In this document: positions 1 to 64,000 of the stretch, one piece after another
Layout of the letters: each line of letters begins with the position of its first letter
How positions within the stretch are numbered: position 1 is the first letter of the stretch
Source of the DNA: Candidatus Pacearchaeota archaeon
GTDB lineage: Archaea; Nanobdellota; Nanobdellia; Pacearchaeales; GW2011-AR1
Direction of reading: 5' to 3'
NCBI GenBank assembly: GCA_016181885.1
Contig: JACOYJ010000026.1
Span: 1,185 to 65,184 of the forward strand
Length of the DNA: 64,000 nt
Program-made: the position numbers and the translations under genes
The notes under the pieces: model-generated
What the model saw: only the letters and a program-made list of their open reading frames with translations
The model's database searches: none
What the model was told of the DNA's origin: nothing

Positions 1-9177: not shown

Positions 9178-9746
9178 AGATAATAAAAAAATATCGTGAG
9201 CGCAGAATAAAAAGAATAAGCAAGCAAATACAAGATTTGAATACAGCTATTGCTAATTTAGAGAAGGAGTATGATGGCAGATCATATTGCGAAGGGTTGT
9301 ATAATCAAGGATTTTCTAAAGGCGAAAACTCTGGAGATTATTTATTTTTACAAATGTCTGCGATAAATAAAAAGAATAAGTTAGAAGATGAATTAAAAGA
9401 ATTGGATTCCTCGTTAGGAACGGATGCAGCTCAACTGACAGATGATGAAATTAAAATAAATGACAGATATTATTTACAAAAAACTAAGGAGTTAGAATGG
9501 GATCTTAGAATTGGCTGTGCTGGGTATAGATTTTCTGGTTGTGGATATAACCTTCCAATTTTAGAACGAACTGGTGTCTTTAAAAGAAAATCCATTGAGT
9601 ATCTATCTCATAAGGCTGAGTACATTATGTTTTCTGGATGGCTTTTCTGTGGGTTAGTGGATTTAATTTGCGATGAAGCAAGACAACTTGCAAGAAGAAG
9701 AACAGATAGAAATTTAGAAAAATTAAAAAAAGGTGATAAAAAATGA
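9174..9746 (+). CDS. hypothetical coiled-coil/Cys-containing protein (NAD operon member)
   Basis: ATGA overlap at both ends; no family recognised. Confidence 0.4.
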   Translation: MKIIKKYRERRIKRISKQIQDLNTAIANLEKEYDGRSYCEGLYNQGFSKGENSGDYLFLQMSAINKKNKLEDELKELDSSLGTDAAQLTDDEIKINDRYYLQKTKELEWDLRIGCAGYRFSGCGYNLPILERTGVFKRKSIEYLSHKAEYIMFSGWLFCGLVDLICDEARQLARRRTDRNLEKLKKGDKK

Positions 9747-10366
9747 AAACAATATTCTGGAATGTAGACACTCAATACGATTTCATGAGAGCATATGGAA
9801 AACTTTATGTTCAGGGAGCTGAAAGCATCGAAGGAAATCTCGAGATATTGACAAAATTAGCTGAAAAAGAAAATATCCAAGTTGTAAACACTGCTGACTG
9901 GCACACAGAAAAAACTGAAGAGATTTCAAATAATCCAGATTTTATTAAAACTTTTCCAAGACACTGTATGAACGGAACTCCTGGCGCAGAATATGTTCCT
10001 GTAACAATTCCCCAAAAACCTTATAAAATTAGATGGTGGCAGAAAAGCTTTGATGAAAAAGAAGTTGCGAATTCAAGAAATATAATTCTTTACAAAGATA
10101 AATTTGATGTTTTCACAGGAACTCCGCATGCTGATTCTGTTTTAAGGATAATAAAACCTGAAAGAGCAATAGTTTATGGCGTCGCGACAAATGTATGTGT
10201 TGATTGCGCTGTTACTGGGCTGCTTGAAAGAAAAGTAGAGGTTTACGTTCCGTTAGATGCTATTAAGGAACTTCCAAACCTGCCGCTTCATGAAGTTTTA
10301 GACAGATGGAAGGGCATGGGAGCGAAACTAATTAAAACCTCTGAAGTTGAAAAGTATATAGCATGA
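9743..10366 (+). CDS. pncA: isochorismatase-family cysteine hydrolase, likely nicotinamidase
   Basis: Isochorismatase-like fold signatures (FWNVDTQYDF; VYGVATNVCVDCAV catalytic Cys). Lies between NAPRTase and NadE. Confidence 0.6.
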   Translation: MKTIFWNVDTQYDFMRAYGKLYVQGAESIEGNLEILTKLAEKENIQVVNTADWHTEKTEEISNNPDFIKTFPRHCMNGTPGAEYVPVTIPQKPYKIRWWQKSFDEKEVANSRNIILYKDKFDVFTGTPHADSVLRIIKPERAIVYGVATNVCVDCAVTGLLERKVEVYVPLDAIKELPNLPLHEVLDRWKGMGAKLIKTSEVEKYIA

Positions 10367-12003
10367 AAATAGCAATAGCCCAGATAACAACTTACCCTGG
10401 AGCAATAAAAGAAAACACAAAAAAAATAATCTCCTTTATAGACGAGGCTAGAAAGAAAAAAGCAGAGCTTGTAATTTTTCCAGAGCTGGCTATTCCCGGA
10501 TATCTATCTATGGATTTAATCCTCAACGAAAAATTTGTTGAGACAAATTTAGAAGCGCTTGATGAGATAGTTAAAGCCAGCAAGAGAATTTCAGTTATTG
10601 TTGGGTTTATTGATAAAGACAAAGAAAAAATCAGGCCTGATGGATTAAAAGTTAGGTATAATTCAGCTGCAATAATTACTGATGGAAAACTTGTTGGAGT
10701 TCAGGATAAAACTCTCCTCCCGGATTATGATGTATTTTACGAGAATAGATACTTTGCTCCAGCAAGAAAAAGAGAAGTATTCAAAATTAATGGAATGAAA
10801 ATAGGAATTGAAATCTGCGAAGATATGTGGGACGAAAACTATAACATAAATGTTTCAGACGACCTTTGCTCTAACGGGGCTGATTTGCTTATAGATATTT
10901 CAGCCTCCCCGTTTTATTTAGGCAAGAGGTTTGTTAGAGAGTTGATAATTAAAAGAATTATAAAAAGGCATAAGATGCCGTTTGTATATGCGAATCTTGT
11001 CGGAGTTCAGGACGGATATGAGGGCGAGCTCGTTTTCGACGGGCAAAGCATGGTTTTTGATAACAATGGGAATTTAATAGCTTTAGGAAAAGAATTTGAA
11101 GAGGAGCTTTTGATGCTAGATTTAAATAACAAAAGAATGGGGGATTTGGGGTATGATGAAGTTAAAGAGCTTAACGATGCTTTAGTTTTTGGAATAAAAG
11201 AATATTTTGCAAGAAATAATTTCAAAAAAGCTTTTATTGGCTTAAGCGGAGGAATAGACAGCGCGGTTGTTGCTGCTTTGGCCGTTCAAGCCTTAGGCAA
11301 GGAAAATGTCATTGGGGTTTTTATGCCTTCTAGATTTTCAAGCAAAGAAAGCAGAAATGATGCAAATAAATTGGCTGATAATTTAGGAATCGGCTTCAAA
11401 ATTATTTCAATAGAGGAAAGCTTCAAAATTATTGAAGAAACGCTTAAAGATTCCTTCTCAGGAAAAAATAAAGATGTTACTGAAGAAAATGTGCAGGCGA
11501 GAATTCGCGGTCTGATTTTAATGGCATTTGCAAATAAGTTCGATGGCCTTGTTATAAGCACTGGAAATAAAACAGAAATGGCGCTTGGCTATTGCACTTT
11601 ATACGGAGATATGTGCGGCGGACTTTCCGCAATCAGCGATGTCAGCAAATTAGATGTTTATAAGATTGCGAATTATATTAATAAGAAAAATATGGGAGAA
11701 GTAATTCCGCGATCAAGCATTGAAAAAGCTCCCTCTGCCGAATTGGCTGAAAATCAAACTGATGAAAAGGGGCTGGGAGCAAGCTACGATATTCTTTCCC
11801 CTTTAGTTGATGATATTATTGAAAATCAAATGAGTCTTGAAGAACTTTCTAAGAAATATCCGGAAAATTTAGCAATTAGAATAATCAAAAAGATAAATGC
11901 CAGCGAGTACAAAAGGAGGCAGGCTGCTCCCGGAATAAAAGTTACCAAGAAGGCTTTTGGCGTCGGCAGGAGAATTCCGATAAGCCATAAATTTGAAGGA
12001 TGA
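10363..12003 (+). CDS. nadE: glutamine-dependent NAD+ synthetase (nitrilase domain + NadE domain)
   Basis: N-terminal CN-hydrolase domain (catalytic Cys in EICEDMW) and a C-terminal PP-loop (SGGIDS). Confidence 0.85.
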   Translation: MKIAIAQITTYPGAIKENTKKIISFIDEARKKKAELVIFPELAIPGYLSMDLILNEKFVETNLEALDEIVKASKRISVIVGFIDKDKEKIRPDGLKVRYNSAAIITDGKLVGVQDKTLLPDYDVFYENRYFAPARKREVFKINGMKIGIEICEDMWDENYNINVSDDLCSNGADLLIDISASPFYLGKRFVRELIIKRIIKRHKMPFVYANLVGVQDGYEGELVFDGQSMVFDNNGNLIALGKEFEEELLMLDLNNKRMGDLGYDEVKELNDALVFGIKEYFARNNFKKAFIGLSGGIDSAVVAALAVQALGKENVIGVFMPSRFSSKESRNDANKLADNLGIGFKIISIEESFKIIEETLKDSFSGKNKDVTEENVQARIRGLILMAFANKFDGLVISTGNKTEMALGYCTLYGDMCGGLSAISDVSKLDVYKIANYINKKNMGEVIPRSSIEKAPSAELAENQTDEKGLGASYDILSPLVDDIIENQMSLEELSKKYPENLAIRIIKKINASEYKRRQAAPGIKVTKKAFGVGRRIPISHKFEG

Positions 12004-13112
12004 AACTAGTGGATGGTGGGAAATACACTCTAAATGAAATTGAAGCCTCTTTGCTTGATAACCATAAATATCCTGCTCATCAAGTTGAAAGAATAATGCC
12101 TGTTCTTGAAGAGGTTGACAGATTAAGGGCAGAAAAGAATGCAATTATCCTTGCTCATTATTATCAAGAGCCGCCAATTCAGCTTATTGCGGATGTCCGC
12201 GGAGATTCGCTGAAGCTGGCTTACGCTGCAAGAGAAATAAAAGACAAAAGGCTTGTTCTAAGCTCTACTGTTTTATTTATGGCAGAGATGGTTAAGCTTT
12301 TAAGTGAGGATAAAAAAGTAATCATTCCCGCTTTAGATGCCGGCTGCTCAATTGCTGAGGGAATTAATGGCGCAACAGTTAAAAGAATTAGGGAAAATTT
12401 TCCGGAAAGCGCAATTGTTTCATATATTAATGTTTACGCAGATACAAAAGCAGAAGTTGACAGCGTCTGCACTTCTGCCAATGCGCAAGAGATTATAAAA
12501 AACATTAAAGGAAATCCAGTAATTTTGCTTCCTGATTACTTCTTTGCTAAGAATATATTTTATGAATTAACTAAAAATAAAAATAATGACAGAACATATT
12601 TGGCTTATAAGGGAGTTGATAACGGAAATATAATCCTCGAAGATGTCTTAAATAATAGAGCCACATCACTTTCAGGAAAAGGAATAAATCTTCCAAGCCT
12701 GCCTAAAGGAACCTGCATTGTTCACGAGCAATTTACGCCGGAAGAAATTGCTTATTTTAGAAGAAGCCAGAAAATTGATGTTGTAATGGCGCATCCAGAG
12801 GTAAATCCAGAAGTTGCGCGCGTTTCAGATTTTATTGGAGGAACTGAAGCCATGATAAGATATGCCAAAACAAATCCTAGTAAGAAATATTTAGTTATTA
12901 GCGAATGTGATTTAACTGCTCCATTGAAAGAAGCATGTCCAGAAACAGAATTTAACACGCCATGCACGTTCTGTCCGTATATGAAGCGAAATACCTTAGA
13001 GAGTTTCTTGCGTTCTATAAAGGAAGAGGTTTTTGAAGTTAATATTGATAAAAAAATAGCTGGTAAAGCTAGAATGTCTCTTGAAAGGATGTTTGAGTTA
13101 AGTGGAAAATGA
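12000..13112 (+). CDS. nadA: quinolinate synthase A
   Basis: ILAHYYQ, HPE and C...CPYM cysteine motifs typical of NadA; about 370 aa. Confidence 0.75.
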   Translation: MKLVDGGKYTLNEIEASLLDNHKYPAHQVERIMPVLEEVDRLRAEKNAIILAHYYQEPPIQLIADVRGDSLKLAYAAREIKDKRLVLSSTVLFMAEMVKLLSEDKKVIIPALDAGCSIAEGINGATVKRIRENFPESAIVSYINVYADTKAEVDSVCTSANAQEIIKNIKGNPVILLPDYFFAKNIFYELTKNKNNDRTYLAYKGVDNGNIILEDVLNNRATSLSGKGINLPSLPKGTCIVHEQFTPEEIAYFRRSQKIDVVMAHPEVNPEVARVSDFIGGTEAMIRYAKTNPSKKYLVISECDLTAPLKEACPETEFNTPCTFCPYMKRNTLESFLRSIKEEVFEVNIDKKIAGKARMSLERMFELSGK

Positions 13113-13681
13113 AAATAGGGATTTTTGGAGGCAGTTTTAATCCGATTCAAAATACGCATGCAAGAATAATTAAAGAAGTGTTAAAAAATAAATTGGTCAA
13201 TGAGGTTTGGATTGTTCCTTCCGGAAATCACCCTTTTGATAAAAAAATGGAAAGCGTTGAACATAGATTAAAAATGATTAATCTTGCAATAAAAGGGATA
13301 AAAAATGTCAAGGTTTGCGATATCGAAATAAATTCAAACGGAAAGAGCTATACTTATGACACGATTAAAAAGTTAAGGGAAAAATATCCCCACGAATTCT
13401 TATTAATTATAGGCTCAGATATTCTTAGGGATATAGAAAGATGGCATAAATATAAAGAATTGGTTAGAGAAGTTAAATTTATTATATTCCTGAGAGATGG
13501 CTATTCAATAAAATTGTCCGGGAATTTTAAAGATTCATATGTGATAGAGGAAAATCCAAACAATATTTCCTCATCAACCATAAGGAGACTAGCAAGTGAT
13601 GGGCATTCAATAAAAAATCTTGTTCCTAAGGAAGTTGAAGAATATATTAAACAAAAGGAATTATATAAAAATGAAAAATAA
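13109..13681 (+). CDS. nadD: nicotinate/nicotinamide-nucleotide adenylyltransferase, bacterial NadD type
   Basis: GIFGGSFNPIQNTHARI (NadD HxGH-type motif) and the downstream SxT motif region. Confidence 0.7.
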   Translation: MKIGIFGGSFNPIQNTHARIIKEVLKNKLVNEVWIVPSGNHPFDKKMESVEHRLKMINLAIKGIKNVKVCDIEINSNGKSYTYDTIKKLREKYPHEFLLIIGSDILRDIERWHKYKELVREVKFIIFLRDGYSIKLSGNFKDSYVIEENPNNISSSTIRRLASDGHSIKNLVPKEVEEYIKQKELYKNEK

Positions 13682-14078
13682 TTTAGGAAATACCGTCGAT
13701 GTAATAATTGAAGATAGAGAAGGCATTGTTTTAGTTAAGAGAAAAAATCCGCCTTTTCGCGGCTGCTGGGCTTTGCCGGGCGGATTCTTGGAGGTTGGAG
13801 AGGAAAGCCTTGAACAATGTGGAGCAAGAGAAACATTTGAGGAGACTGGATATATTGTCAAGGAAAGAAATCTGAAATTACTAGGAGTTTACTCTCACCC
13901 AAATCGCGATCCTCGGGGGCATATTATAGCCCATGTTTACATTGCTAAGGAATTTTATGGAAAATTAAAAGCCGGCGACGATGCCAAAGAAGTCGGAAAG
14001 TTTCCAAGGCATAATCTTCCAGGGCTTGCTTTTGACCATGCGAAAATATTAAAAGATTATTTTGCTGAATATGGATAA
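13671..14078 (+). CDS. NUDIX hydrolase
   Basis: Nudix box GGFLEVGEESLEQCGARETFEETGY. Start chosen at MKNNLG, overlapping the nadD stop. Confidence 0.7.
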   Translation: MKNNLGNTVDVIIEDREGIVLVKRKNPPFRGCWALPGGFLEVGEESLEQCGARETFEETGYIVKERNLKLLGVYSHPNRDPRGHIIAHVYIAKEFYGKLKAGDDAKEVGKFPRHNLPGLAFDHAKILKDYFAEYG

Positions 14079-14511
14079 AATGAAACAATTGAGAGTTGGA
14101 GTTGTTGGATATTGCCCTCCTTCGAGATTTGACGAAGGAGAAGCGAGAATAAGGATTAGAGAGGCTTATGATAAAATAATGGCAGATTTTCCAGATATAG
14201 AAATAATAATTGTCTCGGGATTAACTAACGCTGGTGTTCTTAAATTAGCATATGAAGAGGCTAAAATAAGAAATTGGAAAACTGCCGGAGTTGCCTGTAA
14301 AAAGGCATATAATCTTAGAGATAATTGGTTTCCAGTCGATGAATCGCCAATTGTTATTGGAGAAAACTGGGGGGACGAGAGTCCCGCTTTTTTAAGAAAT
14401 ATAGAAGCTCTTGTAAGGGTTGGCGGAGGCAAACAATCTTTTCGGGAAGCTGAAGAAATGAAAAATAGGAAAGCTTATGTAATTGAATATGATTTGCCTA
14501 TTTTAGGGTAA
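14062..14511 (+). CDS. YpsA/SLOG-like (DUF1273-like) Rossmann-fold protein
   Basis: VVGY..., SGLTNAGV, and GGGKQS..E......KAYVIEYD follow the YpsA/SLOG pattern (GGQLGxD ... GGSKYTVDYAVKKGKTVYVI). The start could instead be 14071 or 14080. Confidence 0.45.
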   Translation: MLNMDKMKQLRVGVVGYCPPSRFDEGEARIRIREAYDKIMADFPDIEIIIVSGLTNAGVLKLAYEEAKIRNWKTAGVACKKAYNLRDNWFPVDESPIVIGENWGDESPAFLRNIEALVRVGGGKQSFREAEEMKNRKAYVIEYDLPILG

Positions 14512-14517
14512 TATAAA

Positions 14518-15291
14518 ATGTTCAAAAAAATTCTTGTTATTTGCAGAGGCAATATTCTTAGAGAGGGCTCAAAAACCATTTATTGCATAAAATCATTTCT
14601 TCATGGAAAGAGATTCAGAGTTGTCGGCGCAGGAAGCCTTAATAAAAATATTTTTTCTGGAGTGGATTTGGTGATAACCCTCGGGGGAGATGGGACTTTT
14701 TTGAGGGCTGCTAGTTTTGTGAAAAATCAGTTAATCTTAGGAATTAACTCAAATCCAAAGGCAAGCGAAGGCGCCTTAACCAGCTTTAATGCAGATGCAG
14801 TTTATTTAGTTAAAGAAATTTTAGGCGGAAAATTCAAGATATTAATCAGACAAAGAATAAGTGTCTGGAAAAATGGAAAATTATTGGATAAACCAGCATT
14901 GAACGAAGCATATATCGGATCAAGAAGCCAGTTCCATACATCAAGATACAAGATTTACTTTAATGGCAAATGCGAGGAGCATAGAAGCTCCGGCGTTTTA
15001 ATTTCTACTGGAACAGGTTCAACAGCATGGTATTCTTCTGCAGGCGGAAGGCCTTTCCATTATGCTGATAAAAAGCTTAAGTTTATTGTCAGGGAGCCAT
15101 TTTTCGGAAAGTTATTTAGGCCAATAATCTTGCATGGTGAAATTAACAGCGGACAGAAAATAAAAATAGAGTCAACAGGAAAGCTCGGCTCTATAGTCTT
15201 GGATTCAAATGCTTCTTTTAGTTTTGAAACCGGAGATGTAGTTGAAGTCGGGATTTCTGATGAACCATTAAGAGTAATTACAAATAACTAG
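14518..15291 (+). CDS. nadK: NAD kinase
   Basis: GGDGTFL motif and NE/D region. Confidence 0.75.
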   Translation: MFKKILVICRGNILREGSKTIYCIKSFLHGKRFRVVGAGSLNKNIFSGVDLVITLGGDGTFLRAASFVKNQLILGINSNPKASEGALTSFNADAVYLVKEILGGKFKILIRQRISVWKNGKLLDKPALNEAYIGSRSQFHTSRYKIYFNGKCEEHRSSGVLISTGTGSTAWYSSAGGRPFHYADKKLKFIVREPFFGKLFRPIILHGEINSGQKIKIESTGKLGSIVLDSNASFSFETGDVVEVGISDEPLRVITNN

Positions 15292-16787
15292 GAAATCTTG
15301 GACTTCTCTCCAACAAGAATCATATTAGTATCCGGATAATCTATGGCAATTAACCCATTTCCTTTCTCTTTACATAATTTAACCTTTCCTCCATACATCT
15401 TCTCGACAATATACTTGCTTTTAAACGAATGCGAACCAGCGACAATATCAAAGCCGGCCTTGTTTAGCTCTTCCCTCCATTCTTCAAAGCTCCAAAATCC
15501 AAATTCTTCGTGCATTTCGCTCTGCCAGTTATCCGCATAATTCATTTTGCTGATAAATTCGTAAGCATCGCGCATAGAAATCTCGATAAATCTTTTCCCA
15601 TCAAGATATTTTTCCCTGAATTTTATCTTTCTTGGAATAAAATCATTAACAAATTTGTGAAATTTTGCATATGTTGAAAGGGTTTTAATTTCTCCTTTTT
15701 GCTTCCCATCGTTTTCAGTTAATTCCATTAATATCTTTTCTTTTCCATTTTTGGGTCCGACAACATCCCTTATAATTATTCTCCCACCAGAAGCAAGCTG
15801 ATTATAAGTATTTTTCAAAACTCTTGTTAAGGCGGACTTATTTATATAGGAATAGATTTCATGCAGAACAGAAGAATAAATGAAAGTATTTATTGTATTT
15901 TCTTTAAAGTTCTGGTCAAGAACATTTCTTCTATAAAAATAGACAAATGGATTGGGGTATTCTTGCAATTTGCAATACTCATAAAATCTTCTTGTGGCTT
16001 CTATTCCAATTACATCAGACTCTTCAAAACATTTTGACAAGTGCCAAACCAAAGCTCCTGTCCCGCAGCCGGCATCAACTATTTTTCCCTGAACTACAAA
16101 TGGCTTTATGTCCCTGAACTTGAATTCAATGTTTTGGTCCATGCTTTTCGCGTAAGAATTGTAATCTCTCGTGTCTGTCAAATCAGCATCCTCATTTAGC
16201 AATGAGTCGCTAAATAATTCAATTATCCTATCCCCTAGGCTGTATTCAGCATAAACTTCTTGGGTTGCTCTGGATGCGTATTCTTTCCATTTACTGTTTT
16301 TTCTCCAATTATTCCCGGCTTTAACCAACAAATCAATAACTTCATATGGCCTAAATGAAGAATATTTATCTTTTTTTACATTGATTAATTCAACAGGCAG
16401 ATTTTTGAATCCTAACTTTTTAAATAAACTTATGACTGAAGGGGTAGAACAAGCTAGAACAGCATTCGTTGAATTGAGCTTTTCTTCGCTTAAATACTCT
16501 ATTTGATGGATAATATATTCTGCAAATTTATTGGTTTGTTTAACATCCGGGATAGGATAAATCTTAACTTCGCAAGGCAAGTCCCTTGAAAATTTTTCTA
16601 TCGCCAATACCCTAAGATAAAGCGGAACAGGATTCCTCCTGGTATTGGCATGATCCGCCGACGTTATTGCAAAAATAATCCTATCAACTTTTTCTCCATT
16701 AAGCCCGGCATCAATAACTTTTTGCAAATAATTGTGTTGATATTCAGTGAGCATATGATGCCTGCCCGGGAATAATATTGCAACCAT
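15288..16787 (-). CDS. fusion protein: divergent NadM-like NMN adenylyltransferase domain + class I SAM-dependent methyltransferase domain
   Basis: N-terminal region resembles archaeal NMNAT (…GRHHMLTEYQH ~ GRFQPFHKGH; AITSADHANTRRNPVP ~ GIGSAQKSHTLENPF; IYPIPDV ~ YYPIPIKDI), but the first His of HxGH is lost. A later segment carries MTase motif I (VVQGKIVDAGCGTGALV). Confidence 0.55.
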   Translation of the reverse strand: MVAILFPGRHHMLTEYQHNYLQKVIDAGLNGEKVDRIIFAITSADHANTRRNPVPLYLRVLAIEKFSRDLPCEVKIYPIPDVKQTNKFAEYIIHQIEYLSEEKLNSTNAVLACSTPSVISLFKKLGFKNLPVELINVKKDKYSSFRPYEVIDLLVKAGNNWRKNSKWKEYASRATQEVYAEYSLGDRIIELFSDSLLNEDADLTDTRDYNSYAKSMDQNIEFKFRDIKPFVVQGKIVDAGCGTGALVWHLSKCFEESDVIGIEATRRFYEYCKLQEYPNPFVYFYRRNVLDQNFKENTINTFIYSSVLHEIYSYINKSALTRVLKNTYNQLASGGRIIIRDVVGPKNGKEKILMELTENDGKQKGEIKTLSTYAKFHKFVNDFIPRKIKFREKYLDGKRFIEISMRDAYEFISKMNYADNWQSEMHEEFGFWSFEEWREELNKAGFDIVAGSHSFKSKYIVEKMYGGKVKLCKEKGNGLIAIDYPDTNMILVGEKSKIS

Positions 16788-16840
16788 AATTACTATAAAA
16801 TCTAAATCTTTAAATAACTTATTGTCTTACGAACATTAAG

Positions 16841-17497
16841 ATGAAATACACCAAGTTAAGCGTTACTGTCGATGTAGCTATTTTCACAATACAAGATAAT
16901 GACTTGAAAGTCCTGCTTATAAAAAGAAATTTAGAACCATTTAGGGGATTCTGGGCTTTGCCAGGCGGATTTGTCAGAGATAAAGAAAATCTCGATGAAG
17001 CGGCAAAAAGAGAGCTTGAAGAAGAAACGGGAGTTAAGAATGTTTATCTTGAGCAATTATACAGTTTTGGAGAAGTTGGAAGAGATCCAAGAGGAAAAAT
17101 AATTACCATAGCATATATGGCTTTAGTTAATTATGACAGGGTAAATGTTAAAGCTACTACGGACGCTTCAGACGCTCAATGGTTCCCAGTGTCTAAATTG
17201 CCTAAACTTGCATTTGACCACGATAAAATTCTAAGTTATGCCTTGAAGAGACTAAGATGGAAATTTGAATATACTGCTGTTGCCTTCTCATTACTGCCGA
17301 GAAAATTTGCAATAAGTGAAATACAAAGAATTTATGAGATTGTTTTTAATAAGGGTTTTGACAAGAGAAACTTTGCCAAAAAGATACTATCGCTGAACAT
17401 CATCCGGGAAGAGGGTGTAAAGAGGGATGTTTCGCATAGACCCCCAATGCTTTATTCCCTGAAAAAGGACATAGGGCAGATAATTGAGATTTTGTAG
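16841..17497 (+). CDS. nrtR: NrtR-like regulator: Nudix domain + C-terminal winged-helix domain
   Basis: Intact Nudix box (GGFVRDKENLDEAAKRELEEETGV). C-terminal ~90 aa resembles the NrtR wHTH (…RKFAISEIQRIYEIVFNKGFDKRNFAKKIL…). Confidence 0.55.
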   Translation: MKYTKLSVTVDVAIFTIQDNDLKVLLIKRNLEPFRGFWALPGGFVRDKENLDEAAKRELEEETGVKNVYLEQLYSFGEVGRDPRGKIITIAYMALVNYDRVNVKATTDASDAQWFPVSKLPKLAFDHDKILSYALKRLRWKFEYTAVAFSLLPRKFAISEIQRIYEIVFNKGFDKRNFAKKILSLNIIREEGVKRDVSHRPPMLYSLKKDIGQIIEIL

Positions 17498-17707
17498 TTA
17501 TCTTTTATGTTTTTTTCTAAGAAATTTAAGTAAAAAATAACTAATTGTCACAAGAATTATAAAAAATAGGTAAGAAGTAAATATTGGCGTTGATTCTGCA
17601 ATCACGGTCAATTTAAAATTGAAAATCGCCCTTAGAAGATGAATAATTGCAATTAAAGTTGTGAGCGCCCAGAGAAACCATAGAAAAATTCTTCCTCTTT
17701 TTATCAT
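17498..17707 (-). CDS. small 2-TM membrane protein
   Basis: Hydrophobicity only. Confidence 0.3.
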   Translation of the reverse strand: MIKRGRIFLWFLWALTTLIAIIHLLRAIFNFKLTVIAESTPIFTSYLFFIILVTISYFLLKFLRKKHKR

Positions 17708-17739
17708 AAATAATTAAAGAAGTTTGAATATAAAAATCT

Positions 17740-18108
17740 TTACTCGTTAGCGCAGAGCCTGCACTTTGGAGAAATGCTCAAGTCATGCTTTTTGTGTATT
17801 CTGCATACAACGTCTGTTCCCCTAAATAATACCGAAAGCTTGTAAAGGTAATCCATGGCTTTTTTTGGATCTCTAGAAATTTTATCAGCCATTTTTTCTA
17901 TTTCTATTAATTCTTTCTTGGAGAAAATCATCTCTTTGCCTCTCTTGGAATTTAGATATTGAGATATTGCTGGTTCTGTTATCCCGAGAACTTTAGCAGC
18001 TTCTTTTTGGCTTAATCTATTTTTATTTATCAAAGTTTTAGCAATCTCTCTTCTCAAAGCCGGCAGAAGATACCAAACTTCAATTTCCTGAGGCATTATC
18101 TTTTTCAT
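17740..18108 (-). CDS. HTH transcriptional regulator with C-terminal CxxC...CxxC zinc motif
   Basis: LSQKEAAKVLGITEPAISQYL helix-turn-helix; C-terminal CRIH...CRLC. Confidence 0.5.
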   Translation of the reverse strand: MKKIMPQEIEVWYLLPALRREIAKTLINKNRLSQKEAAKVLGITEPAISQYLNSKRGKEMIFSKKELIEIEKMADKISRDPKKAMDYLYKLSVLFRGTDVVCRIHKKHDLSISPKCRLCANE

Positions 18109-18138
18109 AAATACCCCATGAAAAAATAGTATATAAGC

Positions 18139-18525
18139 TTATTGACTTGTTTTGCTGAATTTTTTATCCAGGCAATATTGATCTGCTCCGTTTAAAAAAA
18201 TTGCGAAAGTCGCTGTTGCTAATCCAAAATCTCTCACTCCTGTTGGGTCTATTCCCATGAAGAAGGCTATTCCGAACAAGTGCAGTGAAAGTATCAATGC
18301 CGAAAGCCTTACACGTATTCCAAACAACAAAAACAATCCCAAGGTTAATTCAAGAATTGCATTACCTGTAACCAATGTCTTTGCAGCAATTCCCATTGAA
18401 ATCAAGAAGCCTGGAACAAAACTGTCCCAACTCTCTGGAGAGGTTATCTGCTGAAAGCCAAACCATAGGAAAACTAAGCTTAAAGATATTCTTAAAATTG
18501 GCTTAGAGTATTTTTCTATATTCAT
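18139..18525 (-). CDS. DoxX-family membrane protein
   Basis: LVFLWFGFQQI motif; 4 TM helices. Confidence 0.5.
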   Translation of the reverse strand: MNIEKYSKPILRISLSLVFLWFGFQQITSPESWDSFVPGFLISMGIAAKTLVTGNAILELTLGLFLLFGIRVRLSALILSLHLFGIAFFMGIDPTGVRDFGLATATFAIFLNGADQYCLDKKFSKTSQ

Positions 18526-18654
18526 TTTTAATCATGAAAACCGATAACCCAATAACAAAGACAAAAAGCAAATGAGGGCAATAATTTATCATTCATGAAC
18601 TATTGTGGCTTTTTAAGTTTATAAAAATTGCTCATCCAATGAAATGTTAAAATA

Positions 18655-18830
18655 TGTAAAGTAAACCCTCAATCTTGGCATAAAAAATTACTCACTCCTA
18701 TCGTCGTGTATTTTATTATTAACATTAATGGCAAATCTGCGAATGAAATGAGCAGGTAATTATATTTATTCTTTGCAGATTATTTAAGGAATTAAACTGC
18801 AGAATGTTAAGTTATGAACTGGCTTAACAA
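18655..18830 (+). repeat. interspersed noncoding repeat family 1, copy A (core ~176 bp)
   Basis: More than 85% identity to copies at 44051-44226 and 60665-60906 on this strand, and to reverse-complement copies at 38773-38947 and 29263-29642. Internal hairpins (aatctgcgaat/attctttgcagatt; gttaagt/acttaac). Ends about 41 nt before the sufB ATG. Confidence 0.8.
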
Positions 18831-18871
18831 AATGCAAAAACTTTTATACCCTTCTTAACTATCGTTAAGTT

Positions 18872-20275
18872 ATGGAACAAACGTCAATTAAAATTGATAG
18901 AGAAAACTACGATCATTATGACCAGGAAAAACTTACCTTTAAGTCAGAATCAGGCATTCTCGATGAAAATTTAATTAAAAAAATATCTAAACTTAAAAAT
19001 GAGCCAGAGTGGATGATTAATACACGCCTTAAAGGATTGAAAATATTTCGGGAAAAGCCGCTGCCAAATTGGGGCCCGAGCCTTGAAGACCTGAATTTGA
19101 ACGAAATTCATTTTTTTATGACTCCTGATGCTCAGCAAGCTAGAAAATGGGAAGATGTTCCTAAAGAAATAAAAAACACTTTTGACAGGCTGGGAATTCC
19201 GGAAGCTGAAAAAAAATCTTTGGCCGGAGTTGGGGCGCAATATGAATCAAATGTCATTTATCATAACCTTAAGAAAGAATGGGGAGATAAAGGAGTTGTT
19301 TTTTTAGACATGGACGAAGCAGTTCAGAAATATCCCGAAATGGTAAAGAAATATTTTATGACAACCTGCGTTCCCATCCATCTACACAAGTTTTCAGCTT
19401 TACATGCAGCTGTATGGAGCGGAGGGACATTTATCTATGTTCCGAGGGGTGTAAAAGTTGATATTCCCCTTCAGGCTTATTTCAGAATGAACGCTAAAAA
19501 AGGCGGACAGTTTGAGCATACATTGATAATTGCCGACGAGGGCTCTAATATCCACTACATTGAAGGATGCAGCGCGCCGCAATATCAGGAAAACTCGCTG
19601 CATGCCGGTTGTGTTGAGATTCATGTTTTGAAGGATGCAAGAGTCAGATACAGCAGCATTGAAAATTGGAGCAAAAATGTTTACAATCTTAATACAAAGA
19701 GAGCAATGGTTTACGAAAACGGGATAATGGAATGGGTTAATGGAAATCTTGGAAGCAAGGTAACTATGCTCTATCCATGCAGTATTCTTCTTGGCGAGAA
19801 TTCAAAAACAGATTATCTGGGAATCGCATATGCGGGAAAAGGCCAATATCAGGATACTGGCTGCAAGGTTTATCACTTGGCGCCAAACACATCTTCAAAC
19901 ATTATCAGCAAGGGGATAAGCCTGGGCGGGGGGGTTAGTTCTTATCGGGGACTCATAATGATAAAAAAAGGATGCAAAAACTCAAACGCAAGCGTTAAAT
20001 GCGACGGTTTAATGCTTGACAATGAAAGCAGGGCAATGACTTTTCCAAGCATGGAAGTCGGAGAAAACGACGTTAAAGTTGCCCACGAAGCTGCTGTTGG
20101 AAAAATCGGGGAAGAGCAGTTATTTTATTTGATGTCTCGCGGAATCAGCGAGGATGAGGCTGTAAAGATGATTGTTTCTGGTTTTATCGAGCCTGTTGTC
20201 AAAGAGCTTCCGCTGGAGTATGCAGTTGAATTAAATAAGCTTATTGAATTAGAGATAGAAAATTCTGTTTGCTAG
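18872..20275 (+). CDS. sufB: Fe-S cluster assembly protein SufB
   Basis: Full-length SufB-like sequence (…GCSAPQYQENSLHAGCVEIHV…). Confidence 0.9.
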   Translation: MEQTSIKIDRENYDHYDQEKLTFKSESGILDENLIKKISKLKNEPEWMINTRLKGLKIFREKPLPNWGPSLEDLNLNEIHFFMTPDAQQARKWEDVPKEIKNTFDRLGIPEAEKKSLAGVGAQYESNVIYHNLKKEWGDKGVVFLDMDEAVQKYPEMVKKYFMTTCVPIHLHKFSALHAAVWSGGTFIYVPRGVKVDIPLQAYFRMNAKKGGQFEHTLIIADEGSNIHYIEGCSAPQYQENSLHAGCVEIHVLKDARVRYSSIENWSKNVYNLNTKRAMVYENGIMEWVNGNLGSKVTMLYPCSILLGENSKTDYLGIAYAGKGQYQDTGCKVYHLAPNTSSNIISKGISLGGGVSSYRGLIMIKKGCKNSNASVKCDGLMLDNESRAMTFPSMEVGENDVKVAHEAAVGKIGEEQLFYLMSRGISEDEAVKMIVSGFIEPVVKELPLEYAVELNKLIELEIENSVC

Positions 20276-20276
20276 A

Positions 20277-20687
20277 ATGAACTCAAATATTCATCGCCAG
20301 GAGCTTTTGGATTTATACGCTGAAAAGCCAAATTACGGAGAGCTTATTGGAAAAACCCACGAAATAAATATGAATAATCCCGCTTGCTCAGATTTAATAA
20401 ATGTTCAAGTTGCCATCGATAAAGGAAAAATAATCGATGCTAAATTTTCTGGGGAAACTTGTTTGATAAGCACTGTTTCAGCGTGCGTTTTGCTGGAGAA
20501 AATTAAAGGGATGAAAGTTGCCGATGTTTTGAAGATTGGAAAGAAAGACATTGACAAATTATTGAATGTAGAAGTAATTCCAACCAGAGTTGAATGCGAG
20601 CTGCTTGCTCTTGAGGCATTAAAGGAGGCACTGAATGAAAAATCGCCCAAGCTTGGTCAATTTAAGGAGGCTTTTAAAAATGGATGA
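20277..20687 (+). CDS. sufU: SufU/IscU-like Fe-S scaffold protein
   Basis: NifU-N-like region with conserved Cys (NPACSD, ETCLIS). Confidence 0.7.
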   Translation: MNSNIHRQELLDLYAEKPNYGELIGKTHEINMNNPACSDLINVQVAIDKGKIIDAKFSGETCLISTVSACVLLEKIKGMKVADVLKIGKKDIDKLLNVEVIPTRVECELLALEALKEALNEKSPKLGQFKEAFKNG

Positions 20688-20705
20688 ATTATCCGGAGAA
20701 ATAGA

Positions 20706-21662
20706 ATGGGCAATAATTCAGGCAACGAAATGACAAAGCTCGAGAGAGTAATTTTGGCTGAGCCGAGGGGATTTTGCGCTGGCGTCGATGTTGCAATAGA
20801 CGCTGTTGTGAGGTTGGCTGAAGAGCATCCTGGAGAAAAGATATATGTTAGGCATGAAATTGTCCATAACATTCACGCCGTCAATGATTTAAAAGAAAAG
20901 CACAGAGCGGTTTTTGTTGAAAATCTTTCGGAAATTCCAGAGGGATCAAGAGTTGTTTTTAGCGCTCATGGGACCTCCCCAGAATTTTATGAAGAGGCAA
21001 AAAAGAGAAATCTTAAGGTCACTGATGCAACTTGCGACTTGGTTAGATTAGTTCATGCAAAAGTAAAAAAATATCATGAAAGGAGATTTGAGATAATTCT
21101 AATCGGTCACAAAGGACATCAAGAAGTCACCGGCACAATGGGTTACGCTCCAATGCATTTGGTTGAAAGCGTTGATGATGTTGGAAAGCTGCCGATAGAT
21201 AAAAATAGAAATGTTGCTTACGTGACTCAAACAACTTTATCGAAGTATGATACTAAAAGAATAGAGGAAGCTTTGAGAGATAGGTTTGTTAATTTGATTT
21301 CTACAAAAGACGACTTATGTTATGCTACAACCAACAGGCAAGGGGCAGTTATGGCAATTATTGATAAGTTTAAAGTTGGAGGTTTCTTAGTTGTTGGAGA
21401 AAATAACAGCTCAAATTCCAGAAGTTTGGTTGAGACAGCAAAACAGTTAGGAGTTAAATCGCATCTGCTCTCCACATGGAAGGATATTGACCAACAATGG
21501 TTTAATGGAATTAAAGACGTTGGACTAACATCTGGAGCCTCTGTCCCGGAATATCTTGTTGGCGAAGTTATTGAACATTTAACAAAATTTTTTGGGGCAA
21601 TAGTTCAAACCTATGTTCATAAAAATGAGGATATTAAATTTAGACCGAGAATTTTAGTTTAA
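20706..21662 (+). CDS. ispH: 4-hydroxy-3-methylbut-2-enyl diphosphate reductase (IspH/LytB family)
   Basis: PRGFCAGVD..AID, HEIVHN and three conserved Cys. The start may be at 20736 (MTKLERV). Confidence 0.8.
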   Translation: MGNNSGNEMTKLERVILAEPRGFCAGVDVAIDAVVRLAEEHPGEKIYVRHEIVHNIHAVNDLKEKHRAVFVENLSEIPEGSRVVFSAHGTSPEFYEEAKKRNLKVTDATCDLVRLVHAKVKKYHERRFEIILIGHKGHQEVTGTMGYAPMHLVESVDDVGKLPIDKNRNVAYVTQTTLSKYDTKRIEEALRDRFVNLISTKDDLCYATTNRQGAVMAIIDKFKVGGFLVVGENNSSNSRSLVETAKQLGVKSHLLSTWKDIDQQWFNGIKDVGLTSGASVPEYLVGEVIEHLTKFFGAIVQTYVHKNEDIKFRPRILV

Positions 21663-21663
21663 G

Positions 21664-22413
21664 ATGAAAAATTTTCTCGAAATAAAGGATTTGCATGCTG
21701 AAGTGGGGGGTAAAGAGATTTTAAGGGGTGTGAACTTGAGCTTGGAATGTGGAAAAGTAAATGTTTTAATGGGACCTAATGGCTCTGGTAAGAGCACGCT
21801 TGCGCATATTTTAATGGGGCACCCGGGATATAAGGTAATTTCCGGAAAAATATTTTTTAACGGAAAAGATATAACTGACTTGGACGCTGAAGAAAGAGCT
21901 AAGAAAGGCGTTTTTCTTTCATTTCAAAATCCAATCAGTGTTTCTGGAGTCAGCATGCATAATCTCTTGAAAACTGCCTTGAAGAGTCTTAAAAATAATA
22001 TCTCCATAAATGAAAAAAAAAAGATTATCGATGAAAAATCAAAAATACTTGGGATTGAGAAGAATTTTCTGGAAAGATACTTAAATGACGGCTTTTCTGG
22101 AGGAGAAAAAAAGAAAGCTGAAATTCTCCAGTTAATGGTTCTAAATCCAAAACTTGCAGTGCTGGACGAGACGGACTCGGGGCTTGATATCGACGCTCTA
22201 AAGACAGTCTCCCGCGGAGTTAATACTTTTATTAATGAACAAAAGTGCGTTTTGTTGATTACTCACTATAAAAGAATTCTTAATTATATAAGGCCAGACA
22301 AGATTTTTATCCTCATTAACGGAAAAATAGCAATTGAGGGCGGACCGGATTTGGCTGGCCATCTTGAAGAAAAAGGATACGGTTGGATAGTTGAAGAGGC
22401 AGAAGTCAAATAA
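21664..22413 (+). CDS. sufC: Fe-S cluster assembly ATPase SufC
   Basis: Walker A GPNGSGKST, ABC signature FSGGEKK, Walker B LAVLDETDSG. Confidence 0.85.
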   Translation: MKNFLEIKDLHAEVGGKEILRGVNLSLECGKVNVLMGPNGSGKSTLAHILMGHPGYKVISGKIFFNGKDITDLDAEERAKKGVFLSFQNPISVSGVSMHNLLKTALKSLKNNISINEKKKIIDEKSKILGIEKNFLERYLNDGFSGGEKKKAEILQLMVLNPKLAVLDETDSGLDIDALKTVSRGVNTFINEQKCVLLITHYKRILNYIRPDKIFILINGKIAIEGGPDLAGHLEEKGYGWIVEEAEVK

Positions 22414-22554
22414 ATAGGCTCGCTTCGCTCGCTTATTTTTTAGATTATAACAATATTGAAGAGCCATTTATTGAATAAGGGGAATGTTAACAATGAGCTT
22501 TTTGAAAAAATTAAACTGCAAAACCTTTTTATACCTCAATAGTTTTTTTAATCC

Positions 22555-23709
22555 ATGATGGAAAAATATGATTTTATAATCTTTGGGGGGACTGGACTGC
22601 AGGGAAGGATTTGCGCAAGGGACTTGCTTGAGTCAGGATATGGTGTTTTATTGGTTGGAAGAGATACTTCTGGAATAAAAAATTTGTTAAAAAATAAAAG
22701 AGCAGGATTCCTTAAAGTTGATTTAAAAAATGAGAAAGATGTTTTGAAAGCAATAAAAAACTCTCAAGCAGATATTGTTGTTAATTGCGCTGAATTAATT
22801 TTTAATGTTCCAATTATGAGAGCGTGCCTGAATGCTAAAAAGCCATTAACCGACCTTGGTGGATTGCAGCACGTTACTCATGAGCAATTTAAATTGCATG
22901 ATTCATTTAGAAAAGCGGGAATTGCGTGCATTACAGGATGCGGCTCAACTCCAGGTATTGCAAGCGTAATGGCTGCTTATGCTGTGGAACAGCTCGATTC
23001 TGTGGAAACAATAACTCTGGGTTTTGCCTGGGATTCTAATATTAAAAAATTTGTTGTTCCTTATTCTATGCAAAGCATTTTTGAAGAATTCACAGAAGAT
23101 CCTATAACATTTCATAATGGAAAATTTGTAAAGGAAAACAGGGCAATCTGCCAGGGAATAATGAATTTTAAAGAGATTGGAAAGCAAACAGTTTACTGCA
23201 TTGTTCATTCAGAAGTCTATACTTTTTCAAAATACTTTAAAAATAAAGGGTTAAAAAATATTCATTATCTGGCCGGATTTCCAGAACATTCTTTTAAAGT
23301 TATTCAATCTTTAATTGAATTGCGGTTTAATTCCGACAAGAAAATAGAAATTAATGGAGGCAAAATAAGCCCTCTTGATTTTACAATTAATGCCTTAAAG
23401 AAGCTGAAGATTCCAAAAGGTTATAAAGAAGTTGAGAATATATGGGTTGTTGCTGAAGGCATGAAAAACAATAAGAAAGCAAAAAAAGAAATGAATTGCA
23501 TTGTCAAAACTATTGATGGTTGGGAAGAGGCTGGAAGCAATGTTGATACTGGAAGAACAATTTCAATAATTTCACAAATGCTTAAGAATAAAGTGATTAA
23601 CAGCAAAGGGGTTTATGCTCCTGAAGCTGTTGTTCCTTACAGGATATTTTTCAAAGAGCTTGCTAAAAGAAAAATGCATATTTATCTTGATGGAAGGAAA
23701 ATAAATTAA
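22555..23709 (+). CDS. saccharopine dehydrogenase-family NAD(P)-binding protein
   Basis: Rossmann motif FIIFGGTGLQG and overall Sacchrp_dh-like architecture. Confidence 0.55.
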   Translation: MMEKYDFIIFGGTGLQGRICARDLLESGYGVLLVGRDTSGIKNLLKNKRAGFLKVDLKNEKDVLKAIKNSQADIVVNCAELIFNVPIMRACLNAKKPLTDLGGLQHVTHEQFKLHDSFRKAGIACITGCGSTPGIASVMAAYAVEQLDSVETITLGFAWDSNIKKFVVPYSMQSIFEEFTEDPITFHNGKFVKENRAICQGIMNFKEIGKQTVYCIVHSEVYTFSKYFKNKGLKNIHYLAGFPEHSFKVIQSLIELRFNSDKKIEINGGKISPLDFTINALKKLKIPKGYKEVENIWVVAEGMKNNKKAKKEMNCIVKTIDGWEEAGSNVDTGRTISIISQMLKNKVINSKGVYAPEAVVPYRIFFKELAKRKMHIYLDGRKIN

Positions 23710-23716
23710 TACAAAA

Positions 23717-24673
23717 ATGAAAACAAATAAATATGATTTCTTGATTATTGGGGCGGGAGGCACCGGCTTAGCTGCTGCAATGTACGGGGCAAGGCTTGGG
23801 CTTAGAACTTGTATTTTTGGCTTTACTTATGGAACAGAACTTCCTGTTGGTGGAGTTATAACTACAACAAATGTTGTTGAAAATTATCCTGGTTTTGAAT
23901 CAATCTCCGGGTTTGAACTTGCGAAAAAAATAGAAGAGCATGCAAGAGCTTATAATTTGGTTGAAATAAGGAATGAAAAGGTTCTTGATGTTAAAATGTC
24001 TGGAAAATGTTTTTCAATTAAAACCAATAAAGGAAATTATGAAACTAAAACAATTCTTTTTGCAACAGGAACAAAATGGAAAAAACTCGAAGTTAAAGGC
24101 TCTTTAGAGTTTGAAAACAAAGGAATAAGCTATTGCGCTTTATGTGACGGACCTTTGTATAAAAACAAAGTTGTTGCTGTTGTGGGCGGAAGCGATTCTG
24201 CGGCCAAAGATGCTCTTCTTTTGTCAGAACACGCAAAAAAAGTCTATATAATTTATAGAGGAGAGAAAATAAGGCCAGAGCCAATAAATCTCGAGAGGAT
24301 AAATAGAAACAATAAGATAGAGATTATTAATAATACAAACTTGAAGGAAATTGGGGGAAAAGATTTTGTAGAAAGCGTCGTTTTGGATAAATCCCACAAG
24401 GGGAGTAAAGAGCTTAAATTAGAGGGGGTTTTTGTTGCAATAGGGCATGTTGTTCTTTCTGATTTAGCAGAGCCATTAGGCGTTAAATTGAATTCTAAAG
24501 GAGAAATAATTATTAATCATAAAACATCAGAGACTAATGTTTCTGGAGTATTTGCAGCAGGAGATGTTACAGACAAGCCGTTTAAGCAGTTGATTACAGG
24601 GGTTGCTGATGGATGCACTGCAGCTTATTCTGCTTATGAGTTTATTAACAAAGGAAGCGTCATTATGGATTAA
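23717..24673 (+). CDS. trxB: thioredoxin reductase
   Basis: FAD motif IIGAGGTG, redox CxxC (CALCDG), NAD(P) motif VVGGSDSA. Confidence 0.85.
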   Translation: MKTNKYDFLIIGAGGTGLAAAMYGARLGLRTCIFGFTYGTELPVGGVITTTNVVENYPGFESISGFELAKKIEEHARAYNLVEIRNEKVLDVKMSGKCFSIKTNKGNYETKTILFATGTKWKKLEVKGSLEFENKGISYCALCDGPLYKNKVVAVVGGSDSAAKDALLLSEHAKKVYIIYRGEKIRPEPINLERINRNNKIEIINNTNLKEIGGKDFVESVVLDKSHKGSKELKLEGVFVAIGHVVLSDLAEPLGVKLNSKGEIIINHKTSETNVSGVFAAGDVTDKPFKQLITGVADGCTAAYSAYEFINKGSVIMD

Positions 24674-24756
24674 ATTTAAATAATACGCTCGATTAAATCA
24701 ATGGTGGAACTGCATTTAATGAATACTTTTATAAATTATTGTTTTGATTTAACATT

Positions 24757-25872
24757 ATGAAATCAGCAAAGTCTAAAGTTCAGCAATTTTTCTCGTATGC
24801 AGACATAAAAATCAACGGAAACAGACCTTGGGATATTCAAGTTCATGATGAGAGGTTTTATGATAAAATGCTGGCCGATGCTCAACTTGGTTTTGGTGAA
24901 TCATATATGAATAATTGGTGGGACTGTGCTCAATTAGATGAATGTATCTTCAAGATATATAGGGCGCAATTAGAAAAAAAGGTGAGGGGAAAGTGGAGAT
25001 ACCTCTTTCCATTTTTGATATCCAAAATTACCAATATGCAAGATAAAATGAAGTCTAAAAGAGATGTCGGAAGCCATTATAACATTGGAAATGATCTTTA
25101 TCAGTCAATGCTTGATAAAAGAATGGTTTATACCTGCGGGTATTGGAAGAACGCAAAAAATCTTAATGAAGCCCAGGAAGCTAAGTTAGATTTAGTTTGC
25201 AAAAAAATAGGGCTAAAGTCTGGAATGACTGTTTTAGATATTGGATGTGGTTGGGGGAGTTTTGCTAAATTCGCAGCTGAAAAGTATAAAGTAAAAGTTG
25301 TGGGAATAACTATTTCTAATGAGCAAATAAGGCTTGCCCGTAAGTTGTGTAAAGGTTTGCCTATTGAGATAAGATTTCAAGACTATAGAGATGTAAACGA
25401 GAAGTTTGATAGAATTGTTTCCTTAGGAATGTTTGAGCATGTTGGTCCTAAAAATCACAGAAAATTTATGGAAGTAGCTCACAGATGCTTAAAAGATGAT
25501 GGAGTTTTTCTGTTGCATACTCTTGGTTCAAATGTTTCAAATACACGTTCAAGTCCATGGTCAAACAAATATATTTTTCCAGGAGCTGTTACGCCTTCCA
25601 TAAAACAAATAGGAAAATCTATGGAAGGGTTGTTTGTAATGGAGGATTGGCACAATTTTGGACAGGATTATGCCAAAACTACGATGGCCTGGTGGAGTAA
25701 TTTTGATAAAAACTATAAGAACCTTAAGCAAAAATACAACGAAAGATTTTATAAGATGTGGAAGTTTTACTTGCAAGGAGGATCTGGAATTATGCGTGCA
25801 AGAGAGGGTCAATTATGGCAAATTGTTCTGACAAAAGAAGGTATTGTTGGAGGATATAATCCCATAAGCTAA
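24757..25872 (+). CDS. cfa: cyclopropane-fatty-acyl-phospholipid synthase family methyltransferase
   Basis: VLDIGCGWGSFAKFAAEKY SAM motif and a CFA-synthase-like C-terminal region. Confidence 0.8.
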   Translation: MKSAKSKVQQFFSYADIKINGNRPWDIQVHDERFYDKMLADAQLGFGESYMNNWWDCAQLDECIFKIYRAQLEKKVRGKWRYLFPFLISKITNMQDKMKSKRDVGSHYNIGNDLYQSMLDKRMVYTCGYWKNAKNLNEAQEAKLDLVCKKIGLKSGMTVLDIGCGWGSFAKFAAEKYKVKVVGITISNEQIRLARKLCKGLPIEIRFQDYRDVNEKFDRIVSLGMFEHVGPKNHRKFMEVAHRCLKDDGVFLLHTLGSNVSNTRSSPWSNKYIFPGAVTPSIKQIGKSMEGLFVMEDWHNFGQDYAKTTMAWWSNFDKNYKNLKQKYNERFYKMWKFYLQGGSGIMRAREGQLWQIVLTKEGIVGGYNPIS

Positions 25873-25882
25873 AACATTAAAA

Positions 25883-26711
25883 ATGAAAAATGTGATGCTT
25901 TATTTAGGGGGCGGCAGCATGATGGGAATTTTTGGAGGAGGAATTCTTAAAAGACTTTCAGATGAGAGAGTTTATGATAAAATTGAAACAATCTATTCTG
26001 TGTCTGCTGGAGCTTTTAATGCAGCTTACTTCATTGCAGGACATATAAAATCTGAACAGATAGATATTGGGGCTAGCATATATTATGAAAATTTGCAAGA
26101 GGATTTTATTTTTTCTGATTGTGTTTTGCCTGCAGCGAGAAGTCGTTTGATGAGGAGGTCTGGCTTTAATATAGAGGATAGAAATGTTCTTAATGTAGTA
26201 AATGTCGATCATATGATGAGCGTGGTCCGAACTACTAAAATACTTGATATTGAAGCATTAAATCAAAGCACTATTCCTGTTTACGTTAAGGTTTTTGATT
26301 TAAAAGAAATGCGAATAGTTTATTTGAACTTAAAAGAAGAAACTCTCTCTCTTGAGAGATGCGATTAGTGTTATTCCCTATTATTCTCCTCCTAGAGATC
26401 AAAGATTTATTGATGGTGGTGTTTTAGAACAAATTGGATACGATGAACTAAGGCAAAGAAATCCATCAAGCCCTATTGTTTTTTGCATTAATTATAATCC
26501 TGATAAATTTGGAATAAAAGATACAGTTAGGAACACATTGGAAGGAATTGTTGCGTCATGGATGTATCCTAATAAGGGTATGATTGGAAGATTTGCTGGA
26601 AAGGTCAGTAATTTTCGAGAAGATGTTGATAAGATAAGAAATGATTCGAACGCTCTTTTAATTCATCCACCTTTAGATAATCCAACAACGCAAAGCACAA
26701 CAGATTCTTAG
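25883..26711 (+). pseudogene. patatin-like phospholipase, interrupted by a frameshift near 26355-26368
   Basis: GGGxxG and GxSxG (SVSAGAF) lie in the first ORF. SaAIPgvfpP-like (AISVIPYYSPP) and DGG motifs lie in the second ORF. Combined length about 280 aa. Confidence 0.55.
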
Positions 26712-26821
26712 AAATTACTTCTTACATATAATATGGGACAAAAAGAAGCCGAAAAAATACTGGAGTGGGTTGATTGATTTAAGATAGAAAAGCTTAAATA
26801 TAACTGAATATAACTAATTCT

Positions 26822-27085
26822 ATGGAAATCAAAGCTATAGCAAAGAAATGGGGAAGCTCTATGGGAGTTATTATTCCTAAAGAGGTGGTTGACGCTAAAA
26901 AAATCAAAGAGAATGACACAATTGTTATAGAGGTTAAAACAAGGCCTTTAGCAGGTAACTTATTTGGTAAATTTCCTAGACTAACCTCTAAACAAACAGC
27001 CCAGGAGCTTAAAGATGAGTTAAGGGAAGGTTGGCTTAGCGATTCTGATCGAGAAAGAGAAAGAAAATGGAAGATCAAGACATAG
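26822..27085 (+). CDS. AbrB/SpoVT-MazE-type antitoxin (VapB-like)
   Basis: AKKWGSSMGVIIPKEV swapped-hairpin signature; 19-nt overlap with the downstream PIN gene. Confidence 0.6.
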   Translation: MEIKAIAKKWGSSMGVIIPKEVVDAKKIKENDTIVIEVKTRPLAGNLFGKFPRLTSKQTAQELKDELREGWLSDSDRERERKWKIKT

Positions 27086-27444
27086 ACTATTTTTTTGATA
27101 CTTATGCTGTTATAGAGATAATTGCCGGAAATTCTGCTTATCATAATTTTACTTCTAAGCCTCCTACAATTACTATTTTTAATTTATCAGAAATATATTT
27201 TATCGCCCTCAAAAAGTTAGGTGAAGTAAAGGCTAATGAAATTTATAATGAATATTTTCAGTGCGTTGTTGAAATTTCGGAAGAAGTTTTGAAAGGTGCG
27301 ATGAAATTCAAGCTTGAAAACAATAAAAAAAGACTTTCCTATGCCGACTGCATTGGCTACATTTATTCAATAAGGAACAAGATGAAATTCCTTACTGGAG
27401 ATAAGGAGTTTCGAGGCTTAAAAAATGTAGAGTTTGTGAAATGA
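27067..27444 (+). CDS. vapC: PIN-domain toxin (VapC-like)
   Basis: FFDTYAVIEI... N-terminal acidic PIN signature; about 125 aa. Confidence 0.55.
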   Translation: MEDQDIDYFFDTYAVIEIIAGNSAYHNFTSKPPTITIFNLSEIYFIALKKLGEVKANEIYNEYFQCVVEISEEVLKGAMKFKLENNKKRLSYADCIGYIYSIRNKMKFLTGDKEFRGLKNVEFVK

Positions 27445-27811
27445 CTGATTAAATTCTCCAACAAAGATGGCTGGTTTGGCAGTACATCTCTCAATCTTTT
27501 CATTGCTTAGCGATCATGGTTTGCTTGAATTTTGCGATCTTTGGCTTATCCCCGCCCGCTAAATGATCTCTAAACTTAAGTATCTTCTTAATTTTTTGGA
27601 AATCAATTTCTTGAATGTATCAAACATCACCGCTTTTCATAGTAACTCTATAACCATAACTATCAATATCTGACAGGCCAATGCCTTCCATTTCATCTAT
27701 ATTAATATAACCCCCAATTGCTGTTTTAATCCATGTCATTTTATATTCTTGCTCCATTTAATGTATCTAAGCGCGAATTTAATTTACTTTTTAAAGATTT
27801 ATATTCAATGA

Positions 27812-28108
27812 TTATATCAAATAAACCCCCATTTTCCAGTGTTCATACATATACTTAATTACGAACTCTACATCATCTATTTCAAACGCTTCATGAACTT
27901 TTAACCCGCTTATTTTTTCAAGTGTGCCTTTCGTTTTCATTAAATTTAACTCGCCATTAATGACACTAAGCAATCCATTAACGCTGTGTCTATGAACTCC
28001 ACTGTATCTTTGCAATTGCTCCCTGGCATCCTTTAGCAATAAATAATAATTTCTATCCTTTAAATCGTCCCTAAACTCTTCATATGTTTTTATCCTTTCC
28101 TGTTTCAT
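27812..28108 (-). CDS. hypothetical protein
   Basis: 98-aa ORF, no domain recognised. Confidence 0.35.
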   Translation of the reverse strand: MKQERIKTYEEFRDDLKDRNYYLLLKDAREQLQRYSGVHRHSVNGLLSVINGELNLMKTKGTLEKISGLKVHEAFEIDDVEFVIKYMYEHWKMGVYLI

Positions 28109-28158
28109 AGAAAATCCATTCTAAGAGGTTTTATAAATCTTTTTTATTTATATTAATC

Positions 28159-29070
28159 ATGGGGTGGAAAATTGCTTTTAGTTTTATTTTCTTTTTTGCA
28201 GCAATTGGCCTTTTAATGGTTTACTGGTTTGTTCCGATTTCAGATACAAAATTTATATCATTAGACAAGAAAGACAATTCATTTGCCGGGCCGGTTGATA
28301 AAAATAAACTGCAGTTTTATCAAAATATGCGGTTCTCATCTTCACGAATATCTTACAATATTGAAGATTGCCAAATCAGCAAGTCTGATGAAATGGAGAG
28401 GGCGTTTCAGTTTATAGAAGACAGAACACTTCTTGATTTTTATCCGCGGAATTCAAATGCAGAGATAAAAGTGACGTGCGACAGCAAAACAAAAGTGGAA
28501 GGAGAGCTGTTTATAGCCGGCGAAGGCGGACCAATAAATATAACAAAAATTGGAAATTTCAATTTGATATCCCAAGGCAAGGTATTGCTGTTCAGAGAGT
28601 CAAAATGCCCGAATCCAAATATTGGCCTGCACGAGCTTTTGCATGTTTTAGGATTTGATCATGTGCAAAACCCGAATGATCTAATGTATAACGTAAGCAC
28701 ATGCGACCAGACTATCAATCAAGAAACTTTTGAGCTGATAAATTATCTTTATTCAATCCCCGGCTATCCTGATTTAGTCATAGAAAACGTTTCTGCAGCG
28801 ATGAAGGGAAAATATTTAAACACGAATTTCACAATAAAAAATGATGGCTTTGTCATTGCGCCCGGAGTATCTGTGGAAATTTATGCCGATGAGAAAAAAA
28901 TAAAGGAAGTGTATATCAATCCTCTGGAATCCGGACACGGGAAAATTATAGGATTGACGAATCTTTGGGTGAGCCAATTTAACATTGACAGACTGAAATT
29001 TGTTGTTGCCTCTGATTTTTCCGAGCTGAAAAAAGAAAACAACATAATAGTCTTAGAAGTAAGCAAATAA
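28159..29070 (+). CDS. secreted/membrane-anchored metzincin-type zinc metalloprotease
   Basis: N-terminal TM/signal helix; HELLHVLGFDH (HExxHxxGxxH) zinc-binding motif. Confidence 0.7.
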   Translation: MGWKIAFSFIFFFAAIGLLMVYWFVPISDTKFISLDKKDNSFAGPVDKNKLQFYQNMRFSSSRISYNIEDCQISKSDEMERAFQFIEDRTLLDFYPRNSNAEIKVTCDSKTKVEGELFIAGEGGPINITKIGNFNLISQGKVLLFRESKCPNPNIGLHELLHVLGFDHVQNPNDLMYNVSTCDQTINQETFELINYLYSIPGYPDLVIENVSAAMKGKYLNTNFTIKNDGFVIAPGVSVEIYADEKKIKEVYINPLESGHGKIIGLTNLWVSQFNIDRLKFVVASDFSELKKENNIIVLEVSK

Positions 29071-29262
29071 AATAAAAAATAAATAGAATTTTTTAATAAA
29101 TCAATCATCTAGAAAATCCACGTCTTCGAGTTCGGCTTCATCTTCTTTCTCATCAACTTCAGTGTATGAATCTTCCTTGTTCATTTTAATCAGGAACCTT
29201 GTTCCTTACCTCATTTTTTGTTAATCCAGATAGATTTTTTTGCTTTTTAAATATTTCTGTAC

Positions 29263-29642
29263 TGTTAAATCAAGTTCATAACTTAACATTCCGTAGTTTA
29301 ATTACTTCATCATTATTGTCGCAAGGAGTTTAATGGAAGAGCATGAAGTTGCAAGATGAAACAATTTCCCTTAGATAAACATTTACCTTAATTATCAAAT
29401 AAAACTAAAGATTGAATGCTAATAAAAACATATTAGGTTAGACGCCCTTCTCTTATCGATGATAAAATGTAATTATTAGTTTAATAATATATTGTTCATG
29501 GATTGCATTTTGTTGGAATATTAATATCCTTTACCATAGCTGCTCATTTCATTCGCAGTTTTGCTGTTAATTATTAATAATAAAATACGCGACAATAGAA
29601 GTGAGTAATTTTTTATGCTAAGATTGCGGATTTACTTTACTG
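29263..29642 (-). repeat. repeat family 1, copy B (reverse orientation; extended ~380 bp with nested insertions)
   Basis: Its ends match the core element. The middle matches the insertion module of copy E and carries a further ~90-bp insertion. Confidence 0.75.
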
Positions 29643-29665
29643 CACAAGAAAAGTTATAAGAAAAA

Positions 29666-32600
29666 TTAATTAATCGTCTTCTTAACATCGCCCCTTGAGT
29701 TCCATATTGTTATTTCTTTGTTGACGCTCAAATCGTTTTTGTTTTCTGCAGACTTATCTTCTTCTATTATAAAGAATATTTGTTTTATTAAATCCTTTAT
29801 GTCCCCAGATTCTTTTTCCGGCAAAACGGCTATTGAATTCATCAAATTTCTTGTATTTATCCACATGCTTATCCAATTAGTTATTGATTTTGCCCGTTCG
29901 GCTACACTCAAGCCATTGTTCCAAGGAGCCTTTCTTTCATAAGTGTGCTCCATGCTTTTTTTAACTAACTCATAAATGTCTGAAAAAGGAATTGTTATCT
30001 TAATGTCAGTGCTCGGCGTTTCTTCAGGAGGCATTGGCTGCGCCCTTATATCTTCACTGCCAGCCCGCGCATACAAATTATAAATTGTTTCTTCGCCGTC
30101 ATCTATCCTAATTTGAATGTCTATTTTCCCGTCTTTGTAATTGCCGGAAATTTTATTTATTTTATCCAATATATCCTGGTTATTGAAAATCATCTGTTTT
30201 TCCTCTGCAACCAGCCCCCCAAGTCTTCCCCTCTCTGCCGCTGTCTCTGAAGACCCTAAAAAAGAATAAGTTTTCATGGCTTTTTTTAGCTCGCTTATTA
30301 TAAAATCTTTATTTGGAAGAATTATCATCTTTATATTTGGAGTGATTATTCTCACTTCTTTTGACATTCCCGGAAGTTTTACAAACTCGATTGTTTCCGT
30401 GTATTCTAGGTTGCCCAACTCTGATTGATAATTTATCTGTATTGGATGATATTCTGCAAGCTCCCTCATTCCAGAGCATTCCATCATCTTGGCTGTCTGT
30501 ATTTGATTTTCAATTACCTGCCAGTATATCTCTTCTATTGGCTCTTCTTTTTGCTCCCAGTTATCTGCTGCTTTGGCCAAATGCTCCTCGAAAAACCACC
30601 TGGCAAAATCGTTATTAAAGCTTGATTCTATTTCCTCCCTTTTTTTTAACAAATTGCTTAATTCAAAACTGCACCACTCTGCTCCGCCCTCCTGATATTT
30701 TGCCTGCAGAGATGAAACAGCGCTGAAACTTTCTCCACCGCCTGTAAATGTTAATAGCGACTCTGTTTTTCCCTGCGATGTTTTGCATATTCCTTTAGCT
30801 GCAAAAACCTCCAGCTCTTCTGGAAGCAAATCCTCGAAGCTTGGGGAAAAAGTTATGGCTTCTTCCTCTTTCTGCTTTTCAAATGCCTCTACTATTTCAG
30901 TTATTTTTTCTTCTCTTGCAACCCCTGTCAACGGAGAAGCTGAACCATCTTCCACATCTACAGGTCTTTTATAATTTTTCGGCTTTTCAGAACCAGGCTC
31001 TAACAATCCAGTGATTCCTGTTGAGGTTATGCTTACAGCCTCGCCAGTAAAACTTATTCCGTTTATATTTTCCTGCGTTTTTTCAGTTAAGCTTGGTTTT
31101 GTTTTTGCGTTTATCGGAACAGCAACGCACTGGCCTTCTTTGCATGCATTATTTCCGCCGCAATCTTCCTTTACCTCACAAACTTCTTGCTTCACTTCGG
31201 CCACTAACTCACTTGGCTCTTGAATTTGCTCCGAAACCGAACATTCTTTGTTTGTTTTTTTCCATAATCCATTGGAGCATATTTCTGAAATTATTTTCCC
31301 ACCTGAAGAGCAATCAAGTCTTTTTTCTTCTCCATCAATGCATTGAGTTTGTTTGCATTCTTCTAAAGCAATGGTTTTGCACTGCCCATCAACGCAATCA
31401 ACAGCTCCGCACAATGGAATTTCGCAGTCTGCTGGAACTGCGCAGGAAATTTTTCTTTCTATGCAAACCGGCTCCAAAGGGCAGTAGTATATTCTGCAAT
31501 CTTCATAGCATGTTTGCTCTTCTCCAGTCTCGCAAATTTTGTTCCCGCATATTGGCTGACCTTCCTTCTCTTTTTCTTTTTTAGCCTGGCAAACTCCGGA
31601 GATGCAATACATCGGCGTCTTTATTTCTGTTGTTTCATCGTCCTCTGTTATTGTTGAAATTTCCTCGCCACAAACCTGTCCAACGCATAAATCGTCGGAG
31701 CAGTCAATTTTTTCATTGGCGTTATCATCTATCTTGTTAGCGCAAATTTCCTCCCCATTTTCTTTTATTGACTGCGACAGGATTTTTTCAAACTCCTGCT
31801 GTTCGTAATAAGATGTCCTTTTTGGATAATCCTGAAGAAGGCTATTAAAGAATTGGTTTCTGTCCAAGAAGTTCTCTGTTCTTTTGTTTGCTTCTGCTAT
31901 TTTTGGACTTGAAGCTGATTTTATTTCATTCCACACATTGTTTGATTTTTCATCCCACACATTGTTTATAACCTCGATTCGCTCCATTACAGACGCTGCA
32001 GCCCTGTAGTTTCCGGCAGACAGCAGTTCGTTTAGAATATTCATGGAGTTTATTATTTCCTGCTTAAGCGCGGTTGCTCCAAAATCTTCGAACATCTCTT
32101 TATTGCTGTCTGAAGTAAAGGGACGATTTATCTTCTCTCCATTATCTTCAAGAAAAAAATTAACCTTTATAAATTTCCATGTGTCCTGCCCCTGACAGTT
32201 GTCGCAGGATTGGACTTCTGCAATGGTTTTCAAGCCTTTATCATTGTGAATTTCATACTGCTTTACTGAAATTTCAAGGTCGCTTTTTTTGTTTTCTTCG
32301 CCGAAAATTTCAGTCATTGTTTCTTCGCAGGATTTTGAACTTTGCTTGGAATATTCATTGAACAAATTCTGTAGATTCACAGCTTCCTTAGCAACATCAT
32401 TTGCTGTTTGTATGTTTGGGTCTAAATTAAACGTTTTTGCGAGAGTTTGAACCTCATCTATTTTTCCAATTACATCCATACCAGAAGCATCATTAGCGAA
32501 ATTTACTTCCACTTCAGCTTTGTGTGTAAGAATTTCTTGGTTTCCTTGCTTTACAACCGTGGGTACAATTTCTCTTTTAACCTGTATTTTATTTCCATCG

Positions 32601-32941
32601 AATGCGATGTCTTTCCATAAAAATGCCGCTTCTTCGACTGCAATTTCAGAATTTTCTCCCTCTATTTTTACGATGTTTGTCTTTTCCGCCTCGCCCAAAG
32701 CATTATTCATTTCTTCCTGCGTTATGTCTTTGCTATTTAACAGAGCGTTGATTTCTGACTGCGCCTCGCTGGTTTCTGCAACAAATTGCGCGTAATTTAT
32801 GTTTCCAGCTTCATACTGCTCTGCGTGATAGCTTATTCTTTCAACAGCGCTTTTTAATTTATTTTCTTGAGCTGAAGCCAAGCTGGATTGGAGCATTGAA
32901 AGGAATAAAATAGCCAATACAAATAACACCTTTTTTTGCAT
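29666..32941 (-). CDS. large secreted Cys-rich protein (1091 aa) with signal peptide and a cysteine-knot/EGF-like repeat region
   Basis: Signal peptide MQKKVLFVLAILFLSMLQSSLASA. Central ~200-aa block has more than 40 Cys with a regular spacing (C..C....C...C). Confidence 0.6.
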   Translation of the reverse strand: MQKKVLFVLAILFLSMLQSSLASAQENKLKSAVERISYHAEQYEAGNINYAQFVAETSEAQSEINALLNSKDITQEEMNNALGEAEKTNIVKIEGENSEIAVEEAAFLWKDIAFDGNKIQVKREIVPTVVKQGNQEILTHKAEVEVNFANDASGMDVIGKIDEVQTLAKTFNLDPNIQTANDVAKEAVNLQNLFNEYSKQSSKSCEETMTEIFGEENKKSDLEISVKQYEIHNDKGLKTIAEVQSCDNCQGQDTWKFIKVNFFLEDNGEKINRPFTSDSNKEMFEDFGATALKQEIINSMNILNELLSAGNYRAAASVMERIEVINNVWDEKSNNVWNEIKSASSPKIAEANKRTENFLDRNQFFNSLLQDYPKRTSYYEQQEFEKILSQSIKENGEEICANKIDDNANEKIDCSDDLCVGQVCGEEISTITEDDETTEIKTPMYCISGVCQAKKEKEKEGQPICGNKICETGEEQTCYEDCRIYYCPLEPVCIERKISCAVPADCEIPLCGAVDCVDGQCKTIALEECKQTQCIDGEEKRLDCSSGGKIISEICSNGLWKKTNKECSVSEQIQEPSELVAEVKQEVCEVKEDCGGNNACKEGQCVAVPINAKTKPSLTEKTQENINGISFTGEAVSITSTGITGLLEPGSEKPKNYKRPVDVEDGSASPLTGVAREEKITEIVEAFEKQKEEEAITFSPSFEDLLPEELEVFAAKGICKTSQGKTESLLTFTGGGESFSAVSSLQAKYQEGGAEWCSFELSNLLKKREEIESSFNNDFARWFFEEHLAKAADNWEQKEEPIEEIYWQVIENQIQTAKMMECSGMRELAEYHPIQINYQSELGNLEYTETIEFVKLPGMSKEVRIITPNIKMIILPNKDFIISELKKAMKTYSFLGSSETAAERGRLGGLVAEEKQMIFNNQDILDKINKISGNYKDGKIDIQIRIDDGEETIYNLYARAGSEDIRAQPMPPEETPSTDIKITIPFSDIYELVKKSMEHTYERKAPWNNGLSVAERAKSITNWISMWINTRNLMNSIAVLPEKESGDIKDLIKQIFFIIEEDKSAENKNDLSVNKEITIWNSRGDVKKTIN

Positions 32942-33007
32942 ATCTTATACTATTAAAGATAATTAATAAAGTTTGTTGTTGAAAGTCTTTATTGCCGCTC
33001 CGCAAAG

Positions 33008-33133
33008 CTCCGCGATATTTAATGAAATGATAGTCTAAACTCGCTTTTGCTCGGCCGAGATTTATATTAACCCTACAAGTAAAAAAACATCCCACATTAA
33101 CATTTTCCATTAATATGTGAACGAAGTGAGCGC
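33008..33133 (+). repeat. repeat family 2, copy 1, upstream of tRNA-Tyr
   Basis: cgcgatatttaat...ctaaac.cgcttttg...ttatattaa...aagtaaaaaa...cattaatatg.ga.cgaa..gtgagcgc is shared with 51193-51372. Confidence 0.6.
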
Positions 33134-33185
33134 TATACTGTCCATAGCGACATCTTTAAAAATCTCTTAAATCTTTTATGTCTAG

Positions 33186-33383
33186 CCCCTCATAGCTCAG
33201 TGGTTAGAGCGCCTGGCTGTAGTTTTTTAACTGCCCTTAAAACAAGGGAAGGTTAAGCGAAGGAAACCGCAAGGTGTCCTCGCACTAAGGTGGATATTCC
33301 ATAGGGAAATTAGATGAAACCTGAAAAGCAGGCATTGGAAAGCAGTGCCCGGGAGATCCCCAGTTCAATTCTGGGTGGGGGGA
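33186..33383 (+). tRNA. tRNA-Tyr(GUA) with a ~125-nt intron at 37/38 (intron 33223-33347)
   Basis: Acceptor CCCCTCA/TGGGGGG gives C1-G72, typical of archaeal tRNA-Tyr. D-arm GCTC-AGTGGTTA-GAGC. Anticodon stem CCTGG/CCGGG, loop CTGTAG gives GTA. T-arm CCCAG-TTCAATT-CTGGG. Discriminator A. Oligo-T follows. Confidence 0.5.
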
Positions 33384-33430
33384 TTTTTATTCTACATAAA
33401 GTTTTTAAATGAAAAGTTTATGGCTGAAAT

Positions 33431-33688
33431 ATGAAAATTACTTTTGGTTTAGGGGGAATTGGAAATGTTTCTATTTTGGACTTAAGGAGAATGAATTCTG
33501 AGCTTGAGATTCTTATGAATAGAGAAATTAAACCTTCAGTAAAATTAAGAAAGATAAATGTTACACAAGATACACCTAATGGCGTTGGAAAGCCGTTTCA
33601 GTATACTATTCAAGACTATGCAAGTGAAGATAAAGAGTCTATTCATTTAATTGACAAAAGAAAATATTCTTCCAACGATTTAAAATAA
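33431..33688 (+). CDS. hypothetical small protein
   Basis: 85-aa ORF immediately downstream of tRNA-Tyr; no domain. Confidence 0.3.
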   Translation: MKITFGLGGIGNVSILDLRRMNSELEILMNREIKPSVKLRKINVTQDTPNGVGKPFQYTIQDYASEDKESIHLIDKRKYSSNDLK

Positions 33689-33747
33689 TTAATTTCAACA
33701 TAACTGAACACTTCTGTTTTTCTCTGAATCTAGGTGGGGTGGAGGAT

Positions 33748-33822
33748 AAAAACCAACACAAACCCCGCGACAAAATATGAAAATGTGGGGCGATTTTCAG
33801 AGAAAATCGGTGTTGGTTTTTT
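33748..33822 (+). other. long perfect hairpin (12-bp stem AAAAACCAACAC/GTGTTGGTTTTT, ~50-nt structured loop with an inner 8-bp hairpin) followed by a T-run; terminator or small RNA
   Basis: Inverted repeat seen directly; the inner hairpin is CGATTTTC-agag-GAAAATCG. Confidence 0.35.
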
Positions 33823-34004
33823 GATTCTGACTATTACGAAATTAGATTTATAAGCATTTTTTAGTAAGATAATTATAATCTTTACTATATCTGTCTTTCT
33901 TAATGGTTCAGTTAGTTGGTTTTTGCCGTTAAAATAAGAAAAACCCATTTTTTCATCCGTAAAAGCCCGAAATATTTTTAAATGGACAATTTTTATCTTT
34001 CATC

Positions 34005-34271
34005 ATGGCAAAATCAATATCTCGGGAATTTGAGAGCAGATTAAGCAGATTAAATGAAGACTCTAAATTACAAGTCATAGTTACTTCTGATAGTCCTGGA
34101 AATTTTGGGGAGATGAGATCTTATTTTTCTCAAGAAAACGTCGAAGTGCATGGATACTGGCCTCTTCTCGGCTCTGTTTGCGTTGACCTTACTAAAAGCC
34201 AAATTTACTCCCTTGCTGAAAAACCATACATAAGATCGATAATGGAAAATCAGGAGATTCGCCCGTTATAA
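34005..34271 (+). CDS. subtilisin-propeptide (peptidase inhibitor I9)-like small protein
   Basis: LQVIVTS...ENVEVHGYWPLLGSVCVDLTKSQIYSLAEKPYIRSIMENQEI matches the I9 propeptide pattern (…VeyVepD..v). Confidence 0.45.
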   Translation: MAKSISREFESRLSRLNEDSKLQVIVTSDSPGNFGEMRSYFSQENVEVHGYWPLLGSVCVDLTKSQIYSLAEKPYIRSIMENQEIRPL

Positions 34272-34272
34272 A

Positions 34273-34596
34273 ATGGCAAAAGAACTTCCGGAAAGGCTTA
34301 AAGGATGCCCTGATTCAATGTCAACTCCGGATTTTAAGAAATTCGAGGCTCTCGCTGACGGTGCGTATAAAAATGTTATAATTAGTTTTAATGCTGATTC
34401 TGATATCAGTCGTTTAGAAGATTACCTTTTAGCGCGCAGTGTTTCGAAAGAAAAAATAGAAAGAATAAATGGACTGAGAAGAATATGCGTTAGCTTGACA
34501 AAAAAACAAATATATGATGTTGCTGGGCTTGATTATGTTAATTCTGTAATGGAAGACACAATAATTTTCGGATATCATGCGCCTAAGAAGGATTGA
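34273..34596 (+). CDS. second I9 propeptide-like small protein (paralog of the upstream gene)
   Basis: Parallel C-terminal region ICVSLTKKQIYDVAGLDYVNSVMEDTII; 1-nt spacing from the upstream gene. Confidence 0.45.
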   Translation: MAKELPERLKGCPDSMSTPDFKKFEALADGAYKNVIISFNADSDISRLEDYLLARSVSKEKIERINGLRRICVSLTKKQIYDVAGLDYVNSVMEDTIIFGYHAPKKD

Positions 34597-35128
34597 CGGG
34601 GTGGATGTTAGTTTTATATTAACCTGCTCAGAAATTTATCCCATCAGATTTCTACTCGTGAAAGCTAAGTTAAGGTGAAGATAATTTCAAAGCGGATTTA
34701 ATTAACAACTTAATTTTAAAGTTAAAAATAAGCTAAACAATGCGCGTCCAAATCAATATTAATAAAATATCCAAGCCGTTAGGCGAGTGTAAGATTTTGG
34801 CTTGGTAAGTGTTTTCCAAAGCTAATAATCTTAAAGTGAGATTAATATAATCAAGGTGAGTTAAAGTTATCAAAAAAGAGGTTCGCTTCGCTCACAAACT
34901 CATTTTATAGTAACCCAAATGTGCTTTGTTTCTCTTGCTAAAATATTAAAATTTATTCAATATTAATTTTTGGGTTATAAGTCTGAATAATCATAGAAGC
35001 ATCATAGCATAGAATTTCTAAATAAATATCTTAAATAGCTTGTTATTAAATTTACCATAAGAAATTATTTTATCATCACTGAACAAATAGCAAGTCATCA
35101 TCCATTTTTTTGCTTCCCTTCAAGCACA

Positions 35129-36511
35129 TTATTCATCCAAATCCCTAGTTCTCTGCTCAGCAACAAAGAAAGCCTTATTCGATTCTGTTTCATGGATATT
35201 CCCGTTCTTCTCAAAGAACCCCTTTGCAGGAGGAAGAGCGAATCTTCCCATGATTCCAACTTTAGAATAAATTACGTATGATAGAACACGAGTTTCTCCC
35301 GCCTGCAGACTTTCAAAGTTCCAGTCAATTCTCTTTGCTTTCTCATCAACTCTTGACGGAGCTTCTGGCCCGAATTTTTCATAAAGCTTTACTAACGGCG
35401 GAAGTTTTTCTATTATGTTGACTTTTTCGATGAACGATTTTGCAGTCAAGAAAATAGACACTTTCAAGGCGAATTCCCCGCCCTTTGCTTTTACAAAGTT
35501 AACTTTCTTTCTCATAACAAGAGTTGTCCTTGAATAAAGCTTAGCCAAAATAACAACAATTATCACCAATATTATGACGATGAAAGGAAACATGTAATTT
35601 GTTTTTATAATTATCTCAAAGCTGTCTCCGGGATTAAGCTCCTTATTCCAGGTATAATAAACAGAAACTCCCTTTCTTTCAACGATATCCGGCTCTGGAT
35701 TGAATGAAGTAAACAATCTTGAAATTATATTCTTCTTTATTATTGTCTCTGTTGGGGTTACAACATTTCCCTCATTTATTTTTCTAACGGTCTTAGTGGA
35801 GACAATTATTCCAGAGTCTTTGTCTGTTTCAGTGATTATGTTTTTTTCAGTGAATCTCAATCCAGCCTGAACCTCTGTTTTTTTATTGCTGACTTCTATT
35901 TCTGTATCGAGGGTGTAATAGCCGGCGATTAACTGCCTGAAATCTTCTTTATTGAGGCTTATGCTTATTGTTTCTTTTTCATATGCGTCAAGTTCAAGCT
36001 CTTTTTCAACATCGAAGAATGCCGAGGAGAACTTTGCCTTTATTTTTCCGTAATTGAAGTTTTCAGTATTTTTTATGAAAATGTCGACAGAGCTGGATTC
36101 TGGGTTGAAATCGCCAGCGCCGACCTCAAAAGAGTCTGCAAGCTTAACTCTTCTAAATGTTAAGCTCTCTAAAATTTCAGTATCATCCTGCGCCCTTACG
36201 TAATACGGGAAAGTATAAGGCCCAAGAACTTCGAATTTTCCTATTGGCTTTACCTGAAGAGTAATTTTCTTTGTTTCCAGCCCGTTTATCTGGATTTTTT
36301 CTATGGGATACATTGCCAAACCAACAAGATTGTAGAACTCAAAATATCCGCCAGAGCCAAGATTAGTAACTTCTATTTCAAAATCTGCGGTCCTGTCCAA
36401 TTCCGCAATCATTACTTCATTCGAGCTGGTTCTTTTAACCTCAACATTTATTGCGAACATGGTTGGCATTAGGAATAATGCGAGAATGAGTAAAATGAAA
36501 ACTCTTTTCAT
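35129..36511 (-). CDS. membrane-anchored surface protein (signal peptide, large extracellular region, single TM, cytoplasmic tail)
   Basis: N-terminal signal peptide, hydrophobic helix FPFIVIILVIIVVILAKLY near residue 300, basic residues after the TM. Confidence 0.5.
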   Translation of the reverse strand: MKRVFILLILALFLMPTMFAINVEVKRTSSNEVMIAELDRTADFEIEVTNLGSGGYFEFYNLVGLAMYPIEKIQINGLETKKITLQVKPIGKFEVLGPYTFPYYVRAQDDTEILESLTFRRVKLADSFEVGAGDFNPESSSVDIFIKNTENFNYGKIKAKFSSAFFDVEKELELDAYEKETISISLNKEDFRQLIAGYYTLDTEIEVSNKKTEVQAGLRFTEKNIITETDKDSGIIVSTKTVRKINEGNVVTPTETIIKKNIISRLFTSFNPEPDIVERKGVSVYYTWNKELNPGDSFEIIIKTNYMFPFIVIILVIIVVILAKLYSRTTLVMRKKVNFVKAKGGEFALKVSIFLTAKSFIEKVNIIEKLPPLVKLYEKFGPEAPSRVDEKAKRIDWNFESLQAGETRVLSYVIYSKVGIMGRFALPPAKGFFEKNGNIHETESNKAFFVAEQRTRDLDE

Positions 36512-36525
36512 ATAAAAAAGATAAA

Positions 36526-37719
36526 ATGTTTATATATAAGGATTTCGGTTTTAAGGTTAATATTTATAAAGCGCGTAATCTAGGTTTTCTCATGGCTTTA
36601 AAGAAGATTCTCGCGACATCCTGGCATCCCCGGGGAGCTAATGCAATAATTCCTATTGTGAAAAAGTTGAATTTGGAAGGAAAAACAGAACTCGTTGTTA
36701 TTGGTCATGGGTTTTCTGAAAAAAGGTTTGATGATGCTGGAATTCCTTACAGGAAAATCTCTGATTATGGACTGAGTGATGTTTCTTTAAGTTCTATGGA
36801 GAGATTGCTTTTAAATGAAGAACCGGATTTGGTTTTGACCGGAACAAGCACTCAAGACGAAAATAACAAAGATGTTATTGAACAAACAATAACTTTGGAA
36901 TCTGCAAATAATCAAATTCCTAGTCTGGCTGTTTTAGATTATTGGGCAAATTACTGGCAGAGGTTTTCTGATGTAGCAAATGGGAATAAATTTGCATTTC
37001 TGCCGAGCAAAATTGCAGTCATAGACGAATATGCCAAAAGAGCAATGATTGGCGAGGGTTTTCCCGAAGAGAGATTAGTTATTACTGGAAATCCGCATTT
37101 TGATAGTTTTGAATCTAAAGCAAAAGGATTTTCAGAAACAGATAGAAAAAAAATTAGGGAAGAGATTGGTTTGCCCCAAGAGATTTTGCTTTTTTATGCT
37201 GGGGGAATTTTCCAGAGAGATTCATCTGCTTACGGGTTTTGGGATTTGGATAATATTAAGATGATAAAAGAGACAATTAGTAAAAGCAATAAAGCTGGCT
37301 TGGCTGTAAAATTGCACCCCCGTGTTCCTGCTGAAGACTTTAAGGAAATAAATAATTATGCAATAAATCATGGAAAAGGAAAAATAAAGCTGGTTTCAGA
37401 TGTTAGTCCAAATCACTTAAGCTTGGCTTCTGATGTTACATTAACTGCTTGCTCTACTGTTGGCATTGAAGCTGTTTTAATGGGAAAGCCTTGTGTTAGT
37501 TTACAGCCTAATTTGCAATGTGAAGATTATTTTTCAATTCTTACAAGAAACGGCTTGGTTCCAGTTGGCTACGATGCTTATGAATGCAAAAGCCTTATTG
37601 AAAATGTTGTTTCGGATAAGAATTACAGAGAAATAATACTTCCAAAGATGGCATCTGGATTTAAGGTATATGGAAAAGCAACGGGAAGAGTTGTGGGTTT
37701 GGTTTATTCTATGATTTAG
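36526..37719 (+). CDS. CDP-glycerol glycerophosphotransferase (TagF/TagB)-like GT-B protein
   Basis: LFYAGGIFQRD (~YAPTFRD) and KLHPR (KxHP) motifs; GT-B-like C-terminal half. The likely true start is MALKKIL at 36583. Confidence 0.45.
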   Translation: MFIYKDFGFKVNIYKARNLGFLMALKKILATSWHPRGANAIIPIVKKLNLEGKTELVVIGHGFSEKRFDDAGIPYRKISDYGLSDVSLSSMERLLLNEEPDLVLTGTSTQDENNKDVIEQTITLESANNQIPSLAVLDYWANYWQRFSDVANGNKFAFLPSKIAVIDEYAKRAMIGEGFPEERLVITGNPHFDSFESKAKGFSETDRKKIREEIGLPQEILLFYAGGIFQRDSSAYGFWDLDNIKMIKETISKSNKAGLAVKLHPRVPAEDFKEINNYAINHGKGKIKLVSDVSPNHLSLASDVTLTACSTVGIEAVLMGKPCVSLQPNLQCEDYFSILTRNGLVPVGYDAYECKSLIENVVSDKNYREIILPKMASGFKVYGKATGRVVGLVYSMI

Positions 37720-38080
37720 CAACAAAATTTCTTCTTAACTTCTCAGCTAAAGAAAAATCCTTTAATTTCTTTGGCTTGTGGTGAAAGATATCAAAACCTT
37801 TTTCATTGTATCTTGGAACTAAATGCCAGTGCACGTGTTTCGCTTCATCCATATAAATTAAATAAACCTTTTTTATTCCAAGTGTTTTTAACATTGAATT
37901 TCTGACTTTGTTAACGGCATTCATTAAATGCTTATAGTCTTTCTTTTCAAGTAAATGCAAATCAGAAACTTCTTTCTTCCACATAACAACCACATGCCCT
38001 CGAGCTATCGGATGGCTCGATAATGCAGCATAAACTTTTTCATCTTCGTAGAACACAGCTTTCTTTTTTAAGCCAGGCAT
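37709..38080 (-). CDS. HIT-family (histidine triad) nucleotide hydrolase
   Basis: HVHWHLVPR histidine triad. Confidence 0.8.
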   Translation of the reverse strand: MPGLKKKAVFYEDEKVYAALSSHPIARGHVVVMWKKEVSDLHLLEKKDYKHLMNAVNKVRNSMLKTLGIKKVYLIYMDEAKHVHWHLVPRYNEKGFDIFHHKPKKLKDFSLAEKLRRNFVAKS

Positions 38081-38085
38081 TTTAA

Positions 38086-38589
38086 TTACTTTTTCCCTTC
38101 CAAATCCAGCCAGGCTTTTGCCTGGTTCAAGAACTCGTTAATTTTTCCAACTAATTTGCCTTGATATTCTTCTATTCTTGATGGAATAACCCACTTGTCG
38201 TAAATTCCCCTTAGAAATTTTCTGCCGGCGCCAAGCTCAAATTTTCCCTGATAGTCCCTCACTAAATCCCCGCTGGCTTTTACCTCTACGCTGCCTTCAT
38301 TTGTTTTTTCCTTTTTTCCGTCCCTGATAACCTCAACTTTTTTTAATCCAAGAACCCTGAATTTGACTTTGACTTTATACTTGAAGTAATCCGTAATTTT
38401 TCTCGCTCCTGTCCACTCAACCTCAATATTTTTTATGTCACCATCTATTTTTTCCTCATACTTATTCTCAACAAGCATCAATTCTGTCTCTTCACTCAGC
38501 CAATCATAGCAAAATCTGTAGAAATCCTTAAAATTGAGAACTCCGACGTATCTTATTTTGCTCGAAAAAACTGTTTCTGCTTCAGACAT
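38086..38589 (-). CDS. hypothetical protein
   Basis: 167 aa; GGAGG RBS upstream; no domain recognised. Confidence 0.45.
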   Translation of the reverse strand: MSEAETVFSSKIRYVGVLNFKDFYRFCYDWLSEETELMLVENKYEEKIDGDIKNIEVEWTGARKITDYFKYKVKVKFRVLGLKKVEVIRDGKKEKTNEGSVEVKASGDLVRDYQGKFELGAGRKFLRGIYDKWVIPSRIEEYQGKLVGKINEFLNQAKAWLDLEGKK

Positions 38590-38772
38590 TGAAAACCTCC
38601 AGCGGGTTTTCTATCCAGCAACCACCGAATCTTTTCTTTGCCTCCGATGGATTCGGACAAAACCTCCGAATTTTTATCAGAATTTTCTTTGCCTCTGATG
38701 AATCCGAATTATTTTTCATTATTTCACCTGTCTGTAAATAGCATAGAAGATATTTAAATGTTTTTAGTTTGT

Positions 38773-38947
38773 GTTAAGTCAAGTTTATAACCTAAAATTC
38801 CATAATTTAATTCTCCCAATAATCTGCAAAGAATAAAGATAATTACCTGCTCATTTAATTCGCAGATTTGTTATTAATGTTAATAATAAAATGCACGACG
38901 AGAGGAGTGAGTAATTTTTTATGTTAAGATTGTGGGTTTACTTTACA
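38773..38947 (-). repeat. repeat family 1, copy C (reverse orientation, core form)
   Basis: Reverse complement of the family-1 core; about 184 nt upstream of the 38589 start. Confidence 0.8.
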
Positions 38948-39752
38948 GTTTGTTAAGCCTGGGGATATAACTTAGGATAAATACCGCTCTACTCACGGCA
39001 TTCAACTTTATAATAGCTTAAATATGCTTTGATTGGCTTATTCGTATAAACTTTGTATAGAAAACCTTACTCAGCCCACCCGCCCAACCCTAATTATCTT
39101 GAACTCCCATGGTTTAGCTTATCATCAACTTGCTAATATTAACCCAACTTAAATAATTGTTTTCACATTATTTTTCTTGAATTAACCTAAATCCTCATTG
39201 TTCAACTCATTTATATTCACCTCGAGAATAATATTTACTACGCATAAAAATATTTTCCCATTAATCCTGTTTTTTGTTTTAGCGGAGCCGAGCAACTTCG
39301 CGAGATGTAGTTTGGAATTAATAACCGAGCGGGGTTGCGAGTAGTGCCAATGGCTGATGCTAGGGAATATAGATGCTGAATAATATAAATATTTAAAAAA
39401 CTAAATGTTTATGGAATTTCGTGGCAATATCCATAGAAAAGATACTGACAATAAGCGTGGGAGAATATGCTAAAAGCAAAGCTTATGATCTCGTCGGAGT
39501 GCACTTTTCTTTACTAACCTGTGACTCGATTGAAATTGCGAATGCGATTGAGGGATTTGCGGAGAAAGTGCCTGACAAAGCCGAGGTAGTCGTAGATTAT
39601 CAAAACAACACAAGCGCGGCTGGAAGGATGGACCGCCAATATTATATTCAGATGTCAGGCACAGCATTAATTCCAAGGAAAAACGTTCCAAGTGCGTCCA
39701 AAGACTTTGTGGGCGGTTCCCCTTAATTAATTCTTTACTTAACAAACAAATA

Positions 39753-40337
39753 TCATATTTCATCCCTGCAGCTTTCGCACAAAAGAGTTCCTTGGTCGCT
39801 TGTCAGAACATCGTAATTTCCGCAGCCCTCGCAAAGCCCCATTTTTCTTTCCTTTACTTTTTTTAATCTTCTTAATTTGTTTGCTTCTTCCCTTATCTGC
39901 GCAAGTTCATCAAGCTCCGGATAAATCTCCGGCTTGAAATTTAAAATGTCTTTAATTGTTATTATTCCAACCAGCTTGCCTTCGTGGATTACAGGAAGCC
40001 TCTCAAATTTCAATTTTTTCATTTTATCAAGCGCTTCTTTTATAGGAGCAAACGGCTTTATCGTGGCTAATTTTTTAGGGGAAATGTCTATTGCCTTTAT
40101 TACAGATAAATCGCTTTTTGATTTTTTTATCAGCGCCCAAAGAATGTCTTTTTCAGAAATAAACCCGACAAGCCTTTTTTTATCAACGAGAAGAAGGCTT
40201 CCAACACCCTTATTAACCATTTTTTTTGCGCAATCCAAAAGGTTTGTGTCTGGATTAATTATGACAGGATCTCTAGTCATAATGTCTGCGACCAGTATTC
40301 TTTCCATTAAAGACCTGCGGTCTTTAGAACCCCTCAA
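39753..40337 (-). CDS. CBS-domain pair protein with C-terminal zinc ribbon
   Basis: Two CBS repeats (IMTRDPVIINPDT..., ...LPVIHEGKLVGIITIKDIL) and CEGCGN...CESC. Confidence 0.7.
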   Translation of the reverse strand: MRGSKDRRSLMERILVADIMTRDPVIINPDTNLLDCAKKMVNKGVGSLLLVDKKRLVGFISEKDILWALIKKSKSDLSVIKAIDISPKKLATIKPFAPIKEALDKMKKLKFERLPVIHEGKLVGIITIKDILNFKPEIYPELDELAQIREEANKLRRLKKVKERKMGLCEGCGNYDVLTSDQGTLLCESCRDEI

Positions 40338-40619
40338 GCGATTTTCTTTCTATCCCTTGAGGAAAATCTTTATCCCGTAAAACCTCCATAAAAAACCCAG
40401 GTGCTATTTCTATATAAATATTTTCAAATAAGGCAAATGTAGATTAAATGATACAAATGCTTAAAAGGGATTTTAAGGTTAATTTCCTTCCTGCAAATCT
40501 TCAACATGCCTCACCAGATCCTTTGTAAGCCTTGCCATGCTTCTTTATTCAAATTATCAAAAATCGTAGATATTCATGTAATCCTCCACAACAACAATTT
40601 TTAAATACGGCTGAATAGG

Positions 40620-40943
40620 GTGATTAGTATGGCAGAAAAGAAAAGATATTGGGTTAAAAAACCCGAGGATTACCTTACTTTAGAAACCGCTTTGGATAAG
40701 AATAAAGAAGCTATGGAAGTTTCTGGGGAGGATGATATACATGGGCATTATAAAATAAGATACCACTTCAATGATTCTACTGTGGAATTAATTGGGCGTG
40801 TATGGAATGCTTTTATTGGTCCACCAAAACCAGTGAATAGTGTTTTTTATAGTTGTTCGGTTGATATTTATGCTCGGGATTTGACGCAAATAGAAGATAC
40901 AAAATCTAAATTAGAAGAAATTACAAGGGTTAAATTAAAATAG
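40620..40943 (+). CDS. hypothetical protein (first of four small co-oriented unknown genes ahead of the thermosome)
   Basis: ORF only. Confidence 0.4.
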   Translation: MISMAEKKRYWVKKPEDYLTLETALDKNKEAMEVSGEDDIHGHYKIRYHFNDSTVELIGRVWNAFIGPPKPVNSVFYSCSVDIYARDLTQIEDTKSKLEEITRVKLK

Positions 40944-40956
40944 TGATTATTTAAAA

Positions 40957-41157
40957 ATGCCAAACAAAACAGAAAATGGAGTCAATGCGATTGTGATAAC
41001 TTATTACGGAAACTTTGCTGAAGACAATGTGCCTCGAGAAGTTTGCAGAATTTTAATGGGGCGTGGATATTATCCTGATTCAATTTCAACTAATCACACA
41101 CACCCTAGCGAAATTGGTTTTAATGAGGCGTATTATTACTTCGGCAGTCCTGGATAA
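40957..41157 (+). CDS. hypothetical small protein
   Basis: ORF only (66 aa). Confidence 0.35.
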   Translation: MPNKTENGVNAIVITYYGNFAEDNVPREVCRILMGRGYYPDSISTNHTHPSEIGFNEAYYYFGSPG

Positions 41158-41188
41158 AGTTTAAAAATAATATCTATTAAAAATTAAT

Positions 41189-41464
41189 ATGCCTGAACGA
41201 ATATTATATGTTTATGCCGGGGATTCCGAGATTCCTCCGTATGATGAACATGGAATGAATTTTACTGAATTAATTGTCGATGGGAGAAAAGTCGATACAA
41301 CTGCCGGATTAGACGATGAGAGAATAAAAAACGAGGTTAGGATGAAACATAACAACGGGGCCAAAATAATTTTAAATCAACATCCAAGAGGCGAGGCGCT
41401 TACAAGGATGCTGAATTCAGATTTAGAAAATAGAATAAATAATATAATTGTTGGAGAAAAATAA
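41189..41464 (+). CDS. hypothetical protein
   Basis: ORF only; overlaps the next gene. Confidence 0.4.
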   Translation: MPERILYVYAGDSEIPPYDEHGMNFTELIVDGRKVDTTAGLDDERIKNEVRMKHNNGAKIILNQHPRGEALTRMLNSDLENRINNIIVGEK

Positions 41465-41933
41465 AATGTCAGAAACTCTTAACAAAACTAAGGTAAAAAA
41501 GATAAAAGAAAACGAAAATGTAAATTTAAATCAGCTAGATTTGAATGCTGGAGATTGGATTGGTATTTGCGCTAGGAATCCTGGAGCACATGCTAGATTT
41601 TATCTGGATTTTTTTATATTGGCAAAAGTTATTGAGCCAGTGTTAACTCCCTTGAACCAAGGAAGAAATTGTGATCGAGTAATAGCTTTAGAATATTTTT
41701 TAGATGGGATAAACTGCGGGGGCTGGAATATACATGCAGATTCTCATTTGAAATTAGACAAGCCATTTATTTATGAAGAAAGTAATGTCCCTCAAATTGA
41801 AATTTGTAATAGCGGTTATTATGTGGCAAAATCATTATATGTTGGCGAGGATGAAATAACAAAAGCCTTAAAGAAAACTCCGGGTTTTGAAATTTATGCT
41901 GATTTAATTGAATATGGGAGATTGTTAAAATAA
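41448..41933 (+). CDS. hypothetical protein
   Basis: ORF only; its stop is 1 nt before the thermosome ATG. Confidence 0.4.
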   Translation: MLEKNKMSETLNKTKVKKIKENENVNLNQLDLNAGDWIGICARNPGAHARFYLDFFILAKVIEPVLTPLNQGRNCDRVIALEYFLDGINCGGWNIHADSHLKLDKPFIYEESNVPQIEICNSGYYVAKSLYVGEDEITKALKKTPGFEIYADLIEYGRLLK

Positions 41934-41934
41934 A

Positions 41935-43545
41935 ATGCCAGATAAACCAGTAATACTTATGCCGGAAGACATTCAGAGGATTATGGGCAAAGATGCTCAA
42001 AGAAACAATATTCTTGCAGCTAGAATGGTTGCGGAAGTAGTTAAGACTACTTTAGGACCAAAAGGAATGGACAAGATGCTTGTTTCTCCGACAAATGAAA
42101 TAATTGTCACCAACGATGGAGTTACGATTCTTGATAAAATGCAGATAGAGCATCCTGCTGCAAAAATGATGGTTGAAGTTGCAAAGACGCAGGAAAGCGA
42201 AGTCGGCGACGGAACGACAACTGCGGTCATGCTTGCCGGGAAGCTTCTTGAGAACGCAGAAAAACTTCTTGATAGAAAAATTCATCCGACAGTTATCACA
42301 AAGGGCTACAGGCTTGCTGCTGAAAAATCCCAGGAAATATTAAATGATATTGCAATAAGAATTGCCCCAGACAACGACGAAGTTTTGAAGCAGATTGCAA
42401 TGACTGCGATGACTGGAAAGGGGGCGGAAGACGCCAAGGAAAACTTCGCAGAAATAATTGTCAGGGCAATAAAGCAAATTAAAGACGGCAATAAAATAGA
42501 TATTGACGATGTAAAAATAGAAAAATCCAAGGGAGAGGGAATAAAGGATACAGAATTAATTTCCGGAATAATTCTTGCAAAAGAAAGAATCTCCCAGGAT
42601 ATGCCGTACAAAATTGATGGCGCGAGAATAGCGCTGATTGATTTTCCAGTTGAGCTTAGAAATCCTGGAATAGACACAAAAGTCTCAATTTCAAGCCCTG
42701 AGCAGCTGCAGAGTTTTTTATACGAAGAAGAAAAAGTGATAAAAGAGATGGTTGATAAAATAAAGCTGTCTGGCGCGAATGCGCTTTTCTGCCAGAAAGG
42801 CATAGATGATGTTGCGCAATATCTTTTTGCCAAAGCTGGAATTTATGCCTGCCGGCGTGTAGCAAGAAGCGACATGGAAAAAATTGCGAAGGCGAGCGGC
42901 GCAAAAATTGTCAGCAATCTTTCCGAGCTTACACCTTTTGAGCTTGGAGCTTCAAAGACTGTTGAAGAAGTAAAGCATGGAAATGACGAATTTACTTATA
43001 TCAGGGGATGCCAGAATCCAAGAGCAGTTACAATTCTTGTCAGGGGCGGGACAGAGCATGTTATTGATGAAATTGAAAGAGCAATAAGGGATGGTTTGGG
43101 CGATGTTATCTGCTCGCTGAAGTTTGGAATGGTTGTGCCTGGCGGAGGCGCTGTTGAGATTGAGCTGGCAAAAAGACTCAGGGAATTCTCGCAGGGGCTT
43201 TCTGGAAGAGAGCAACTTGCTGTTGAAGAATTTGCTTCAGCGCTTGAATTTATCCCATCAACACTTGCCGAAAACGCCGGCATAGACCCAATAGATGTTT
43301 TAACTGAATTAAAAAGCAGGCACGACGCCGGCGACAAAAACGCCGGATTAAATCTTTTCACTAACAAAGTTGAAGATACCATCGCTGCAAAAATAATTGA
43401 GCCATTGAAAATTAAAACACAGGCGATAAATTCTGCAAGTGAAGTTGCAACGATGATTTTGAGGATAGATGATGTCATTGCTTCTGACATAAAAAAAAGC
43501 GGAATGAGAAATGTCGGAATTAATGGAATGCAGGGGATTGATTAA
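41935..43545 (+). CDS. ths: thermosome (group II chaperonin) subunit
   Basis: [15 protein letters not shown], and the archaeal CCT/thermosome-like sequence throughout (536 aa). Confidence 0.9.
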
Positions 43546-43546
43546 G

Positions 43547-43855
43547 ATGAGAAAAAATCAGGAAGAAAAAGGGGACCACTCTTATATTCCTAGTCAAATA
43601 AGCCACATACTTGAACATCTGGGGTTTGAATATAGCCCCCTAGACATTCAGTTTTATGCAAACAGGGAAGGCTGGTTTAGATTTCCAAAAAGCAGAGTTG
43701 GTTTTAAAATAGATAGCACACATGCATACGTATTAAGAGGCTTAAAACCAAGAGTTTTTACGAATAGCTTGAATAAACTTTTTGAAGCCATGAACCTGCC
43801 AATAACCATCGATGATTTCAATTTATCTGCCAAATATTTGGGTTATGAAATTTAA
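43547..43855 (+). CDS. hypothetical protein
   Basis: Start taken at MRKNQEEK, just after the thermosome stop. Confidence 0.35.
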   Translation: MRKNQEEKGDHSYIPSQISHILEHLGFEYSPLDIQFYANREGWFRFPKSRVGFKIDSTHAYVLRGLKPRVFTNSLNKLFEAMNLPITIDDFNLSAKYLGYEI

Positions 43856-44036
43856 TATGCCTGACATATCTAAAAAACTTCTGGAAAAAATAATTAAACA
43901 AGGCTATTGCAACAGACTTTTTTCAAGATATGAAGTCCATCATGCTGCGCAAGGAAATGTTGATTTTATAGAAAGAAAAAATAAAATTCTTAGAACTTAT
44001 TCTTATTATTCAATTGATGGGAGAAAGGTTTTATGA
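43845..44036 (+). CDS. hypothetical small protein
   Basis: Start taken at MKFNMPD; no domain. Confidence 0.3.
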   Translation: MKFNMPDISKKLLEKIIKQGYCNRLFSRYEVHHAAQGNVDFIERKNKILRTYSYYSIDGRKVL

Positions 44037-44050
44037 TATATTAAAGTATA

Positions 44051-44226
44051 TGTTAAGTAAACCCGCAATCTTAGCATAAAAGATTACTCACTCCTATTGT
44101 CGTGTATTTTATTATTAATAATTATCACAAATCTGCGAATGAAATGAGCAGGTAATTATCTTTATTCTTTGCAGATTATTAAAGGAATTAAACCCTGGAA
44201 TGTTAAGTTATGAACTTGACTTAACA
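44051..44226 (+). repeat. repeat family 1, copy D (core form)
   Basis: Near-identical to copy A; ends 40 nt before the 44267 ATG. Confidence 0.8.
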
Positions 44227-44266
44227 GTATATAAAAGCTTAAATTCTCCATAGGATTGATTTTAAT

Positions 44267-44593
44267 ATGAAAAAAGTAGATATTGGAAGGACAGTTGATT
44301 ATGAAACTTTAGAGAGAGCTTTGCGTAGTGCTGCGGAAAAAGTTGGGCTTAGAGCAACTTTTAGCGACCAATATTCAGAGGGATATAGACTAGGCTCTGT
44401 TCAAGAAACCAAAGCATATTCTCACACAATTGTTAATTTAAGCGGGAGATTTTTACCTGCTATGGAAATTATAATATACGATAAACATCCAACAAATAGA
44501 TTCAGTGTCTGGAGCGGTTTAGGTTGGGGGTTTGCCTCTAAATCAACAGTTAAAGCTTATCTAAGCGCTGTTTCTGAAGCTTTGTCCGTTTAA
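44267..44593 (+). CDS. hypothetical protein
   Basis: ORF only. Confidence 0.4.
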   Translation: MKKVDIGRTVDYETLERALRSAAEKVGLRATFSDQYSEGYRLGSVQETKAYSHTIVNLSGRFLPAMEIIIYDKHPTNRFSVWSGLGWGFASKSTVKAYLSAVSEALSV

Positions 44594-44671
44594 CTAGATT
44601 TTTACCTAGGTTATTTTCCGTGATATCTTCTCGAGAAGATTTTTATGGGGATATCCTTCAGAAAATTTTGT

Positions 44672-45409
44672 TTAGTTAAAAATATTTTTATAAGCAAGTC
44701 TAAAAAATCCTTCAGATTCAATAATTCTGTCTAAGTCAATTGTTTTATTAAGATTCCCGTCTTTATCTACTTGGTAAGAGGTCATATGGTGATACCTCAG
44801 CCCTTTATCATTTAAAACCAATGAATCGGGAATTAAATCATCAATTGTGGCAGGGTTTATTTTTACACCTTCCTTAAGGTCTCTGGCAGTGGTTTCATAA
44901 GGAATCCAAACTCCATCTTTTAAAATTTCAATCCACATATGCCCTCCACCTCCCGAATGAGATGATACAGTACCCGAAGCTAATCTTACATAATTCAACA
45001 AATCTGGTTTTTTAGCAGAATTAGCCAGATAAATAAAATTAGAGTAAGTAAATCTAGAGGTCTCACTACAATCTCCTAATCTACTTTCTAGAAACTCGCT
45101 GTCAGAAAAATTAAATCTAGTCGCACCAATACTAATATACTTTGTAGTCACTGCATGCGCCAATTTCAGATATTCCAACGCAGTTTCTTCTCCTTCACCA
45201 CAATATTCAAACAAATATCCTCCAGTTTCCATACTTTCTTGAATTGCTTCGTTTCTTATCCCCTGTGCACAGTAAAAATAAGAAACGATAGGAACCGCGA
45301 GTCTATCCACAAACAAGGCGAGCAAACCGGTCAAAGCCAAGTTCTTCAGATTTTTCTTTGAGGCTATTCTTGTTAGCAAGCTTTTTTTATTTGTCATTTT
45401 TATCCTCAT
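44672..45409 (-). CDS. transglutaminase-like superfamily protein
   Basis: GDCSE (Cys), GGGGHMWIEILKDGVWIPYETT (His...Asp core pattern H.W.E...W...D/ET), N-terminal TM. Confidence 0.55.
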   Translation of the reverse strand: MRIKMTNKKSLLTRIASKKNLKNLALTGLLALFVDRLAVPIVSYFYCAQGIRNEAIQESMETGGYLFEYCGEGEETALEYLKLAHAVTTKYISIGATRFNFSDSEFLESRLGDCSETSRFTYSNFIYLANSAKKPDLLNYVRLASGTVSSHSGGGGHMWIEILKDGVWIPYETTARDLKEGVKINPATIDDLIPDSLVLNDKGLRYHHMTSYQVDKDGNLNKTIDLDRIIESEGFFRLAYKNIFN

Positions 45410-45504
45410 AGAAAATCTCTATTTAAAAATCTTGCTATTTTGTTATTCCTTAATAGTTATTACAAGAACCAAATATTTAAAAAGAGCGGATTCGAGAAAT
45501 AAAA

Positions 45505-46206
45505 ATGGAAAAAGAACTCATAGATAGAGTAAAGAGAGGTTGTGTTGGATATATTGACCTTGGAGGCAATCTGCATAGCTTTGGCTCAGAGAGAACACGG
45601 GCTTTAGTTCCACACTATTATCTAAGCGCAATTCAACCCATTTCTTTGTTTCGGGGATTGGAAAATTCTCTACATACATACTCTGAAAATAAAAGACTTG
45701 AGGAAAATAAAAGACAGAAGAGAAAAAGAGAGAAATTTGACAAAGAAAACTTAGACAATCTTATAATTTATCATGTCCCATTAAATTTGGCTCAATTGGA
45801 GGAAGAGTTTGAAAGAGATATTAATACTTTTGCCTTAATCAAACGGGAAGCTCGGGATAAAGATGTTTATCAAGAGATAATGGGAATACGCAATAAGAAA
45901 GATTATACTGATGCGGTAATGAGAATTTTTCCAGAGCCATTTTTTATTCATCAAAGAGGTTATGTCCCGCCAAGCGACCAAGGTCGAGGATGTAATACCT
46001 ATTTCTTAGTAGTTGGAGATAGAGGACTAACAAGCGAATTCAGCCAAGAAATAGTAAGAGCTCCTTTGCTTATTGCTTTGGCGGTATCAGAATTAATTGG
46101 AGTTGATATAAATGATCCTTGCGTGACCGAGCCATTCTATTCTAAGAGGAAGTTAATTTTCTTTGATCCTACAAGAAATCCAAAAAAGATTTGCCGTCCA
46201 ATTTAA
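45505..46206 (+). CDS. hypothetical protein
   Basis: ORF only (233 aa). Confidence 0.4.
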   Translation: MEKELIDRVKRGCVGYIDLGGNLHSFGSERTRALVPHYYLSAIQPISLFRGLENSLHTYSENKRLEENKRQKRKREKFDKENLDNLIIYHVPLNLAQLEEEFERDINTFALIKREARDKDVYQEIMGIRNKKDYTDAVMRIFPEPFFIHQRGYVPPSDQGRGCNTYFLVVGDRGLTSEFSQEIVRAPLLIALAVSELIGVDINDPCVTEPFYSKRKLIFFDPTRNPKKICRPI

Positions 46207-46321
46207 TCTCCTTCCAATAGTTTTACCTTGAAAGTCTTTAGCTTATAAATAAGGGCTTATTCTTGACTGGGAAATCAGAAAAAACAATAAAAGAAAATAA
46301 GATCGTTATGAAAAGTAAGGA

Positions 46322-46615
46322 TTAATAATTAGACTCTTGCATATATTCTGTAACTATGCTGATTATTTTCTGAATTGTGATGCTACAATTCTTAAAGTAT
46401 ATTCTTTCTAAAACATTTATCCCCCTCTGCCTAATTACATCACTAATCAAAGCATGTATAAAGGATTGTGTTGCTGATTCCACCCCAGAAAAATCCAGGA
46501 CTATCTTATTTTCATCACCTATGTATTTTAATATTTCGTTTAATCTTATATCTCTTGCAATATCTTTATTTCCTGCAAACGCTCCTGTTTTATCAAATAT
46601 CCTTATCTCTTTCAT
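46322..46615 (-). CDS. STAS-fold protein (DUF4325-like), anti-sigma-antagonist-like
   Basis: About 97 aa; IVLDFSGVESATQSFIHALI pattern typical of STAS/DUF4325. 4-nt overlap with the upstream ATPase gene. Confidence 0.5.
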   Translation of the reverse strand: MKEIRIFDKTGAFAGNKDIARDIRLNEILKYIGDENKIVLDFSGVESATQSFIHALISDVIRQRGINVLERIYFKNCSITIQKIISIVTEYMQESNY

Positions 46616-47580
46616 ACAAACCTCGGATGTTTATATTTTTCTTTTATTTTTTGTTTTCTTGCTTTTTGATAAAAATCTCTAATTAAGTCTAGAAGAGCGT
46701 TAAAGTCAGCATGCTCATCTAAGCATAAATCTATTCCAACTACTGTACCTGACCAATCTGGATAGTTATTATTATATGAAGCATGGTCTTTAATTGGGTC
46801 CGCAACAAGTCTTACTCCTTTATGTTTTGGATTTTTTAGAAGTTTATACATCCCCTCTCCGCTATATATCATAAAGAAATCTCTATCTACTTTTGCAAGA
46901 GATTTTATAAAGAACAACCCGGCTCCAGCATTACTTTCTGTTCCACCAATTTTTGTTGTAGTTCCAGTAATCCCGGGAGTTAAAGCCAACAAAATTGCCT
47001 CGATATCTGTTTTCGGACTATAAGATTGACTTATTGATTTCTTTACCCCTATTCCGCAATCTGCAACTCCGATTCTTATGGTATTACTCTTTTTATAATA
47101 TTGTGCGCATACTATTGCCCCGTCGTCTGAATTAGCATGTTCAAAAACATTTCTTACCAACTCAAAAATAATATATCTAATTGGTTCAACTTTTTTTGGT
47201 TCAGAGTGTAATAAAGGCACCATCTCAGTAATAAATCTATCAAGTTGTTTTGAGTCCTTTATCACCTGTATTGTTACAAATCGCCCTGCAGATTCATGTT
47301 CTCTAATCTTAATCTCTGACTCTAGTCCAAGTATTTTGAATAGGCCCATTCTTTCAAAATAATGCTTAGATATAGCAGTTGGCTTATAAAATTTTATCTC
47401 TTTCCCCTCTCGTCTCATCTTTAAACCAATTGCGCAAACCATTGACAATACAACTGGATGAACTGAGACCCATTTTTGATGTGAGCTTATCTCTAAAACA
47501 TCTGTCTCCAATACATCAAACGCTCTCAGGAAAGGGTCTATATTTCCCAGCCATACACTATTGGGCAAATGAATTCTCAT
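46612..47580 (-). CDS. GHKL (histidine-kinase-like) ATPase, RsbW/anti-sigma-kinase-like, with an N-terminal extra domain
   Basis: N-box ELVRNVFEHAN, G1 GVADCGIGV, G2 GAGLFFIKSL. Confidence 0.6.
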   Translation of the reverse strand: MRIHLPNSVWLGNIDPFLRAFDVLETDVLEISSHQKWVSVHPVVLSMVCAIGLKMRREGKEIKFYKPTAISKHYFERMGLFKILGLESEIKIREHESAGRFVTIQVIKDSKQLDRFITEMVPLLHSEPKKVEPIRYIIFELVRNVFEHANSDDGAIVCAQYYKKSNTIRIGVADCGIGVKKSISQSYSPKTDIEAILLALTPGITGTTTKIGGTESNAGAGLFFIKSLAKVDRDFFMIYSGEGMYKLLKNPKHKGVRLVADPIKDHASYNNNYPDWSGTVVGIDLCLDEHADFNALLDLIRDFYQKARKQKIKEKYKHPRFV

Positions 47581-47802
47581 ACATTCTCTAGATTTAAGGT
47601 ATTTATAAATGCTTCTAAAATACCGAGAATCCCGGTAAAATAAGTAAAACCCTGAAATCTAGGTTAGTTTGTCCTTTACATAAAAGAGGATATTTCAACT
47701 TATTTTAATCGAGACTTTTCGTGCAACGCCTCGTCTATTAACTATTTTTAAGTAATCCTTAATCTTTAAAAAGACTTTTTTCCCTAGCTATTTTATATAA
47801 AA

Positions 47803-49137
47803 ATGAGCGACATTGAAGATATTCTAAGAAGAACAAAAGAGGACAAGGTTGATTTCGTTCAGCTATGGTTTACAGATATTCATGGAGCCCATAAGTCTGT
47901 TGATATTCTTCGAGATAAACTAAACGAATCCTTGAGCAAGGGAACATGGTTTGACGGCAGTTCAATTGAGGGGTTCACAAGAATTAAAGAGTCTGACATG
48001 TTTTTGAGGCCTGATACTGGAACATATGCTGTGCTTCCATGGAGCCCAAAAGATGAAAGAACTGCAAGATTAATCTGCGATGTTTACTCTCCAGATGGGA
48101 ATCCATTTGTTGGAGACCCAAGATACATTCTTAAAAGAGCTTTGGGAAAGGCGAGGGAAAAAGGCTTTAAGTACAATGTTGGCCCTGAATTGGAATTTTT
48201 TTTGTTTAAGAAAAACGGCAATTTGGAGCCGGTTTTGCATGACGATGCGGGCTATTTCGATGCTGCGCCAAGTGATTTGGCAATCGGAGTAAGAAATGAA
48301 ATAGTTAAAGCTATAGGGGCATTGGGATTAGAAGTGGAGATGTCGCACCACGAAGTTGCTCCTGGCCAGCACGAAATTGATTTTAAGTATGGATATGCTT
48401 TGACTCAGGCAGACAGGGCAATAACCTTTAAACATGCTGTGAAATCAATTGCAGACAAACGTGGATTAATTGCTTCTTTTATGCCTAAGCCGGTTTTCGG
48501 GGAGAATGGTTCTGGAATGCACGTTCACCAAAGTCTTTTTGATGCAGATGGGGAAAAAAACTTGTTTTATGATGCTAAGGGCGAATATAAATTAAGCGAT
48601 ACAGCAAGGGCTTTTATTGCCGGGCAGTTAGAGCACATTTCAGAAATTTCTTTGGTTACTGCGCCAAAAGTTAATAGTTATAAAAGGCTTGTTCCTGGTT
48701 TTGAAGCGCCTGTTTATATATGCTGGGCGCAAAAAAATAGATCTGCTTTGATAAGGATTCCTCATTATAGCCCTGGCAGAGAAAAATCTACAAGGGCAGA
48801 ACTTAGATGTCCGGACCCCTCATGCAACCCCTATCTTGCTTTTGCAGTAATGCTCGGCGCTGGAATGGATGGAATTGAAAGAAAATTAGAGCCTCCAAAA
48901 CCAGTCGAAGAAGATGTTTATGAGTTTAACGAAAAACAATTGGCAGAGCATGGAATAGGAACTCTGCCAGAATCTTTGGGAGAAGCAATACATCATTTCA
49001 AAAACAGCAAATTAGCCAGAGATGTTCTTGGGGAGTATACTTTTGAGAAATATTTGGAAGCAAAAAGAGAAGAGTATGATGAGTACAGGCTTCAGGTTAC
49101 GCCTTGGGAAATAAAGAAATATTTGGAAAGTTCCTAA
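47803..49137 (+). CDS. glnA: glutamine synthetase type I
   Basis: Full-length GlnA motifs (GPELEFFLF, MPKPVFGENGSGMHVHQSL, AGQLEH). Confidence 0.9.
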   Translation: MSDIEDILRRTKEDKVDFVQLWFTDIHGAHKSVDILRDKLNESLSKGTWFDGSSIEGFTRIKESDMFLRPDTGTYAVLPWSPKDERTARLICDVYSPDGNPFVGDPRYILKRALGKAREKGFKYNVGPELEFFLFKKNGNLEPVLHDDAGYFDAAPSDLAIGVRNEIVKAIGALGLEVEMSHHEVAPGQHEIDFKYGYALTQADRAITFKHAVKSIADKRGLIASFMPKPVFGENGSGMHVHQSLFDADGEKNLFYDAKGEYKLSDTARAFIAGQLEHISEISLVTAPKVNSYKRLVPGFEAPVYICWAQKNRSALIRIPHYSPGREKSTRAELRCPDPSCNPYLAFAVMLGAGMDGIERKLEPPKPVEEDVYEFNEKQLAEHGIGTLPESLGEAIHHFKNSKLARDVLGEYTFEKYLEAKREEYDEYRLQVTPWEIKKYLESS

Positions 49138-49229
49138 AGATTTATTTGATGGAGCTTCGAGAATTTGATTTTTTCAATCTTATAATGAATTACAACAATA
49201 TTTAAAAATCACCTGTAATCTATCCTCAT

Positions 49230-49760
49230 ATGAAAAAAGCTATTTTTGTGGTAATTATCTTTGTTCTTAGTATTTATTCTATAGTGGCTTTATACCCGCA
49301 GCCGAAAATTACTCCAATTGGAGACGGAATAGACTTGGTATTTATTCCTCCCTGGCAAACTGCAATAAATGCGTTGTGGGATGAAATTTTCAATTTAAAA
49401 AATCAAGTAGCTAATTTATTTACAAAAACTGATGATTTGCAACAGCAAATTGATAATATTGAATTAATTCCTGGCCCACAAGGAGAGCCAGGACCAATAG
49501 GACCACAAGGGCTCCAAGGTGAAGAAGGAAAACCTGGACCAACAAGAAATTTGACAACAATTACTGCTGCGAGTGATGGTCCGGAGGTTTGTTGTCCAGA
49601 AGGTTATGTTAGAACTGGTTGTAGTAATACGGCTCTTAGTGGTGTAATAAATACTCCCTTAGGGGTTATGCCAACAGAAGATTTGTGTTGTCGTAATTCT
49701 GACGGCGTTAACCGTTATGGTTTGCGCACTTATGCAGTTTGTTTAAAATACACTGATTAA
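49230..49760 (+). CDS. secreted protein with a collagen-like Gly-X-Y repeat and a Cys-rich C-terminal domain
   Basis: N-terminal TM/signal, coiled region, GPQGEPGPIGPQGLQGEEGKPGP (7 GXY triplets), then 6 Cys. Confidence 0.55.
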   Translation: MKKAIFVVIIFVLSIYSIVALYPQPKITPIGDGIDLVFIPPWQTAINALWDEIFNLKNQVANLFTKTDDLQQQIDNIELIPGPQGEPGPIGPQGLQGEEGKPGPTRNLTTITAASDGPEVCCPEGYVRTGCSNTALSGVINTPLGVMPTEDLCCRNSDGVNRYGLRTYAVCLKYTD

Positions 49761-49854
49761 CCCCCTAAAAATTGTTTTAATATTAATTATTATTAAATTA
49801 ATTAGTGAGCGCAGCGAGCCAAATATTTAAAACCTCTTTTTTCCTTTAATCCCT

Positions 49855-50082
49855 ATGAGTTTATTGGATAATTTAGACCCTGCAAAAATTTTTGGCTTGG
49901 AAAGCCCGGAAAAACTTCCAAATAGAATAATGAATAGATTAAGGAGCGAGGGAGAATATGCGGGAATAATCAGCTCTTACAGGTATATCGGCGGAAAGAT
50001 AATAAAAGAGAATTCCCTAACAGGACGTTGTACTTTTTACGATTCAGACGGCAAAAACCCTTTTCAAGTCAATAAAACATAA
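49855..50082 (+). CDS. hypothetical small protein
   Basis: ORF only. Confidence 0.3.
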   Translation: MSLLDNLDPAKIFGLESPEKLPNRIMNRLRSEGEYAGIISSYRYIGGKIIKENSLTGRCTFYDSDGKNPFQVNKT

Positions 50083-50927
50083 ACAATGCTTGCGACAATT
50101 ATTCCTGCAGCAACGATGTTGCGCCATTCAATTTTTTCTTTCAAAAATTTCCAAGCGAAGAAATAAATGAATACAGTGCTTATCATTATCATAAGAGTTG
50201 TGAAAATAACCCCAGAGTTTACAAATCCGTAATAAATCACAAATCTGTAAATAACCCACATTAATCCAACAAACAAAATACTGGTTTTTTCTCTTCTGTT
50301 AAATGTGTTTAGGTTTGGCCTGAATGCAATTAAACTTATTGCAAGAATAAGCGCGCATCTCATAAAGTAGAATGTTATTGGAGAATAGAAATCCAAAATC
50401 AACCTAGATATAACTAACTCAAGAGCAAAGAAAAAACTCCCAAGGATTGCAGCAATAAAATACTTGTTAAAGTCAAGATGATGTTTTCTTATATGTGAAA
50501 ATATCAAGGCAAGGCTTGCAATTAAAGCAGGAATTATTACCCTTAAATCTCTCTCATAAAGCCCCTCACCAAATATAAAACTGAAAATTATCGCGAGGAT
50601 AATTACAAATAAAGATTCTGTTAGTTTTGCAGGTTCGATATGGGTGACTTTTTCCCATTTCATAGAATAATAAAGAAAAAGGTTTGCGATTATTGAAAAA
50701 ATCCCGACAATAATGAAAATGATGATATTTCTTAATTCAAGCGCCTGTGCATCGAGCCTCCAAAAGAAAAACAACAGGGGCAAAGAAACAAGAACCATTG
50801 CCGCAAATTCTGCTGTTTGATATAATTTAATTCCGACTTTTTTCTTTTTCAGCATAATTCGCTGTATGATTGTTCCTACTGCAAGAACTAATGCCCCAAC
50901 TGCAGAAATCAAAAAACCCGCTACCAT
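50064..50927 (-). CDS. EamA/DMT-family-like 10-TM transporter
   Basis: Ten hydrophobic helices in two 5-TM halves. Confidence 0.5.
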   Translation of the reverse strand: MVAGFLISAVGALVLAVGTIIQRIMLKKKKVGIKLYQTAEFAAMVLVSLPLLFFFWRLDAQALELRNIIIFIIVGIFSIIANLFLYYSMKWEKVTHIEPAKLTESLFVIILAIIFSFIFGEGLYERDLRVIIPALIASLALIFSHIRKHHLDFNKYFIAAILGSFFFALELVISRLILDFYSPITFYFMRCALILAISLIAFRPNLNTFNRREKTSILFVGLMWVIYRFVIYYGFVNSGVIFTTLMIMISTVFIYFFAWKFLKEKIEWRNIVAAGIIVASIVYVLLT

Positions 50928-50928
50928 T

Positions 50929-51186
50929 TTAAAAACCTACGGTTTTTATGCTCGAGCCCACACTCATTATTGAATTTATTTTTGACATCGTGTAAACTCT
51001 CGTCCCTCGAGCAACTTCTTTTCTGCTCGGCCATTGTGAAGTCGCTATGAATGTCTCATTTTCTCGCTTCCCAATAACCTCGTTGCCTCCGAGAGAAGTT
51101 TTATCAACCTCTTTTATTCTAAGATTAAAGACATAATGGTTTAAAATTATTTGTCTAACACCCACCCAGCTAAAATTTGCGCTCAA
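50929..51186 (-). CDS. hypothetical small protein
   Basis: ORF only. Confidence 0.3.
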   Translation of the reverse strand: MSANFSWVGVRQIILNHYVFNLRIKEVDKTSLGGNEVIGKRENETFIATSQWPSRKEVARGTRVYTMSKINSIMSVGSSIKTVGF

Positions 51187-51192
51187 CTTAAG

Positions 51193-51372
51193 TTTCGCGA
51201 TATTTAATTAATGATGCTCTAAACCCGCTTTTGGTTGAATTATTTGTTTTTATATTAATCTCAAAAAGTAAAAAATAACTTTCACGCTAACCTGTTTTTA
51301 TCGATGAAGAAATTAGACGAAGTCAATTTCTGAACGCATTAATATGCGAGCGAAACAAAGTGGAGCGAGCGC
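51193..51372 (+). repeat. repeat family 2, copy 2, beside tRNA-Gly
   Basis: Shares ordered blocks with 33008-33133 and ends in the GC-rich gcgagcgaa...ggagcgagcgc motif. Confidence 0.6.
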
Positions 51373-51397
51373 TTAAGTTATTAACATTCCCCACTCA

Positions 51398-51469
51398 TGC
51401 GCAAGCCGGGAATTGAACCCGGGCCACCTCGTTGGCAACGAGGCGTACTGCCACTATACGACTAGCGCT
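51398..51469 (-). tRNA. tRNA-Gly(GCC), intron-less
   Basis: Reverse complement reads GCGCTAG-TC-GTAT-AGTGGCAG-TAC-G-CCTCG-TTGCCAA-CGAGG-TGGC-CCGGG-TTCAATT-CCCGG-CTTGCGC-A. Anticodon GCC. One U-U mismatch in the acceptor stem. Confidence 0.7.
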
Positions 51470-51528
51470 TAATTTTTTAGAGAAAACTTAATATTTAAGT
51501 ATTGCTATTAACAAAAAAAGGGCTGATT

Positions 51529-51747
51529 TCATCTATTATCAGCATCAGCTAAATCAAATCCTCTTTCTTCAAGATATTTGATAATTCTATAATGTTTTCT
51601 ATAATATGAGTTGCCATGACAAAGACTTACTGCATTTTTGTCGTCAGAAAAATTTGCAGCAACATGTTCCTGGTTACTCCAAACATAAAATAGTTGGGCA
51701 AATTTTTCACCGAAAGGATTAGTTCTAGTTCTTAACAGATAATTCAT
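51529..51747 (-). CDS. hypothetical small protein
   Basis: ORF only. Confidence 0.3.
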   Translation of the reverse strand: MNYLLRTRTNPFGEKFAQLFYVWSNQEHVAANFSDDKNAVSLCHGNSYYRKHYRIIKYLEERGFDLADADNR

Positions 51748-51849
51748 ATCTTTATGAAGCCCTTCCCCAATTCAATAACCCTAACTGCTTCATATCTACT
51801 AATTTTCTTTTATGATTTAATTTTCCTTTCATAATCATTTTTTGCTCAC

Positions 51850-52095
51850 TCAATTTGATGAATAATCTAATAACTTTAAGCCCAATTCTCTTCCTGGTGT
51901 TAAGAAAAAATAGCCAACTTCCTCCAATACATACTTTGATTTGATTATTTCACGAACTTCTTGTTTTGTATGATGACTCGCATAGCATTTATATTCCCTA
52001 GTTTCAAGAAATTCAATGGCATTTAGCATCATTAAAGTAGCCACTAAACTTGGAGCTACAACTTTCCCATACCAATCCTTAGTGTCCTTATCCAT
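51850..52095 (-). CDS. hypothetical small protein
   Basis: ORF only. Confidence 0.3.
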   Translation of the reverse strand: MDKDTKDWYGKVVAPSLVATLMMLNAIEFLETREYKCYASHHTKQEVREIIKSKYVLEEVGYFFLTPGRELGLKLLDYSSN

Positions 52096-52261
52096 TTTAA
52101 TCCAACTTCAAACAAATCAACCCTTTTTAAAGATTGTTCCTTTGCTTTGTCCGAAGTTAGCATATCTTAAGAGTTGATTTACCTTTTTAAGTCTTAAAAC
52201 AACTAAATTATTTTTTAAAAAGACCATTCCGGACAGAGCATGTTCCTTAGAATAAGATAAT

Positions 52262-53116
52262 TCAAACAACCTTCGTCCTGGTTACCTTTCCGACGTTAAT
52301 TCCTTTCTTTATGGTGAAAGCGTGCATATCCCTTGAATGATTAACTCCCCGCATTTTCAAAACCTCAACAAACCTCTGCCTTTCTGACTTTACCTCAATA
52401 TAATAAAGCAGGGTTATGCTGTCTGCCTCAAACTCCGACGGAGAAATCCCCCTATCTTTTCTTCCTGATGGATTGTGCTGGACTGTAAGCAGGCTTGTAA
52501 CATTCCAATTCCTGATAATGTCAAACAGCCCGAGAATTCCCTGCCTTTTTGAAAGCTCATCTTCAAACATAAGTGAAAAACTGGTGAGGCTGTCTAAAAC
52601 AAGCCTTGAGATATTGTACTTAAGAACCATGCTTTCAATTGTTCCTCCGCCTTCGTCCAGCATCATTTTGACTTTTTCCGGAGTGTATTCAAGGAAAAAG
52701 AATTTTCCTGATTTTTCAGCAGCGTCCAGATCCCAGCCGAACTTTTTCATATTTGCATAAAAGTCCTCTTTTTTCTCCTCAAACGTAACATACAAAACAT
52801 GCTCGCCTCTTCTAACCCCCTCAAGAAGATACTGCAGGGCGAAAATTGTTTTTCCGCTTCCGCTTCCGCCGGCAATCAAGTTTATTGACTCTGTTTCAAA
52901 CCCGCCGACAGTCATTTTGTCGAAGCCCCTTATCCCTGTCGGAGATTTTACGGGCTTTTTCTTAATAGGCTGTTTCTTTATTGTTTTTTCTTTTTTATGA
53001 TGTTTTGCAAGTCTTGGCAGTTTTTTAATCATCTTTAATTTTCGGCTGACTTGCATTCTATTTTTTTTAGAGGGCCTGCTTCTCTGTTTTTTCACTTTCT
53101 TTTTTTTCTTTACCAT
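52262..53116 (-). CDS. KaiC/RecA-superfamily ATPase (FlaH-like) with a Lys/Arg-rich ~60-aa N-terminal extension
   Basis: GIRGFDKMTVGGFETESINLIAGGSGSGKT Walker A in the KaiC-like context; the N-terminus is about 50% K/R. Confidence 0.7.
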   Translation of the reverse strand: MVKKKKKVKKQRSRPSKKNRMQVSRKLKMIKKLPRLAKHHKKEKTIKKQPIKKKPVKSPTGIRGFDKMTVGGFETESINLIAGGSGSGKTIFALQYLLEGVRRGEHVLYVTFEEKKEDFYANMKKFGWDLDAAEKSGKFFFLEYTPEKVKMMLDEGGGTIESMVLKYNISRLVLDSLTSFSLMFEDELSKRQGILGLFDIIRNWNVTSLLTVQHNPSGRKDRGISPSEFEADSITLLYYIEVKSERQRFVEVLKMRGVNHSRDMHAFTIKKGINVGKVTRTKVV

Positions 53117-53150
53117 GTTATTCTAAGGTTAAGCTTTCTTTTAAAGTTTA

Positions 53151-54146
53151 TTATATGAATGAAATGCTCTCAAGCAACAGCCCGGAAATTACGCCCTTTA
53201 TTATAAAGAACAAAGTGTAGCTTATTGCGAGCAGCGGGATAAAGAATTTTATCCCTTCTTTTGCCTCACCCTTATTTACAAGCCCGATTACGAAGCAGGA
53301 AATAAAATCAGTTACGGCTATGAATATCAATGAAAAGTAAATCACGAAGTTTAGGGATATTGAAACTCTGCTGAAAGCCAAAGGAAGCGATGATGTAGCA
53401 GCGGTTGTTGTTTCCGGCAGGTTTGCCGAGAGCCCCAGGACTATCTCAACAAGGACAGAGCTGAGGGCGAAAAGAACAGGTGCGCCTACGCCAACTGCAA
53501 AGAATATAAAAATTACATACATCAAAATTGTCGACCTTGATTTTTTTTCTATTATTTCTTTCTCTTTCATGTTTGAAGAAGTCTGCTCAAGCAAGTCAGA
53601 GATGTTCCCGCCGGCTTTCAATCCAGAAATTATGAGCATTATGACTTTTGATATTTTTTCAGAGTCTATCCTCTCGGCCATTTTCTTGAATGCAAAAATT
53701 ATATCCTGGCCTGTTGTTATTTCTTTTCCGGTTTTTAGAATTTCTTTATCCAAGGGGTCAAATTCCGGGCGGGCTGACAGCAAGAATGCGCGGTCTATAG
53801 TTATTCCTGACCTTAGATTGCTGGCCATAAGGGAGATTACATCCGGAAATAAAGACTCCATTTTTTTTATTCTTTCGTTTGCCTTCAAGCTTATTTTAAA
53901 ATAAAAGAAAGTGTAAAGTATGGCAAATACAAGAAGAAACAATAAGAAGCTCTTTTTTGTTATAATCAATATCGACAGTGAAAGCGTTGCGAATATCGTG
54001 CATATAAAAAATATTTTATTGTGGTAGTCTTCCGGCGAAGTGGATATTCCTGCATTTTTTATGTTCTTTGCATAATCGTCCCTGAATCTTCTTGGATAGA
54101 ATTTTAGCGTGTTCATTAAAAACCTACGATTTTTAGAATCCCTCAA
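53151..54146 (-). CDS. FlaJ/TadC-family pilus assembly membrane protein
   Basis: T2SS-F-like domain with 3-4 TM helices and a cytoplasmic domain; operon with FlaI. Confidence 0.6.
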   Translation of the reverse strand: MRDSKNRRFLMNTLKFYPRRFRDDYAKNIKNAGISTSPEDYHNKIFFICTIFATLSLSILIITKKSFLLFLLVFAILYTFFYFKISLKANERIKKMESLFPDVISLMASNLRSGITIDRAFLLSARPEFDPLDKEILKTGKEITTGQDIIFAFKKMAERIDSEKISKVIMLIISGLKAGGNISDLLEQTSSNMKEKEIIEKKSRSTILMYVIFIFFAVGVGAPVLFALSSVLVEIVLGLSANLPETTTAATSSLPLAFSRVSISLNFVIYFSLIFIAVTDFISCFVIGLVNKGEAKEGIKFFIPLLAISYTLFFIIKGVISGLLLESISFI

Positions 54147-55074
54147 GCGATTTTCTTTTTATTACTCGATGAAAATCTTTATCCCGTAAAAACCTACGGT
54201 TTTTATAATCTATTAATCCCAAGAACATTACCTGCATAAATACAACCACAACAAAAACTAAGACAAAAATGAGCTTCAAAATAATCTCGTTCACGTTTAA
54301 TAAAGATGAGATAATTATCAGGAAAGTTATTCCAAGGGAAGGAAGGACAACAGCGATAAGCATATAAAACATGATTAAGGGGTTCAGCTTGCTTCCGTAG
54401 CTTTGAATCTGAATTGTCTGCTCCTCGCTTAAGTTTTTTATCCCCTCTCTGATTACTATGGCCATATCGCTTCCTGACCTCATTCCATTGCTGAGCTGCC
54501 ACAAGACCCTTCTGAAATACTCAGATGTATTCAACTTAGCATATTTTTCAATAGCCTCAATCTGAGAAATGCCGGAGTTCATCTCCTTGGTTATCTTCTT
54601 GAATTCTGCGCTCACTTCGCCGTAATCCGACGTTGCTATATTAGCCAAGATTTCATAAATTGAGACGCCGGAATTTAGCTGAACCATCATGTCTTGAAGC
54701 ACCGGAATCAAATTTTTCTCAATATTCCTTTTCTTGTTCAAAACAAATATTCTTGGGTAATTTCTCTGGTTGAAATATATAAAGAACGAAACAGCTATTG
54801 CTGTGCCTATGCCGAATGTAAAAAAATTGCTAATTTTAAAAATCCCCAAAATAGAAGTTAAAATCACTGAAAAAATCAGTATGTTAAATAAAAATCTCCG
54901 ATAGCATACTGCAAGATACTGCCTGGCAGTCATGTCCACCCCTATTCCCTGCAGATATTCGCTAAGCTTTAGCTTTCTATGGCCTGTCAGCCTCTCAAAT
55001 CTTTTTGCTTTTCTTTTCAGCGCCTCTACATTAGAAATAGTGAACGGTATCTTAAATTCCATATCATTCCTCAT
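54133..55074 (-). CDS. FlaJ/TadB-family pilus assembly membrane protein (second paralog)
   Basis: Same architecture as the upstream gene; 14-nt overlap. Confidence 0.6.
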   Translation of the reverse strand: MRNDMEFKIPFTISNVEALKRKAKRFERLTGHRKLKLSEYLQGIGVDMTARQYLAVCYRRFLFNILIFSVILTSILGIFKISNFFTFGIGTAIAVSFFIYFNQRNYPRIFVLNKKRNIEKNLIPVLQDMMVQLNSGVSIYEILANIATSDYGEVSAEFKKITKEMNSGISQIEAIEKYAKLNTSEYFRRVLWQLSNGMRSGSDMAIVIREGIKNLSEEQTIQIQSYGSKLNPLIMFYMLIAVVLPSLGITFLIIISSLLNVNEIILKLIFVLVFVVVVFMQVMFLGLIDYKNRRFLRDKDFHRVIKRKSLEGF

Positions 55075-56737
55075 TGCCTTTTTTATTTTCCACTATCTTG
55101 CTAATTTGATTTCTTTTTATTATCTCTTTAAGCTTTTCGGGATCCATGTAATATAAATTCATAACCCTTCCCAAAGATTCTAAATCCCTTGCTTTATTTT
55201 TTATGAGCCAGTCAAAAACACTTTTTTTATATTCCAAATTCTTTTTTATCTCAATCTCATCCATTCCGGTGTTTCTGCTTAGCTGATCGAAAAACGAGTA
55301 GCTTTTATTGTGCGGAACGAACTCGTCTTTTTCAGGAACCCATCGGTAGATTAAGTTTGCCATCAGATTTTCCTTTCCCGGCATGAACTCGGCAAGCTGA
55401 AGAACTCGCCTGAACCCTTTTTTTCTATCTCTGAACATAACAACATTTAGATTGACGCTTCCAAGCATCGACGGGGGGACACTTATCGGCGGATTTATCA
55501 TTCTTCTTATTGTTTCGTTGGCTGTATCTGCGTGGACAGTTGCGTAAACTGAGTGACCTGTATGCATGGCCTCAAATAAAACCTCTGCTTCTCTCTGCCT
55601 TCTGATTTCTCCCAAAATAATTCTGTCAGGCCTCATCCTAAGCGAGTTGACTAATAAGTCAAGCATCGAGACTTCCCCCTTTCCCTCGGGATTTGGGGTT
55701 CTTGTTACAAGCGGGCACCAGTACAAAAATCTTGGGAGCATTAATTCTCGAGTGTCTTCCATGCTGATAATCCTATGGTTTGGCGGAATAAATGGCATGC
55801 ACGCATTAAGAAAAACTGTTTTTCCCGAAGCTGTTCCGCCGGAAAAAAGCACATTCATCTCATACTCTATGGCCAGCCATAAAATTGCGGCAATGTCATT
55901 GCTTACTGTTCGGTTTTCCATTAAATCAATAATTGTCCATGGATCTCTCGCAAATTTTCTTATTGTGATTGTGTTTCCTCTTGTGGAAATTGGATAAAGA
56001 ACAGCATTAGCCCTGTCTCCTGTAACAACATGAGCGTCAAGCAGGGGATTTAGGACGCTTATCTGCCTCCCGACCCTTCTTGCAATAATATTTGCATAGT
56101 TTGTTATTTCATCTTCGGATTTCAGCTCAAGATTTGTTTTAATCCATCCATGCCTTTTGTGATAAACTCTTATTTCTTTGCTGTTAACGACAACAATCTC
56201 CTCCAAATTAGGGTCGTTTATCAGAAATTCAATTTTTCCAAGACCAAGCATTTCCTGCATTAAAATACCGACTAAAAAATCTTCAGTTTCTTTTTTTATT
56301 CCAGGAACTTTCTGCTGAATAAGGTTGGCTCCGACGCCGATGGTTGAAACGCTGATTAAATCCTTCCTAATGTTATCAAGAAGGGCCTTTGTTCCTGTTT
56401 TAATCTCTTGCAGATAAAGGACATAAATTTTTCCGTCTTCGGTTTTTTCAATGCTTATATCAACTTTTGCCTTGTCTATTATCAAGGGATATTTTTCTAC
56501 AACCTCTCCTCCAATTTCCTTTATCGAGCTCTCAAGAAAAACCGGCTTTTTTGACTCTTCAATCTCCCTATTTTCCTTTGCTGTTTCATATGCATTAATT
56601 ATTTTTTCAACATGCGCCTCGTTGAAATTCCTGCTTTTAAGAAAATCCCTTATCTTTTTTGGAGTGTATTTCTTTTTTATAGCATCGTGAACCCACTCTT
56701 CCACTTTATCTATCTTCTTCTTTTTTTCAAAAATCAT
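55064..56737 (-). CDS. FlaI/TadA-type type II/IV secretion-system ATPase
   Basis: Walker A FSGGTASGKT, Asp box, Walker B, His box (HTGHSVYATVHADTA). Confidence 0.85.
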   Translation of the reverse strand: MIFEKKKKIDKVEEWVHDAIKKKYTPKKIRDFLKSRNFNEAHVEKIINAYETAKENREIEESKKPVFLESSIKEIGGEVVEKYPLIIDKAKVDISIEKTEDGKIYVLYLQEIKTGTKALLDNIRKDLISVSTIGVGANLIQQKVPGIKKETEDFLVGILMQEMLGLGKIEFLINDPNLEEIVVVNSKEIRVYHKRHGWIKTNLELKSEDEITNYANIIARRVGRQISVLNPLLDAHVVTGDRANAVLYPISTRGNTITIRKFARDPWTIIDLMENRTVSNDIAAILWLAIEYEMNVLFSGGTASGKTVFLNACMPFIPPNHRIISMEDTRELMLPRFLYWCPLVTRTPNPEGKGEVSMLDLLVNSLRMRPDRIILGEIRRQREAEVLFEAMHTGHSVYATVHADTANETIRRMINPPISVPPSMLGSVNLNVVMFRDRKKGFRRVLQLAEFMPGKENLMANLIYRWVPEKDEFVPHNKSYSFFDQLSRNTGMDEIEIKKNLEYKKSVFDWLIKNKARDLESLGRVMNLYYMDPEKLKEIIKRNQISKIVENKKGNEE

Positions 56738-56738
56738 T

Positions 56739-57248
56739 TTAGTTCTTTTCCTTTATTTTTTGCTTGTCAAAACCCTTAAGAGTTATTTCTGGGTCGCTGA
56801 ATGCGGGATATTCTATTGAAACTAGGTCATCCTCCTCAAGTATTTTAGCCCATTCAAGCGCTTTTTCCTTGGGGATGCTGAATGTTTTTGCTATCGCTTC
56901 TAAATGGAGGAAGCCGTTCTCTTCCAGAATTTTGTAAAGAGAATCCATGGGGGTTTCTGATTTTCCCTCTGAAATCTTTATTTTTTTTGTTTGAATCAAA
57001 GCCTCCTCGTTTTTCCTGCCTTTTAGAAATCTGGCATAAGCAAAAATAACTATTGAAAGAAGAATAATCCACTGGCCAATGAAAGCAATTAAAGACAGAT
57101 TAATTCCAAAAGACTGCTTGTCCAAGCCCTTTATGAAAAATCCAGAAACAACCCCGCCAGTTTCGTTGTTGTTAAAGTAAAAAAGCAAATCAATTCCAAA
57201 TATTGCGATTAAAATTACTCCTAATATTAACAGCCTCTTTTTTCCCAT
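56739..57248 (-). CDS. membrane protein with N-terminal TM helices and a C-terminal winged-helix-like cytoplasmic domain; first gene of the pilus-ATPase operon
   Basis: Two TM helices. C-terminal LEAIAKTFSIPKEKALEWAKILEEDDLVSIEY resembles a wH. Confidence 0.4.
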   Translation of the reverse strand: MGKKRLLILGVILIAIFGIDLLFYFNNNETGGVVSGFFIKGLDKQSFGINLSLIAFIGQWIILLSIVIFAYARFLKGRKNEEALIQTKKIKISEGKSETPMDSLYKILEENGFLHLEAIAKTFSIPKEKALEWAKILEEDDLVSIEYPAFSDPEITLKGFDKQKIKEKN

Positions 57249-57324
57249 GCTATTTGTAAAAGCATTTATATAGTTATTTCATTTTTAAATAGCGAAGTAA
57301 TTATATAAACCTTACTAAATTAAA

Positions 57325-57756
57325 ATGGGTGGGAGGAATTTTTCTAGGAAGTCGCAAATTGGCGTCGAGTATATGATTGTTGTAGGGTTTGTCACGTTTG
57401 CGATTCTTTCTGTGTTGACGCTCGCTTATTTTTATTCTGACCAGATAAAGGAAAGCATAAGGCTGAACCAAATTGAGAGTTTTGCAACGCAATTAGTCAG
57501 GTCTGCTGAAGGCGTTTTTTTTTCTGGCGAGCCTTCAAGAACAACAGTGAGATTGTATCTTCCTGACGGAGTTGAATCGATTCAGATTGTATCTGATGCT
57601 GTAATAATCACCACAAACACTGGAAAAGGAAACAAAAATATAAGGGTTTTTGAAAGCAAGGTTCTCATGCAGCCCGGAAGCATAACGCCTTCTGAAGGAA
57701 TAAAAAAACTGACGCTTACAGCGCTTGCCGGAGAAGTTTCGATAATACAGGGTTAG
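57325..57756 (+). CDS. pilin-like protein with class III (type IV prepilin-like) signal peptide
   Basis: MGGRNFSRKSQIGVEYMIVVGFVTFAILSVL: basic N-terminus, Flp-like QIGVEY motif, hydrophobic helix. Confidence 0.5.
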   Translation: MGGRNFSRKSQIGVEYMIVVGFVTFAILSVLTLAYFYSDQIKESIRLNQIESFATQLVRSAEGVFFSGEPSRTTVRLYLPDGVESIQIVSDAVIITTNTGKGNKNIRVFESKVLMQPGSITPSEGIKKLTLTALAGEVSIIQG

Positions 57757-57915
57757 GATTGTAATATATTTCATCATAATTTGTTGTTTTAGAAGTAAGT
57801 TACATCACTTTTAATCTCATATCTAATTATTAAAACTAACAGAACAAACATAGCCACAGCTTCTACACGACATAATTTTATAAACATTTATATAACAAAA
57901 GATAATATTCTTTAT

Positions 57916-58293
57916 ATGAATCAAGCAGTTTTATTCATAATTGCACTTTTAATTCCATTTATTTATTATAGAAGCCTTTATTACATTTATAGAACTTATT
58001 TTAAGGAATCAAAGCTAAGAGCAAGCTCTGGGTTACAGATACATCATTTGCATTATGGAGCCATTATCCTTATTATTACCGCCTTTATCCTGATTTTTTA
58101 TGGCAAGAATAACTATGTCTTGGCTTTATTTGGATTAGGTTTAGGATTAGTTTTAGATGAGTTTGTTCCTGCACTTTTAATGCCTGGAAATAGAAAAATA
58201 GAGTTAGCAGCTTATGAAAAAGGATTTATTCCAACACTAATAATATTTTTATTAATTACATTAACTATGTTTTTTGTTTACTTTGTTTTCTAA
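57916..58293 (+). CDS. integral membrane protein (4 TM)
   Basis: Hydrophobicity only. Confidence 0.4.
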   Translation: MNQAVLFIIALLIPFIYYRSLYYIYRTYFKESKLRASSGLQIHHLHYGAIILIITAFILIFYGKNNYVLALFGLGLGLVLDEFVPALLMPGNRKIELAAYEKGFIPTLIIFLLITLTMFFVYFVF

Positions 58294-58892
58294 GGACAAA
58301 TTTCTTTTTCAGGCACTTCTAAAGTGTTAAAGAAGCAGTCAAGCTCTAAATCTTGACCTTGAAGAGATGCTGTTCCTTGCACAACCCGGAACTCGCCGGG
58401 AGGGAGAGAAAATTCTTCAACTTTTGAGTTTATCTGTCTAAATTCCTGTGATTTTTCTATAAACTTTATTTCTGTTTTGAAATTTCCTGCGGTTTCATCG
58501 TCAAGGTTATGTATTTCAGCTGAACAACTTATTTGCTGCTCCAAGCAATTCCCGCCTGATTCTTGAAGGCAGATTATGTTTTTTACAATTTTCTGAATTG
58601 AATAAGAAATTTGCTGTGTCGGGCAAGAAGAGCCTTCCGAAGAATATTCTCCGCCTCCAGAATCCCTCCCGCTTCCTCCAAAACCGCCAATGGCTAAAGT
58701 AGATTCGTCAATAGGCTCATCATTCTCATTGAAAACATCTTGACCAGCATCTTGATTTTCTTCTTCTGATAAACTTCCAATAGACTTTCCAACATTTTTA
58801 TTAGAGTCATCCTTTACAAAAAGAAAATAAGTGAGTATAATAACAAACACAACCATTATTGCAACTACGAATTTTTTGTTTATGTTAGCCAT
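58290..58892 (-). CDS. secreted protein: N-terminal TM, acidic/Gly-Ser-rich linker, conserved Cys-containing C-terminal domain (paralog of the next gene)
   Basis: Shared motif C..QQISYSIQ.I.KN..CL....C......CSAE.HNLD with the 58893-59540 product. Confidence 0.45.
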   Translation of the reverse strand: MANINKKFVVAIMVVFVIILTYFLFVKDDSNKNVGKSIGSLSEEENQDAGQDVFNENDEPIDESTLAIGGFGGSGRDSGGGEYSSEGSSCPTQQISYSIQKIVKNIICLQESGGNCLEQQISCSAEIHNLDDETAGNFKTEIKFIEKSQEFRQINSKVEEFSLPPGEFRVVQGTASLQGQDLELDCFFNTLEVPEKEICP

Positions 58893-59540
58893 TTAGCTGC
58901 AAACCTCTTTTTTAGGAACTTTAACTGTATTAAATGAACAATCTAAATCAGGAGGAAGGCTTACTGCGAAAGGATTGTAAGAGCTTGTATATTCTCCTCT
59001 TATAGTTTCAAATTCTCCTGGACCGAGCGTAAGTTTCTTAGAAATTGTATAAATAGAATTGTTTATCCCTTTTGATATATCGTAAAAAATAATGTCCAGC
59101 TCAAAATCCCCTGCAACAAGAACATCAAGATTATGAACTTCTGCCGAGCAGTTGAGATATTGTTTGTCGCAGGATTTTTTGATTTGTATTAAGCAGACAG
59201 AATTTTTTTGAATGTCTTGGATAGAATACGAAATTTGTTGGTTATAACAGGAAGGCTGAGATCCTGATCTCCCGGAATCTCCGCCAGAGCTGCTGCCCGA
59301 ACTTCCGTCATTAGAACCAGCTGAAGCATCTCCATTATCGGCATTTTCCGACGAGTCTGAAGGATTTTCTCGAGAATCTCCAAGGTCTTTGGCTTCAAAT
59401 AAGGATTCGATTTGTTCAATTGGATTTTTTCCAGAGGTTTTCCACGAAGACAGGCTTAGAATAACTATCAAAACAGCAACAATAGGGATTGAGCTTAAGA
59501 TAATCCTCTTTAATTTGCTCTTTTTTTCCAAATCTTCCAT
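58893..59540 (-). CDS. secreted protein, tandem paralog of the 58290-58892 product
   Basis: Same architecture; 0-nt spacing to the downstream gene. Confidence 0.45.
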   Translation of the reverse strand: MEDLEKKSKLKRIILSSIPIVAVLIVILSLSSWKTSGKNPIEQIESLFEAKDLGDSRENPSDSSENADNGDASAGSNDGSSGSSSGGDSGRSGSQPSCYNQQISYSIQDIQKNSVCLIQIKKSCDKQYLNCSAEVHNLDVLVAGDFELDIIFYDISKGINNSIYTISKKLTLGPGEFETIRGEYTSSYNPFAVSLPPDLDCSFNTVKVPKKEVCS

Positions 59541-59572
59541 TAAATAACTAAGAACAATATTCTTATAAAGTT

Positions 59573-59815
59573 TTGTTTACTTTAAGAAAGATGGCAGAAC
59601 AGCAAAAAACGGGCTTTCACAATTATGTTCCTTATTTTTTAGTTGATGAAAAAGGAGAATTAATTCCCATTTATGCTATGGCCGATGCCATTACAGAATG
59701 CGCCAAAGTTGGAATTAAAGCGGGGAATTTTCTCTTAGAAGATATTGATGAAATTTTGGAGAAAGGCGGTTTAATTGAAATTCTGAGAAAATTATCTGAA
59801 AAGACTAGAGACTAA
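59573..59815 (+). CDS. hypothetical small protein
   Basis: ORF only. Confidence 0.3.
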   Translation: MFTLRKMAEQQKTGFHNYVPYFLVDEKGELIPIYAMADAITECAKVGIKAGNFLLEDIDEILEKGGLIEILRKLSEKTRD

Positions 59816-60065
59816 CTAATTTTTATCAAATCTGAAATAGAATAGCTCCTAACATGGGGAAAACCATCTACACAAACGCAGGTCATATTTCCATAAGTAA
59901 AAACTACCTCTCCCTTAAGATAAGAATCGTATTGCAAGTTAAAATCCTGTCCTATTGAAATTGCCCTTTTTCTGATTATGACTTTGTCCCTGTGCGCCAA
60001 AAGTTCGGGTGCCATATAAAATTGCTGAAAGAAAGTTTTATAAAGATTTCCATACGAAAAACATT

Positions 60066-60521
60066 ATGAGACATAAATTAATTGGAGATATTGGATTACC
60101 TTTAGCTGTTGCTTTAGCTGTTTTTTCAGCCGGTTACCCTGTAGCATCGAATATGAAATTGCGTAAATGCAACGGCCCTTGCATGGAACAAAAAATACAC
60201 AATGGAGATTTTATATTTTATGAGAGTTTTCCTATGTTAAATAGAAGATTAAATAAAGGCGATATTGTTAGGTCTATTCTTCCAAATAATAAAGAAGAAC
60301 GTATCGTCAAGAGAATAGCTGCGATGCCTGGAGATACCATATGCAATTTATTGCAGGAAAGAGTTTTGGGAGATAGCGAGTATTGGCTTTTGGGGGATAA
60401 TCAGTCTAATTCTTATGATAGCCGATTTTTTGGCCCGGCAAATGAAATTAATGCGAGAGGCTTGTTTGTTTATTGTCCACATGAAAGAAATTTTCTTGAC
60501 AGATTCAAGAGTGCTCATTAA
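60066..60521 (+). CDS. lepB: signal peptidase I, bacterial LepB (S26A) type
   Basis: Catalytic Ser region (ASNMK), Lys region VKRIAAMPGDT, and LLGDNQSNSYDSRFFGP (GDNxxxSxDSRxxG box). Start taken at MRHKLIG; the ORF is open from 60009. Confidence 0.7.
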   Translation: MRHKLIGDIGLPLAVALAVFSAGYPVASNMKLRKCNGPCMEQKIHNGDFIFYESFPMLNRRLNKGDIVRSILPNNKEERIVKRIAAMPGDTICNLLQERVLGDSEYWLLGDNQSNSYDSRFFGPANEINARGLFVYCPHERNFLDRFKSAH

Positions 60522-60664
60522 TCTATTGCATCAAGAATAAAGTTTAAAAATCCTGAAGCACATGTCTTTAAGTAGAGGGCGAGACTAGTTTTCGTTCGTT
60601 TGCGTTAGCAATTGATGGGGCATTTTCGGATGTCCCACCTCTACACTATTCTCTCTTTTATAGC

Positions 60665-60906
60665 TGTAAAGTAAACCAGCAATCTTAACGTAAAAAATTA
60701 CTCACTCCTATCGTCGTGTATTTTATTATTAACATTAATGGCAAGTCTGCGAATGAAATGAACAATATATTATTAAACTAATAATTACCTTTTATCATCA
60801 ATAATTGTTTCATCTTGCAACTTTATGCTCTTCCATTAAACTCCTTGCGATAATAATGTTGAAGGAATTAAACTGCGGATATTGAATTATAAACTTGACT
60901 TAACAA
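60665..60906 (+). repeat. repeat family 1, copy E (extended form, alternative middle module)
   Basis: The 5' ~95 nt and 3' ~50 nt match the core. The middle is replaced by a module also present in copy B. Confidence 0.75.
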
Positions 60907-60980
60907 TAGCGAAAACCCTTTAGATGGTCTATTAACAAAAACCTTAATTTTATATATAGTTTATTCTTGTATAAATTGAG

Positions 60981-61409
60981 GTGAATATGCTTTTTTATAA
61001 AAAAAATAATTGCTCCCATATTGGCAATTCTAAAGCGCAGGGTTCTGTTGAGTTTTTAATGCTGTTCGGCGCGGCAATGTTTTTTTTCATTTTGTTTTTG
61101 GGGGTTATACAGACAAATATCCAGGATAAAAACAAGGAGAAAGAAAGGCTGATTGTCCAAAATATTGCCTTGGGAGCGCAGAACGAAATCAGCATTGCAG
61201 CAGAGTCCACAGACGGATATTACAGGAATTTTTCAATACCAGAGAATATTTTAGGAAAAGATTATGGAATCTCCAACGGAAACGAATATTTGAATATAAG
61301 CCTTGGAAAATTTGCTGTTTTTTATAAAATTCCGCCGATTAATGGCGAAATAAAAAAGGGAATTAATGCAATAAAAAAAGAAAATGGGCAGGTTTATCTT
61401 AACTCTTAA
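60981..61409 (+). CDS. pilin-like protein with class III signal peptide
   Basis: …GNSKAQGSVEFLMLFGAAMFFFILFLGVI: processing-site-like KAQG followed by a hydrophobic helix. Confidence 0.5.
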   Translation: MNMLFYKKNNCSHIGNSKAQGSVEFLMLFGAAMFFFILFLGVIQTNIQDKNKEKERLIVQNIALGAQNEISIAAESTDGYYRNFSIPENILGKDYGISNGNEYLNISLGKFAVFYKIPPINGEIKKGINAIKKENGQVYLNS

Positions 61410-61821
61410 ATCGAAAAAAGCGCAGGCGTGGAGCTTTGACTTAGTTATAGCGAGCATAATATTTATCGTCGGCATTGTGATGCTTTACTTTTATGCTGTG
61501 AATTATACGTCCCAATCAGAAAACAAGCTTGATGACTTATTCTTCGAGGGAAATCTTGCTTCAGAGCTTATTCTCAGCGAGGATTCATTCGGAATCTTGA
61601 CTGGAAATCAGATTAACCAGGCAAAACTTGATGAATATTTAAATTACCAGCAGAAAAAAGACGAGCTCGGGCTGACAAAAAACTTTTATTTTAATATTCA
61701 AAACGACCCTACAAATTACGGGCTTGTAAATCCGCCGGATGTTGAGAACATTGTCCGGGTAATCAGAATAACTATTGACAACAATAAAATTGTCTCGTTC
61801 AAACTTTATATATGGGAATAA
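61384..61821 (+). CDS. pilin-like protein with class III signal peptide
   Basis: MGRFILTLKSKKAQAWSFDLVIASIIFIVGIVMLYF. Confidence 0.5.
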   Translation: MGRFILTLKSKKAQAWSFDLVIASIIFIVGIVMLYFYAVNYTSQSENKLDDLFFEGNLASELILSEDSFGILTGNQINQAKLDEYLNYQQKKDELGLTKNFYFNIQNDPTNYGLVNPPDVENIVRVIRITIDNNKIVSFKLYIWE

Positions 61822-64000
61822 AAAAAATAAAATTAATTAATGGAAAAAGAGGCTATTTTTTCAGCCTTGACGCTTTTTTAGCTTTGGTTATAATATTCGG
61901 AGTTATTTTGTTTATTAAGCCGACAGTAAAGCACGTTGACTATGAAGAAAGCATTCATGAAGATTTGCTTTTGGCTTTATCGTCGGTGGCTATTGCTGAT
62001 TTAAACAACTCTTACGCAGAAACTTTAAGGTCAAGTGGAGCAATAACTAATCAAAACCAGTCTGTTTTAGATCAAATTGGCGAGTTTTATGCAAACAGCG
62101 ACACTCGCGCAAATACTCTTGCTGATTCTATTCTTAACGAATTAGATTTGGATAAAAATATTGGGATTTATTTCGGAGACAGCGAGATTGCAAAAATAGA
62201 GATAATCCCATACGCAAGCGCTGAAACAATCTCAACTTCAAGGCAGATTATCAGCGGAATTCAGCAAGGCAACGCAACCAAGGGTTATTCATCAAGGGCA
62301 TTTTTGTTCGCCAATAAAAGAGTTGATTATTTTTATTTTGGGGGTTATGTCGGGGACGGAAACATAAGCGTTATAATAAATGGAACAGTGCTTGGTGTGA
62401 ATGTTGAAGGCGTATTCTCAAAAAATTTTGATGTTTACATAAATAATGTTTTTGCCGGCAACCATTCTCCAGCAGCAAATATTCCGTATAAATTCAGCCT
62501 TGCTGACCAACTGAGCAAGTTTGTTCCTGGAGAAAATATTGTTGAATTTAGGTCAACGCAGGAAAACTTATATGTTGCTGGCGGATTTATCAAAGTTGTT
62601 TACGATTCTTATGATATTAACGAGGGAAAAACTAAATTCTTTCCCGGAGTTGAAGGATTGATTAACCTATATGACAGTTTTTATGTCCCTTCTGTTGTTA
62701 AAAAAATGGACATTCTTTTGCATTATAACAGCAGTTATGATATTTTTATGACAATAGGAAATAAAACAGTTTATCAGGGAAATAGCAGCGGAAGTGAGAC
62801 GAGCGTTATTTTAAATGATTCTTATCTGAAGAGCATTTTAGATACTTCTGGAGGATTGGGTGTTATTAAATATCCAAATCTTCATGATAAAACAGTTCCT
62901 GTAAGGATTGGACTGAGCAATGCCTCTTATTATCTAAATCAATCAAGTTATGTAGACATTATCTCTGTTACAGACATTTCTGGAAGCATGGATGAAGATA
63001 AAATAACTGATGCAAAAAATGCAAATATTCAATTAATTGATGCAATTCTAAATTATTCGGGAAACAATGTTGGTTTGGCTGCATACTCAACATGGGCTAA
63101 AAAAAATGATTTTCACACATTATCTAATGACAGCACTTCTTTGAAGAATGAAGTTAATTCATGGAATGCGCAAGATTATACTTGCATATGTTGCGGAATT
63201 CTCAAAGCAGTTAGTTGTTTTGATAAAAACATATTTTTAGATAATTTCAATGGACAGACCAGCGGAAGCAACCCAATTGGCTGGACTATCGTTGAAGGCA
63301 ACGGAGTAATTGATATAACTTCATCAAGTTTGGAAGGGGATAGGGCAGTTAACATATCTAGACTCTCATCTCAAAACCCATCAATGAATCATTATTTTCC
63401 CCCACAACAGGATAAAATCACAACTGAGTTTTTAGTCAGGCACAATTCCGGCACTGGCACAATTAGAATGGAAGTTGAAGGAGCAAATGATGGGTATAGT
63501 TCGCTTCAAGACTATATAGTCCTTAAAATGTATGGCGGTTGGATTAGAAATGTTAATGCGCAGATTGTTAGTTATAATTTAAACACTATTTATAAAATAA
63601 GAGTAGAAGTTGTTCCTGGGGCAAGCACATATGACCTTTATGTTAATGACGCTCTTGTAGGAGACAATTTAGCTGTTTACGCAACAAGAAATAATGTTGC
63701 AAGGGTTTTCTTTACAACAGAAAATTCAAATATTAATTATGCAGTAGATGACGTTAAAGTATTTTTAACAGATGAAATATGCGATGTCCCTCAGGGAAAT
63801 AGAAATAGGGTAGCTGTTGTAATGAGCGACGGACAGGCAAATAGAGATTGCGGACTGAATCCTGTTCCTGATTATGACCTGGACGGAGACACGGATTTTG
63901 ACCCAAGTGACCAGGCAATTGAGGCAGCATGCATTGCAAAGCAAAAGAATATTACTGTGCATGCTGTTGGATTTGGAAATACAGCAGATGAAGAAACACT
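61812..64000 (+). CDS. large pilin-like protein with class III signal peptide and a von Willebrand factor A (MIDAS) domain; 3'-truncated by the window edge (>729 aa)
   Basis: Start MGIKKIKLINGKRGYFFSLDAFLALVIIFGVILF, not in the ORF track because no stop falls in the window. The frame is open to nt 64000. MIDAS motif DISGSMDED at about aa 390 and a second metal-site-like VAVVMSDGQAN. Confidence 0.6.
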   Translation, partial: MGIKKIKLINGKRGYFFSLDAFLALVIIFGVILFIKPTVKHVDYEESIHEDLLLALSSVAIADLNNSYAETLRSSGAITNQNQSVLDQIGEFYANSDTRANTLADSILNELDLDKNIGIYFGDSEIAKIEIIPYASAETISTSRQIISGIQQGNATKGYSSRAFLFANKRVDYFYFGGYVGDGNISVIINGTVLGVNVEGVFSKNFDVYINNVFAGNHSPAANIPYKFSLADQLSKFVPGENIVEFRSTQENLYVAGGFIKVVYDSYDINEGKTKFFPGVEGLINLYDSFYVPSVVKKMDILLHYNSSYDIFMTIGNKTVYQGNSSGSETSVILNDSYLKSILDTSGGLGVIKYPNLHDKTVPVRIGLSNASYYLNQSSYVDIISVTDISGSMDEDKITDAKNANIQLIDAILNYSGNNVGLAAYSTWAKKNDFHTLSNDSTSLKNEVNSWNAQDYTCICCGILKAVSCFDKNIFLDNFNGQTSGSNPIGWTIVEGNGVIDITSSSLEGDRAVNISRLSSQNPSMNHYFPPQQDKITTEFLVRHNSGTGTIRMEVEGANDGYSSLQDYIVLKMYGGWIRNVNAQIVSYNLNTIYKIRVEVVPGASTYDLYVNDALVGDNLAVYATRNNVARVFFTTENSNINYAVDDVKVFLTDEICDVPQGNRNRVAVVMSDGQANRDCGLNPVPDYDLDGDTDFDPSDQAIEAACIAKQKNITVHAVGFGNTADEET

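Follow-up and report, generated by a model that had tools for sequence, protein, structure and literature searches.

A NadM-like/SAM-methyltransferase fusion encoded divergently from nrtR at the end of a DPANN archaeal NAD operon

The window, the whole 64,000-nucleotide stretch of Candidatus Pacearchaeota DNA that was analysed, encodes a confirmed two-domain protein of 499 residues in which a NadM-like domain is joined to a SAM-dependent methyltransferase. We demonstrate here the identities of both domains, the loss of a NadM motif, conservation across the fusion family, an operator for the NAD regulator NrtR, and genomic linkage to NAD genes. In our leading reading, to which we assign a probability of roughly 0.4, the gene specifies an NrtR-controlled methyltransferase whose NadM-derived domain would bind, and not adenylylate, a nucleotide of the NAD family, and this nucleotide would receive the methyl group; the repression, the loss of adenylyltransferase activity, the class of ligand and the equation of ligand with acceptor are the parts that we infer.

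Results

The fusion protein and its NadM-like domain

The 499-residue minus-strand open reading frame had been reported in an earlier, sequence-only reading of this DNA, and its coordinates proved exact. A deposited 'methyltransferase domain-containing protein [Candidatus Pacearchaeota archaeon]' is 100% identical to it and 891 homologs were found in the database, hundreds of them full-length, which argues for a real gene and not a chance reading frame. The AF2 model has a pLDDT of 90.4 and a pTM of 0.79. The features of the gene are as follows.

15288–16787 (−): NadM-like/SAM-methyltransferase fusion gene, 499 aa (open reading frame and translation)
16188–16787 (−): N-terminal NadM-like (HIGH-superfamily Rossmann) domain, residues 1 to about 200 (TIGR01527, 1f9a profile match, Foldseek 1ej2)
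16737–16766 (−): variant first motif GRHHMLTEYQ, residues 8–17, replacing NadM GRFQPxHxGH, both His positions being taken, by T14 and Q17
16623–16664 (−): NadM signature loop TSADHANTRRNPVP, residues 42–55, equivalent to NadM IGSAQxSHTxxNPF (HMMER alignment to MJ0541)
15753–16163 (−): class I SAM-dependent methyltransferase core, residues about 209–345 (Pfam above cutoff, Foldseek)
16056–16079 (−): motif I VDAGCGTG, with D238, G240 and G244 invariant
15291–15752 (−): strongly conserved C-terminal extension, residues 346–499, with the motif DAYEFxSKxxYxDNWxSEMHEE

Three independent tests agree on the NadM likeness of the N-terminal domain, and in the HMM searches and the comparison of the AlphaFold model with NMNAT that the sequence-only reading had proposed, archaeal NMNATs are nearest by profile and by fold. 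The NCBIfam equivalog model TIGR01527 (arch_NMN_Atrans) matches residues 19–144 with an E-value of 5e-6 and 26.2 bits, well under its curated cutoff of 181.2. A PDB search with the family profile identified the M. jannaschii NMNAT MJ0541 (1f9a; E = 1.9e-7, residues 31–140), and Foldseek matched the AF2 model to the M. thermautotrophicum NMNAT structures 1ej2 (target TM 0.82, rmsd 3.4) and 4yp5 (target TM 0.77), with rmsd values of 3.2–3.4 for the pair. The fold is that of the HIGH-superfamily Rossmann-like nucleotidyltransferases with NMNAT closest, and not that of an unrelated Rossmann domain. No Pfam family was assigned to the domain even at E ≤ 1, and CTP_transf_like does not detect it.

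The (H/T)xGH ATP-binding motif that follows strand 1 is absent, and LTxFQ is found family-wide instead. The loss of HxGH had been noted from the sequence as a replacement of the first His only; in fact both are replaced, by T14 and Q17, and H18, taken then as the surviving second His, lies at a position that varies in the family (H, Y, F, L, S or Q). T14 and Q17 were placed by setting the strand (residues 2–8) and helix (15–27) of the model against what we take to be the NadM topology. An alternative MAFFT alignment, which pairs TxFQ with NadM GRFQ, was rejected; the GR-anchored placement fits the strand and helix boundaries of the model. In some 80 species from different phyla the variant motif is kept as PGRH[HQ]xLTxFQ, and both motif and loop (TSANHxNTRRNP) are kept in DPANN, CPR, Bacteroidota, Planctomycetota and Myxococcota at an overall identity of just 37–41%, so the site appears to be under selection and not decaying. 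In the loop region, T42, S43, P53 and R59 are invariant and N52 nearly invariant (≥90%) in both clades. The second NadM signature, SGTEIRRR / ISxTxxR, is missing; the region reads KYSSFRPYEV (family consensus YS[ST]LRPYE), in which only the Ser/Thr and one Arg are retained. Descent of the domain from an archaeal-type NMN adenylyltransferase (NadM) is supported, the fold and the TSANHxNTRRNP loop having been kept. AMP transfer has most likely been lost, although nucleotidyl transfer might persist at another catalytic site made up of the conserved R9, H10/H11, T14 and Q17.

The methyltransferase half

The C-terminal half is a class I SAM methyltransferase with a GCGTG motif I, as first read. It scores above the cutoffs of Methyltransf_25 (33.2; cutoff 27), Methyltransf_12 (32.5; 30), Methyltransf_31 (31; 27) and Methyltransf_11 (31.1; 21.2) in Pfam. 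The GxGxG of motif I and the acidic residue following strand 2 are both present, the latter as the nearly invariant E263 of GIE, and D238, G240, G244, D258, G261, H309 and E310 are invariant in the core. The suggested comparison with small-molecule methyltransferases returned such enzymes by Foldseek at E-values of about 1e-9, among them the N-, O- and C-methyltransferases mouse NNMT (rank 45), BioC and phosphoethanolamine MTs; these model-based matches are generic and do not pinpoint the acceptor. A Pfam search gave no sequence-level match to the NNMT/PNMT family, and PDB profile matches to bacterial Hen1 RNA methyltransferases were weak and not significant (E = 0.17–0.45). A viral fold library yielded generic methyltransferase matches only, with poor TM; the PADLOC models gave a generic core match to mad2 only (31 bits, residues 234–352) and no specific match to a known anti-phage defence model; and tblastn found no phage homolog.

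The conserved extension of about 150 residues is probably a substrate lid. Core and extension form a module that also occurs alone and in the PRK06922 family; on Bacillus plasmids it is found alone or with unrelated N-termini beside cas3/Fic, all plasmid matches being to this C-terminal module and in Bacillus. Residues 209–495 align with positions 396–676 of NF005379 (PRK06922, 'class I SAM-dependent methyltransferase', 677 aa, Bacillus cereus group) at E = 3e-20, that is, with the C-terminal 280 profile positions only, and the 72 bits obtained stand against a cutoff of 602 for a full-length match. Core and extension are common to both proteins; unlike the fusion, PRK06922 has an unrelated, unannotated N-terminus of 390 residues, for which no Pfam or PDB match and no functional lead was found, and is plasmid-borne beside cas3/Fic. 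It is likewise uncharacterised.

The NAD operon, nrtR and the divergent promoter

The fusion gene and nrtR lie at the end of an NAD operon on the plus strand, where the sequence-only reading had placed them, and the fusion gene (stop codon 15288–15290) and the convergent NAD kinase gene overlap by 4 nt at their 3′ ends.

7088–15291 (+): NAD operon (Pfam and NCBIfam assignments), with candidate NrtR boxes at its head
16841–17497 (+): nrtR, Nudix-related transcriptional regulator, 218 aa (Pfam NUDIX and NrtR_WHD)
16967–17035 (+): NrtR Nudix box, residues 43–65, canonical GX5EX7REUXEEXGU, readable directly
17282–17461 (+): NrtR winged helix, residues 148–207 (NrtR_WHD)
16788–16840 (no strand): divergent promoter region, 53 bp
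16809–16816 (no strand): TATA-like box TTTAAATA, central in the spacer, about 26–28 nt from either start codon
16819–16839 (no strand): predicted NrtR operator, 21-bp palindrome TTATTGT-CTTACGA-ACATTAA with a GT-N7-AC core, flanked by the TATA box and the start codon of nrtR
7064–7084 (no strand): candidate NrtR box AAAGTGT-AAAATAT-ACACTAA ahead of the NAD operon, overlapping TATA-like TTTATAAA (7059–7066)
7086–7106 (no strand): second candidate NrtR box TTATGGT-AAAACAA-ACACTAA, which follows 22 bp downstream and overlaps the ATG that opens ORF 7088

The operon comprises, in order, two small unknown ORFs, an NAPRT-like gene, two unknown ORFs, a PncA-like gene, NadE, NadA, NadD, Nudix, a SLOG-like ORF and NAD kinase, and the assignments from NAPRT-like to NAD kinase hold. 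Its NadD deviates in its motif (QNTH) yet scores as canonical NadD (TIGR00482; 176 bits, cutoff 112), and the cell therefore does not depend on the fusion for adenylyltransferase activity. The unknown 149-aa ORF (14062–14511) was considered as the counterpart of a conserved 141-aa neighbour in Cytophagales and rejected, the two having no similarity. NrtR matches Pfam NUDIX (1e-22, 81 bits) and NrtR_WHD (7.6e-19; 68.1 bits, cutoff 27); its reading frame is exactly as first given, and the intact Nudix box and C-terminal winged helix ascribed to it are both there. With 177.8 bits it falls under the 400-bit cutoff of the NCBIfam equivalog NF050029, and it represents a divergent archaeal/CPR branch.

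The proposed search for a palindromic operator in 16788–16840 was successful: the site at 16819–16839 is the top match in the whole window (21.6 bits) to a PWM built from other loci only. In 14 orthologous loci the half-sites are conserved and the 7-nt spacer between them is variable. Orthologous intergenic spacers measure 56–68 bp with the same layout, and the TATA-like box is conserved as TATTTAAAG (fusion-sense orientation) in 14 DPANN spacers; the promoter function of TTTAAATA we presume from archaeal promoter geometry. The site agrees with the published 21-bp GT-N7-AC architecture of NrtR sites (PMC2330246), and palindromes with this core lie near NAD genes at 16819–16839, 7064–7084 and 7086–7106. 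Operators had also been sought upstream of 7088 and 7679; candidates lie immediately upstream of the former and none upstream of the latter. The two candidates have moderate individual scores (13.3, and 13.9 for the box at 7086–7106; shuffled windows give 0.6 matches ≥13 per 64 kb), and a half-site PWM finds only three matches ≥9 in the window, 7064–7084 among them. Tandem boxes occupy the equivalent position in L015, L024, L008, L004 and L017, and NrtR boxes recur at matching positions elsewhere among DPANN and CPR loci. Even where nrtR is not adjacent, in one CPR locus, the fusion gene is preceded by a perfect box, 168 bp upstream. The DPANN/CPR matrix finds no sites ahead of Bacteroidota or Planctomycetota fusion genes. 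Chitinophagaceae spacers contain a different, 16-bp palindrome, GGTTG-N6-CAACC.

Distribution and NAD linkage of the family

The fusion is encoded by at least 455 species of DPANN, CPR, Bacteroidota, Planctomycetota and Myxococcota, and a sister clade extends to Chloroflexota and Naegleria. Identity is 55–77% between archaeal and bacterial ultra-small symbionts and 37–41% to cultured soil bacteria. Of 82 loci, 62 encode NrtR near the fusion, within flanks of up to 10 kb (divergent and adjacent in 34), and 14 have NAD kinase within 600 bp; 20 of the 82, mostly from Planctomycetota, have neither NrtR nor NAD genes in the flank. In Cytophagales the fusion closes the operon nrtR – nadM/Nudix – nadV – prs – x – ADP-ribosylglycohydrolase – fusion, and the Chitinophagaceae cluster reads kptA – ARH – nadV – nadM/Nudix – nrtR <> fusion. 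Macro domains, KptA/Tpt1 and ADP-ribosylglycohydrolase are among the neighbours. Sister-clade loci lie beside NrtR and NAPRTase or near nadCAB, and one has no NAD context. The association holds through varied gene orders and orientations across archaea, several bacterial phyla and the sister clade.

Pfam, NCBIfam and PADLOC hold no curated family for the fusion, and our search of the accessible literature found no paper describing it; in the Aravind-lab NAD/ADPr survey the words methyltransferase and methylase are absent. Nor, in these databases and this literature, is the C-terminal domain a common fused partner in a described family. The family, though unnamed, is large and widespread, neither rare nor local.

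Discussion

The fusion shares with NadM (TIGR01527; 1f9a, 1ej2) the fold, the Asp of PIxD, membership of NAD clusters, and a conserved aromatic residue at the position that we take to stack on nicotinamide in NadM; the loop TSANHxNTRRNPxPxxxR is the counterpart of NadM IGSAQxSHTxxNPFTxxER. It differs in having TxxQ for the HxGH histidines, YS[ST]LRPYE for SGTEIRRR, and an added methyltransferase of 300 residues. NadM-Nudix (NMNAT/ADP-ribose pyrophosphatase, NrtR regulon) likewise pairs a NadM-type domain with a second NAD- or ADPR-related domain beside nrtR, nadV and prs, and co-occurs with the fusion in Bacteroidota operons; unlike the fusion, it keeps LHxGH and a catalytic NadM half, and its partner is a Nudix hydrolase. 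NrtR regulons in general combine a Nudix and winged-helix repressor with 21-bp GT-N7-AC palindromes, form divergons with NAD salvage genes and are autoregulated (Rodionov et al. 2008, PMC2330246). That study covers bacteria only and contains the word methyltransferase 0 times, no such target being described; here, in contrast, NrtR, operator and fusion target are found in DPANN archaea, with the box against a TATA-type promoter.

In our leading reading, the fusion gene would be a member of the ADP-ribose-responsive NrtR NAD regulon. NrtR bound to the 21-bp palindrome by the shared TATA box would repress both nrtR and the fusion gene, and would also occupy the two boxes where the NAD operon begins; NAD consumption would raise ADP-ribose and derepress all three units. 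The N-terminal domain would serve as a binding module for NAD(P), NMN/NaMN or an ADP-ribose derivative, with no AMP transfer, and the C-terminal methyltransferase would pass the SAM methyl group to the bound ligand. Counting against this, the acceptor need not be an NAD nucleotide, because the module of core and extension also occurs alone on plasmids or with unrelated N-termini. We know of no methylated pyridine nucleotide or ADP-ribose derivative in prokaryotic NAD metabolism.

The small-molecule matches, with NNMT, BioC and phosphoethanolamine MTs among them, also fit an arrangement in which the NadM-like domain is an allosteric NAD(P)/ADPR sensor and the methyltransferase modifies the free pyridine base, by N-methylation of nicotinamide or nicotinate (NNMT- or trigonelline-type) or methylation of the nicotinate carboxyl, thereby tuning precursor flux or relieving nicotinamide inhibition of NAD-consuming enzymes. 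The PncA-type (DPANN) and NadV-type (Bacteroidota) contexts have a single metabolite in common, nicotinamide, and the NAD consumers KptA and ARH lie in the same cluster. Among well-known methyltransferases NNMT alone acts on an NAD metabolite; it shares the overall fold but has neither a nucleotide-binding partner domain nor a comparable C-terminal extension, and its family gives no sequence-level match. Methylated nicotinamide or nicotinate would moreover be lost to salvage, contrary to the logic of a regulon that rebuilds NAD, and we regard this arrangement as fairly unlikely. The KptA/Tpt1 RNA 2′-phosphotransferase, ADP-ribosylglycohydrolase and Macro-domain neighbours, the Hen1 profile matches and the occurrence of the module by cas3/Fic would suit a methyltransferase acting on RNA or protein, for example on an ADP-ribosylated or NAD-capped target recognised by the NadM-like domain; yet the Hen1 matches lack significance, no RNA- or protein-binding domain is present, and the best structural matches are to small-molecule enzymes, which makes a macromolecular substrate improbable.

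It is also distinctly unlikely that the N-terminal domain is still a nucleotidyltransferase, using R9, H10/H11, T14, Q17, R50/R51 and R146 in a bifunctional enzyme that couples adenylylation with methylation, for example in making or editing a modified dinucleotide. The replacement motif is conserved as strongly as a catalytic one, two histidines directly follow the conserved GR, the loop has extra invariant arginines, and the deviant QNTH of the window's NadD is tolerated in a protein that still scores as NadD. The HIGH superfamily has, however, two signatures that bind ATP phosphates, HxGH and SGTEIRRR, and both are altered; the NMNAT equivalog score is 26 bits against 181, and there is always a gene for a canonical NadD or NadM in the vicinity. 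A merely positional NAD linkage, with a generic methyltransferase sharing a divergent promoter with nrtR, would account for the loci, mainly in Planctomycetota, that have no NrtR or NAD genes in the flank and for the sister-clade locus without NAD context; it is very improbable given the persistence of the association through differing gene orders in archaea, bacterial phyla and the sister clade, the derivation of the domain from an NAD-synthesis enzyme and the NrtR box ahead of the fusion gene.

NAD metabolism is among the best-mapped prokaryotic pathways, and we know of no methyltransferase in it; none is part of it in the papers searched. The fusion, strongly conserved as a two-domain protein, hints at a methylation step there. 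Its genomic companions are the ADP-ribose-sensing repressor NrtR, NAD salvage genes, NAD kinase and enzymes that consume NAD, and it is a concrete candidate for a missing NAD reaction or control point. That the family uses SAM to methylate a pyridine nucleotide or a derivative of ADP-ribose, a new reaction in an NrtR-controlled branch of NAD turnover, its NadM domain having gone from catalyst to substrate binder, is a tentative and somewhat unlikely proposal; if true, the branch would be a conserved one that runs from DPANN and CPR through Bacteroidota, Planctomycetota and Chloroflexota to the eukaryote Naegleria. Genetics and metabolomics are feasible in the cultured carriers Niastella, Ohtaekwangia, Chryseolinea and Terrimonas. 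With this locus the NrtR system, operator and target included, also reaches into archaea, and its box against a TATA-type promoter offers a clean case of a bacterial-type repressor on archaeal transcription machinery.

The fusion locus and its NAD operon

The fusion gene faces a divergent regulator gene, nrtR, across 53 bp and is convergent with the NAD kinase gene that ends an NAD operon, the two 3′ ends overlapping by 4 nt. The sequence-only reading of this locus proved essentially correct, in that its domains, the loss of a motif, the NrtR neighbor and the NAD operon were all confirmed.

Genes of the fusion locus and upstream NAD operon
7088-7414, plus strand: small ORF without assigned function, at operon head
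7330-7713, plus strand: small ORF without assigned function, at operon head
plus strand, continuing: NAPRT-like gene, two ORFs without assigned function, PncA-like isochorismatase, glutamine-dependent NadE, NadA
13109-13681, plus strand: NadD
plus strand: Nudix hydrolase
14062-14511, plus strand: weakly SLOG-like ORF
plus strand: NAD kinase
15288-16787, minus strand: fusion ORF, 499 codons
16841-17497, plus strand: nrtR ORF, 218 codons, divergent from the fusion ORF

The operon NadD reads GGSFNPIQNTH, with Gln at the first His of HxGH, and still scores above the TIGR00482 cutoff (176 bits versus 112); 12 DPANN orthologs carry PIHNGH, HNEH or HNAH at this site. The Gln could be a real variant, a one-base sequencing error, or the mark of a weakened enzyme. 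The 149-aa ORF that separates the Nudix gene from the NAD kinase gene has a sub-threshold SLOG match only (LSDAT_prok, E = 0.002); other DPANN loci have, in its stead, a Nuc_deoxyribosyltransferase-like (PF15891) gene tail-to-tail with the fusion.

The N-terminal domain is NadM-like but not a NadM

No Pfam model matched the N-terminal 200 residues of the fusion, even at E ≤ 1. The NCBIfam equivalog for archaeal NMN adenylyltransferase aligned with residues 19-144 (E = 5e-6) at a score well short of its own cutoff, and a profile built from 37 homologs matched M. jannaschii NMNAT (PDB 1f9a) over residues 31-140 at E = 1.9e-7. The AlphaFold2 model of the fusion (pLDDT 90.4, pTM 0.79) matched M. 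thermautotrophicum NMNAT with target TM-scores of 0.82 (1ej2) and 0.77 (4yp5), these two being the sole nucleotidyltransferases among its top 50 structural matches. In the HMMER alignment, the NadM loop IGSAQKSHTLENPFTAGER pairs with TSANHENTRRNPVPLYLR of the fusion, and PIKDIE with PIPDVK.

Both ATP signatures are altered. The first reads GRHHMLTEYQ in the fusion versus GRFQPFHKGH in NadM; when aligned through the common GR and the model's strand (2-8), loop (9-13) and helix (15-27), T14 and Q17 would occupy the two His positions of HxGH. Replacement of the first His had been recognized from the sequence and stands, but the second His that had appeared to survive, H18, is not conserved. The second signature, SGTEIRRR in NadM, becomes YS[ST]LRPYE. 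The motifs PGRH[HQ]xLTxFQ, TSANHxNTRRNP and CSTP are kept, together with those of the methyltransferase and its extension, in all sampled phyla, and we therefore regard the altered first-signature site as selected rather than decaying. The N-terminal domain alone, used as query in an exhaustive phmmer search, returned 184 cluster representatives; since nearly all of the full-length ones measure 480-560 aa and carry the domain N-terminally, it is essentially confined to the fusion. Like NadM-Nudix, the fusion couples a NadM-type domain with a second NAD-related activity. It departs from NadM, however, in three of the four features tested (HxGH, the second signature and the curated cutoff) and is not a NadM.

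The C-terminal half is a class I methyltransferase

Pfam recognized only a class I methyltransferase in the fusion (residues 236-340, four families above cutoffs). This half carries an invariant motif I (VDxGCxxG), a GIE acidic residue after strand 2 and an invariant HE after strand 4, together with a conserved C-terminal extension of 150 residues (DAxEFxSKxxYxDNWxSEMHE). Its structural neighbors, identified using Foldseek, are generic small-molecule N-, O- and C-methyltransferases, the matches including Rv2258c, phosphoethanolamine methyltransferases, NovO/CouO, BioC and Coq5. By every testable criterion, the C-terminal half is a class I SAM methyltransferase. The methyltransferase and extension also occur alone, as a 274-aa protein on a B. 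velezensis plasmid (L089 5968-6792). On a B. thuringiensis plasmid (L088 4807-6843) they form the C-terminus of a 678-aa PRK06922 protein that has cas3, cas6 and Fic genes as neighbors; the 390-residue N-terminus of this protein matched nothing in Pfam or the PDB.

The fusion family is widespread

A deposited [quoted passage not shown], encoded on a 69-kb contig, matches the window protein at 100% identity, which places the window in a DPANN archaeon. The fusion had been taken as novel because it was not recognized from known families; known folds are combined in it in a new way, but it defines a widespread, conserved, uncharacterized family rather than a local oddity. Database searches returned 891 homologs at E ≤ 1e-3, mostly full length, and relatives turned up in at least 455 species when one genome per GTDB species was scanned with a sequence pattern. 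Identity to the window protein is 55-77% for relatives in DPANN and CPR and 37-41% over the full length in Bacteroidota, Planctomycetota, Myxococcota and others. Bacteroidota carriers, cultured and uncultured, include Niastella, Chitinophaga, Terrimonas, Pseudoflavitalea, Ohtaekwangia, Chryseolinea and Sporocytophaga, and the existence of cultured carriers makes the family a good experimental target. A sister clade with the motif TSANQxNSRYNP has more than 700 members in Chloroflexota, CPR, Nanoarchaeota and the eukaryotes Naegleria lovaniensis and N. fowleri. The source records carry only generic names ("methyltransferase domain-containing", "SAM-dependent methyltransferase", "hypothetical"), and the bacterial members gave only a sub-threshold NCBIfam match, to PRK06922.

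NrtR and its predicted operators

The 218-aa nrtR product matches the Nudix domain (1e-22) and the NrtR winged helix (7.6e-19), and residues 43-65 form a perfect Nudix box, in agreement with the intact box and C-terminal winged helix initially read from the sequence. By domain content and predicted operator it is an NrtR, though its NCBIfam score falls short of the equivalog cutoff. The founding paper on NrtR is restricted to bacteria and names no methyltransferase as a target (PMC2330246). In the literature searched, archaeal NrtR was not described, and no paper joined NrtR to DPANN or CPR names or described the fusion.

The nrtR-fusion spacer measures 56-68 bp in 14 other DPANN loci, with the same layout as in the window: read in the fusion sense, CAT of the nrtR start, a 21-bp element, 2 nt, TATTTAAAG, ~20 nt and the fusion ATG. 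Within the element, the half-sites TTAkTGT and ACAmTAA are conserved and the 7-nt spacer is variable, as would be expected for the site of a dimeric DNA-binding protein. No site in the 64 kb scores higher than the predicted operator at 16819-16839 (TTATTGTCTTACGAACATTAA), which reaches 21.6 bits with a matrix derived from other loci only and including the spacer; with this matrix, one of 20 shuffles reached 22.1. A symmetrized half-site matrix gave three sites of at least 9 bits in the window, at 16819 (18.9), 7064 (13.3) and 7086 (13.9), and 0.6 sites of at least 13 per 64 kb in shuffled windows. Of the latter two candidate boxes, which lie 22 bp apart, the one at 7064 overlaps the TATA-like TTTATAAA and the one at 7086 the ATG of the NAD operon's first ORF. 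A palindromic operator had been suggested for 16788-16840 and upstream of 7088 and 7679; the matrix scan placed boxes at the first two and none upstream of 7679. The two overlapping ORFs downstream (108 and 127 aa) have no family match; 7088-7414, whose start codon falls within the second box, has Cys pairs recalling a zinc ribbon, and 7330-7713 weakly matches, by tblastn, the head of the operon in another locus, L006.

Candidate boxes also precede NAD operons in loci L004, L006, L008, L015, L017 and L024, some in tandem and spaced 22-28 bp apart (22-23 bp in L015 and L024), and occur in CPR loci L016, L027 and L029; in one CPR locus without an adjacent nrtR, a perfect box lies 168 bp upstream of the fusion. 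By the general geometry of archaeal promoters, the TATA-like TTTAAATA (16809-16816), ~26-28 nt from each of the two start codons, fits one quasi-symmetric element serving leaderless divergent transcripts. NrtR bound at 16819-16839 would cover the BRE side of the fusion gene and the initiation region of nrtR, and so repress. DPANN and CPR (L001-L029) have in common NrtR (46-71% identity), the TTAkTGT-N7-ACAmTAA box and the fusion (55-77%), which implies that regulator, putative site and target were transferred together between domains. In Chitinophagaceae, the spacers between nrtR and the fusion (L047, L051, L063, L072, L084; ~9910-9992) share a conserved 16-bp palindrome, GGTTG-TAGTAC-CAACC, which differs from the DPANN/CPR-type box and may be the local NrtR site.

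Linkage to NAD genes across lineages

Among 82 non-redundant loci with up to 10 kb of flank examined, NrtR (E < 1e-30) was found in the flank in 62, within 400 bp of the fusion in 37 and divergent-adjacent in 34; NAD kinase lay within 600 bp in 14.

Gene order around the fusion by lineage
DPANN: NAD operon convergent with fusion; fusion divergent from nrtR; Nuc_deoxyribosyltransferase-like gene or NAD kinase tail-to-tail with fusion
Cytophagales, single strand: nrtR, nadM/Nudix, nadV, prs, 141-aa ORF, (NAD kinase), ADP-ribosylglycohydrolase, fusion
Chitinophagaceae: kptA/Tpt1, ADP-ribosylglycohydrolase, nadV, nadM/Nudix, nrtR divergent from fusion
One CPR locus: nrtR divergent from fusion; NAPRTase and Macro-domain gene close by
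Sister clade: adjoining NrtR and NAPRTase (L086); 4.5 kb from nadC-nadA-nadB (L087)

That gene order varies by lineage argues for a functional rather than accidental linkage, which across phyla takes in NAD salvage genes, NAD kinase and NAD-consuming enzymes. The fusion works like a member of the NrtR regulon, and its family is tied to NAD turnover. The conserved 141-aa protein of the Cytophagales operon (L075 8600-9034, L032 9455-9901 and 16 further loci), often encoded immediately 5′ of the fusion, has an N-terminal AFDIHGT, is faintly HAD-like and had no Pfam or PADLOC match.

Proposed function

Enzymes of the HIGH superfamily rely on the HxGH histidines and the ISxTxxR motif to bind the phosphates of ATP and the transition state. 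Because these ATP-binding signatures are altered and a canonical NadD or NadM invariably accompanies the fusion in the loci compared, we infer that the N-terminal domain has lost adenylylation. As a NadM fold, it probably can still hold an NAD-type ligand, which the methyltransferase half probably modifies; we give this joint reading, binding without adenylylation and methylation of the bound ligand, a probability of roughly 0.4. The metabolites common to the PncA-type (DPANN) and NadV-type (Bacteroidota) contexts are NAD(P), ADP-ribose derivatives and nicotinamide, and the recurring NAD kinase, ADP-ribosylglycohydrolase, KptA and Macro neighbors point towards NAD(P)/ADPR-type ligands.

With nicotinamide among the shared metabolites and NNMT at rank 45 of the methyltransferase-half matches, it is possible, if unlikely, that the N-terminal domain acts as an allosteric sensor and that the methyl acceptor is a free pyridine base. 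An active non-canonical nucleotidyltransferase, making the fusion bifunctional, would accommodate the constancy of the variant motif; the altered signatures and the ever-present NadD or NadM make it a distinctly doubtful proposal. We hold in similarly low regard a macromolecule methyltransferase that recognizes an ADPR or NAD mark, for which the KptA and Macro neighbors can be cited on one side and the small-molecule enzymes matched by Foldseek on the other. Planctomycetota loci are mostly without NAD neighbors in the examined flanks and one sister-clade locus has no NAD context in its neighborhood; set beside the lineage-varying linkage elsewhere, a fusion without real connection to NAD seems very improbable. 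Binding of an NAD-type ligand by the N-terminal domain and its methylation by the C-terminal half is the reading we prefer.

Other features of the window

A near-identical intergenic repeat of ~100 bp, CTGTAAAGTAAACC...TTACTCACTCCTATCGTCGTGTATTTTATTATTAACATTAATGGCAA..., occurs at ~18655-18760, upstream of sufB (18872), and at ~60665-60770; it had no match in Rfam and could represent either a small RNA or regulatory DNA common to both sites. Adjoining sufB and nifU on this putative DPANN archaeal contig is a gene (20706-21662, plus strand) for IspH/LytB, a step of the bacterial-type MEP pathway.

Follow-up and report, generated by a model that had tools for sequence, protein, structure and literature searches.

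A repeat family between the genes of a Pacearchaeota genome

A short non-coding sequence recurs between the genes of a Pacearchaeota genome, and the question that it raises is whether its copies are mobile promoter or 5′-UTR cassettes, members of a family of small regulatory RNAs, or transposable elements of another kind, and what fixed the places at which they lie. The first two possibilities had been put forward in a preliminary description of this DNA. Taken as a whole, the observations reported here are best explained by a MITE that targets the upstream edge of archaeal promoters, a reading to which we assign a probability of roughly 0.78.

Searches with nhmmer and sensitive blastn over the window, that is, the whole 64-kb stretch of DNA analysed, recovered exactly five copies and no additional copies or fragments. 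The repeat family is thus real at the loci and on the strands originally given for it, with small corrections to the boundaries. Three copies represent a short form: copy A (18655..18829, + strand, 175 nt; nhmmer E 2e-56), copy C (38772..38947, − strand, 176 nt) and copy D (44051..44226, + strand, 176 nt). Copy E (60665..60905, + strand, 241 nt) is of intermediate length, and copy B (29263..29640, − strand, 378 nt) is a long form from which the element's first T is absent. The end motif GTTAAGTTATGAACTTGACTTAACA was matched three times when up to three mismatches were allowed, versus 0.00 matches expected. A 14-mer near-match at 63703-63716 was considered as a further copy and rejected, as it lies inside a coding region and represents a chance match. 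All five copies are intergenic in a compact genome that offers only about 10 kb of intergenic DNA per 64 kb. The SufB and thermosome proteins of this host are 100% identical to proteins of Candidatus Pacearchaeota; an exact look-up of SufB gave no record, although a protein with 100% identity to it is listed.

Three further copies, bringing the known total to eight, were identified at unrelated loci on JGI metagenome contigs, one of which (L063) is an archaeal chromosome fragment encoding Rrp4, SBDS, a proteasome subunit and RNase J. The flanks of all copies, at the five window loci and the three on other contigs, are mutually unrelated. Pairwise identity is 87.5-90% among the short window copies A, C and D, 88-94% between window and metagenome copies, and 95.5-98% among the metagenome copies. 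The divergence of the copies appears star-like, with substitutions spread along the element, as expected under neutral decay.

Ends, target-site duplications and internal deletions

The element begins with TGTAAAGTAAA and ends with TTGACTTAACA, so that its termini read TGT...ACA, and these lie inside a bipartite, imperfect terminal inverted repeat of 27 bp in which 18 of the 27 positions match (blocks 1-11 and 18-27, with 9/11 matches at the tips). Each end is itself palindromic, with the form TGTWAAG-N12-CTTAACA; the heptamer TGTWAAG occurs twice per end, inverted and 12 nt apart, although an array of ~20-bp sites is not demonstrated. No copy has coding capacity, the longest open stretch in any of them being 36 codons and differing among copies, which range in length from 175 to 379 nt and so fall within the ~50-800 bp typical of MITEs. 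All open pseudo-frames were also joined end to end and compared with a protein database, in order to catch spurious ORFs annotated on other copies, and this returned nothing.

Target-site duplications, which the preliminary description had proposed looking for at the copy boundaries, are present as 5-bp direct repeats at all eight copies. Their sequence differs from copy to copy, and 37 of the 40 bases match (P ~8e-18). Five duplications are perfect (CAAAC, GTATA, ATAGC, CCTCC and CTAGC), and the other three match at four of five positions (AAATA/AAATG, GTGCA/GTACA and GTTAA/GTAAA). Within the window, copy A lies between AAATA (18650..18654, +) and AAATG (18830..18834, +), copy B between GTGCA on its 5′ side (29641..29645, −), where a relative carries a single ACACA, and GTACA (29258..29262, −), copy C between two CAAAC pentamers (38948..38952 and 38767..38771, −), copy D between two of GTATA (44046..44050 and 44227..44231, +), and copy E between two of ATAGC (60660..60664 and 60906..60910, +).

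Modularity had been recognised early, and length variants do exist. What had been described as the swapping of an internal module is, however, a series of internal deletions running from 379 to 241 to 176 nt. Two clean deletions, one of 48 nt and one of 88 nt, convert copy B into copy E, and the first of them is bordered by a direct repeat of ATGARCA.

Unoccupied sites in relatives

Two of the insertion loci can be seen without the element. In the syntenic relative L064, loci A and B are unoccupied, and in-silico excision of the MITE together with one copy of its duplication renders the sequences colinear across both junctions. A second relative, L068, likewise lacks copies A and B, and no copy of the element occurs in the 79 kb of relatives' DNA examined. 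For copy D, an empty site was sought next to the closest thermosome homologue; that relative is rearranged, such that only the 5′ flank can be compared (ATTAAAGTAAC versus ATTAAAGTATA), and it provides no clean empty site.

Searches farther afield yielded no additional members. A scan of a genome collection with the gapped pattern ATTACTCACT-N35-46-CTGCGAAT gave 60 single hits in unrelated taxa, none accompanied by a second element motif, and these were set aside as chance matches to a pattern that is too loose. Viral contigs, scanned for the core and for both ends, contained nothing, and blastn with the long copy as query was equally negative in phage and plasmid collections.

The repeat is a MITE, being non-coding, multicopy, bounded by terminal inverted repeats and 5-bp duplications, and absent from empty sites in relatives. 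The suggestion that it is mobile and MITE-like was therefore correct, as demonstrated by these features and by the copies at unrelated loci.

Position and orientation relative to native promoters

All eight copies share one orientation, their CTTAACA end facing the gene, and in all eight a BRE/TATA-like box (BAAAAAY-N-TWTA) follows immediately downstream of the 5-bp target, in a single-nucleotide register. In an ungapped logo of the sequence past the duplication, A occupies positions +2 to +6 in 8, 7, 8, 7 and 6 of the eight copies, followed by Y at +7 (8/8), T at +9 (7/8), A at +12 (8/8) and A at +14 (7/8). In six of the eight copies, the first base of a YTTAWA hexamer falls at +7 to +9, versus 2.1% of intergenic positions (P ~2e-9, for an offset window picked post hoc). 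Half of the strict-motif sites in the window (3/6) are occupied by the MITE. The rule for the target derives from a small sample of eight copies.

Downstream of copy A, the native sufB box CAAAAACTTTTATA (18835..18848, +) is retained in the MITE-less L064, and the sufB ATG (18872, +) is at +38 past the duplication. Copy B does lie between converging genes, as noted at the outset, but a conserved acidic ORF of 27 aa (29101..29184, −) is found downstream on the same strand as the element, with its own native box GAAATATTTAAAAA (29244..29257, −) that is kept in both L064 and L068. The box near copy C, TAAAAACATTTAAA (38753..38766, −), is upstream of a 45-aa ORF (38719-38582) and a 167-aa ORF, and the box near copy D, TAAAAGCTTAAATT (44232..44245, +), precedes the ATG of a 108-aa ORF (44267, +) located at +36 past the duplication. 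Adjoining copy E is the box GAAAACCCTTTAGA (60911..60924, +). This one may not be the working promoter; for the pilin-like gene that follows (60981/60988), a second box at 60936-60957 is a likelier candidate. Overall, start codons occur at +36 or +38 past the duplication in four copies, a leaderless-type spacing, and the MITE sits at about −42 relative to the start of such genes, leaving the native promoter intact. The genes downstream of the copies encode SufB, the 27-aa acidic peptide, unknown proteins of 45/167 aa and 108 aa, the pilin-like protein and a methyltransferase.

Promoter-proximal placement, as originally described, is real, and it is better explained by the target-site choice of a transposition machinery. 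The BRE/TATA boxes are beyond the 3′ duplication and, judged by their presence in MITE-less relatives, are native rather than element-borne, and no copy carries a YTTAWA box on its sense strand. The element therefore appears, on this motif evidence, to be situated upstream of the promoter and outside the downstream 5′ UTR, and its description as a promoter/5′-UTR cassette is not supported. The gttaagttATG context of sufB, earlier regarded as re-use of the element's terminal sequence, is likewise native, as MITE-less relatives have agttaattATG and cgttaattATG at this position; a single extra 11-mer match at sufB is probably about what chance would provide for an element of 176 nt. This landing pattern suggests a transposon that chooses archaeal promoters as safe sites.

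Alternative explanations for the fixed position

Copies that are more than 85% identical and located upstream of genes might instead reflect segmental duplication or gene conversion of promoter-upstream regions, or an artefact of assembly. This is refuted by the sharp boundaries, each marked by a different 5-bp direct repeat, by the unrelated flanks, and by the occurrence of the element in three independently assembled metagenome contigs as well as in an independent Logan contig (L071), whose start falls inside copy E. It is also very unlikely that the repeats are small structured RNA genes or a cis-regulatory leader, notwithstanding that they are multicopy and intergenic and that the two internal inverted repeats first noted in the sequence both form hairpins when the sequence is folded in silico. 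The z-scores obtained, −2.5 and −1.5 (sense strand z = −2.46), are modest, and none of the 51 pairs of the consensus fold shows compensatory change (covariation term −0.64 kcal/mol), a comparison of low power at ~90% identity. At the gathering threshold, the sole Rfam match in the window is a tRNA-Gly elsewhere, and with relaxed thresholds, Rfam scans covering copies B, C and E produced either no match or matches at chance level. The sense strand has no conserved promoter box upstream of or within the element, a leader would not be expected upstream of the TATA box of the gene that it serves, and the duplications and empty sites show that the copies arrived by transposition. The proposal of a small regulatory RNA family is accordingly not supported.

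Were insertion untargeted, purifying selection could have spared only those copies that left genes and core promoters undamaged, and the scarcity of intergenic DNA in this genome, together with the intergenic location of every copy, is in keeping with such filtering. Upstream of the promoters, however, the original spacers contained roughly at least 100 nt in which an insertion would have been tolerated, and still every one of the eight copies has the same register and the same orientation. Set against the probabilities of the box position (P ~2e-9, post hoc window) and of the uniform orientation (2 × 0.5^8 ~0.008), we consider this explanation quite unlikely. Somewhat more credit, albeit still little, can be given to a domesticated regulatory cassette, retained at an exact position for its effect on the downstream promoter. 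The terminal palindrome GTTAAGT-N10-ACTTAAC, which adjoins the BRE at a distance of 5 bp, could be a site for an upstream activator or repressor, and the antisense T6 run present in seven of the eight copies could stop divergent transcripts; alternatively, the element could insulate against read-through. The constancy of position and orientation in all eight copies and the ~90% identity maintained between two populations would fit such a role, for which Correia elements offer a bacterial precedent (PMC10969869). Nevertheless, the downstream genes have no common function, the same promoters appear to work without the element in relatives, and the star-like divergence, with substitutions spread along the element, is what neutral decay would produce. 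Moreover, selection alone would require repeated random insertions at one nucleotide position. Selection for a function beside the BRE might still have contributed to the fixed position of a promoter-edge-targeting MITE, and a regulatory side effect is possible, for example through displacement of upstream operators by ~180 bp or through the terminal palindrome placed next to the BRE.

Candidate machinery and comparison with known elements

Insertion of this kind might be carried out by a DDE transposase that acts in trans, belongs to the retroviral-integrase (rve) type and makes 5-bp staggered cuts, with the IS3, IS481, IS21, Mu, Tn5053 and Tn7 families as candidates; just two features, the 5-bp duplication and the TGT...ACA ends, point to an rve-type enzyme. 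This enzyme, or an accessory target selector, would read the BRE/TATA sequence, or DNA bent by TBP/TFB, from one side, and this one-sided reading would set both position and orientation, providing a harmless 'safe haven' in a gene-dense genome. That machinery reading the archaeal core promoter or the TBP/TFB-bent BRE/TATA complex mobilises the element, and integrates it at the upstream edge, at a fixed nucleotide and in one orientation, is a proposal that we advance tentatively and with considerable doubt. Because the box adjoining copy E is perhaps non-working, a cue in the sequence itself would fit better than one supplied by an active pre-initiation complex. The machinery could, for instance, combine an rve-type transposase with a Tn7/Mu-like target selector. 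No transposase domain (Pfam) was detected in the 37 window ORFs tested or in six ORFs of L063, and hence no autonomous partner was found there.

The Tn7 family, which has been found in DPANN archaea, is characterised by a 5-bp duplication, a single orientation and one-sided target recognition (10.1101/2025.07.27.667033). Like the present element, the Tn7 and Tn5053 families, which employ a TnsB/TniA rve-type transposase, an AAA+ regulator and a TnsD/TniQ selector, have TGT...ACA termini and generate 5-bp duplications, and their insertions share one orientation and keep a fixed distance to a sequence that is recognised from one side, the register here being constant to the nucleotide in 8/8 copies. 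In contrast, these transposons are large and autonomous, use one or a few attachment sites per genome and show target immunity, whereas the present element is non-autonomous, 176 nt in length and directed to many targets that share a generic promoter motif. Its copies are only 5-16 kb apart, with five of them within 42 kb of the 64-kb window and 5.1 kb between C and D, which argues against target immunity of the Tn7 or Mu type. The tested ORFs of the window include no tnsA/B/C or tniQ (tniA/B/Q) gene.

MITEs are known in archaea, including DPANN (PMC11602168, PMC10969869), and those of Sulfolobus (SM1-SM4), Halobacterium and Haloquadratum are short, non-coding and multicopy, as is the present element. 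Its density of 5 per 64 kb, or ~78 per Mb, falls within the range of the highest DPANN totals, which are 100-146 per Mb with all MITE families combined (PMC11602168). This sequence family is absent, however, from the annotated collections searched, and a limited literature search yielded no report of archaeal MITEs inserted in a single orientation and register beside BRE/TATA. Correia elements (CREE) of Neisseria and other promoter-proximal bacterial MITEs are similar in being ~100-180 bp long, located mostly just upstream of genes and possibly able to influence expression. Correia elements nonetheless contain sigma-70 promoters and IHF sites of their own, have a TA as the target that they duplicate and are found in either orientation, whereas the present element has no promoter box on its sense strand, leaves the native promoter outside, duplicates a variable 5-bp target and is fixed in orientation.

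Integration into safe havens just upstream of transcription start regions is also practised by Ty3 and Ty1 at Pol III genes and by Tf1 at Pol II promoters, and these elements have rve-type integrases, TG...CA ends and ~5-bp duplications. They are, however, retrotransposons guided by protein contacts with transcription factors, whereas the present element is a DNA MITE whose candidate cue is a sequence or the TBP/TFB complex. Insertion of IS5 upstream of E. coli glpFK and flhDC is likewise specific for position and orientation and leaves the core promoter intact, but it involves single loci, an autonomous IS, a 4-bp duplication and activation of the promoter by the IS.

Implications of the landing position

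A MITE in a DPANN genome is by itself ordinary, and the new point is where this one lands: eight independent insertions into different 5-mers nevertheless share an identical orientation and BRE/TATA register, with the promoter spared. If insertion is indeed guided by promoters, the element would be the first DNA transposon of this kind to be described from Archaea and would give prokaryotes a counterpart to targeting of the Ty3/Tf1 type, and a by-product would be the rewiring of upstream regulation for many DPANN genes. Should a full census confirm this behaviour, the family would offer a concrete system in which to study the recognition of an archaeal promoter, or of the TBP/TFB complex on it, by a transposition complex. 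It would also provide natural markers of promoters and of leaderless transcription starts for uncultured Pacearchaeota, and a candidate for inserting DNA next to promoters in a defined orientation. For work with MAGs, the repeat inflates searches for 'conserved upstream motifs' and breaks assemblies, as illustrated by the Logan contig that terminates within copy E.

Copies, boundaries and evidence of mobility

Pattern searches, a repeat scan and multiple alignment recovered five copies of the element at the places and on the strands originally proposed, with boundaries refined to 18655–18829 (copy A, + strand), 29263–29640 (B, − strand), 38772–38947 (C, − strand), 44051–44226 (D, + strand) and 60665–60905 (E, + strand). 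The element is bounded by the ends TGTAAAGTAAACC...GACTTAACA, and its 25-nt end motif has three matches (≤3 mismatches) against 0.00 expected. Element copies make up ~1.8% of the window, and neither an nhmmer profile search nor sensitive blastn revealed further copies or fragments within the 64 kb. The window has a G+C content of ~35% and encodes a thermosome (41935–43545), a class-III-signal-peptide pilin-like protein and other archaeal genes; its SufB and thermosome are 100% identical to Candidatus Pacearchaeota archaeon proteins. Because the host is a DPANN archaeon, BRE/TATA-type promoters are expected rather than sigma-70 promoters.

Scanning metagenomes with a core pattern of 24 bases yielded three more copies, on JGI contigs L061, L062 and L063, whose loci bear no relation to those in the window. 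One of these contigs, L063, is clearly of an archaeal chromosome, as it encodes Rrp4, SBDS, the proteasome alpha subunit and RNase J. All eight copies are flanked by a 5-bp direct repeat whose sequence varies from copy to copy. The repeats match at five of five positions for C (CAAAC), D (GTATA), E (ATAGC), L061 (CCTCC) and L063 (CTAGC), and at four of five for A (AAATA/AAATG), B (GTGCA/GTACA, with the element's first T absent) and L062 (GTTAA/GTAAA); pooled over the eight copies, the match is 37 of 40 positions (P ~8e-18 given the base composition). The termini, 5'-TGT...ACA-3', form an imperfect bipartite inverted repeat (18/27 positions match, in blocks 1–11 and 18–27), and both ends are palindromic (TGTWAAG-N12-CTTAACA).

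Comparison with the closest relatives syntenic around sufB, L064 (GCA_053534555.1, SufB 85% identical) and L068/L069 (82%), provides empty sites. No copy of the element is present in these sequences or in L067, a relative (SufB 84% identical) in which sufB has a different upstream context. When the element and one copy of the duplication are removed in silico, the window becomes colinear with L064 at junctions A and B. At site B, the window reads ...TTTTCTTGTGCA/GAAATATTTAAAAAGC... and L064 reads ...TTTTC-TACACA/GAAATGTTTAAAAAGC...; at site A, the corresponding sequences are ...ATGTTAA-AATA/CA-AAAACTTTTATA... and ...CTGTTAATAATC/CATAAAACTTATAA....

The length variants, which the preliminary description had ascribed to modules swapped between copies, instead form a deletion series. 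Removing two clean internal stretches, of 48 nt and 88 nt, from copy B gives copy E; an ATGARCA direct repeat flanks the first of these deletions, and the 176-nt form is shorter still. Identity is 87.5–90% among the short copies of the window, 88–94% between window and metagenome copies, and 95.5–98% among the metagenome copies, a star-like divergence that appears to reflect independent decay from a master sequence. An independently assembled Logan contig (L071, 1–62, SRR12113430) begins within copy E, which shows that short-read assemblies of this organism break up at the repeat. The variable duplications and the independently assembled copies exclude an origin by segmental duplication or as an assembly artefact.

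The duplications, inverted-repeat ends, empty sites and unrelated loci thus bear out the original suggestion of a MITE-like mobile element. Judged from sequence, the element shows every feature by which MITEs are recognized, an autonomous partner being the sole missing item. Searches of viral contigs, of phage and plasmid collections and of proteins with pseudo-ORFs returned neither more copies nor a parent element, and for a scan of genome collections the pattern was too loose.

Insertion in fixed register beside BRE/TATA motifs

When the eight flanks were aligned ungapped on the insertion point, the 5′ flanks had little in common and the 3′ flanks shared a strong motif. Numbering from the first base after the 3′ duplication, all eight copies have B (not A) at +1, A at +2, +4 and +12, and Y at +7; seven have A at +3, +5 and +14 and T at +9, and six have A at +6. 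The motif corresponds to an A-rich BRE with a TATA box after it. The archaeal TATA consensus hexamer is YTTAWA, which starts at +7 to +9 in 6/8 copies compared with 2.1% of intergenic positions in the window (P ~2e-9, a value made optimistic by the post hoc choice of offset range, yet robust to any reasonable correction). The CTTAACA end faces the box in every copy. In four copies (D, L061, L063 and A), a start codon lies at +36 or +38, 29 nt past the start of the hexamer, which is the spacing expected of leaderless archaeal mRNAs. Downstream of the box, copies B and C have a small ORF preceded by a short leader that contains a Shine-Dalgarno-like AGGTGA/GAGGTAA. At copy E, the adjoining box probably does not drive the pilin-like gene, for which a second box 25 nt downstream is the better fit.

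The boxes appear to be native promoters and not cargo of the element, since relatives without the element conserve them and they are located beyond the duplication. As a candidate mobile promoter, the element has no copy with a sense-strand YTTAWA box, and this motif-level test, together with the external position of the boxes, speaks against the promoter role first proposed for it. Its placement upstream of the TATA box is likewise at odds with a 5′-UTR cassette. The sufB start context gttaagttATG, once attributed to the element, is native, with agttaattATG in L064 and cgttaattATG in L068; for an AT-rich element of 176 nt, one further 11-mer match is close to chance, and the blastn and nhmmer searches gave many chance matches of 13–19 nt for comparison. 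The two internal hairpins are real, and the terminal one is simply the transposon's palindromic end. A family of small regulatory RNAs, the other function suggested, is not borne out by consensus folding, in which 51 pairs show 0 compensatory changes. Single-sequence folds have z-scores of −2.5 (sense) and −1.5 (antisense), and Rfam has no match to the element, whether at the gathering cutoff or at relaxed ones.

Of six sites in the window with a strict form of the motif, three are occupied. Many looser promoter-like boxes carry no element, which leaves the family far short of saturation. The main weaknesses of the analysis are its sample of eight copies and the missing transposase.

Two other accounts of this placement can be weighed against targeted insertion. 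Were the element a domesticated regulatory cassette, acting as an upstream operator palindrome or, through its antisense T6 run, as an insulator, the presence of that run in 7/8 copies would be in keeping; however, the downstream genes have unrelated functions, promoters exist without the element and the copies decay in star-like fashion. We therefore disfavour domestication as the primary explanation, and such a role is possible as a secondary one. Random insertion followed by purifying selection cannot yield a single-nucleotide register.

Proposed mechanism and relation to known systems

The flanking sequences show integration, by cut-and-paste or copy-in, through a 5-bp staggered target cut in fixed orientation and register beside BRE/TATA. 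The transposase would be supplied in trans and, judging from the TG...CA ends and the duplication size, would belong to the rve-type DDE group; such ends and 4–6-bp duplications are typical of IS3, IS481, IS21, Mu, Tn5053, Tn7 and retroviral integrases. If the promoter motif, or the sharp TBP-made bend in it, were recognized from one side, register and orientation would both be accounted for. Because the box adjoining copy E probably does not drive the pilin-like gene, direct reading of the sequence is favoured over recognition of an active initiation complex. One-sided promoter recognition would, moreover, offer a parasite a safe haven in a genome whose non-coding DNA amounts to only ~16%.

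MITEs are well known in Archaea, including Sulfolobus, Halobacterium and Haloquadratum, and a 2024 census recorded thousands in archaeal genomes, those of DPANN being among the densest (PMC10969869, PMC11602168). As a MITE, the element is a new family of a known kind. Its promoter-proximal habit resembles that of Correia elements, which differ in carrying their own promoters, in their TA duplication and in inserting in both orientations, whereas here the promoter is native and outside the element, the duplication is 5 bp and the orientation is single. Archaeal Tn7-family elements, reported in DPANN lineages, combine a 5-bp duplication with single orientation (10.1101/2025.07.27.667033). A strictly Tn7- or Mu-like system is opposed by five copies in 42 kb, two only 5 kb apart, since target immunity would not allow such spacing. 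In the element, single-nucleotide register, single orientation and a 5-bp duplication go together with a target that is a generic core-promoter motif. Closest to this combination in logic are Tn7-type site selection and the promoter targeting of Ty3/Tf1, and a limited literature search found no description of this combination for an archaeal element.

Neighbouring features

A 73-nt sequence 20 nt upstream of copy E (60572–60644, + strand) has a fold of three hairpins with a 7-bp closing stem, GTAGAGG/CCTCTAC (MFE −32.6 kcal/mol, z = −5.06). Neither tRNA calling nor Rfam, even with E values up to 5, recognizes it, and it may represent a small RNA that has not been described or a tRNA-like remnant. 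Copy E itself lies at the edge of a type-IV-pilus or archaellum-like cluster (52262–61821) encoding a KaiC-like ATPase, two T2SSF-like membrane proteins, a T2SSE ATPase, an S26 signal peptidase and class-III-signal-peptide proteins. A second repeat, unrelated to the MITE (40305–40382 and 54114–54191; 78 nt, 87% identity, two hairpins), ends in its minus-strand reading with ...TTTAATG at the ATG of a CBS-domain gene and a T2SSF-like gene; this repeat may be either a leader common to the two genes or a further small mobile element.

Near copy C, the distance of 184 nt to a start codon in the preliminary description leaves out an intervening 45-aa ORF (38582–38719, − strand; ATGTCTGA), which has a Shine-Dalgarno-like AGGTGA and lies between the MITE and a 167-aa ORF whose start it overlaps. 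Upstream of the same copy, ~470 nt (38948–39420) hold no convincing ORF and have no Rfam match at E up to 1; a G-rich patch, gggttgggcgggtgggctgag, lies on the minus strand near 39060–39090. A conserved 27-aa acidic ORF is found in the window (29101–29225, − strand; MNKEDSYTEVDEKEDEAELEDVDFLDD) and in L064 (16215–16345, − strand; MSEENLYPVVEENEDETELEDMEFLDD). Its 36-nt leader, GGATTAACAAAAAATGAGGTAAGGAACAAGGTTCCT, is 100% identical in the two, though SufB is only 85% identical, and is thus more conserved than the coding sequence.

In L070 (1948–2640), the closest relative by its thermosome (91% identical), glnA follows directly after the thermosome and a nucleotidyltransferase gene; the window (43511–47800) has ~4 kb of extra genes there, MITE D among them. 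The 74-aa ORF at 43812–44036 has a homologue in L070, whose post-stop sequence, ATTAAAGTAAC, resembles the 5′ flank and target of copy D. Finally, positions 7679–15291 hold a compact cluster for the biosynthesis and salvage of NAD (QRPTase-like, NAD synthase, NadA and NAD kinase) in partial synteny with L064.

What the first reader, a model, noticed from the sequence alone, without database searches (positions are those of the whole stretch)
46322..47580. GHKL ATPase + STAS(DUF4325) two-gene module in an archaeal context
A 322-aa protein with clear N, G1 and G2 boxes of the histidine-kinase-like (RsbW/anti-sigma serine-kinase) ATPase fold lies 4 nt before a 97-aa STAS-fold (DUF4325-like) protein. 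In bacteria such pairs form sigma-factor partner-switching modules. Archaea have no sigma factors, so the target here must be something else. The pair sits in an accessory-looking stretch with repeat copy D, unknown small genes and a transglutaminase-like protein. This is a candidate regulatory or conflict system with no obvious described counterpart.
Basis: partly seen in the sequence, partly recalled or inferred. Interest (0 to 1): 0.6.

Follow-up and report, generated by a model that had tools for sequence, protein, structure and literature searches.

The report
Stand-alone STAS-kinase plus STAS-substrate gene pair
This DPANN archaeon carries a compact two-gene switch, a kinase-type ATPase and its small STAS-fold partner, that is a stripped-down relative of the bacterial CapK/CapS and VapK/VapS DNA-damage-sensing immune regulators described in 2026, here with no attached effector and shared by tiny-celled archaea, CPR bacteria and tailed phages.

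Summary
Two overlapping minus-strand genes encode a 322-aa GHKL (Bergerat-fold) protein and a 97-aa DUF4325/STAS-fold protein. The pairing is kept in 77 of 77 testable loci elsewhere.

A described counterpart now exists: CapK/CapS and VapK/VapS/VapC (Chambers et al., EMBO J 2026).
- The 322-aa protein is homologous to E. coli VapK across both its N-terminal STAS-like domain and its GHKL domain (hhalign 98.75%, E 1.5e-16).
- VapS is itself a DUF4325 protein.

The family is not specific to archaea. About 44 of 80 loci are DPANN or other archaeal bins and about 36 are CPR or other bacterial bins. It also sits as a moron in tailed-phage contigs.

This clade differs from the published systems:
- There is no HTH on the kinase, and no wHTH or inhibitory helix on the STAS protein.
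- There is no VapC or any other conserved third gene.
- The kinase has a clade-specific basic C-terminal tail ending in x-F-x-COOH.
- Invariant Gln occupies the VapS phospho-serine column, flanked by invariant Thr49 and Ser51.

Most likely it is a minimal, portable kinase–substrate phospho-switch whose output is unlinked or intrinsic. I rate it a new variant of a known kind, of moderate interest.

The parts
47601..47616 (-). Putative archaeal promoter of the pair: purine-rich BRE-like AGAAGCA followed by the TATA box TTTATAAAT (47609-47601), centred about 25 nt upstream of the ATG. This implies a leaderless or near-leaderless mRNA.
   Evidence: Read directly from the sequence. The 222-nt intergenic region is shared divergently with glnA (47803..49137 +). 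This is inference from consensus, not tested.
46612..47580 (-). K gene: 322-aa STAS-GHKL protein, a VapK/CapK-type putative Ser/Thr kinase. It is 100% identical to NCBI HYT23_03570 from a Candidatus Pacearchaeota archaeon.
47260..47580 (-). K residues 1-107: divergent STAS-like N-terminal domain (beta-alpha-beta-alpha topology). W37 is invariant in close relatives and P42 is nearly invariant across the family, both at the beta3-alpha2 loop. By homology this is the ligand (ssDNA) sensing domain.
   Evidence: AF2 secondary structure. The hhalign match to VapK starts at residue 23. Family-profile positions 4-93 align to SpoIIAA 15-106 at E 0.5-1.3. The phage homologue MPV1_51 hits PF01740 STAS above gathering, and 4-6 of 53 family members hit STAS_2/STAS.
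46711..47253 (-). K residues 110-290: Bergerat-fold GHKL domain. It contains the N box ELVRNVFEHA (E140, N144), G1 D174-C-G-I-G178, a Gly/Thr-rich ATP lid (202-217, disordered in the model), G2 N217-A-G-A-G221-L and a G3-like G278-T279.
   Evidence: motifs intact in 78/80 loci.
46615..46710 (-). K residues 291-322: clade-specific C-terminal extension. It consists of an amphipathic helix, a Lys/Arg-rich stretch and the terminal HPRFV-COOH, with the penultimate Phe conserved.
   Evidence: helix 291-315; a tail of the form [KRG][PA]xF[ITV] in the 80 loci, median 9 K/R in the last 25 residues, absent from VapK, the MPV1 and Alicyclobacillus homologues and the fusions; the phage copy ends KEPKFL.
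46322..46615 (-). S gene: 97-aa bare DUF4325 (STAS-fold) protein, the putative kinase substrate or switch subunit. Its start codon overlaps the K stop codon (ATGA), implying translational coupling.
46463..46471 (-). Codons for T49-Q50-S51 of S, at the N-cap of STAS helix alpha2. This is the candidate phospho-acceptor site. The VapS Ser48 column aligns to Q50, and T49 is the favoured acceptor.
   Evidence: Invariant in 54 homologues and TQS in 72/74 loci. Helix alpha2 starts at residue 50.
46278..46300 (-). Oligo-T-rich tract 22-45 nt after the S stop codon. This is a putative archaeal terminator ending the two-gene unit before the convergent gene 45505..46206(+).
   Evidence: Read directly from the sequence. 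Inference only.

Best explanation
The pair is a stand-alone ('bare') member of the CapK/VapK-CapS/VapS class of GHKL-kinase/STAS-substrate phospho-switches.

Shown:
- K consists of a divergent STAS-like N-domain (1-107), a Bergerat-fold ATP-binding domain with every nucleotide-binding motif intact (110-290), and a clade-specific basic C-terminal tail.
- S is a single DUF4325 STAS domain.
- The two genes are translationally coupled, have their own promoter-like and terminator-like signals, always travel together, and are fused into one polypeptide in some relatives.
- K is homologous to VapK over both domains, and VapS belongs to the same Pfam family as S.

Inferred by homology to CapK/VapK:
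- K is inactive until a nucleic-acid ligand binds between its STAS and GHKL domains. In CapK this ligand is ssDNA of about 20 nt.
- Active K then transfers the ATP gamma-phosphate to the N-cap of helix alpha2 of S, with Thr49 favoured and Ser51 possible.
- Phosphorylation changes what S binds.

Inferred from distribution:
- No effector is linked in any of 80 genomes, and the cassette functions in DPANN archaea, in CPR bacteria and as a phage moron.
- The output must therefore be an unlinked host target common to both domains of life, or be intrinsic to K/S. The conserved basic C-terminal tail of K is the obvious candidate element.
- A stress or virus-sensing (conflict) role is the most likely biology.
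For: - Domain and motif evidence.
- Homology to the characterised system: BLASTP of K vs E. coli VapK gives E 1e-12. The family profile vs VapK gives hhalign 98.75%, E 1.5e-16, over 240 columns covering residues 23-289. VapS homologues are all PF14213. The S profile hits PDB 9z7o VapS at E 0.016 and gives hhalign E 3e-4 over 86 columns.
- Published mechanism of CapK/CapS and VapKSC: PMC13373217.
- Functional unity: 77/77 adjacency, mostly with ATGA overlap; 9/10 long representatives are N-dom-GHKL-DUF4325 fusions; one PADLOC 'DrmA' profile matches K and S collinearly.
- Autonomy: no third conserved ORF, large or small, and own promoter/terminator signals.
- Mobility and conflict flavour: the same clade is inserted between tail genes of tailed-phage contigs. 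Related pairs lie in the lysogeny region of Marinitoga phage MPV1 next to a DUF4041-T5orf172 gene, in a Francisella prophage and beside IS elements on an Alicyclobacillus plasmid.
- Ser/Thr at the alpha2 N-cap is invariant.
Against: - No biochemical data exist for this clade.
- The column strictly homologous to VapS Ser48 / SpoIIAA Ser58 is an invariant Gln. Phosphorylation therefore requires a one-residue shift of the acceptor, or S may be a non-phosphorylated partner.
- The column of the ssDNA-stacking aromatic (VapK F54) is Ser39 here. Only a nearby Trp37 is conserved.
- S-vs-VapS similarity is weak outside the shared Pfam family (hhalign probability 39%).
- Immediate neighbours are mostly housekeeping genes with few defence-model hits, unlike capKS (348/443 upstream of immune operons) or vapKSC (36% near immune genes).
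- Foldseek ranks Topo VI-B slightly above SpoIIAB, so an ATPase rather than a kinase cannot be excluded from structure alone.
- The output of the switch is unknown.
Confidence: 0.6

Rival explanations
1. Self-contained toxin-antitoxin or abortive-infection module. In this reading K itself is the effector: a kinase or ATPase acting on a target universal to archaea and bacteria, possibly guided by its basic C-terminal tail. S is a stoichiometric pseudo-substrate inhibitor, not a relay to another effector.
For: - It is a strictly two-gene cassette with no linked effector in 80 loci.
- It is portable across domains of life and carried by phages and plasmids.
- Translational coupling is present.
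- The canonical phospho-acceptor column is Gln, as expected for a pseudo-substrate.
- K has an extra conserved C-terminal element that the pure regulator VapK lacks.
- Natural K-S fusions would then be cis-inhibited effectors.
Against: - No GHKL-fold toxin is known.
- In the characterised relatives K is only a regulator and toxicity resides in VapC or downstream operons.
- T49 and S51 are invariant, which argues for a real acceptor site.
- There is no enrichment of defence genes around the cassette.
Confidence: 0.2
2. K is a GHL-type ATPase clamp (Topo VI-B / MORC / MutL-like) that works on nucleic acid rather than a protein kinase. S would be a regulatory STAS subunit, as in the N-terminal module of some DrmA-like helicases.
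For: - The best Foldseek PDB hits are Topo VI-B (E 3e-4).
- The N box has the E-x-x-x-N arrangement common to GHL ATPases.
- K has a long Gly/Thr-rich lid and a basic C-terminal tail.
- K and S match collinearly the N-terminus of a PADLOC DrmA model.
Against: - No transducer domain is present, and neither is any other second domain of GHL ATPases.
- The best sequence-profile hits are HATPase_c_2 (RsbW-type), histidine kinases and SpoIIAB.
- There is clear homology to VapK and CapK, and CapK kinase activity has been shown in vitro.
Confidence: 0.1
3. A genuine anti-sigma / anti-anti-sigma partner-switching pair that controls the sigma70-like proteins reported in DPANN archaea (and sigma factors in CPR bacteria).
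For: - Castelle et al. 2021 found sigma70-type proteins in DPANN, notably Woesearchaeota, and no anti-sigma factors.
- K's catalytic domain is SpoIIAB/RsbW-like and S is STAS-like.
- An Alicyclobacillus plasmid pair lies just downstream of a sigma region-4-like gene.
Against: - A validated RpoD region 2-4 probe finds no sigma gene in the 64-kb window or within 6 kb of the pair in 80 loci.
- No conserved third gene of any kind accompanies the pair, so there is no cis-linked phosphatase or sigma factor.
- K is 322 aa with extra domains, unlike anti-sigma kinases of about 140-150 aa.
- The clade occurs inside phage structural modules.
- The nearest characterised relatives do not act on sigma factors.
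Confidence: 0.05
4. An ordinary two-component sensor histidine kinase fragment with an unrelated small neighbour.
For: Some databases name homologues 'sensor histidine kinase'. The weak best PDB sequence hits are HK catalytic domains.
Against: - There is no HisKA/DHp domain and no conserved phospho-His.
- The N-domain is STAS-like.
- The partner is DUF4325, not a response regulator.
- The 322-aa length and the pairing are conserved in 77/77 loci.
Confidence: 0.01

Closest known systems
VapK-VapS-VapC (vapKSC) kinase-regulated toxin-antitoxin defence system (Chambers et al., EMBO J 2026, PMC13373217)
   Same: - K has the VapK architecture: a STAS-like domain plus a GHKL kinase domain with no HTH. 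It is demonstrably homologous over both domains (hhalign 98.75%).
- S and VapS are both PF14213/DUF4325 STAS proteins encoded immediately downstream of the kinase.
- Both have Ser/Thr at the N-cap of STAS helix alpha2.
   Different: - No VapC/PIN gene or any third gene is present.
- S (97 aa) lacks the VapS C-terminal inhibitory helix (residues 94-116).
- The VapS Ser48 column is Gln50 here, flanked by Thr49 and Ser51.
- The VapK Phe54 column is Ser39, with Trp37 nearby.
- K has an extra basic C-terminal tail ending x-F-x that VapK lacks.
- K shares only 27% identity with VapK, within the GHKL domain.
- The hosts are DPANN archaea, CPR bacteria and phages rather than the diverse cultivated bacteria in which vapKSC was found.
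CapK-CapS transcriptional controller of immune operons (same paper)
   Same: - The core logic is the same: a STAS-GHKL kinase always followed by its STAS-domain substrate (443/443 there, 77/77 here).
- The active-site Asn and ATP motifs are conserved.
- The predicted kinase-substrate geometry is SpoIIAB-SpoIIAA-like.
   Different: - CapK has an N-terminal HTH, and CapS has a C-terminal wHTH and is a DNA-binding repressor. Both are absent here.
- capKS sits upstream of immune operons (348/443). Here the downstream genes are unrelated, often convergent, and mostly housekeeping.
SpoIIAB-SpoIIAA / RsbW-RsbV sigma-factor partner-switching modules
   Same: The kinase has a Bergerat fold, with Foldseek TM 0.6-0.7 normalised to SpoIIAB. 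The partner has a STAS fold. The candidate acceptor lies at the alpha2 N-cap.
   Different: - K is about twice as long, with a cis STAS domain and a C-terminal tail.
- There is no DSSG motif.
- No third gene of any kind is conserved near the pair, so no sigma factor or PP2C phosphatase is linked.
- The pair occurs in archaea and in phage structural modules.
Natural K-S fusion proteins and the N-terminal module of a PADLOC 'DrmA' (DISARM helicase) profile
   Same: The domain order is the same: N-domain, GHKL, DUF4325. This is seen in single polypeptides of 397-451 aa and at positions 48-248 and 332-389 of a 1750-position DrmA model. Several fusions carry the same T-Q-S-F-x-H-A motif.
   Different: - In the window the module is split into two genes.
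- It is not attached to a helicase.
- It carries the C-terminal tail that the fusions lack.

Membership tests
CapK/VapK-type STAS-GHKL kinases (PMC13373217) | STAS-like domain immediately N-terminal to a GHKL domain in one polypeptide | tested here: met
   The AF2 model shows a beta-alpha-beta-alpha N-domain (1-107) packed on the GHKL domain (pTM 0.86). The hhalign match to VapK covers residues 23-289. The profile aligns to SpoIIAA at E about 0.5-1. PF01740 is hit above gathering in the phage homologue, and 4-6 of 53 members hit STAS/STAS_2.
CapK/VapK-type STAS-GHKL kinases (PMC13373217) | Intact GHKL ATP-binding motifs, including the active-site Asn | tested here: met
   N144, D174, G176, G178, G219, G221 and G278 are invariant across 53 sequences at 20-47% identity. 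The motifs are present in 78/80 loci.
CapK/VapK-type STAS-GHKL kinases (PMC13373217) | Gene immediately followed by a STAS-domain substrate gene | tested here: met
   77/77 testable loci, usually with a 4-nt overlap.
CapK/VapK-type STAS-GHKL kinases (PMC13373217) | Conserved aromatic residue in the cis-STAS loop that stacks on ssDNA (CapK W68 / VapK F54) | tested here: inconclusive
   The VapK 'tycrFlrP' Phe becomes F54 if the start is 5 codons upstream. It aligns to Ser39. Trp37, two residues earlier on the same loop, is invariant in close relatives, and many distant members have F/Y/W/H in the F54 column.
CapK/VapK-type STAS-GHKL kinases (PMC13373217) | ssDNA-activated Ser/Thr kinase activity toward the partner | not testable with these tools
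   This needs a kinase assay, or at least an AF3 complex with ATP and ssDNA.
CapK proper | [quoted passage not shown] | tested here: not met
   The STAS-like domain starts at residue 1 and there is no HTH hit.
CapS | STAS domain followed by a C-terminal winged-HTH DNA-binding domain | tested here: not met
   S is 97 aa and the whole length is one STAS fold. There is no HTH hit.
VapS / VapKSC | DUF4325-type STAS domain | tested here: met
   PF14213 at 40.7 bits. All 14 VapS homologues are PF14213. The profile hits PDB 9z7o VapS at E 0.016, and hhalign gives E 3e-4 over 86 columns.
VapS / VapKSC | Absolutely conserved Ser/Thr on STAS helix alpha2 (VapS S48, CapS S54) | tested here: inconclusive
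   The aligned column is invariant Gln50. Invariant Thr49 (-1, the N-cap) and Ser51 (+1) flank it.
VapS / VapKSC | C-terminal inhibitory helix on the STAS protein (VapS 94-116) | tested here: not met
   S ends at residue 97, right after the last STAS helix (79-94).
VapS / VapKSC | VapC (PIN) toxin gene directly downstream | tested here: not met
   In the window the next gene is convergent, 233 aa, with no Pfam hit. No third gene is shared by more than 4 of 80 loci.
Sigma-factor partner-switching module (SpoIIAB/SpoIIAA, RsbW/RsbV) | Cognate sigma factor, and usually a PP2C phosphatase, encoded with the pair | tested here: not met
   A validated RpoD probe finds no sigma gene in the window or within 6 kb in 80 loci. 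No third gene of any kind is conserved near the pair, so there is no conserved linked phosphatase.
Sigma-factor partner-switching module (SpoIIAB/SpoIIAA, RsbW/RsbV) | Single-domain anti-sigma kinase of about 140-150 aa, and a STAS antagonist with a DSSG phospho-serine motif | tested here: not met
   K is 322 aa with three regions. S reads A-T-Q-S-F instead of D-S-S-G. NCBIfam spIIAB scores 15.6 against a cutoff of 135.
Two-component sensor histidine kinase | HisKA/DHp dimerisation domain with a phospho-accepting His, and a response-regulator partner | tested here: not met
   There is no HisKA hit in the window protein or in any of 53 family members. No His is conserved across the family N-domain. 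The partner is DUF4325.
DISARM DrmA | Superfamily-2 helicase core associated with DrmB/DrmC | tested here: not met
   Only positions 48-248 and 332-389 of a 1750-position PADLOC model match. No helicase is present in K or S or conserved nearby.

The most novel reading that the evidence does not exclude
The bare K+S clade may be a new, minimal and fully self-contained stress or virus-sensing system that works in both archaea and bacteria. In this reading, nucleic-acid-activated K and its STAS partner need no dedicated effector gene. K, through its conserved basic C-terminal tail with a terminal Phe, or released or phosphorylated S, would act directly on a universally conserved cellular target such as the translation or replication machinery or nucleic acid. 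This would make it the first GHKL-based abortive-infection or growth-arrest switch. It would also be a rare defence-type module shared by DPANN, CPR and their phages.
Probability: 0.2. Interest if true: 0.75.

Novelty: new variant of a known kind. Interest (0 to 1): 0.5.

Why it matters
CapK/CapS and VapKSC showed in 2026 that a STAS-GHKL kinase and a STAS substrate form a modular DNA-damage sensor bolted onto different bacterial immune outputs.

This window shows the same sensor core stripped of every known output. It is strongly conserved at 52-76% identity across archaeal and bacterial bins, carried by tailed phages, and present in the two radiations of ultra-small, host-dependent cells (DPANN and CPR), which have few recognised defence or stress-signalling systems.

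If the pair is active, it extends this signalling logic to archaea and poses a clean question: what does a kinase-STAS switch control when nothing is attached to it?

The clade-specific C-terminal tail and the shifted acceptor motif (T-Q-S) give concrete handles for experiments. The finding also corrects annotation, since homologues are currently labelled 'sensor histidine kinase', 'anti-sigma regulatory factor' or 'hypothetical'.

Tried and rejected
- **ATPase N-domain as a second DUF4325:** hhalign of the N-domain against the S alignment gave probability 0.4%. I rejected this at sequence level. The domain is STAS-like by other evidence, but it is not DUF4325.
- **Defence-island association:** Pfam and PADLOC scans of 145 immediate neighbours gave a housekeeping mix and only scattered generic helicase, ATPase or REase model hits. 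There is no support.
- **Hidden third gene:** clustering of all ORFs >=70 aa within 6 kb and of ORFs of 20-75 aa within 600 nt found nothing shared by more than 4 loci. The one recurrent small ORF (weakly AbrB/MazE-like) is absent from the window.
- **Sigma-factor linkage:** no hit with a validated RpoD probe.
- **PADLOC PDC-M65A hit:** it covers only 28 residues of the N box, so I did not treat it as membership.
- **Dispersed repeat ('copy D') as part of the module:** rejected, because it lies 2.1 kb away and is not conserved with the pair.
- **Uninformative searches:** the plasmid tblastn gave only two distant hits. The whole-word literature search for 'VapS' was swamped by unrelated acronyms.
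Full report
**1. What is in the sequence**

The window carries two minus-strand ORFs, 46612..47580 (322 aa, 'K') and 46322..46615 (97 aa, 'S'). The S start codon overlaps the K stop codon (ATGA).

Upstream of K lies a 222-nt intergenic region shared divergently with glnA (47803..49137 +). It contains a TATA-like TTTATAAAT about 25 nt before the ATG. Oligo-T tracts follow the S stop, before a convergent unknown gene. The pair therefore looks like an autonomous, archaeal-style transcription unit.

K is 100% identical to a hypothetical protein of a Candidatus Pacearchaeota archaeon, and S to a 'STAS-like domain-containing protein' of the same organism. The window also encodes a thermosome and other archaeal genes.

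**2. Domain calls**

- **S.** It hits PF14213 (DUF4325) at 40.7 bits against a gathering cutoff of 23. AlphaFold2 gives a pLDDT 94.6 model with beta-beta-alpha-beta-alpha-beta-alpha topology. Nearly all the top Foldseek PDB hits are STAS domains (SLC26/SulP STAS, RsbS, SpoIIAA), but E-values are weak at 0.07-0.6 and TM is 0.5-0.57.
- **K sequence.** Its Pfam hits are just under gathering: HATPase_c_2 at 25.8 vs 27.4 bits. However, E140/N144 (N box), D174xG176xG178 (G1) and G219xG221 (G2) are invariant in 59 close homologues. N144, D174, G176, G178, G219, G221 and G278 remain invariant in a 53-member family at 20-47% identity.
- **K structure.** The AF2 model (pLDDT 82.7, pTM 0.86) has three parts: an N-domain (1-107), a Bergerat fold (110-290) and a long C-terminal helix (291-315). 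Foldseek places the core nearest Topo VI-B (E 3e-4) and SpoIIAB (E 2e-3, TM 0.6-0.7 normalised to SpoIIAB).
- **Not a histidine kinase.** No HisKA/DHp domain is detected in K or in any of 53 relatives.

**3. The N-domain of K is a divergent STAS domain**

- Its secondary-structure order fits STAS.
- Family-profile positions 4-93 align end-to-end with SpoIIAA 15-106, at E 0.5-1.3.
- The homologous 321-aa protein of Marinitoga phage MPV1 hits PF01740 (STAS) above gathering in its N-terminal 90 residues.
- Between 4 and 6 of 53 family members individually hit STAS_2/STAS.
- It is not detectably related to DUF4325 itself.

**4. Conservation of the pair**

K has 2549 database relatives and S has 1220. 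The top hits are all about 322 aa and about 96 aa respectively.

In one-genome-per-species GTDB contigs, 145 relatives were found and 80 loci fetched, at 52-76% identity. A DUF4325 gene lies directly downstream in 77 loci. The other three are truncated by the contig end.

Clustering all ORFs >=70 aa within 6 kb gives only two conserved clusters, K and S. The next best cluster occurs in 4 loci. ORFs of 20-75 aa within 600 nt are not conserved either.

Nine of ten 397-451-aa representatives are natural fusions of N-domain, GHKL and DUF4325. One 1750-position PADLOC 'DrmA' profile matches K at positions 48-248 and S at positions 332-389, collinearly. K and S are therefore one functional unit that can be fused or attached to other machinery.

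**5. Distribution**

By record title, about 44 of the 80 loci are archaeal. These are Woese-, Pace-, Nano-, Aenigm-, Micr- and Iainarchaeota, plus some bins labelled Methanosarcinales or Thermoplasmat*.

About 36 are bacterial: Peregrini-/Peribacteria, Roizman-, Davies- and Saccharibacteria, Patescibacteria, Omnitrophota and Elusimicrobia, plus some bins labelled Gammaproteobacteria or Planctomycetales. The bin labels are as deposited and I did not verify them.

In a neighbour-joining tree the two domains form largely coherent blocks, and only 4 of 79 nearest neighbours cross domains. This points to a few inter-domain transfers rather than constant exchange.

Flanking genes are a housekeeping miscellany (gyrB, recA, ABC transporters and others), with only scattered generic PADLOC hits.

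The clade is also virus-borne. Three IMG/VR contigs carry a 44%-identical K plus S. In the contigs examined (L087/L089), the pair is inserted between head-tail genes and the tail chaperone/tape-measure genes of a tailed phage with terminase, portal and capsid genes.

More distant bare pairs occur in three other mobile contexts:
- the lysogeny region of Marinitoga phage MPV1, between CI/methylase/DUF4041-T5orf172 and the integrase;
- a Francisella prophage (PMC7924643);
- beside IS elements on Alicyclobacillus plasmid pAACI02.

**6. The described counterpart**

Chambers et al. (EMBO J 2026, PMC13373217) characterised two related systems.

- **CapK/CapS.** CapK has HTH-STAS-GHKL domains and CapS has STAS-wHTH. 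ssDNA of about 20 nt binds between the STAS and GHKL domains of CapK (W68, K237, K239). This activates phosphorylation of CapS Ser54 on STAS helix alpha2, dissolves the repressor dimer and de-represses the downstream immune operons.
- **VapKSC.** VapK (STAS-GHKL, no HTH) is proposed to phosphorylate VapS (STAS plus a C-terminal inhibitory helix, Ser48) and so release the PIN toxin VapC. The operon protects against phage Bas42.

I retrieved VapS homologues using the fragment shown for PDB 9z7o. All 14 are PF14213. From an E. coli operon (VapK 297 aa, VapS 116 aa, VapC 203 aa) I ran direct comparisons:
- K vs VapK by BLASTP gives E 1e-12 at 27% identity over the GHKL domain.
- The K-family profile vs VapK gives hhalign 98.75%, E 1.5e-16, over 240 columns covering residues 23-289, which spans both domains.
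- The S profile vs VapS gives E 3e-4 over 86 columns.

The pair therefore belongs to the CapK/VapK-CapS/VapS superfamily. An earlier survey had already noted a VapC-like PIN subgroup 'transcriptionally coupled to DUF4325' (PMC5499597).

**7. How this clade differs from the published systems**

1. There is no HTH on K, no wHTH or C-terminal helix on S, and no VapC or other conserved partner.
2. All 80 K proteins carry a C-terminal extension: a helix, a Lys/Arg-rich stretch (median 9 K/R in the last 25 residues) and a terminal [KRG][PA]xF[ITV]-COOH. The phage copy retains it (KEPKFL). It is absent from VapK, from the MPV1 and Alicyclobacillus proteins, and from the fusions.
3. The column homologous to VapS Ser48 is invariant Gln50. 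Thr49 and Ser51 flank it and are invariant, with TQS in 72 of 74 loci.
   - Across DUF4325 subfamilies the site reads A-S-P-F (VapS), T-Q/H-S-F, T-T-G-F, S-S-S-F or P-S-S-F.
   - Every member keeps a Ser or Thr within one residue of the site.
   - Thr at -1 is the only hydroxyl shared by the TQS, THS and TTG variants, and it is the N-cap of helix alpha2 (the helix starts at residue 50). I therefore favour Thr49 as the acceptor.
4. The VapK Phe54 column is Ser39. (F54 numbering is inferred from an in-frame Met 5 codons upstream of the called start.) An invariant Trp37 lies two residues earlier on the same loop.

**8. Mechanism**

*Shown:* an ATP-binding Bergerat-fold protein with a cis STAS domain, obligatorily co-encoded and sometimes fused with a DUF4325 STAS protein, and homologous to a proven kinase-substrate pair.

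*Inferred:* ligand-gated (probably nucleic-acid-gated) phosphorylation of S at the alpha2 N-cap, which switches S's interactions.

*Inferred from distribution:* the cassette has no linked effector yet persists in archaea, CPR bacteria and phages. Its output is therefore either an unlinked target common to both domains of life or intrinsic to K/S. The conserved basic tail of K is the prime unexplained element.

*Rivals:*
- K is itself a toxin and S a pseudo-substrate antitoxin. This fits the Gln at the canonical site and the two-gene autonomy.
- K is a GHL-type ATPase rather than a kinase, as suggested by the top Topo VI-B fold hits.
- The pair is a true anti-sigma module for the sigma70-like proteins reported in DPANN (PMC8204110). 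This lacks any cis linkage: a validated RpoD probe found no sigma gene in the window or in the 80 loci.
- K is a histidine-kinase fragment. This is refuted by the architecture.

**9. Verdict**

The domain calls, the pairing and the 'not a sigma switch, probably regulatory or conflict' reading stand. The claim of no described counterpart is overtaken by the 2026 CapK/CapS-VapKSC work. The archaeal framing is also too narrow.

The pair fails the membership tests for CapK/CapS proper and for VapKSC, because the HTH, wHTH, inhibitory helix and VapC are all missing. It clearly belongs to the same kinase-STAS superfamily and most likely works in the same way.

I found no paper describing the bare two-gene clade, its C-terminal tail, or its presence in DPANN, CPR or phages. 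I classify it as a new variant of a known kind, with interest 0.5.

Noticed in passing
window 18652-18820, 29246-29643 (fragments), 38762-38947, 44048-44236, 60662-60830: A dispersed repeat of about 170-190 nt occurs in both orientations, in at least five full or partial copies. Direct copies are 69-91% identical to the reference, and inverted arms are 84-96% complementary. No Rfam family matches. It lies between two small unknown ORFs and is not linked to the K+S pair.
   Followed up: partly
window 40305-40382 and 54114-54191: A 78-nt direct repeat (87% identical) covers the 5' ends and upstream leaders of two otherwise different minus-strand genes, 39753..40337 (starts MRGSKDRRSLMERI) and 53151..54146 (starts MRDSKNRRFLMNTL). 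This suggests a shared 5' leader or N-terminal cassette.
   Followed up: no
L001 7256-7429(-), L003 3842-4015(-), L005 7257-7400(-), L006 5883-6059(-): In four of the window's closer archaeal relatives, a 47-58-aa ORF lies convergently right after the S gene. It has weak, sub-threshold similarity to AbrB/MazE (PF04014, E 0.005-0.05). There is no counterpart in the window.
   Followed up: partly
L081 (Marinitoga phage MPV1) 2603-3718: Directly upstream of the phage K+S pair is a DUF4041 + T5orf172/MUG113 protein annotated as 'chromosome segregation ATPase'. It lies between the CI repressor/methyltransferase and the serine integrase. Its position in the lysogeny region would fit a prophage-encoded defence gene, but I did not test that.
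   Followed up: no
L089 1508-4051 (IMG/VR phage contig): The 847-aa portal protein is fused to a Mu-F-like head-morphogenesis domain. It ends in a weak, sub-threshold match to a CdiA C-terminal toxin domain (PF18451, E 4.7e-4).
   Followed up: no
window 49230-49760 (+): This 176-aa protein has an N-terminal hydrophobic segment, a coiled region, a short collagen-like G-x-y run (GPQGEPGPIGPQGLQGEEGKPGP) and a Cys-rich C-terminus. It is an unusual probable surface protein for a DPANN archaeon.
   Followed up: no
loci L010, L011, L016, L017, L019, L034, L046, L054, L058, L059, L062 and others: Several co-assembly MAGs are titled 'uncultured Methanosarcinales', 'Gammaproteobacteria' or 'Planctomycetales'. 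They carry K+S copies that nest among DPANN or CPR sequences in the tree. The deposited taxonomic labels of these bins may be unreliable.
   Followed up: no
window 51398-51468 (-): This is the single Rfam hit in the window, a tRNA gene (62 bits).
   Followed up: no
PADLOC model PDLC02567 ('DrmA', 1750 positions) vs window K and S: One DISARM DrmA profile contains an N-terminal GHKL + DUF4325 module that matches K and S collinearly. This implies that some DrmA-like helicases carry this sensor module in cis. I could not retrieve any such protein to confirm it.
   Followed up: partly
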